From positions 1 to 28,542 of IMG/VR virus record IMGVR_UViG_3300020365_000095: a stretch of 28,542 nucleotides of DNA; one strand, written 5' to 3'. The position numbers and the translations under genes were made by a program. Below are positions 1 to 28,542 of the stretch, piece after piece. The notes beneath the pieces were generated by a model. The model did not search any database, had not been told where the DNA came from, and saw nothing but the letters and a program-made list of their open reading frames with translations. Position 1 is the stretch's first letter. Each line of letters begins with the position of its first letter. The DNA is from a virus. Lineage: Duplodnaviria; Caudoviricetes.

Positions 1-2570
1 TGACTAATTGTTGTATCTAGTTGTGCTTGATACTTAGATATGTCTGCAGCTAAGTTGTCATAAAATTTAGCAATGTCGTTTTCACTAGTTACGTTAAATT
101 GTTCCATAGTGTTTTTAGCTGCTTGATCAGATAACAAGCCTTGGAACTTAGTTTGATAACTTAGTATTGCAGCTTGTTGATCGTTTGACAAGTTTTGTAA
201 ATCCATTTGTAAGAAGTTTTGAGCATTAGCTACTTGTGCTTGTTGTCTGTTATTTAACCCTGCCATTTCCATTTGTGCAAATGTAGCAGCATTCTGTACA
301 GTTCTAGCTTGCTCAAAGTCTAAATTCTCAAGCTCTAGAGTTTCAATCATTTTGGAATTAGATAGAACTCTAGCTTGTTCTGCGTTAAAAGTCAAGTTAT
401 TAGCACTAAAGAATCGTTCTGATTTAACAACACTTGATTGTTGTGCATTTGTTAATTCTTGTCCTGCTAGAGCAGCTTGAGTTTGTAATTCAGATAATAC
501 GACTTGAGCTTTCGTGCTCATGTTAGACATATCTACTTGTAGATTGTTTGCTGTGTCTTGTAACCTGGCTTGCATCTCATTGCTAAGATTTAGGTTATTC
601 ATTTCAGCAAATCTGCCTGCTTCAATTATATTAGTTTGTTGTGTATTAGTTAAGTTTTGACCTTGTAGAGCTGCTCTTAACTGTGCATTAGCTACCTGAG
701 CAGCTTGTAAGTTAGATAAGCTTGTTGCTCCTAATTGAAAAGCACTTGTACTTTTAGCAAGTTCTGCTTGTTGTTCATTACTTAAATTCTGTAGTTGTGT
801 ACCTCTTTGAGCTGCAGCTACTTCTAAAGCTATTTTTTGCTGATTGTTAAGATTAGTAAGATTCATATTAGAATATACTTGAGCATCAGCTTGAGCAATG
901 GGTAGGGCTGATTCCATAGAGGCTTGCACTATGGCTGCTGCCGCTAAGGAACTAGCTCCCATCCCCCTAGCAGCCATTGTATCATTTGCTGCCCTAATAG
1001 CACCTGCTGCCCAAGTAGGAGTGCCATCATTAAACTGATCCATTAATAAACTTAATTGTCCTTGTACTGTATCTCTAGCTTGTACATTACCTTCAATAAA
1101 TTGTGCAACTACAGTGTCATCTACGTTTAAACTTTTTGCTAAGAAAGTTGCATCACCACTTAATACATATTTTTCTGCAGCTGTTACTTCTCTTTTTAAA
1201 CCATCAGCAGTTGCAGCTGTAGGTATTTCGTTATCTCCTACAACACCAACAGATCTTTGATCATTTATATTAGATACAAAAGTAGATTGTGGTGTATCAC
1301 CTACATATGTTTTTGCGTCAAAGTCAGTTGTTGCAGCTACTGGATTTTCAGTATCAGTAACTGTTCTACTAGGCATTTCATCAGGTGTTATTATTTGCTC
1401 ACCTGGTGTTCCTGTAACAGATCTTACTTTAGCATCTTCTGTTGGGGTTGCTTCTTGACCTACTACTTTAGTACTAACAGTACCATCAGCTCCTACTGCA
1501 GTTCCAGGTGATCCAACTAAAGTTGCAGTACCTTGTTTTGCACCAGGTGATGTAGGTGCTACTGCTGTTCCTGCTTTAGCTTTATCAGCTACTACATCTG
1601 CAAGTTTGTTTAAGTCAAAACCATTCTTTTCTAGTAATTCTTTTGCAGTATCTATTTGTTGTGGAGTATAATCATAAACAGCTTGTGCAGGCATTGTAGG
1701 ATCAGCTACTTGGCCTGCTGTAAAATCTACTATACCTTGTTCTCCACCTTCTGTAGTAGCAGGATCTTCAGACTTTTCTTCACCTGGTTGCAATACTTCT
1801 TGACCTATTTGAATACCATACTGATTAAAGTATGTTACTGTTGTAGTGCCATCTGAATTTTTTACCTCTGTTGTTCTAGCAGGATCTCTTTGTGAAAATA
1901 AAGGGTTTGGTCTAGTGCCTCTACTTACCTCTTCTCCTCTAGAATTATAATATATAACTTCTATAGTTCTAAAGTCAGCAGATAAAGCACCATCTGTAGT
2001 TTTGGTAGGATCTATTTTTGTAGGATCATACTCTTCTTCTGGTTCTGGTGCATTTTCATTTGCTATATTATCTAACTCTTCTTGAGATACCGTTGTACCA
2101 CTTTCATTAGCAGTTTGAACTGCACTTCTAATAGCTTCTGTTTGTTCTCCAGTTAAGTCACCACCTGTAGATTCGACAGTATTAAATATAGCATCGTTTT
2201 CTAAAGTAGTAAGATACTCGTCTGTAGATACACTACCGTCTGGATTAACAAAACCTGCTTCTCTTGCGGCAGTTTCTGCAGCACTTGGGGGAGGATCACC
2301 TGCACCTCCAGGTAAAGTATCATTACCTGCACCTCCAGGTAAAGTATCATTACCTGCACCAGCATTTAAAGTATCATTACCTGCACCACCTGTCATAGTG
2401 CTTGTTAATTTATTTATTTCATCAAAATTTATATTACTTCCAAGAAAATTTAAATTTCCAGTAAATTGACCTGTTGTAGGATCATATTGGTAAGAACCTC
2501 CAGTATTAAATCTACGTAAGGCCTCTGCTCTCATTTGTTTTTCTTTATCTGTCAATGGTACTTTAGGCAT
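1..2570 (-). CDS. Large internal virion / DNA-ejection protein (partial, >856 aa, runs off left edge; absent from ORF track)
   Basis: Hand translation from ATG at 2570 (MPKVPLTDKEKQMRAEALRRFNTGG...) found no stop down to base 3. Acidic T/E/P-rich N-half, Gly/Ala segment (WAAGAIRAANDTMAARGMGASSLAAAAIVQA) and Q/N-rich 22-aa repeats. Location after the tail fibre genes fits podovirus ejection proteins; function is inferred. Confidence 0.8.
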   Translation of the reverse strand, partial: MPKVPLTDKEKQMRAEALRRFNTGGSYQYDPTTGQFTGNLNFLGSNINFDEINKLTSTMTGGAGNDTLNAGAGNDTLPGGAGNDTLPGGAGDPPPSAAETAAREAGFVNPDGSVSTDEYLTTLENDAIFNTVESTGGDLTGEQTEAIRSAVQTANESGTTVSQEELDNIANENAPEPEEEYDPTKIDPTKTTDGALSADFRTIEVIYYNSRGEEVSRGTRPNPLFSQRDPARTTEVKNSDGTTTVTYFNQYGIQIGQEVLQPGEEKSEDPATTEGGEQGIVDFTAGQVADPTMPAQAVYDYTPQQIDTAKELLEKNGFDLNKLADVVADKAKAGTAVAPTSPGAKQGTATLVGSPGTAVGADGTVSTKVVGQEATPTEDAKVRSVTGTPGEQIITPDEMPSRTVTDTENPVAATTDFDAKTYVGDTPQSTFVSNINDQRSVGVVGDNEIPTAATADGLKREVTAAEKYVLSGDATFLAKSLNVDDTVVAQFIEGNVQARDTVQGQLSLLMDQFNDGTPTWAAGAIRAANDTMAARGMGASSLAAAAIVQASMESALPIAQADAQVYSNMNLTNLNNQQKIALEVAAAQRGTQLQNLSNEQQAELAKSTSAFQLGATSLSNLQAAQVANAQLRAALQGQNLTNTQQTNIIEAGRFAEMNNLNLSNEMQARLQDTANNLQVDMSNMSTKAQVVLSELQTQAALAGQELTNAQQSSVVKSERFFSANNLTFNAEQARVLSNSKMIETLELENLDFEQARTVQNAATFAQMEMAGLNNRQQAQVANAQNFLQMDLQNLSNDQQAAILSYQTKFQGLLSDQAAKNTMEQFNVTSENDIAKFYDNLAADISKYQAQLDTTIS
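129..854 (-). repeat. Eleven contiguous 22-aa Gln/Asn-rich coiled-coil repeats (protein level)
   Basis: Units begin NLNNQQ, NLSNEQ, SLSNLQ, NLTNTQ, NLSNEM, NMSTKA, ELTNAQ, TFNAEQ, NLDFEQ, GLNNRQ, NLSNDQ, each exactly 66 nt apart. Confidence 0.85.
2295..2394 (-). repeat. 27-bp tandem repeat (~3.5 copies) encoding RTX-type nonapeptides
   Basis: aaagtatcattacctgcacc at 2314, 2341 and 2368; translates GGAGNDTLN-AGAGNDTLP-GGAGNDTLP-GGAGD. Confidence 0.9.
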
Positions 2571-2580
2571 ATTTCTCTCT

Positions 2581-2748
2581 CTAGCTCATTATAATCTTTA
2601 TTAGCAAACCTATTACAGAAACACTTGCTCCTATAAGTATTGCTTCTATTCTATACAGTCGTTTGTCTATAGCTTCATATCTACTCGTACATGCATCTAC
2701 ATGATCGTCTATCTTTTGATTTACTATGCTTGCAGTAGGTTTAGACAT
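2581..2748 (-). CDS. Small membrane protein, XhlA/haemolysin-like (possible lysis or holin-type); absent from ORF track
   Basis: MSKPTASIVNQKIDDHVDACTSRYEAIDKRLYRIEAILIGASVSVIGLLIKIIMS (55 aa): short coiled coil plus C-terminal TM helix. ATG overlaps the upstream stop (TAATG). Confidence 0.75.
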   Translation of the reverse strand: MSKPTASIVNQKIDDHVDACTSRYEAIDKRLYRIEAILIGASVSVIGLLIKIIMS

Positions 2749-3182
2749 TATGGAGCTTCTACCTCCGTTACTTCGCCTGTTGCACTTATTATTGTTTTGC
2801 TTCCATCTTGGTAAGTAACTGTTCTTCCAAAATTATTAGATGGTGGTGGGTAAGCTTCTCCTTCTTTATAATCTAGTGGGTCAAAGGTATCTTCCAATAC
2901 TTCAGAAACAACATATTTTGGATACAGAGTAAAGCCATCGTCAGGTGTATAGCAATATTTATAACTTTCAAAATCTTCTGGTAAATCGTGTGATGCATCT
3001 ATATATATATTTGCATTTTCTAAAGTTAAATCAGAATAGTAAAAGAAAAAAATATCGGATTCTTTTGATTTTAAACCAATTTTTTTTTGACCATTTTCAT
3101 TAGTATGTTCTTCTATACTCACGTTATCGTCAGCGTTGCAAACAACTTGGTTATTTCTTTTTAATGTTATTAAATTTGGCAT
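2748..3182 (-). CDS. Hypothetical acidic protein, tail-fibre associated
   Basis: ORF track 2748..3224; start moved to ATG 3182 (MPNLITLKR), which has an AAGGAG RBS at 3189-3194. Confidence 0.7.
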   Translation of the reverse strand: MPNLITLKRNNQVVCNADDNVSIEEHTNENGQKKIGLKSKESDIFFFYYSDLTLENANIYIDASHDLPEDFESYKYCYTPDDGFTLYPKYVVSEVLEDTFDPLDYKEGEAYPPPSNNFGRTVTYQDGSKTIISATGEVTEVEAP

Positions 3183-3192
3183 AATTATCTCC

Positions 3193-3477
3193 TTATAAAA
3201 AATCTGGTTTAGTTGGAAAAGCAATATTTGGAAAATCCTCTTGTGCAGGTAAATCTCTTAATGCTTGTCTATATGTTGTAGCTTCTGTTTTTTGTTCATC
3301 TGTTAATGGGCTGTCAGAAACTAAAGCCCAATCACTTTCTTGTAGCAATATGTTTCTTTCTATTTTTGCTTGTTGTAATCTATCTTCTTCTACTAAAGAC
3401 TCATTAACTAAATCATCATTAACTTCTAATGTTACATATTGTTTTGTTGTTGCATTGTATACTTGTGTTTGTGCCAT
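3193..3477 (-). CDS. Tail fibre assembly chaperone (Phage_tail_APC-like)
   Basis: RNILLQESDW...DSPL...YRQALRDLP...FPTKP signature; directly downstream of the fibre gene; GGAG RBS. Confidence 0.88.
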   Translation of the reverse strand: MAQTQVYNATTKQYVTLEVNDDLVNESLVEEDRLQQAKIERNILLQESDWALVSDSPLTDEQKTEATTYRQALRDLPAQEDFPNIAFPTKPDFL

Positions 3478-3486
3478 AACTTACTC

Positions 3487-6400
3487 CTAACCTATAATTG
3501 CGTAAACAGAAACTACGCCTTCCATAATTGCTGTACTTTGCTCTGCTTGACTGTCATCACCTATATAAAAATAAAATCCATCTGCATAATTACTAGTAGA
3601 GCTTCCATTACCTAATGAAACTATACCACGAGCAAAAGCATGATTTGTAGCTGATGAACCCCACCTCCAAGTAGAGCTATAATCGTATGAGCCATTTCTT
3701 AAAGAGTTAGTATATATTGCTCTACCATTTAACTGACCACCATGACCTGATGTATTGTCATAATTTTGTTTAGGATTATCTACATCATTACCACTATATG
3801 CGTCACGAGCAGTACCATCACCTCTTTGTAAGGGAAAACCTGCTGATACTGCTTTAGATGTTTGTACTCTATCACTACTGTCGTAGGCACTAAATATACT
3901 CATATAGACAGTATTACCAGAAAGAACACTAGATGAACCATTGTAAGGCTTAAAAGTAAAATGGTTTCCATCTGATGCAAAACCAATGCCATAATAATTA
4001 ATTTCATACGCTCTAACATTTGATGCTGTATAACTTGATGGTAAACTAATTAAAACATTTTGTGCTGTGCTAGAACCATCTACTCTAAAATCATAAGAGC
4101 CACAGAATATTCTAGCATCTCCGCTAATGGTAGTATCGCTTCTTGTAGGTAATCTTAATCTAGTTGTACCAACAGCTTCACCAACAAATGGGTTATTAGG
4201 ATCAGCATTAATATCACTATCAGGTGTTGTAACAGTTACTAATGCTCCTGTTGATGAAACATAATATTTTGTACCGTCTGTTAAAGAGCTTTGATTTTTT
4301 TCTAAGCTGTTACTAGTAAATGGTAAAACTTGAATAGTATCGCCTGCTGTACCTGCTTCTTGAGCAAAACCAAATGCTAATGCTTTATTTGTAGTATGAG
4401 TTGTTAAGGTATGAGGAATGTTACCTGATGCGTAATATGTATCTCCTCCATCAGTACCAAAACTTGTTGTGTTTTTCCAAACATTACTATCGGTTGAGTT
4501 TACCTGTAACCATTTACCTGCATTAGCATTAGTAAAACTAGAAATAGACATGGTATCAACAATAGCTAACATATTACCAACTTGTATAGCCTGACTTTGT
4601 CCTCCACCACTTACATTTGTAGTTTCTGTTATACCTGTACCACTTGGGCTATAAACTGACATATTTTGATTTAACCCTGGTTGAGCTAGTGAACCTCGTG
4701 GAACAATATAAATATCATTTAGATAATCATAATGTAATGTAGGATTACCTGAACTTATATATGTAGTATTTGAACCATAATTATCCTGTCGAACAGTTTG
4801 TACTGTTAATGAAGATGAACCCATTGCAATACAAAAGAAGTATTTTTTATATTGGTTTCCTGTTCCTGGATTATAATAATGACTTATAGTGTATAAAACC
4901 CTTCCTTTTCCATCAGCTTTTTGTTGGTCTAAACGATAGTTGGCATGGCTTTGAACATTACCATTATGGTCTGAAAGTAGTTGTTCAGTATATTGAGGTG
5001 TCCATGTATATGAACTAGAGCTTCCTGTGTTAGTCCAACAAGTATATCTATGACGAATATTTGTATCAACCCATGCAACTCCTAGCCTATCATTAGTATA
5101 ATCATACATTGTTCTTATAGGGTATTGTTGAGTTTGCATTGAGCCTTGACCATTAATACTTGTGAATTTCTGATTACTTAATGTTGTTGCTTGATATGGA
5201 TTACTTAGACCTGAATCACCATCATATGTTAATCTTCTTGTTGATATTACAAAATGAGATTGATAAGGGTGACTATAGTACATATACCATTGACTACAAG
5301 CAACAACAACCATTTCGTCTGTACCCATAGATATAACAGAACTATCGTTAGACATGTGATCATCATTACTATAATCAGGGTGTCTAAGTAGTTCTAGTCT
5401 TGAATACATTTTAACAATATTGTCACTACTAATAGTAAATGGGTGAGCATATCTTTGAATATTACCTGCACTAGCATGATAATCATAAAATACCATATAA
5501 GTACCACCTTCGGCAGAGTTCATATTTTTATGCCATCTAAGTTCCATTATTTGAGCACTGCCACCTAAATTGTCAGTCGTTATATAAAAATAATCGTAGG
5601 TTTGATTTACAGTAACTTTACCATTTGATTGGCTAGGATTACTACCATGATAATTATGTCCTGCAGACCTATCATACCATGTAGATGACGCAGAGTCATA
5701 TTCGTATATTTGAAATCTTACCCCATAAGATGATGAAGCACCTGAATGAACTATTACATATTTACCACTATCGTTTGCTACAGCACAATTTTGCCAAACT
5801 CTTTTATTAGCACCATAACTACCGCCCAAATCATTACCTGCTGTTGTTAAAGCAGTAGAAGTTGTCGCTGCACCAAAACTAAGATTTTGTGTTGTTGTTG
5901 TTTTTTTAACTTTAGCTGTTTCACCATTACTTTCTTCTGTAACAACATGACCTGCAGATATTGCATCTGATCCTGACGCAATAACCATATCTTGATTTTC
6001 AAAGTTAGGTAAATTTGTTAATTCTAAAGCATCTACAGCAGGTAATTTACTATTTGCATCTAGTCTTACTAATTGGTTTGCATTAGTTCCTGAAGCAGGC
6101 TCTAATTGAATTGATGTAGAACTAAGAGCTTCTCCTAAAAATACTGTTCCTGAAGTAGCTACAGTACCTGAATCAGTAGCAAAATATTTAGTTCCTGCAG
6201 TAAGAGAAGATTGATTTTCATTAACTCCACTATCTATAGTAACATTTACACTTTGTCCGTTAGAAGCAGACGCTGCTGCTAAACCTAAGAAATTAGTACC
6301 AGTTAAGTTTGATACTTGATCTACTGGTGCATGATAAATGGTTAAATATGGCGTACTATCTGCTCCCCATGTAGCTACAATAGGATTGTTATCCATTCCT

Positions 6401-9400
6401 GTTAATGGTCCAAACATAGTACCATGCCCTAAACTATTTGAACTAGCTTTAAGAACATTTTCTGTATCGCTTAAAGTAAGTGTGTTACCACTTAAAGTTC
6501 CTGTTCGTAAAACAACACCTTCTGAAGAACCATCAGCATTCGGCATATAAAATACAAATCTTCCACTAGCAGTTTCATTTGCAGCTTGATGATAAACCAT
6601 TCTCCAATCATATGTGCCATCACCAGGTACAAAATTAGGATATTCTACAGGAGTAGTCCAACTACTTGAATTTGTACCTCCACCAGTAATAGTACCTACA
6701 GAATAGTAAAATTTAGCACTACTTCCGCTTGCACTAGAACCAAATACAACTAAAGCTTTATTATTAACAGGATCATAACCAATAGCAGCTCTAGAGTCTG
6801 AGCCATTATCTTCAGTTTCTACATCTACACTAGAGCCCCAAGTAAATGCAGAACCTGTGTTTTGAACTACTTTAACTTTTATTTGAGAGCTATCGTCATC
6901 ATCTCCATACATATATAAAAATCTATTTGAGCTTGTGTCGTAAACAACATTACTATATCTACTACTTCTTCCTTCGCTAAAATGAGTTCCTGTAACTGCT
7001 GTTTGATGATTTATACTAGGAGAAGAACCTGATAAATCCATTTCCATAGCAGTAACTGTATTGTAATCTGTATCTCCTTCAACAAACACAACAACTTTAT
7101 TTCTGTCAGGATCATATACAGGCACAGAAACAACTCTTCCATTTGCATCTATATTACCTATATCTGCAGGAGTATTTACAGTTAAAGTAGTGCCACTAAA
7201 ACTAGCAGTAGCAGCATAGAATTTATAAGGGTTAGTGCCTCCATCATTTTCAGAGAAAAATATTCCTATTCTTCCTGCGTTAGAATCGTAAGCAACAGAT
7301 GGATCGTCTATAGTTCCTGAACCGCCATCATGTACTTCAACTTCACTACCAAAACTTATAGTTTTATCGGCAGCAACTGTGCCTATTTTAGCCATAAGTT
7401 TTTTATTATCATTTCTTATATAGGCTATTAGTATTTTATCAGTAGTTAAAGCACAACCTACAGGAGCATCTACTGCTGTAGTGCCATGAGATTGAATAGC
7501 TTGTTGCGTACCTATACTTTCAGTAACAGCAGTTACAGATACAGCTACCTGCTCTGCTTGTCCTGAACTATTTAATATTAATGGTTTACCTGCTGTTATT
7601 GAACCAGAAGCTGTAAAAGCAGCAGAACCTCCTCCTGATTGATCTACCCAAGATAAATTATTAGAACCATCTGTTTTAAGAACTTGGTCTGCACTACCGT
7701 CTGTATTAGGTAATACCCATACTTCGTTAGATGATATAGCATCTGGAGCTTTAAACCCTACATAGTTTGCACCATTAGCTGCTAATTCTTGGAATCTTAA
7801 TTCTGTACCATTTCCTGCACTAGAACCATGTGGAGCAAAACTAATACCATTTGCAGCTACTATAGCTGTAGTGTCATTACCATCTTCATCATATTCTATG
7901 CTTACATCTTGATCTGAACCAAGATAAATTTTCTTATCGTCTGCAATATATAAGTCGCCCCATTCAAGAGAGGATGTACCTAAATCAGCACCGCCTGAAG
8001 CATCAGGTACAACAGAAGTTTCTGCTGTAAATGTGTTTGTTCTAATTCCAGAAGTACCATTATCAATAGCACCAAATCCTGAAGTAATAGAACCACCATC
8101 TAATGCTCCTACAGAAGTTATGTTTGTTTGTGCAGCAGTTTGTAGTGTACCTGTAATATTACCAAATACTACATTACCTGCAGTGCCACTAAATACTTCT
8201 GAAGAGTTTGTAGCATCTGGTATAAATGTAAATGCACTTGCAGAATCATCATATCCAAAGAAACCTACTTTAGCATCAGAACCATTGTGCCATCTAAATT
8301 CAATACCTCTATCTTTATTGTCATCAGAACCTGGAGCAGAATCTCCACCTAATGTAAAGATAGGATCATCAATAGTTACTGTAGTAGAATTTACTGTTGT
8401 TGTTGTACCGTTTACAGTAAGATCCCCAGTAACAATTACATTACCTGCAGCAGTAGCATTAGCACCACTAAATGTTAAAGCAGTTGTAGTACCTGATTTA
8501 AGTATTAAGTTACCTGAAGTATTAGTAGCACTACCAAATGTAGTACCTGCATCTTTAAATACTATATCTCCACCATCAGCGTCTAAAGTAACATCACCTA
8601 CTGCATCAATAGTTACCGCACCACTAGATGTTATGTTAGCAGAATCTACACTAGCATAATTACCCATATAACCATGAGCAGAACATTGATAATATAATGT
8701 GCTCGGAGTTTGGTCTGTAACTGCTATAGTTGTATGAGCTCCTGCAGTACCAGGTGTACCGCTAGTTGTAACACCAGTTGTATAAGCTATAGTTTTAGCA
8801 GCATCTAAATAAAATCTTAATGGGTGTCCGCTATTACTACTGTCTGCTTGATCAAATTTATAAAAATACTCTGTAGAAGATGTAACACTATCTGCACCAT
8901 GTAATTTAATAGCAGGAGATTCTACACCATTTAAGAAATAACCACTAGAGCTGCCATCTGAATAGTATGGATGAGCTGCAGTTTTAGAAGCTACAGTAAC
9001 TGTAAATACTACTGGACTACCTGTAGGACCATATATACCTGCTGAAGCATCTGCAGATAATATACCTACATCTGTTATATCTTTTCCTTGTGCATCTAAA
9101 TCACCGCCTAGTTGTGGTGTAGAGTCCTCAGAAACATTAGATATAGCACTTGATGTAGCAAGACCTGATACTAAATTAGATCGTGTAATTTTCTTTAAAC
9201 CGCCACCAGAAGCATCTATTGCCATTAAAACATCATCACTAGCGACAGTGCTTATTTCACTTAAATCAGTAACAGCAGTAGGCTCAAAATCTGTACCATC
9301 TGCAATAAGAAGTTTACCTGCAGTGTTAGAAGCCATAGCTAATTTACCATTTAAGGTAAGTGTAGTACCATCAAATGTAAGGTTAGATTCACCATCTAAT

Positions 9401-10797
9401 TGCGTTGTGGTTGAAGAAACAGTAACTAATTCGTTTTCTGTAGCGTTGTTTATAGTAGTTCCTGTATCATTAGCCCATGATATAGTTCCAGAACCATCTG
9501 TTTTTAATATTTGATTAGCTGAACCATCTGATGTAGGTAAGGTTACGGATGTAGTACCAAAACCTATTGCGTCAATATAGGCTGTACCGTCTACATACAT
9601 ATCTTTTATTTGTTTTGAAGAAGTACCAATATCTACAGTGTTATTAGTTACAGGAACTAATGCACCTGCACTACTTAATTCTAAATACTCTGTTAGTGTA
9701 CCATTTAAAGATGTAGAGAAAACAATTTTAGAATCTTGTGATGATGCAGTTGCAGTAAATGTCTGTTCTTTTTTAACAGCTATTTTAGCAGCGTCTACAG
9801 TGTTACCACCTGTGTCTTCTAAATCAAATCTAAGTGACGCTATACCTGTAGTATCTGAAGCATCGCTTTCATTTCTAAGAACAAGAGCTACAAACTCTCC
9901 ATCGGTATCTTGAGTAGATAATACTGAAGCACCTGTTTGAGGTTGAAATTTTACATCTTCTCCAGAACTACCATAAAAATAATAACCATTTACATTTATA
10001 TTACCTGCTAATTGTGTAAGACCTTCAGCCGAAGCAATAGAATCATCTACATATACTTTTCTTGCAGCATCGCCATCGGCACTAGGAGCAGCAAGACCTG
10101 TAATAGAATTACTACCCATAGCTAAATTACCACTCATAGTAGTGCCTGCAAGAGCATCTATGTTAGCTGTACCGTTAATATGCAAGTCTTTAAATTGATT
10201 ACTTGATGTACCTAAATCAATATCATTATCTGTAACTGGTTTAATAACACCATCAGCAAAAGTAACCTGTCCAGTACCTCCTGCAGTAAATGACATTTCA
10301 TCTGTGCCTGAGAAGTATAGACCTTGGTTTGTATCACCTGTGTTTGTAATAACTGGAGCAGAAGCTGATCCGTCTGGTAAAGATACTACACCTGCAGATA
10401 ATGTAACACCTTCATGCACTTCAAGAGTATCTATGTAAGCAGTGCCATCAATATAAAGATCTTTAAATTCTAATGAGCTAGTTCCTAAATCAATATCACT
10501 ATCTGTTACAGGAACGATTGCACCATCTTGTATTCTTATTTGTTCTACTGCAGAAGAAGATACCTCTACAAAGAAACCATGTCTATTATTAGCTGTGTCA
10601 ACAACTATTTTATTAAGTGCATCTACATCAGCTATTAATCCTACATATGCTCCTTCAGTAGAAGAACCATCGTGATTATGTCCTCCACTAAATGCAAATG
10701 CTGCTAGTATTGCATCAAACTCACTGTTAAGTGGGGCTGCTGTAATTGTTTCCCCATCTTGTATACTACTAGAACTTTGTCTTGCGTATCCTGTCAT
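3487..10797 (-). CDS. Long multi-module tail fibre / receptor-binding protein (2436 aa)
   Basis: N-terminal MTGYARQSS...GGHNHDG anchor, repeated P-x-TD-x-DIDLGTSS-x-FKDLY units, G/S/T-rich beta content; lies between nozzle and fibre chaperone. Confidence 0.88.
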   Translation of the reverse strand: MTGYARQSSSSIQDGETITAAPLNSEFDAILAAFAFSGGHNHDGSSTEGAYVGLIADVDALNKIVVDTANNRHGFFVEVSSSAVEQIRIQDGAIVPVTDSDIDLGTSSLEFKDLYIDGTAYIDTLEVHEGVTLSAGVVSLPDGSASAPVITNTGDTNQGLYFSGTDEMSFTAGGTGQVTFADGVIKPVTDNDIDLGTSSNQFKDLHINGTANIDALAGTTMSGNLAMGSNSITGLAAPSADGDAARKVYVDDSIASAEGLTQLAGNINVNGYYFYGSSGEDVKFQPQTGASVLSTQDTDGEFVALVLRNESDASDTTGIASLRFDLEDTGGNTVDAAKIAVKKEQTFTATASSQDSKIVFSTSLNGTLTEYLELSSAGALVPVTNNTVDIGTSSKQIKDMYVDGTAYIDAIGFGTTSVTLPTSDGSANQILKTDGSGTISWANDTGTTINNATENELVTVSSTTTQLDGESNLTFDGTTLTLNGKLAMASNTAGKLLIADGTDFEPTAVTDLSEISTVASDDVLMAIDASGGGLKKITRSNLVSGLATSSAISNVSEDSTPQLGGDLDAQGKDITDVGILSADASAGIYGPTGSPVVFTVTVASKTAAHPYYSDGSSSGYFLNGVESPAIKLHGADSVTSSTEYFYKFDQADSSNSGHPLRFYLDAAKTIAYTTGVTTSGTPGTAGAHTTIAVTDQTPSTLYYQCSAHGYMGNYASVDSANITSSGAVTIDAVGDVTLDADGGDIVFKDAGTTFGSATNTSGNLILKSGTTTALTFSGANATAAGNVIVTGDLTVNGTTTTVNSTTVTIDDPIFTLGGDSAPGSDDNKDRGIEFRWHNGSDAKVGFFGYDDSASAFTFIPDATNSSEVFSGTAGNVVFGNITGTLQTAAQTNITSVGALDGGSITSGFGAIDNGTSGIRTNTFTAETSVVPDASGGADLGTSSLEWGDLYIADDKKIYLGSDQDVSIEYDEDGNDTTAIVAANGISFAPHGSSAGNGTELRFQELAANGANYVGFKAPDAISSNEVWVLPNTDGSADQVLKTDGSNNLSWVDQSGGGSAAFTASGSITAGKPLILNSSGQAEQVAVSVTAVTESIGTQQAIQSHGTTAVDAPVGCALTTDKILIAYIRNDNKKLMAKIGTVAADKTISFGSEVEVHDGGSGTIDDPSVAYDSNAGRIGIFFSENDGGTNPYKFYAATASFSGTTLTVNTPADIGNIDANGRVVSVPVYDPDRNKVVVFVEGDTDYNTVTAMEMDLSGSSPSINHQTAVTGTHFSEGRSSRYSNVVYDTSSNRFLYMYGDDDDSSQIKVKVVQNTGSAFTWGSSVDVETEDNGSDSRAAIGYDPVNNKALVVFGSSASGSSAKFYYSVGTITGGGTNSSSWTTPVEYPNFVPGDGTYDWRMVYHQAANETASGRFVFYMPNADGSSEGVVLRTGTLSGNTLTLSDTENVLKASSNSLGHGTMFGPLTGMDNNPIVATWGADSTPYLTIYHAPVDQVSNLTGTNFLGLAAASASNGQSVNVTIDSGVNENQSSLTAGTKYFATDSGTVATSGTVFLGEALSSTSIQLEPASGTNANQLVRLDANSKLPAVDALELTNLPNFENQDMVIASGSDAISAGHVVTEESNGETAKVKKTTTTQNLSFGAATTSTALTTAGNDLGGSYGANKRVWQNCAVANDSGKYVIVHSGASSSYGVRFQIYEYDSASSTWYDRSAGHNYHGSNPSQSNGKVTVNQTYDYFYITTDNLGGSAQIMELRWHKNMNSAEGGTYMVFYDYHASAGNIQRYAHPFTISSDNIVKMYSRLELLRHPDYSNDDHMSNDSSVISMGTDEMVVVACSQWYMYYSHPYQSHFVISTRRLTYDGDSGLSNPYQATTLSNQKFTSINGQGSMQTQQYPIRTMYDYTNDRLGVAWVDTNIRHRYTCWTNTGSSSSYTWTPQYTEQLLSDHNGNVQSHANYRLDQQKADGKGRVLYTISHYYNPGTGNQYKKYFFCIAMGSSSLTVQTVRQDNYGSNTTYISSGNPTLHYDYLNDIYIVPRGSLAQPGLNQNMSVYSPSGTGITETTNVSGGGQSQAIQVGNMLAIVDTMSISSFTNANAGKWLQVNSTDSNVWKNTTSFGTDGGDTYYASGNIPHTLTTHTTNKALAFGFAQEAGTAGDTIQVLPFTSNSLEKNQSSLTDGTKYYVSSTGALVTVTTPDSDINADPNNPFVGEAVGTTRLRLPTRSDTTISGDARIFCGSYDFRVDGSSTAQNVLISLPSSYTASNVRAYEINYYGIGFASDGNHFTFKPYNGSSSVLSGNTVYMSIFSAYDSSDRVQTSKAVSAGFPLQRGDGTARDAYSGNDVDNPKQNYDNTSGHGGQLNGRAIYTNSLRNGSYDYSSTWRWGSSATNHAFARGIVSLGNGSSTSNYADGFYFYIGDDSQAEQSTAIMEGVVSVYAIIG

Positions 10798-12362
10798 TAT
10801 CTTACTCCTGCCTCTCCAAATTGTACTGCAAACCCATGTATGGTATATGGGTTAGCACTTGACACTGTAACAAATTTAAATTGTATAGCATGCCCTGATC
10901 CTTGTATGGCTTGTCTTATAACCGGTTTAGTAGCACCACCATAAACAAACCCTGCTGTATTATATGCTGTTTCGGTATCTCTATATTCAGCATAACCACC
11001 AGTTGATGCTATTGTATAATCATTAGGACTTGCATAATCAGAATCTAACCAATCATAATCTGCTGTCACAATAAAATTATTATCACCTTCTGGCCTAGTA
11101 AATACAGTAACCTGTGAAAACACTTTTCTTTTTTCTGTATTACCAAAATCTAAAAACGGAGATACATATGTTGCATAAACATTATCGTCTTGAAATGTAC
11201 CACCTTGTTCTTGTCTATATACGTATCCGCTATGATCTCCATGAAGTACGTATTCATCATCTCCTACAAAACCACTAACAGCACAATTAGCTTGTATACC
11301 TCTTAACTCGCTAAATTCCCAACCTGTTCTTTGATCTGAGGTACGTAAACCTCCTAAAAATCCTGATGTGTTTACTGCGGTAAGAGTAGCCTTACCAAAC
11401 ATATATCTGAATTGAGATTTCTCTCTTACAACAGTACTACATAATTGCTCATTTGTAAAATTAATATCATATAAATTTAGTACTTGTTGTATTGGTTTTG
11501 ATATAGTTGCTAATTCAACGTCACCTATTCTTTCTGTTCCTTGTACTGTTCTTATACCATCTGGAGCAAGAAATATAACATCACCACCTATTTCTTGAAT
11601 GCTATCACTTGCAACACAACCTACACTATTAGATACTTCTTGTATTACAAAAGAATTTATGCTGTCTCCAGATAATCTTCTTATATCGTTTTTACCAAAT
11701 ATATATAAATTATCTCTAAATCTTTTTATTCCTGTAATGTCAAAACCAACATTAACACTACCTGCACCACTTGCTGCTGTAAAATTACTATCGCTATTTG
11801 GTGCAGTAAATACTAATAACTGAGGTGATTGACTCATCCCTGCAAAAAATATTCTATTTTTAAATGCTTCTGCAAAGCTAGCATTATCTACATCTGTTGA
11901 ACCATTTAATTTAGTCCAAGAAGTATCAACTAATCTCATTGGATAATTAATACCATCTGTTAATATTAAACTTTTATTTCCTGTTACAGAATGATTTAGT
12001 CCTCTAATTCTAACTACGTTAGTAGCAGATTGTCCTGCAGTTAAACTAACGCTTGACCACCCTGCTCCTGAAACATATTTAAGAACATCATAATCTGTTC
12101 CTGATGATTTTTTTCTTGCTGCATATATTACATCATTGTATATAAATAAACCTAAAATAGCTCCTGTCCCTGCAGGCCTGTTGTATGTAGCATCTATATA
12201 CTTGTAACCACTTATTCTTCTATATCCACCAAAAGGTGATACTTCAAAATTAACTAATCTAGTTGCTGCTCCAGGTAGATTATCACTAAGAGTTAAAAAA
12301 TCTTCGTTAGTGTATAATCCTCCTCTGCATGGTATTTTAAGTGTTGCAAGCCTATCAGTCAT
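10797..12362 (-). CDS. Tail nozzle / tubular protein B-like (beta-propeller, P22 gp10 / T7 gp12 type)
   Basis: 521 aa with propeller-like repeats (FKNRIFF, FRDNLYIF, GCVASDSI, VIFLAPDGI); follows the adaptor gene. Confidence 0.75.
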   Translation of the reverse strand: MTDRLATLKIPCRGGLYTNEDFLTLSDNLPGAATRLVNFEVSPFGGYRRISGYKYIDATYNRPAGTGAILGLFIYNDVIYAARKKSSGTDYDVLKYVSGAGWSSVSLTAGQSATNVVRIRGLNHSVTGNKSLILTDGINYPMRLVDTSWTKLNGSTDVDNASFAEAFKNRIFFAGMSQSPQLLVFTAPNSDSNFTAASGAGSVNVGFDITGIKRFRDNLYIFGKNDIRRLSGDSINSFVIQEVSNSVGCVASDSIQEIGGDVIFLAPDGIRTVQGTERIGDVELATISKPIQQVLNLYDINFTNEQLCSTVVREKSQFRYMFGKATLTAVNTSGFLGGLRTSDQRTGWEFSELRGIQANCAVSGFVGDDEYVLHGDHSGYVYRQEQGGTFQDDNVYATYVSPFLDFGNTEKRKVFSQVTVFTRPEGDNNFIVTADYDWLDSDYASPNDYTIASTGGYAEYRDTETAYNTAGFVYGGATKPVIRQAIQGSGHAIQFKFVTVSSANPYTIHGFAVQFGEAGVR

Positions 12363-13056
12363 TTATTACATTAGAAACACGAGTGTCTCTTATCCTTATA
12401 TAACGATTAATCAGTATCTGACGCATCTTTTCTATTCCGTCTGTAAATACTTTTTTACTTAAAGATGCTAATTCTACATTATCTCTCATCATATAAAGAT
12501 GATATACAGCCCCATCTATTAATACATTTTTATATTGATTCGGTGTTTCTGGTACATCCCCATGTAAATCAAGTTCGGTAGCTGTTTTAAAATATGTATA
12601 TTTCAATACATATGCTTTATCTGGTGTAGGGCTTACACCTATCTTATAGTCTGGAGTTAAGTATACGTATATAGGAGTATCGTAATCTCCTGAATCTCTT
12701 TGTTCATCTCTTTCTTTATACCTATCTACGTATTCTGTGTAAGAAAGAGGTATTAAATGTGTTTCTTCTACATTAAGTGTATCGTCTCTATCTATTAATA
12801 CAGTGTCAAGATCTATACTTAAATGTCCTGACGTTATACTGTACTCATTTGTTCCTGCGGTTAATGTCTGACTAGTTGTAGCATAAGCAAAAGGCCACTC
12901 TTGTTCAGACATAAAAATATCTCTTTGTGAATTGTTTATAGCATCTTGTGCTAATTTTTGTATTCCTGTAGCAGTAGGAAAAGTTGACGATGTTAATTCA
13001 ACTTCGTTCAACCTTCTTAGTACTTCGTTTGTTGTTGATAAATATGTATATGCCAT
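12355..13056 (-). CDS. Tail adaptor / tubular protein A-like
   Basis: 233 aa; N-terminal YLSTTNEVLRRLNE and EWPF motif typical of podovirus gp11-type adaptors; position after head genes. Confidence 0.75.
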   Translation of the reverse strand: MAYTYLSTTNEVLRRLNEVELTSSTFPTATGIQKLAQDAINNSQRDIFMSEQEWPFAYATTSQTLTAGTNEYSITSGHLSIDLDTVLIDRDDTLNVEETHLIPLSYTEYVDRYKERDEQRDSGDYDTPIYVYLTPDYKIGVSPTPDKAYVLKYTYFKTATELDLHGDVPETPNQYKNVLIDGAVYHLYMMRDNVELASLSKKVFTDGIEKMRQILINRYIRIRDTRVSNVIND

Positions 13057-13100
13057 AAAATAAATAGTAGGAAGGACAAGAAATACTTATCCCTCCTACT
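13057..13100 (-). terminator. Intrinsic terminator after the capsid and decoration genes
   Basis: Sense AGTAGGAGGGATAAG-TATTT-CTTGTCCTTCCTACT (15-bp stem with G-U pairs) followed by ATTTATTTT; same position as T7 Tphi. Confidence 0.8.
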
Positions 13101-13113
13101 CCTAGAAAAATAT

Positions 13114-13647
13114 TTATGCTAATAAATCTCTATCTGCTACATTTCTTCCTGTTTGTTGAGAAGAAATGTCAGCTAGGACTGCATAAACTCTAAGTACGCC
13201 ACTAACCATGTTAGCATCACCTACAGAAATCTTAACATCAATAGTATCTGCTGTAGATATTAAAGCTGTATAAGTATTTGCTGCACCTGTGTTAACGATG
13301 TTAGCTTGACCATTAGTACCTGCTGCGAGGTATCCAGTTGATGTTAAGTCACCACCGTCTACAATGTCGTCACCTTCTGCAAAATCAATATCTGCAGCAG
13401 CCGAGCTACCTGTAAAAGCTGTAGTAACTTCAGCACCTGCTGCAATAACAATAGTATTAGCAGGAACTTCTAGTAATTGAAAAATATCGCCACTAGCAAC
13501 ATTAGAAAAAGTTCCTTCTGTTACTAATTTAGCAACGTCTAATTCTTTTTCAATTACATATGCTCCTCTACGATTACCTGGTAGAGTTGCTGTTGAGTCA
13601 GAACTAACGCCTGTAGTGGATTTAGCTGTTAAATCATAAGTTGCCAT
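13114..13647 (-). CDS. Putative capsid decoration / minor capsid protein
   Basis: 177 aa, A/G/T-rich beta protein immediately after MCP, strong GGGAG RBS, upstream of the terminator. Confidence 0.65.
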   Translation of the reverse strand: MATYDLTAKSTTGVSSDSTATLPGNRRGAYVIEKELDVAKLVTEGTFSNVASGDIFQLLEVPANTIVIAAGAEVTTAFTGSSAAADIDFAEGDDIVDGGDLTSTGYLAAGTNGQANIVNTGAANTYTALISTADTIDVKISVGDANMVSGVLRVYAVLADISSQQTGRNVADRDLLA

Positions 13648-13659
13648 GTTTTATCTCCC

Positions 13660-14733
13660 TTACGCTGCGTTATATTTAGCTGTCACAATGCCTTCAGGTC
13701 TTAGGATTTTTCTTCCGTACATCTGCATTCCTCTGACTATGTCAGCGAATGATTCAGGATCACGGTAAGATTCAACTTTATTGATCTGAGAAGCAGTTGC
13801 TACTGCTGAACTATGTCCTGCAACAATAACACCATAGTTAGAATTTTGGTTAGCATCACCAGAGGTTGCTGAACCAGTTCCAACTGAAGGTAAGTTACTA
13901 GAAACATATACTTCGAAACCATGCAGATTACCGACTGAAATACCATTTACAAGTCCACCTTTATCTGCGGTGTCATTGTTTAATAGTCTAGAATCTTCAT
14001 CTGATAATAGTTCCATAAATACAGGATCGACTACTAGCCAACGACCTGCTGTATCAACTTGTTGTTGATTCAATAATCTAGCCATTCTAGCTACTACTTG
14101 AAGCGGTGTTGCAGTAGCTGTCGCTGCTGCTGTTGCTCCAGGCATTCTTACTGCTAGAGGGATAGAATGATCGCCTGCTGAAGAAGTTGTAATGTTACCA
14201 AAATCACCTTTTTTCAAGATCATTGAGGATAATAATTCATTACTTCCTGCTGTGCTTACAGCTTTAGTGCCTGATACTGTGTCATTAGCAGTATCTGCAA
14301 CTGAACTTAAAGCTGATTGTTTAAAACCAGATAGGTAACCAAGAACTTCTTGATCGTATTGATCACGAAGTCTATAGCCTGCTCTATCTGATGCCATGCT
14401 TTCAAAATTAATATGAGAGTGAGCTTCCTCAATATCATCCATTTTAAAAGCAAAGTAGTTTGCCTGATCAACAACTAGTGTAAAATCCTCATCGTCTAAG
14501 TCTTGCGGTGTGACTGTAGTACCACGAGAATAAGCTTTCACTGTTATTTCTGGCTCTTTAATAATACGAACTGTATCACCAAAGTTTGCAATTTCTCCAA
14601 AGTAGTCATTGTTAGTAATAGATTCAGCAACGGAACTCTTACGAAAAGCTTGTTGAACCTTTTGACTGTAAATAACTGGAGAGAAATTACCATTAGGTAG
14701 GTTAGTATAACCTGACGCTACTTTAAAAGCCAT
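13660..14733 (-). CDS. Major capsid protein (HK97 fold, HMO-2011/cobavirus type)
   Basis: MAFKVASGYTNLPNGNFSPVIYSQKV, GDTVRII and C-terminal ADIVRGMQMYGRKILRPE. Start set at 14733 (AAGGAG at 14741-14746) rather than 14766. Confidence 0.92.
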   Translation of the reverse strand: MAFKVASGYTNLPNGNFSPVIYSQKVQQAFRKSSVAESITNNDYFGEIANFGDTVRIIKEPEITVKAYSRGTTVTPQDLDDEDFTLVVDQANYFAFKMDDIEEAHSHINFESMASDRAGYRLRDQYDQEVLGYLSGFKQSALSSVADTANDTVSGTKAVSTAGSNELLSSMILKKGDFGNITTSSAGDHSIPLAVRMPGATAAATATATPLQVVARMARLLNQQQVDTAGRWLVVDPVFMELLSDEDSRLLNNDTADKGGLVNGISVGNLHGFEVYVSSNLPSVGTGSATSGDANQNSNYGVIVAGHSSAVATASQINKVESYRDPESFADIVRGMQMYGRKILRPEGIVTAKYNAA

Positions 14734-14763
14734 CTGTTTTCTCCTTTTTATATTAGAGGCCAA

Positions 14764-14857
14764 CAAACGATAACCTCACTTCGTAAGGGCTGATGCTGAA
14801 AATGGGTGTCTATGCCTAGAGGCCATAACATCAGGTAGCCTGAGTGAATTTCGTTTG
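14764..14857 (-). ncRNA. Candidate structured cis-element in the MCP 5' leader
   Basis: Nested sense-strand pairings CAAACGA/TCGTTTG, TCACT/AGTGA, GGC..TGATG/CATCA-GCC, capped by hairpin TCTA-GGCA-TAGA. Confidence 0.5.
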
Positions 14858-14924
14858 GTAAGTGTAGGGTGGGATAGATGTCAAATACATTTGACACTTT
14901 CGGCCTACTACGATTGTAGTATAT

Positions 14925-14958
14925 GTTACATACATATACAAAAAATAGGTTTTGTCAA
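14925..14958 (-). promoter_or_regulatory. Putative late promoter TTGACAAAAC-N11-ATATGTATGT, overlapping a weak terminator hairpin after the scaffold gene
   Basis: Same motif with the same spacing at 26680-26709; AATAGGTT-GACAA-AACCTATT-TTTT hairpin overlaps it. Confidence 0.5.
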
Positions 14959-14965
14959 CCTATTA

Positions 14966-15838
14966 TTACTGTCTAGCTGCTCCACTAACATCATATTCAA
15001 AGTTTCCAGAACGTATTGCATTAGCAATAGCTTCTTCATTTGCTGAATATTCTTGTGATGTCATTCTTGCAACATCAGACTCTTTTATGATATCTGAAGA
15101 ACTAGCAGTGTCTGAAGGGGTAGAACCACCTTTTGTTTTTACTGCTTTGGCAGCATCTGTAGACTTTGCTTTTTTCTTACCTGTAATACCCATATCTGCT
15201 TTATATAAATCAATAGCACGAGCCGCAGCCTTAGCATCGGTTTCGTTATCATATAAAGCTTTTTGGATATATTGAGGTTGTTCTTCAGCCCAATCATGAA
15301 ATTTAACATCATTTCTAATGTCTTCAAAATCAGGATGTAATCTCATTAATTCTGCTTCTGCTATTTGTTTTGCTGATTTTTGTTCTTTTTTAGCAATAGA
15401 TTCTAAGCGTTCTTCAATAGATGCATTCATTTCTTTTGATTTTTTAATAGCAATAGTTTCTATTATTCTTGCTACATCCGGATATTCAGCAGACCATGCT
15501 TCTAGTTCTTCATCTGTTTTAGGAAGCTTTATTTGTTTCTTAGTAGCTTCTGCTAACTGTTTTTTAACTTTTTCAAGCTCTGCATCTTTTTCATCTGCAA
15601 CTTTTTGAGCATGTCTTCTTAAATCACCATATCTTTTCTTAAATGATGCTTCTTCAGCATTAGCAGGTTCTTCTGTAACTTCTTCAGTTGTTTCTTCTTT
15701 AGAACCTTCTCTTGCTTTTAATTCTTCTTCAGCAGCCAACTCTTGCATAGTTGGTTCTGCTCTTTTATACCTTACAGGCTTTTTCATAATTGTATCGCCT
15801 GTGGCTTCATCTTTTTTTACTTCTACTTCTTCTGACAT
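14966..15838 (-). CDS. Capsid scaffolding protein
   Basis: 290 aa, E/K/A-rich helical; FKKRYGDLRRH, HPDF..I....F..W motifs; immediately upstream of MCP; AAGGAG RBS. Confidence 0.82.
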   Translation of the reverse strand: MSEEVEVKKDEATGDTIMKKPVRYKRAEPTMQELAAEEELKAREGSKEETTEEVTEEPANAEEASFKKRYGDLRRHAQKVADEKDAELEKVKKQLAEATKKQIKLPKTDEELEAWSAEYPDVARIIETIAIKKSKEMNASIEERLESIAKKEQKSAKQIAEAELMRLHPDFEDIRNDVKFHDWAEEQPQYIQKALYDNETDAKAAARAIDLYKADMGITGKKKAKSTDAAKAVKTKGGSTPSDTASSSDIIKESDVARMTSQEYSANEEAIANAIRSGNFEYDVSGAARQ

Positions 15839-15851
15839 TTATTTCTCCTTT

Positions 15852-15897
15852 ATGGGGCTACTCAGTTGCCTATTGCTAGGGGTTAGTAGGTAGCCAT
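15852..15897 (-). ncRNA. Candidate structured cis-element in the scaffold 5' leader
   Basis: GGCTAC/GTAGCC stem enclosing a CCTA-GCAA-TAGG GNRA hairpin, directly before the RBS; resembles the MCP leader. Confidence 0.5.
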
Positions 15898-15907
15898 TAA
15901 ACAGTGC

Positions 15908-18814
15908 TTACATAGCTAATGAATTAAAATTAAAACTATTCTGTTGTTGCACTGGTGCTATCTTGTCATAGATAGGCATTAATGCTGCAAGTTCATTTCC
16001 TGTAACTTCAGCAAATTCTTTCTTTTGAAATCCATCTAAAAGATTTCTTTCATAGTCTGTTAGTACTGCTTGACTGCCTGCTCCTGCCATACCTGGTCTA
16101 TAAGTAGACAAAACAGATATTTTTTTACGATACTCACCCATTTTATCAAATGTTGCATAACCTTCTCCTCCTGCAGCTTTATCTGCTAATGCAAACATAG
16201 TAACAACATTTATATCGTCATTAATTTTGTTCATCATTTTTTCTGCTGCATCGTCTCCTCGTAAACCTTTACCTACTTGTCCTTGACCATAAAGTAATTT
16301 ATAATCTAAATCTTTTTCGTGATATTTATACATACCTAGTTCATCATAACCATCTACGTAACCATATCGTAAGCCAAACTCATTACCTACATCTATAAAT
16401 AACTCTCCGCCTATATTTATTTCTAGAGACTCTTCTAAGGCTGCTACGTAACCTCCTGCAGTATTTATTAAAGCCTCTGCTCCATCTCTATTTTCTTGAG
16501 AAAATTTAGATCCTGTAAAACCACCTACTATAATATCATCAGGACTATATACGTCTTTATCAAAATCAATCGCTGCTTCTCCTACGTAAGTACTAGGAGG
16601 ACCTTTAAATAAACTTATTACACCTGCAGCTAGTGCTACGTAACCTAGTACTGAAACCGCACTACCTAAAGCTGTACCTGTAGTTGCTGCTTTAGCTCCT
16701 GCACCAAGTAGTCCACCTTGTGCTAATACACCTGTTGAGTACCCTAGTCCTGCAACATTACCAACACTAGGTCCATTTTCTATAATATCATATAGTGATA
16801 ATCCTGCACCTACTGCAGCTAAACCTGTTTTCCAATTCCATACACCATTACTTGACATAGGAGCTTCACCTGTAAGATCTGCTCCTGTTTTAGTAGATGC
16901 ACTACCAGAAGTGTTTACATTAGTTAAATTACCATCATAAACACCTGTCTCTCCTCCAGAAACTATATACGCTTCTCCTGGTGTTAGTCTAACAATTTTT
17001 CCGTCTACCATTGTTGTATATTGAGAGCCACTAAAAAGTCCTGCTTCAGGAGCACCAGTAGTAAGTGCAACTTTTGAACCTATAGGAACTATAGTGTTGC
17101 CTACTGTAATACTTGTACCTGTCATAGCAGCTGTAGCTCCACTTGTTAAAATACCTGCATTAGCAGCAGCAGCTTTATCAAATCCTAAAAATTTTCCTAC
17201 AGGATCAAATATATTGTTTCTAGCCCAATTAAAAACTGATTCTGTTATTGCACCATCAAGAAATAATTTATCTAATGCTGCAACTGTTGCAACGCCTGAT
17301 AATAGTTGTTCTGTGGTACTTGGTTTTGGTGGAGTGCTACCTGATCTATCTACGCCAAAGCCTGGCATATTTTCTAAATCAACACCTGTATAATTACCAC
17401 CTACAATGCCTGTAGTTCTTGGACCTGTAGCTGTTATCTTTGTATCAGGATCAGTTACTCTATAGTTTCTACCTTCTGGTGTTGTAAGTGTTGCTTTATT
17501 ACCACTATCGTCAGGAGTTATTGTTTGTCCTTCTCTAGGGGTTATTCTAGGACCAACTGGTTTAAGATCTTTAAATCTAGGATCATTAGGATCAACAGGT
17601 TTACCTATTACTTTTTCATCATCATCAGAAACTACTGCAGGAGAACCACCTTCATTATATCTAGCTACAGTAGCACCTTTACTAGCCATTACTTCATCTG
17701 TTTGTTCTTTTACATCTTTAACTATAGGTGTACCATCTTCATCAACAGGTCTTATCTGTCCGTTGTCTTCTAGTTCATCTAAGGCTTTTAATGCTGTTTT
17801 ACGCATGTTTTCATATTTAGATAAACCATGGTAACGAACTACATTAGCAGGAACTACTAGTTCACCTTCAGATATCATAGCAGGTATATCATCAGCTACT
17901 TCGCTTTCTGTAGCACCTGGTGTATCATCAGCATTATCTGCTAGGCCACCTTCCATAAATTTTTGTATATCTATAGAACCACCTTTAGCCATAGCATTTA
18001 ATTCTTTTTCATATAAACCTAATTGCTGTCTTTCTTCTTCAGTAAAAAATCTATTATATACTTTACTACCTTTTTCACCTGAGTATCTATCTAATGTTCC
18101 TAAATACTTTCTATATTCTTCTGCATCAAAATCATTCATGACTTCTAATGTTTTTTCTCCTAATAAACCATCTACTTCAATTTTTTTATTTTTAGATACT
18201 AAATATTTTTGTAAGTCTTTAATAGCTCCTGCATTTTGTCCTGTGTAACCTGCATCCATAAATAATAATTTAGCAGCTTCAGGATTTACGTTTTCTAGTT
18301 GGCTTAAATCTCTAAATTTACTAGGCTTATCATCTGAAACATTTTGACCTGTATATTGTCTATACATAATTTCTGCTACTTTTTCGTCTGTTAATGTGCC
18401 TTGTCTTATTTCTTCAGCAAGCTCTGGATAAGAATCTATATGTATTCCTTTAAATGCTTGATTAGTTTCTTGACCATCTTTATCACCTGTTCTGCCTTCA
18501 GCAAACAACCATTGCTTCATCATTTCAGTTTTAAAGTAATCACTAGGTGTAAATTCTTCTTCGGTTACAGGCATTGCACCTTCGTTTAACATCATAGGTT
18601 TTTCATATTTTTTTAATAATTTTTCAGGTTCTAGTAGCATAGCTGTTTGAATATTAGTATTACTTGGCTGTGGTTTTTTTGCAACACCACTAACTTTTTT
18701 CTTAATATCTTTATCTTTAGCTTTTTCTTCAGATGTTTTTGGATCTAATATAGACGGATCTTTTAAACCGTCAGCTTTTGCTTCACCTGGTTTTTTATTT
18801 AGTAATGTTTCCAT
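15908..18814 (-). CDS. Multi-domain internal virion protein: GH108-like muramidase/PG-binding module, DDIPAMISEGE domain, Gly/Ala hydrophobic region
   Basis: aa ~95-257 follow the GH108 + PG_binding_3 pattern (AEG..., LTDEKVAEIMYRQY, LLFMDAGYTG, KDLQKYL, VDGLLGEKTL); aa 299-345 DDIPAMISEGELVVPANVVRYHG; long GA-rich hydrophobic stretches in the C-half. Confidence 0.65.
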   Translation of the reverse strand: METLLNKKPGEAKADGLKDPSILDPKTSEEKAKDKDIKKKVSGVAKKPQPSNTNIQTAMLLEPEKLLKKYEKPMMLNEGAMPVTEEEFTPSDYFKTEMMKQWLFAEGRTGDKDGQETNQAFKGIHIDSYPELAEEIRQGTLTDEKVAEIMYRQYTGQNVSDDKPSKFRDLSQLENVNPEAAKLLFMDAGYTGQNAGAIKDLQKYLVSKNKKIEVDGLLGEKTLEVMNDFDAEEYRKYLGTLDRYSGEKGSKVYNRFFTEEERQQLGLYEKELNAMAKGGSIDIQKFMEGGLADNADDTPGATESEVADDIPAMISEGELVVPANVVRYHGLSKYENMRKTALKALDELEDNGQIRPVDEDGTPIVKDVKEQTDEVMASKGATVARYNEGGSPAVVSDDDEKVIGKPVDPNDPRFKDLKPVGPRITPREGQTITPDDSGNKATLTTPEGRNYRVTDPDTKITATGPRTTGIVGGNYTGVDLENMPGFGVDRSGSTPPKPSTTEQLLSGVATVAALDKLFLDGAITESVFNWARNNIFDPVGKFLGFDKAAAANAGILTSGATAAMTGTSITVGNTIVPIGSKVALTTGAPEAGLFSGSQYTTMVDGKIVRLTPGEAYIVSGGETGVYDGNLTNVNTSGSASTKTGADLTGEAPMSSNGVWNWKTGLAAVGAGLSLYDIIENGPSVGNVAGLGYSTGVLAQGGLLGAGAKAATTGTALGSAVSVLGYVALAAGVISLFKGPPSTYVGEAAIDFDKDVYSPDDIIVGGFTGSKFSQENRDGAEALINTAGGYVAALEESLEINIGGELFIDVGNEFGLRYGYVDGYDELGMYKYHEKDLDYKLLYGQGQVGKGLRGDDAAEKMMNKINDDINVVTMFALADKAAGGEGYATFDKMGEYRKKISVLSTYRPGMAGAGSQAVLTDYERNLLDGFQKKEFAEVTGNELAALMPIYDKIAPVQQQNSFNFNSLAM

Positions 18815-19037
18815 TTTTCCCCTCTTTAGCTTTTTGTATTACTTCATCCCTAAACGTAGCAAATCTTTGTAACTCATGTATGCTACCTTGTATTTGTATT
18901 ATCTTGTTATGGTCTGTTTCTCTTATAAGATTTTTTACATGAGATTTAATTCTTTCTTCTGCGTAATCAAATAAAGCATCTATAGATTGTTTATTATTAG
19001 CTACTACTAATAATTTTCTAGCTACTTCTGGGCTCAC
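18795..19037 (-). CDS. Small helical protein after portal (head-associated, hypothetical)
   Basis: 80 aa with IIQIQGSIHEL motif; ATG overlaps the portal stop; usual slot in this gene order. Confidence 0.65.
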   Translation of the reverse strand: MSPEVARKLLVVANNKQSIDALFDYAEERIKSHVKNLIRETDHNKIIQIQGSIHELQRFATFRDEVIQKAKEGKNGNITK

Positions 19038-21109
19038 TGTATTTCTCCTTCACTAGGTGGCCTTCCTGAAAAGCCTGGCATTCCTGGTTCAGGTGCTCCG
19101 CCAGGACCTATCTGACTATTGCCTGTACCTGCAGGACTAGTTGGTGGAACTGTTCCTCCTCCTTCTGGTGGAGGTGGTGCTCCTGCCCCTGGTGGTTGTT
19201 GTGGTGGTCCTTGCATCATTCCAGATGCTTGCATAACTTTAGCTTGTCTTAAAGCTTCTCTTTCATCATTTACAAACTTCTCAGCATCAAGATCAAATGA
19301 GTGTGCTATCTCTCTTAATATTACTGGGAACTTTACAAAAGGTGCTAGTGCAGGATTAGAACCGATTTGCATAAGTTGTAATAGTCTTTGACTTCTTACT
19401 TCGTTACGCATAAGGCTTTCTGTACCTCTAGCTTTTATTTCTATATCGCCTTGTACATCAGGATCAAAATCAAATTGCTGATTAAAGGCATAGAAAGATT
19501 CACCTAGTGGTTGTAATAGGTAGTCATCTATATTTTTAACCACTGTCTTAATAGATATCTGAGCTGCACCCATTAGCATAGATATCCCTGCCGCTGTTCT
19601 ACCGGTTCCTTGTATTCCAGTCTGACCATGTGAGAAAGACGGAATGCCTGTAGATTCATCGGACAAGGCTCTTGCTTTATCAAACATCATCAAATTCTGA
19701 GAAGATACATTAGGATACTGTGTAGCAAATAGTGCTTGACCAGGTGCTCCACCTTGTCTCCTAAATATCTTACCAGGGTATACTTCTAGGTCTTGACCTG
19801 GTACGAGATTTGTTTCATCAATCTCAAATATCAGGTTACCCGATAGAACAGCATTATCAACAGCCATTCGCATAAAGCCGTTCATTAGCTGTTGTGTGTC
19901 TACCATGTTTTCTGCTAGTCCTACTCCAAAGAAAGAGTAAGGGTTTAACTCATAAGGAGCAGCAAAATAAGGAATACGGATAGGCATAAAAGGGTTAAAC
20001 GCCAACCGTAAAATTTTGTCGTTACAAACCCAAGCGTTGATTTGAACCAAATCCACATCTGCGTATTCTTTAGGTATGTCCAAGCCTGCGTCTTCTGCAT
20101 ATGTTCTATCAATGTTGCCCCAAAACTCAAGGACTTCGTAGCGATCAACGCTAACATTTGTCGAATCGTAGTCATCTAAATCATCCTCCCACCATTGTCT
20201 GGTGTAATTAGTGCCCATTTCGATACATTCGTCTAGGGCATCTTCATCAAACAGAGGGCGATTCTTTAGTGCCCTCATATCAGCATGGTTTAATTTATGT
20301 CGCTGAATCACATATTCTACCTCATCCATATTATTAGCTGCAGGATCAGGATAAAAATCCCAACAAGAAACAAACTCTAATCTAGGAACTGTTTTGATTT
20401 CAGGTGTATATGTAACATTACCTTCTTCATCTTGTTCCCATCTAGGGTATTCTTTGTCTTGAGCAAATGGTCCTTTTAGTATTCCTGTACCAAATAAGGA
20501 CATTTCAAATGCTGCTGATCTTAAATGTTTAGAAGCTGAAGATTCTTCTAATTGATCAAGTATCTTTTTTTCCATAGCACGAGCTGCTTCTTCTGCAGGA
20601 TGATATGTAATAGATGTAGGAGTAACACCTGCACCTTCTTTTAATTCTAAATCATCTGCTAATTCTTTTAATGCTCCTAACTCTAACTCTTCTTCTTTAG
20701 AACCTGGTGGAAATAAACTACCTTGGTTAGGATCATCTTGTGGTTGAGTTGGATTCTTAGGATCAAAGTGTACAGATTCTTCTACACCATCTGGTAATCT
20801 TGTTGCATCAACTCCTAATGGAAATTTTTGTCCTGCAAATAATACATCAATAATCTGACCATAAGCAGCAGTTACTTTTGTTTTTGTAACTTTTAAAAAT
20901 ACTTGACTTTTTTCTGTTTCTGTAAATTGTGTTTCTGAACCATAGATACCTCTATAGTTTCTGTAAGACTCCATCCATCTTGATTCTTGTGAGTAACGAG
21001 AGTCGTATGAGTAATTAAATTTATCTCTAATATAAGAAGATAATGTCATTTTTTGACTATCTTCTAATTCCATTTCTAGTTCTGTTTCTGTAGTGTTTTC
21101 TTCAGCCAT
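19034..21109 (-). CDS. Portal protein
   Basis: 691 aa after TerL; LFGTGILK, WDFYPDP, YSFFGVG, TAAGISMLM motifs; Pro/Gly-rich C-tail. Confidence 0.9.
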   Translation of the reverse strand: MAEENTTETELEMELEDSQKMTLSSYIRDKFNYSYDSRYSQESRWMESYRNYRGIYGSETQFTETEKSQVFLKVTKTKVTAAYGQIIDVLFAGQKFPLGVDATRLPDGVEESVHFDPKNPTQPQDDPNQGSLFPPGSKEEELELGALKELADDLELKEGAGVTPTSITYHPAEEAARAMEKKILDQLEESSASKHLRSAAFEMSLFGTGILKGPFAQDKEYPRWEQDEEGNVTYTPEIKTVPRLEFVSCWDFYPDPAANNMDEVEYVIQRHKLNHADMRALKNRPLFDEDALDECIEMGTNYTRQWWEDDLDDYDSTNVSVDRYEVLEFWGNIDRTYAEDAGLDIPKEYADVDLVQINAWVCNDKILRLAFNPFMPIRIPYFAAPYELNPYSFFGVGLAENMVDTQQLMNGFMRMAVDNAVLSGNLIFEIDETNLVPGQDLEVYPGKIFRRQGGAPGQALFATQYPNVSSQNLMMFDKARALSDESTGIPSFSHGQTGIQGTGRTAAGISMLMGAAQISIKTVVKNIDDYLLQPLGESFYAFNQQFDFDPDVQGDIEIKARGTESLMRNEVRSQRLLQLMQIGSNPALAPFVKFPVILREIAHSFDLDAEKFVNDEREALRQAKVMQASGMMQGPPQQPPGAGAPPPPEGGGTVPPTSPAGTGNSQIGPGGAPEPGMPGFSGRPPSEGEIQ

Positions 21110-21111
21110 AT

Positions 21112-22695
21112 TTAATATCCAAATACCTGATCAGCAGGTTTCCAAGGTTTTTTCCAATCGGTGTTGGAAAAGTCATACAACCCTCTAGGAGTTGGTCTGG
21201 ACATGATACCATAACGTAGTGCATCATATCCATGGTCGTAGTCTATTTTAGTATTCACATCTTCAGGATTATTTTTATCTAAAGGTATTTGTGGTAATTC
21301 TGATATAAGTTTAACACAATTTGAAAAAAATTCAACCCCTGCTTCTCCTGTTTCTTCATCTACTCTTAATAATCTATGTAGCTCATTTTTACCTGCTACT
21401 CTACTTCCTTTACTTCTATCGGACTGTCTCCATCGACATCCTCTTAATATCATTGTTTCTGCAATCGAAGGACCTGTCTGTCCTCTGTTGTGCCAACAAG
21501 ATGAGTCAAGAACACCGTACCAAATCTTATCATCGTTCTCTCTTTCAATGCTTAGTATCAAGTCTGCTAACTCCTCTGCTGTTTTTTTCTGTGCATAAAG
21601 TTCTCTATATACAATTAATTTATTATCTGGTCTTACTGCTACCCATAAACATACTGACCAACTTGAATACCCATAGTCACATGTTCTAAATCTTTTCCAT
21701 GAAGCAGGTACATTATAAGGTTCTACTACATGTATATCTCTATTAAACTCTGTAAACGCTGCACCTTCCGCTATATCCCAAGAACCTTCTAATAATTGTT
21801 GTCTTTGTACTTCAGGTAAAGATAACAAGTTTGCTTCATACTCTCCTGCCTCAGCGAGGTAAGGATTGTCTGTAAGTTTAGCAGGTATAAACCTTCTTTT
21901 AAATAGTGGCTTTCCTGCTTTATCATGGCCACTAGGATAAGTTAGCACTTCTCCGTTTTCTATATCTGTTGCCCAAAACGATGAGTTGTAAGGGGCAGGA
22001 TCAATAAACATTTTCTTAACCCATAAATGTCCTGGTCCACCTGGGTTTGTAGTTCCTCTCATATACGTTGGCAAATCAGCATTCACAGTACGTAAACGAG
22101 AACGTAAATAGTTCCAAGCATATGGTGTACCATACTGAGTAAGCTCATCTACACCTATCCAAGTAAAAGCTTGTCCTTGGTATCTTAGAACGTCTTTATC
22201 TTGCTCAAGATATGTCATCCATATTCTAGCACCAGAGGGGAATGTCCATAAAGACTTTCTTTCACTCCACTTAGCACCAGGAAATACTCTTGGATATAAT
22301 TCCTGACTTTTCTGTACTAGCTCTCTTAACTCATCATTTGTTCTTCTAAGTAGAAGAGCACTATGGTTAGGATGGTTGCAATATCGCAACACATCTGCTA
22401 GTAAAGCGTAGGATTTACCTCCACCTGCCGCACCACCATATAAAACTTCTTTTTCATTCGATGCTAAGAAGTCTGTCTGTGGGCCACTGTTAGGTTGAAA
22501 TACAATATCTCTTTCTTCTTCGATAACTTGTAAATCATCATCAGTCTCGACTATATTAGCTCTAACTGGTGGCTTCCTTTTGGCTCGAATAATTTTCTGC
22601 TTCTTTGATGAGGTCTTCTTGCGTCTCTGTCCTTGCCTTGGCTTTAACTCGCTCCCATCTAATAGTTGCTGCTTTTTTATTTCGTTCACTTTCAT
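21112..22695 (-). CDS. terL: Terminase large subunit
   Basis: Q motif PNSGPQ, Walker A YGGAAGGGKS, Walker B IGVDE, motif III TTNPGG, nuclease DYG and DHGYDALRY. Start uncertain because it overlaps the upstream ORF by 134 nt. Confidence 0.95.
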   Translation of the reverse strand: MKVNEIKKQQLLDGSELKPRQGQRRKKTSSKKQKIIRAKRKPPVRANIVETDDDLQVIEEERDIVFQPNSGPQTDFLASNEKEVLYGGAAGGGKSYALLADVLRYCNHPNHSALLLRRTNDELRELVQKSQELYPRVFPGAKWSERKSLWTFPSGARIWMTYLEQDKDVLRYQGQAFTWIGVDELTQYGTPYAWNYLRSRLRTVNADLPTYMRGTTNPGGPGHLWVKKMFIDPAPYNSSFWATDIENGEVLTYPSGHDKAGKPLFKRRFIPAKLTDNPYLAEAGEYEANLLSLPEVQRQQLLEGSWDIAEGAAFTEFNRDIHVVEPYNVPASWKRFRTCDYGYSSWSVCLWVAVRPDNKLIVYRELYAQKKTAEELADLILSIERENDDKIWYGVLDSSCWHNRGQTGPSIAETMILRGCRWRQSDRSKGSRVAGKNELHRLLRVDEETGEAGVEFFSNCVKLISELPQIPLDKNNPEDVNTKIDYDHGYDALRYGIMSRPTPRGLYDFSNTDWKKPWKPADQVFGY

Positions 22696-22921
22696 CCTTC
22701 TTTAGCATTTTAAATAGAGCAACATGTGATATAGATCTACCACTTTTTGCTGATAACCATTTAGCTACTTCACGTAGACTAGATGTTTTAGCATGTTGTT
22801 TCGCTATATCTAATAGTTCTTGTTGTTCTGGTATGCTTCTTAATAAGTCTTTTGAGTTTTCTACAAGTTCCCAACCAAAAGGAACAGTAGAACCTAGTTT
22901 TCTTTTATATTCAATTTCCAT
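22562..22921 (-). CDS. Recombinase-domain-like (winged helix) DNA-binding protein between TerS and TerL
   Basis: VPFGWE...SLREVAKWLS...ISHVALFKML matches the serine-recombinase 'Recombinase' DNA-binding pattern; no catalytic domain. Confidence 0.6.
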   Translation of the reverse strand: MEIEYKRKLGSTVPFGWELVENSKDLLRSIPEQQELLDIAKQHAKTSSLREVAKWLSAKSGRSISHVALFKMLKKDESERNKKAATIRWERVKAKARTETQEDLIKEAENYSSQKEATS

Positions 22922-23291
22922 CTATTTCTTCTTCTTCATTTTTAGAAGGCAGTATAAACAAACCAGATGGAGTGTTTACTTCTATCTTCTCTTGCTTTAC
23001 TACGCCTGCTCTATCCAATACATCTTTTGCTGCAGTAAGTTTATCTCTATTACCTAACTCAGTAGGATCATCAATGATACCTGTTATTGCAACGGCTGCT
23101 TTAGGTGCATGCATAGATAAATATTCTTTTGAAGCTTGTAATATTTCTTCGTTAAGATTAGCTGTAACATCTCTCCAGGTAGTGTTAGGACTATAGCCTG
23201 CTATGTCCATTGCTAATCTGTGATTACCCATTGCTTCACCAAATAAAGCATCTATAAATTTTTTCTGTTTTTCTGTTAGTTCTTTTGACAT
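22911..23291 (-). CDS. terS: Terminase small subunit
   Basis: LTEKQKKFI...GN...AMDIAGYS HTH and AAKDVLDRAG; upstream of TerL. Confidence 0.8.
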   Translation of the reverse strand: MSKELTEKQKKFIDALFGEAMGNHRLAMDIAGYSPNTTWRDVTANLNEEILQASKEYLSMHAPKAAVAITGIIDDPTELGNRDKLTAAKDVLDRAGVVKQEKIEVNTPSGLFILPSKNEEEEIDGN

Positions 23292-23633
23292 TTAGAATCC
23301 TGTTGAATACTCTTCTACGAAAGCAGTAACTGTTATATCGTCAGCAGTACCTGCTGTTGCTGATAAAAGATCTCCTGTATCAAAGTAAATAGGAGAATCA
23401 GATATAACTAAAAAATCATTTGCAGCTATACTTTTAGCTCCTGTAAGTGCAAAGTGAGTAGTAGCTGATGCATCATAAAACTCTAACTTAACTGTAGCAG
23501 CAGAAGATGCATCTACATTTGCTATCATTATTGACGTAATAACAGCACGAGATAAACTAGGAGTTGTATAAATAGTTGTCCTATTCGTAGTAGATAATGC
23601 TACTGACTGTGATTTAAATGTAGGTATAGCCAT
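23292..23633 (-). CDS. Small beta-sandwich protein, probably virion structural
   Basis: 113 aa, A/T/S-rich, TIYTTP...SIMIANVD...GDLLSA pattern; abuts both neighbouring genes. Confidence 0.6.
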   Translation of the reverse strand: MAIPTFKSQSVALSTTNRTTIYTTPSLSRAVITSIMIANVDASSAATVKLEFYDASATTHFALTGAKSIAANDFLVISDSPIYFDTGDLLSATAGTADDITVTAFVEEYSTGF

Positions 23634-23807
23634 TTATTTTTTAATACCAAATAAACATTTCTTACCAGTAGGAGAATCTACTTTAAGAGGTTTACCACCT
23701 TTACGATACCCAACATGCATTAACTTACTTGTTTCGGTAGCATATGCTTTAGCTTTTCTTTTACCTTCATCTGTATAAGAAAAATTTTTATCTCCAACCA
23801 TTGGCAT
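23634..23807 (-). CDS. Small basic protein (57 aa); absent from ORF track
   Basis: MPMVGDKKFSYTDEGKRKAKAYATETSKLMHVGYRKGGKPLKVDSPTGKKCLFGIKK; AAGGAG RBS; stop abuts the next ATG. Confidence 0.8.
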   Translation of the reverse strand: MPMVGDKNFSYTDEGKRKAKAYATETSKLMHVGYRKGGKPLKVDSPTGKKCLFGIKK

Positions 23808-23819
23808 GGTGTTTCTCCT

Positions 23820-23957
23820 TTACTCAGTTTTTTCTTTAGTTTTAATAGTAATATCTAAGTCTTTACCTTTTGGTGCAGACGCTGTTAAAGATATTTGTGA
23901 CGCAGCACAACCTATTAAACTTAAACTTAATACAAATACAATTATTAAATTTTTCAT
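23820..23957 (-). CDS. Small lipoprotein (45 aa); absent from ORF track
   Basis: MKNLIIVFVLSLSLIG|CAASQISLTASAPKGKDLDITIKTKEKTE: basic N-terminus, hydrophobic core, LIGC lipobox; ATGA overlap with the upstream gene; AGGAG RBS. Confidence 0.8.
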   Translation of the reverse strand: MKNLIIVFVLSLSLIGCAASQISLTASAPKGKDLDITIKTKEKTE

Positions 23958-24217
23958 TTCTTTCTCCTTACAATTTTCTTTCCTGCTTTTTTATTACGAG
24001 GAAAGGATCTATTCTTACTTCTTGATACTACCCTAAGATTACTTTTCTTGTTGTTCTTAGGATTACCATCTTTGTGATCTATATCTTTCTTATCACCTTT
24101 AGTTACCTTACCTTTACGTAAAGCAGCTCTTCTTACCTTGTTTCTAGATGCTCTTCTTTTTTTTTGCTCATCTCTACTATGGTAATTTTTGTATTCCCTT
24201 TTATAGTTTCTAGCCAT
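23954..24217 (-). CDS. Small basic HNH endonuclease
   Basis: DIDHKDGNPKNNKKSNLRVVSRSKNRS (H-N-N). Confidence 0.8.
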   Translation of the reverse strand: MARNYKREYKNYHSRDEQKKRRASRNKVRRAALRKGKVTKGDKKDIDHKDGNPKNNKKSNLRVVSRSKNRSFPRNKKAGKKIVRRKK

Positions 24218-24218
24218 A

Positions 24219-24881
24219 CTAGTCCTTATATAAATTATTAAAAGTTATATGTGGATCAGTATAACTTTCATGTTCTTCACTACTATGAGTCCATTGACTA
24301 GGAGCAAAATCAGGAGCTCCTTCTCCAGTAACCCATAATGCAGGATTAGTAACTCTTACTCTATTGTTAGGTAACGCTACTATATTCCCTTTCCATTGAC
24401 CTTCAGTCAAGTATAGTACATGACTTTGTTTATGTTGGTCCGGACTATCAGCTATCTCATCTTCTGTATAATCTACAGTAAAGATATACTTAGCTAAATA
24501 AAATTCACCATCTATCTTGGCGTACCAGGGAGATGATGATGTTCTATCCATTACGACAACTGAGTGTTGTCTTGACATACAATCCCAAGGTTGACATAAA
24601 TGATTTTCCATTCTGTCAGGCCATTCATCTAGTGGTATGTCAGCAACTAGACCTTGTATTGGCATTCGAGCCCACATAGCACCGCCATGTACATTAGGCT
24701 CATCATCTTCAGCTTCACAACCAGTAAATACAATCTGAAAAGATAGTGATCTATCTGGTATACAATTTACTGCTATTACTAATCCATGTAGAAATTCACC
24801 ATGATAATCCTGGTGATTAGCTGTAAACTCTTTTCTTACCCATACTTTAAAGTAGGGTACATTAGATATAAGATGTGGCAT
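24219..24881 (-). CDS. Conserved hypothetical phage protein (220 aa)
   Basis: W/H/C-rich globular sequence (HGGAMWARMP, QPWDC, QHKQSHV, LPNNRVR); no function recognised. Confidence 0.7.
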   Translation of the reverse strand: MPHLISNVPYFKVWVRKEFTANHQDYHGEFLHGLVIAVNCIPDRSLSFQIVFTGCEAEDDEPNVHGGAMWARMPIQGLVADIPLDEWPDRMENHLCQPWDCMSRQHSVVVMDRTSSSPWYAKIDGEFYLAKYIFTVDYTEDEIADSPDQHKQSHVLYLTEGQWKGNIVALPNNRVRVTNPALWVTGEGAPDFAPSQWTHSSEEHESYTDPHITFNNLYKD

Positions 24882-24884
24882 AGT

Positions 24885-25148
24885 CTATCTCTTAGACCTT
24901 GCCCCACCCCTTTTCATTCCTTTTGCTCTTCTAGCTACTCCGCCTTTGCTATATCCCTTAGCTTTTTTAGTAGCGACTCCACCTTTTTTGTAGCCTTTAG
25001 CTTTCTTCATGGCTGATCCGCCTTTTTTATAACCTTTGGCTTTTTTCATAGCTGTTCCACCTTTCTTCATGTAGCCCATTTTGTTTCTAACAGTTTTAGG
25101 TAATTTACTAAGACCTTTACCTTTATTTCCTGCAGGTACTCTCTTCAT
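24885..25148 (-). CDS. Lys-rich protein of tandem 13-aa repeats ending in xxKGG
   Basis: GYMKKGG-TAMKKAKGYKKGG-SAMKKAKGYKKGG-VATKKAKGYSKGG-VARRAKGMKRGG. Confidence 0.8.
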   Translation of the reverse strand: MKRVPAGNKGKGLSKLPKTVRNKMGYMKKGGTAMKKAKGYKKGGSAMKKAKGYKKGGVATKKAKGYSKGGVARRAKGMKRGGARSKR

Positions 25149-25450
25149 TTCTTTTTTCTCCTTCTAGTAGTTTTTTTCTTTCTTACTATAGTTTTAACGT
25201 TAGTAGGTTTACCGCCTACTCCCTGTGCTTTAGATCTTTTTCTTTTTACAGCACTTTTAATTTGCCCCTTTGACATGCTTCTAGCTTTAGATCTAGGTAC
25301 ACACTTAGGATATTTACGTTTACTTTTAGTAGCAGATTTTCTACCACAAGCTTGAAACTTACCTTTCTTCTTGGGTGCACCTATGTCAACCCAATCTCCT
25401 TTAGGTCCTTTACCAAACCAGGCTGTTAGTCCTCCCTTTGGTTTAGCCAT
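25145..25450 (-). CDS. Small basic protein (101 aa)
   Basis: GGLTAWF...WVDIG...CGRK...YPKCVP; K/R-rich; translationally coupled on both sides. Confidence 0.75.
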   Translation of the reverse strand: MAKPKGGLTAWFGKGPKGDWVDIGAPKKKGKFQACGRKSATKSKRKYPKCVPRSKARSMSKGQIKSAVKRKRSKAQGVGGKPTNVKTIVRKKKTTRRRKKK

Positions 25451-25626
25451 TACCTATAACCACCACCACGTTTTTTATATGTACGAACTAACCATCCATT
25501 AGCATATGCTGACGGATATACTTTAAATTTTCTTTTCGCTTCTGCTTTCACTCTTGCGTATAATGCAGGGTTAGTGGGTGTAGCACCTTTTTTCTTTTTA
25601 GTTTTCTTTTTCTTTTTAGCTGCCAC
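25450..25626 (-). CDS. Small basic protein (58 aa, GTG start; possibly DUF5872-like); absent from ORF track
   Basis: MAAKKKKKTKKKKGATPTNPALYARVKAEAKRKFKVYPSAYANGWLVRTYKKRGGGYR; TAGTG overlap upstream and TAATG overlap downstream. Confidence 0.8.
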   Translation of the reverse strand: MAAKKKKKTKKKKGATPTNPALYARVKAEAKRKFKVYPSAYANGWLVRTYKKRGGGYR

Positions 25627-25805
25627 TAGTTATACCTGCGTAGTAAATGTTCTACACCTCTGTAAGAACCTCGTCTATAACTGACTTTCATTTTTGTTCT
25701 ATCAAGGATATAGTCAGTACCTCTGTATTTCTTTTGAAGACCTTTTCTTATGTCAACTAGAGGGTACTTAATAGTTTTTAAATTTGTTTTGTGTATTCTT
25801 TCCAT
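25626..25805 (-). CDS. Small basic protein with two YRG motifs (DUF4278-like pattern)
   Basis: Start set at 25805 (TAATG coupling); KKYRGTDY and SYRGVEH. Confidence 0.55.
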   Translation of the reverse strand: MERIHKTNLKTIKYPLVDIRKGLQKKYRGTDYILDRTKMKVSYRRGSYRGVEHLLRRYN

Positions 25806-26104
25806 TAGCATTTCCACCTTCTTCTAGCTTGTCTAATACGAGAGTTCGGATTGTTTCTTGTTTTTGCTGAACTTCTCTTCAGTTGTCCTAATGATCTTGC
25901 ACAATAAGACTTCCTTCTTTTCGCAGCCTTACTACCTTTCTTAACTTTGCCAGTAACGGCTGTCTTTAGTTTAGAACCAGGGTTAGCTTTACGATACGCA
26001 GCTACCCCCTTCTTTGTCATACCTGCTCCAGACTTAGTAGGTCTATAGTTTGCACCTTTTCCTTTAGTTGTTCTAGGTATATTTTTAGCTTTCTTTCTTG
26101 CCAT
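25805..26104 (-). CDS. Small basic protein (99 aa)
   Basis: GAGMTKKGVAAYRKANPGSKLK...RRKSYCARS...ARRRWKC; very K/R-rich. Confidence 0.8.
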   Translation of the reverse strand: MARKKAKNIPRTTKGKGANYRPTKSGAGMTKKGVAAYRKANPGSKLKTAVTGKVKKGSKAAKRRKSYCARSLGQLKRSSAKTRNNPNSRIRQARRRWKC

Positions 26105-26261
26105 ATCTTAGTTGCCTTTTAGTATACCACCAAATAAATAATACGTTAAATGGTAATACATAAAAAAACAAATCCCCTTTATTTTCTATTAACGCTACTA
26201 ACCCAATGTATAAACTTGCTACACCAAGTATGCACGCAATAATCTTAAACGCTTCATACAT
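26085..26261 (-). CDS. Two-TM small membrane protein, class II holin-like topology (58 aa); absent from ORF track
   Basis: MYEAFKIIACILGVASLYIGLVALIENKGDLFFYVLPFNVLFIWWYTKRQLRYGKKES: two hydrophobic helices, short charged loop, basic tail. Confidence 0.6.
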   Translation of the reverse strand: MYEAFKIIACILGVASLYIGLVALIENKGDLFFYVLPFNVLFIWWYTKRQLRYGKKES

Positions 26262-26274
26262 CCTTTATCCTGTG

Positions 26275-26416
26275 TGAGGGTGCAGAGTATATCCACACCC
26301 TCGTACCCAGAAGTCTCATTTATCTGATTCAGTCATCTTCCTAGTGGAATCACTGGATCTCAAACAAATTACTATTGACACGAACCTCGCAAGAATAAGG
26401 CCAATGAGTAGAGGGA
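26275..26416 (-). ncRNA. Candidate structured intergenic RNA
   Basis: Relatively GC-rich spacer with CTCATT/AATGAG, GATCCAGT/ACTGAATC enclosing TTCC-ACTA-GGAA, and a GAGGGTGTGGA-TATAC-TCTGCACCCTC hairpin. Confidence 0.4.
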
Positions 26417-26761
26417 CTATGGTTTTTCTTTATCTTTGATAAAATCATACTTCTGGGCAAACCATTCAGGTACTTCACTAGTACTCCAATAACTACCGAT
26501 TTCTTTATCTAATGCTTCTTCAACTTCCTGGAGGGTAGGCACTCTACCCAACTTAGCAATAAAATCTTTGTCCTCACGCATTGCAGCCCTAATATAAAAA
26601 ACTCTGGAATGAGGTAGATGAATGCCTGTTCCCCTTCCACCTTTTATTAAGTGCCTGTAAAACTTCTCTAGTAAGTTAACATACATATCTTTTTTTTGCG
26701 TTTTGTCAAGTTTATTCCTATATCTTTTACCAATCAAGTTTACTGGATATTTTTCAGTCAT
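26417..26761 (-). CDS. Hypothetical protein (114 aa)
   Basis: LLEKFY...IHLPHSRVFYIRAAM...LQEVEEAL; ATGA overlap with the upstream gene. Confidence 0.65.
   Translation of the reverse strand: MTEKYPVNLIGKRYRNKLDKTQKKDMYVNLLEKFYRHLIKGGRGTGIHLPHSRVFYIRAAMREDKDFIAKLGRVPTLQEVEEALDKEIGSYWSTSEVPEWFAQKYDFIKDKEKP
26680..26709 (-). promoter_or_regulatory. Second copy of TTGACAAAAC-N11-ATATGTATGT
   Basis: 20 of 20 fixed positions identical to the copy upstream of MCP, same strand and spacing. Confidence 0.5.
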
Positions 26762-27294
26762 TTCAAACCCCTTAAAATTTTGTTGTTGACAAATCTGAGA
26801 AACCGAGTATAACTGTATCCAACTAAGTTGGTGGGGTTATAATACCCTACCCTCTGTTTATATTCATCTAGTGATTCACTAGGTAAGATGGACAGCACTT
26901 CATTATCCCTTTCAAACTCATATAACCTATCAGCCACTCTATAGAGATCTATTGATGCTGCACTTGATTTAATTAAGTTAGCTTTCATAGATATAATCTC
27001 TACATTACCCTCAACATAACCTTTTTCAGGTATTATTCTATCCAGGGATGGTGAGCTTAGATTCCAACCTTTTCTTTTATCAGTTTTATAAGCTAATTTA
27101 ATCTCTGGAAAGTAGGGACAGTATTCTTTGGCTATAGTTCTCACATAGTCTATATGCAGATTAAACCTAAGTCTCTTAGTTCGTGCTCTATTCTTAGCAC
27201 CTCTCAACATTGTATCTAATTTGTATTCAATAGGATCAGCATTCATTCTTTTCTTATGCCAATTCTTTAAATACTCAGCCTTCCCATTCGTCAT
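26758..27294 (-). CDS. HNH-like (beta-beta-alpha-Me) endonuclease, SLDRI type
   Basis: CPY...SPSLDRIIPEKGYVEGNVEIISMKANLIK. Confidence 0.7.
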   Translation of the reverse strand: MTNGKAEYLKNWHKKRMNADPIEYKLDTMLRGAKNRARTKRLRFNLHIDYVRTIAKEYCPYFPEIKLAYKTDKRKGWNLSSPSLDRIIPEKGYVEGNVEIISMKANLIKSSAASIDLYRVADRLYEFERDNEVLSILPSESLDEYKQRVGYYNPTNLVGYSYTRFLRFVNNKILRGLK

Positions 27295-27302
27295 GAATAC
27301 AT

Positions 27303-27331
27303 ATTGTAAGTTGATTTGTATGTAGTGTCAA
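27303..27331 (-). promoter_or_regulatory. Sigma70-type promoter at the head of the late arm
   Basis: TTGACA-17 bp-TACAAT, ending 8 nt before the ATG at 27294; no SD sequence. Confidence 0.7.
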
Positions 27332-27573
27332 CTTAGTTAACAACATATTCCCTAAAATTATTACAAATACGTAGGTATGAACTGCTTAACATCCGAAATA
27401 CCAAATTTTATGTAAGATAGGTATATACGTACGTAGTGGGGGGCGGTGGCTCATACGCCTGCCTGTGTGTGTAACTCATTGTTATTATGTGTATACAGCG
27501 TTATGCACTTGTTACACACTTGTTACCTGCCAGGATACACAACTTACACACCTTTTACAAACTTTTTGCCAGG

Positions 27574-27787
27574 TGTTGCATAAATAACACAAGCTGACTG
27601 AGGCCGTGTGGGTGTTGTAAATATGTATCTATTTTTTGTTGTAATTTTACAACTAATATTACTTTAGAACCATTCTAAAAAGCATATCCCTTTACTGTTG
27701 TTTAAATACTACACCCCCCATTTTAAAAATGATATTTATAATGTATATATATACTCAATAGCTAAAAAGTGTTTCAATTATGCAACA
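27574..27787. repeat. Five 18-bp quasi-palindromic boxes, TGTTGY-W6-RCAACA-like
   Basis: TGTTGCATAAATAACACA (27574), TGTTGTAAATATGTATCT (27613), TGTTGTAATTTTACAACT (27637), TGTTGTTTAAATACTACA (27696), TGTTTCAATTATGCAACA (27770). Confidence 0.6.
27663..27679. promoter_or_regulatory. Iron control element (ICE; Irr-binding consensus)
   Basis: TTTAGAA-CCA-TTCTAAA is an exact match to the alphaproteobacterial ICE consensus TTTAGAA-N3-TTCTAAA. Confidence 0.6.
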
Positions 27788-28023
27788 TAGCCTTTAAAAC
27801 GATTTTAAAGCCCATAGAAGCAATGTTAACCACCTCAAGTATATTAGTATTAAAAATGTTTAAATTTAATTATTGGCAGAAAACCCTTACTATTTATATA
27901 ATAAATATTACAAAGTTTTACTATTTATATAAATAATTATACTAATTATAAAAAATAGATTAGTCTCTTAAATATTAGTTGGATGTTCCGCTTGTGAATG
28001 TCCCAATATTAAGAGGTGATAAA

Positions 28024-28461
28024 ATGAGAAAATCTCAAAAGGTTTTTAGATTTACCAATAAGCAATTATGCAAAAATCTAATGCGGTTTAATAATGCTTC
28101 TTTGAGTGAAATTCAAAGAAAAGATATTATTAATAAAGCAACTAATTTTGGTACTAGTAAAACTGATAACAATACTATGTATCAATTAATTAAGGATACT
28201 TTGATTAAAGATAAACCCTTTCGTAATATTGCACCACTTGGCAAGCAAATTGAGAAAGCAAGTATTGAAAGCGGTTACCATACAAAAAAGGGTAAATGGG
28301 TATCTACTTTTAGAATATGTTCTAATGAAGAAAAAATTGATTTTAATGGTCTAGGCGTTAAACATCAAACTCATGACGAAAGAATGAGAAATAAAAAGAC
28401 TTTGAAAGCTTATAAGAATACTATTGATAACTTTCATAATATATCTAATCAATCTGATTAG
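28024..28461 (+). CDS. Hypothetical basic protein, probably first gene of the early arm
   Basis: ORF track 27979..28461; better start is ATG 28024 after a GAGGTG RBS; divergent from the late arm. Confidence 0.65.
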   Translation: MRKSQKVFRFTNKQLCKNLMRFNNASLSEIQRKDIINKATNFGTSKTDNNTMYQLIKDTLIKDKPFRNIAPLGKQIEKASIESGYHTKKGKWVSTFRICSNEEKIDFNGLGVKHQTHDERMRNKKTLKAYKNTIDNFHNISNQSD

Positions 28462-28542
28462 ATTTTAAATTCTAGATACTCCAATTTGTGCAGTATCTAA
28501 CAACAAATTTTATTCAAAGCTTTTAGCTATGGATAAAATGCA

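What the first reader, a model, noticed from the sequence alone, without database searches (positions are those of the whole stretch)
2496..25148. Shared [FYM]-x-x-G-G motif across putative capsid-internal proteins: candidate di-glycine processing or targeting system
Seen: RRFNTGG after a 20-aa leader in the left-edge protein (2496-2510). In the 968-aa protein: MAKGG (17978-17992), FMEGG (17945-17959), YNEGG (17645-17659), with variants LNEGA (18575-18589) and ASKGA. Also GYRKGG in the 57-aa protein (23694-23708) and five copies (MKKGG, YKKGG x2, YSKGG, MKRGG) in the 87-aa protein. All copies lie in linker-like sequence, and no recognisable prohead protease gene is in this head module. Known: adenovirus protease cuts (M/I/L)xGG|x and ASFV pS273R cuts GG|x in core polyproteins. 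Inference: the motif is a common cleavage site or capsid-loading tag for ejected and DNA-condensing cargo.
Basis: partly seen in the sequence, partly recalled or inferred. Interest (0 to 1): 0.85.

Follow-up and report, generated by a model that had tools for sequence, protein, structure and literature searches.

The report
Gly-Gly docking tag on phage cargo
A five-residue signal (Phe, Tyr or Met, two residues, Gly-Gly) marks the module joints and tails of a few proteins that this marine short-tailed phage likely packs inside its head. It travels with a small domain that is also found in tail tape-measure proteins, and it is more likely a docking tag for loading cargo than a cutting site, though neither role has been shown.

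Summary
The window is the structural half of an HMO-2011-type podovirus. All listed motif copies are at the stated coordinates.

Within the window only the 87-aa protein beats chance. Across relatives the motif is clearly real: it is in 135 of 139 relatives of the 968-aa protein, 8 of 8 of the left-edge protein and 44 of 184 small basic ORFs, but at background in replication proteins. Three other ejection-cluster proteins mostly lack it, so it is no universal cargo tag.

It brackets a ~50-residue module (DDIPAxLSxGE) homologous to a module in tape-measure proteins (541 GenBank phage records; weakly lambda gpH). Relatives lacking the module largely lack the motif.

No protease was found. The 220-aa protein is absent from the cultured relatives searched. 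Terminal copies would release only crumbs. In crAss001 a similar motif is uncut after GG in the portal-bound cargo segment, but homology to that segment is unproven.

Best reading: docking/loading tag (~0.5); cleavage site ~0.3. This scan noted similar motifs before on other DNA (three notes). The tape-measure link and the co-occurrence test are added here. Ten paper searches found no description of the motif.

The parts
3..2570 (-). First gene of the likely ejection-protein cluster (orthologue of HMO-2011 gp25), cut by the window edge at 856 aa; 998 aa in a matching contig
   Evidence: L225
2496..2510 (-). Motif FNTGG after a 20-aa leader; close relatives keep F-N-x-G-G, vary x (T/I/Y/N) and diverge right after it
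15908..18814 (-). 968-aa modular protein between portal and scaffold; relatives run from about 200 to 1900 aa, some with LPD23, metallopeptidase or NlpC/P60 domains
17990..18577 (-). Variable N-terminal domain between LNEGA and MAKGG; weak peptidoglycan-binding hit (PF09374, E 0.015, below cut-off); muramidase-like by recalled resemblance only
18575..18589 (-). LNEGA variant; doubtful member, at the point where similarity to the closest relative begins
17978..17992 (-). Motif MAKGG, upstream flank of the module
17945..17959 (-). Motif FMEGG, conserved leading edge of the module
17750..17899 (-). Conserved module (DDIPAMISEGE at 17861-17893 plus two predicted helices), homologous to a module of tape-measure proteins
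17672..17686 (-). ASKGA variant; doubtful member
17645..17659 (-). Motif YNEGG, downstream flank; two close relatives diverge or carry insertions immediately after it
23634..23807 (-). 57-aa basic protein with YRKGG (23694-23708); a look-alike in L112 has YAHGG at the same place
24885..25148 (-). 87-aa basic protein with five copies (25056-25070, 25017-25031, 24978-24992, 24939-24953, 24903-24917)
19034..21109 (-). Portal protein (SU10-type); candidate seat of the module, untested
14966..15838 (-). Likely scaffolding protein (by position and composition); alternative candidate reader, untested
13660..14733 (-). Major capsid protein, 70-72% identical to CRP-9, CRP-1 and HMO-2011
24219..24881 (-). 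220-aa protein (phrog_3704); not the general reader of the motif

Best explanation
The motif [FMY]-[ANQKS]-x-G-G-[LVMIA]-[VA] is conserved at module joints and tails of three kinds of protein of this phage group, and is likely a short docking peptide that tethers them inside the assembling head, with the small DDIPAxLSxGE module of the 968-aa protein as its likely reader or anchor. Shown: conservation, position, co-occurrence with the module, homology of the module to tape-measure proteins. Inferred: the module protein, encoded between portal and scaffold, would seat at the portal vertex as crAss001 C1 does. Its own flanking copies would fold onto the module or its partner. The same short peptide on the first ejection protein and on small Lys/Arg-rich peptides would recruit these in trans, with repeats giving avidity. 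Because the tag is short and portable, domains between copies can be gained or lost without losing packaging.
For: Co-occurrence: all 31 of 31 MCP-selected loci with intact portal-to-scaffold stretch have the module and its protein has the motif. Nine of nine cultured module-bearing phages have tagged proteins, while phiM6 and RHph_N3_13 (portal and capsid ~54% identical, no module) have 0 strict hits, and MQM1 (gene absent) has none in its ejection proteins. Density per 1000 aa in 149 representatives: 22 and 14 on the two flanks, 12 in the last 50 residues, 1.0 and 0.7 elsewhere. C-terminal copies in 53 of 132 orthologues, often followed by only 4-8 basic residues; KcrB gp66 ends two residues after GG. 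Synonymous codons vary and motif Met are not internal starts (SD-like 7 of 146 vs 770 of 1384 at ORF starts). Natural indels start or end at the motif. In crAss001 C1, residues 425-552 are ordered on the portal wing and include AFGG and INEGG intact (PMC10172136); ten crassvirus C1 proteins show the same motif and layout. Short loading signals and scaffold-dependent loading are established for T4 and P22 (PMC8402733 passages).
Against: No binding is shown and no reader is identified. The AlphaFold model of the module (mean pLDDT 62.6, pTM 0.35) leaves the flanking motifs at low confidence. Homology to crAss C1 is not significant (hhalign E 0.19 and 0.38; Atlas score 0.83 is a lead only). Module loss is only two independent events; RHph_N3_13 gp103 keeps one loose copy and phiM6 two or three; the strict pattern was built from the positives, and for HTVC115P and HTVC103P it does not beat the reversed control (3 vs 3, 4 vs 6). 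Three of four ejection-cluster proteins mostly lack the motif. In tape-measure proteins the module sits in the tail, so a portal seat cannot be its only role. Virion location is inferred; no proteomics of this group was found.
Confidence: 0.5

Rival explanations
1. The motif is a protease site, cut by a host enzyme or an unrecognised phage enzyme, possibly after the F/Y/M anchor rather than after GG; this would free cargo domains and chop the basic proteins into 11-13-residue DNA-binding peptides.
For: Copies sit at joints of swappable modules. Lambda gpH carries FATGG at 733-737 and is cleaved near there by an unknown enzyme at an unmapped site into ~78 and ~14 kDa (PMC12617516 passages); a cut at the motif gives 79.5-79.9 and 12.2-12.7 kDa. 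The ordered C1 segment starts at A425, the motif's second position, which fits a cut before it. P22 gp7 is cut by host OpdA to expose Lys-Gly-Gly. F/Y/M is a chymotrypsin-like P1 set (recalled).
Against: No protease recognised; the 220-aa candidate is missing from cultured relatives; the module looks too small to be one. GG|x cutting is excluded for the 12 ordered C1 copies, and the residue before A425 is Asn, not F/Y/M. Terminal copies would release 2-10 residues. The long N-terminal multi-domain regions are barely tagged (1.0 per 1000 aa). The lambda estimate (residues 691-730) falls just short of 733. A distant podovirus, phiRIO-1, showed no processing (PMC4819975 passages).
Confidence: 0.3
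2. The motif is an intramolecular or homo-oligomeric structural element (strand plus Gly-Gly hinge of the module), spread by recombination between copies, with no trans-targeting role.
For: Highest density is at the module's own edges; the motif precedes the module in the tape-measure proteins of lambda, JBD30, PDB 8zdo, Katyusha and R6L. JBD30 residues 1022-1066 were predicted as a hairpin-plus-two-helix hook anchoring the protein (PMC11445458 section 16). Deletions in C1 run motif to motif.
Against: Does not explain copies in proteins without the module (left-edge protein, small basic proteins with up to 8 copies) or at the extreme C-terminus; codons vary freely.
Confidence: 0.17
3. Chance or Gly-rich composition.
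For: Three of four window proteins are not significant alone; chance hits occur in fibre and nozzle.
Against: Position-specific enrichment at -3 only, and conservation in 135 of 139 and 150 of 150 relatives.
Confidence: 0.03

Closest known systems
crAss001 cargo protein C1 (gp45; Pfam PF25725; PDB 7QOG; PMC10172136)
   Same: Modular virion cargo with x-A-x-G-G / FxxGG copies flanking a conserved domain with a Gly-Glu anchor, and a basic tail with the motif; natural deletions between copies.
   Different: Homology not statistically shown; gene lies after the tail genes, not after the portal; no motif was mentioned in the passages and section read.
C-terminal region of tape-measure proteins (lambda gpH, JBD30 gp46 'hook', PHROG 3547/5448/6090)
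   Same: Homologous module preceded by the same motif (hhalign probability 96.8, E 2e-10). Lambda itself is a weak direct match (E 0.43) and was part of the profile.
   Different: Here it lies in a podovirus head-module protein, and free copies occur on other proteins.
T4 capsid targeting sequence; P22 scaffold-dependent loading of ejection proteins (PMC8402733)
   Same: Short signal proposed to load internal proteins.
   Different: T4's signal is N-terminal and removed by gp21 (partly recalled); this one is internal, C-terminal and repeated, with no protease found.
Phage polyvalent proteins (PMC5512222)
   Same: Relatives of the 968-aa protein carry LPD23, metallopeptidase and NlpC/P60 domains (10 of 29 tested had a Pfam hit).
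   Different: 'xGG' and 'diglycine' occur 0 times in that paper's main text; its external files were not seen.
Adenovirus protease / ASFV pS273R di-glycine processing (recalled, no call)
   Same: Hydrophobic-x-GG-like sites in core proteins.
   Different: No such cysteine protease recognised here; spacing differs (anchor at -3 of GG).

Membership tests
HMO-2011-type podoviruses | Capsid, portal and gene order like HMO-2011 and the CRP phages | tested here: met
   Capsid 70-72% identical; same order terminase-portal-small-modular-scaffold-capsid-adaptor-nozzle
HMO-2011-type podoviruses | DNA polymerase with DnaJ-like insert (annotated in HMO-2011) | not testable with these tools
   The held genome is the window only
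Adenain / pS273R GG|x processing | Virus-encoded cysteine protease of that clan | tested here: inconclusive
   None recognised in 29 window ORFs or annotated in seven relatives (about 50 of 54-56 kb each); the rest of this genome is not held
Adenain / pS273R GG|x processing | Cut after the second Gly in mature virions | tested here: inconclusive
   Not met for the ordered crAss001 C1 segment, whose homology is unproven; no data for this group
Prohead protease systems (T4 gp21, HK97 gp4) | Prohead protease gene in the head module | tested here: not met
   No PHROG or Pfam hit between terminase and capsid; the 80-aa and 119-aa ORFs are unassigned but short
T4-type capsid targeting sequence | Signal confined to the N-terminus | tested here: not met
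   Copies are internal, flanking and C-terminal; only 5 ORFs begin with it, 4 of doubtful start
T4-type capsid targeting sequence | Sufficient to load a foreign protein | not testable with these tools
   Needs an experiment
Tape-measure 'hook' module | [FYM]xxGG followed by (D)SI-x-A-x-LS-x-GE-hydrophobic and two helices | tested here: met
   phrog_3547 matched by 25 of 30 members; HTVC115P intermediate hits 541 records, mostly tape-measure proteins in the 60 listed; hhalign 96.8% (the 6-row profile included two pelagiphage rows and one non-tape-measure row); predicted helices
crAss_CARG1 (PF25725) | Sequence or fold match to the portal-bound C1 domain | tested here: inconclusive
   No Pfam hit in 114 members; hhalign not significant though anchors are colinear; low-confidence model gave no informative fold match
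Phage polyvalent proteins | Variable enzymatic and LPD domains on a packaged protein | tested here: met
   Met in relatives; for the window protein only a sub-threshold hit; packaging itself not shown

The most novel reading that the evidence does not exclude
One ancient peptide-and-hook device underlies cargo loading in marine podoviruses and crassviruses and the C-terminal handling of siphovirus tape-measure proteins. It is read, and in some phages cut, by a common factor, which would place the still unmapped cleavage of lambda gpH at FATGG 733-737 and give a five-residue tag for loading foreign proteins into phage heads.
Probability: 0.2. Interest if true: 0.85.

Novelty: new variant of a known kind. 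Interest (0 to 1): 0.6.

Why it matters
HMO-2011-type phages are described as an abundant marine group (recalled), and how podoviruses choose their internal cargo is poorly resolved. A short portable tag would explain how they swap injected enzyme domains and small basic peptides, would help call virion cargo from sequence alone, and is testable in cultured CRP phages. The link to tape-measure proteins gives a concrete candidate for lambda gpH's cleavage site, which a 2025 paper calls unknown in both site and enzyme (PMC12617516).

Tried and rejected
220-aa protein as protease or reader: absent from cultured relatives; model poor (pLDDT 44.6); only weak SH3/Tudor-like matches, Z at most 4.1; Atlas blank.

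'Avoidance' of the motif in portal, capsid and terminase: the apparent depletion is not specific to position -3, since most offsets are equally low in the portal; dropped.

Internal translation starts or a DNA repeat: rejected. Adaptor enrichment: one conserved site in a subset of homologues, not treated as this tag.

Module against solved structures: no sequence hit and no informative fold hit; a weak model, so no evidence of a new fold. Module against crAss C1 and lambda directly: not significant. The C1 homologue search returned only near-identical proteins.

Rfam: no match in the window.

Rows dropped: DAC17 did not fit the extraction pattern; B3 and Frankenweenie (2 of 5 fetched) did not fit; the CHOED stretch lacked the ejection genes.

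Paper searches found no description of the motif; one search returned only noise. One crAss001 supplement was an unreadable scan, and the peptide map is a figure.
Full report
Identity. The window is a single 28.5-kb contig. It carries terminase, SU10-type portal, capsid, adaptor, nozzle and fibre genes on the minus strand. The capsid protein is 70-72% identical to those of Roseobacter phages CRP-9 and CRP-1 and of HMO-2011, and gene order matches seven cultured relatives. The 968-aa gene lies between portal and the likely scaffold. The left-edge gene is the first of the likely ejection cluster and is 998 aa in a matching contig.

Observation. All coordinates are right. In the window alone only the 87-aa protein exceeds shuffles; the 968-aa, left-edge and 57-aa proteins do not (p 0.12, 0.26, 0.105), and three unlisted chance hits occur in fibre and nozzle. 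Relatives settle the matter. Among 165 loci the motif is in 135 of 139 members of the 968-aa cluster and 8 of 8 of the left-edge cluster, and in 44 of 184 small basic ORFs. F/Y/M is enriched specifically three residues before GG (27%, 44% and 59% against about 9%), and not in replication proteins (10 of 80). Part of this set was chosen with a profile that includes the flanks; the 31 loci chosen by capsid protein alone all show module and motif. Of 10 further left-edge relatives with an intact start, 7 have the motif (one matches the window), 2 have a Leu anchor and 1 has none. The consensus is (G/K)-[FMY]-[ANQKS]-x-G-G-[LVMIA]-[VA]. It is a protein-level signal: codons vary and its Met residues lack ribosome-binding sites. 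The GA variants are doubtful. The other three ejection-cluster proteins mostly lack the motif.

Anatomy. In the 968-aa family the motif brackets a conserved module, DDIPAxLSxGE plus two helices. At 50% clustering, 4789 proteins match its profile. In 149 of 150 top representatives the motif is dense on both flanks and in the last 50 residues, absent from the core and near background elsewhere. C-terminal copies followed by a short basic tail occur in 53 of 132 orthologues. Close relatives diverge immediately after YNEGG and after FNxGG of the left-edge protein. The part upstream of the module ranges from 33 to 1492 residues and in some relatives holds LPD23, metallopeptidase or NlpC/P60 domains, as in polyvalent proteins (PMC5512222, passages).

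Relatives of the module. It matches tape-measure PHROGs (25 of 30 members). Pelagiphage HTVC115P has an intermediate form that hits 541 phage records, mostly tape-measure proteins among the 60 listed, and the tape-measure sequences of PDB 8zdo and JBD30, with lambda only weakly. A small profile of this form matches the window family at 96.8%. In JBD30 this stretch was predicted as a 'hook' (PMC11445458, passages and section 16). Lambda gpH has FATGG and YATGG around it. crAss001 C1 and nine homologues show the same motif and layout, and the Atlas offered that family as a weak lead, but profile tests were not significant and the fold searches were uninformative. I treat C1 as an analogue.

What reads it. 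The 220-aa protein is excluded as the general reader. phiM6 and RHph_N3_13 keep portal, scaffold and capsid but have lost the module, and show no strict motif; MQM1 lacks the gene and has no copy in its ejection proteins; nine module-bearing cultured phages have tagged proteins. This is only two independent losses, loose copies persist, and the strict pattern is post hoc. It points to the module or its partner as reader, without proof.

Docking or cutting. For docking: terminal copies that would release 2-10 residues, sparse tagging of the long multi-domain regions, no recognisable protease, and a C1 segment ordered on the portal that begins AFGG and includes INEGG (PMC10172136, passages and section 10). 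For cutting: junction position; lambda gpH is cleaved at an unmapped site into about 78 and 14 kDa (PMC12617516, passages), and a cut at FATGG would give about 80 and 12 kDa, close but not exact; a cut before A425 of C1 is not excluded; P22 gp7 is trimmed by host OpdA to Lys-Gly-Gly (PMC8402733, passages). I put docking at 0.5, cleavage at 0.3, a purely structural element at 0.17 and chance at 0.03. Virion location, binding and cutting are all unshown.

Novelty. Loading signals, polyvalent cargo and processed tape-measure proteins are known kinds. Ten searches of the open library found no account of this motif; subscription papers and figure content were not visible. Passages only were read of PMC4819975, PMC1796659 and preprint 10.64898/2026.02.24.707460. 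The adenovirus and ASFV rules and the chymotrypsin preference are recalled. This scan has noted similar Gly-Gly motifs on other DNA; those notes are leads, not support. Added here are the tape-measure homology, the co-occurrence test and the lambda prediction. Verdict: real, new variant of a known kind, interest 0.6.

Noticed in passing
window 2295-2393 (-): RTX-type Gly-rich nonapeptide repeats in the left-edge protein, residues 60-92 (PF00353, E 2.3e-8), in the variable region after the motif.
   Followed up: no
window 24219-24881 (-): Highly conserved 220-aa protein (1155 relatives) also in cyanophage myoviruses, where it is labelled ferredoxin or PurM; the labels look unsupported, and the weak model suggests SH3/Tudor-like barrels.
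   Followed up: partly
window 23634-26104 (-): Cluster of small Lys/Arg-rich ORFs before the terminase (DUF5872, DUF6321, an HNH-like 87-aa ORF); only some carry the motif. One relative of the HNH-like ORF has MEKGG (L153).
   Followed up: partly
L006:33700-37368: In CRP-738 the gene in the 968-aa slot is split into an 835-aa protein without motif and a 383-aa protein with module and motifs.
   Followed up: no
L220:13858-19539: The largest ejection-cluster protein of HTVC115P ends in a motif copy seven residues from the C-terminus, unlike its counterparts in seven CRP/HMO phages.
   Followed up: partly
L011, L012, L014 upstream of the capsid gene; window 14734-14965: A conserved G+C-richer stretch before the capsid gene opens an in-frame extension in three loci; possibly a non-coding element. 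Rfam gave no match in the window.
   Followed up: no
window 19034-19200 (-): The portal ends in a Gly/Pro-rich tail with several invariant residues across 58 homologues.
   Followed up: no
L239:1498-3240: Caulobacter phage KcrB gp66 has the tape-measure-type module near its C-terminus in a cluster of unannotated genes, ending two residues after a motif copy.
   Followed up: partly
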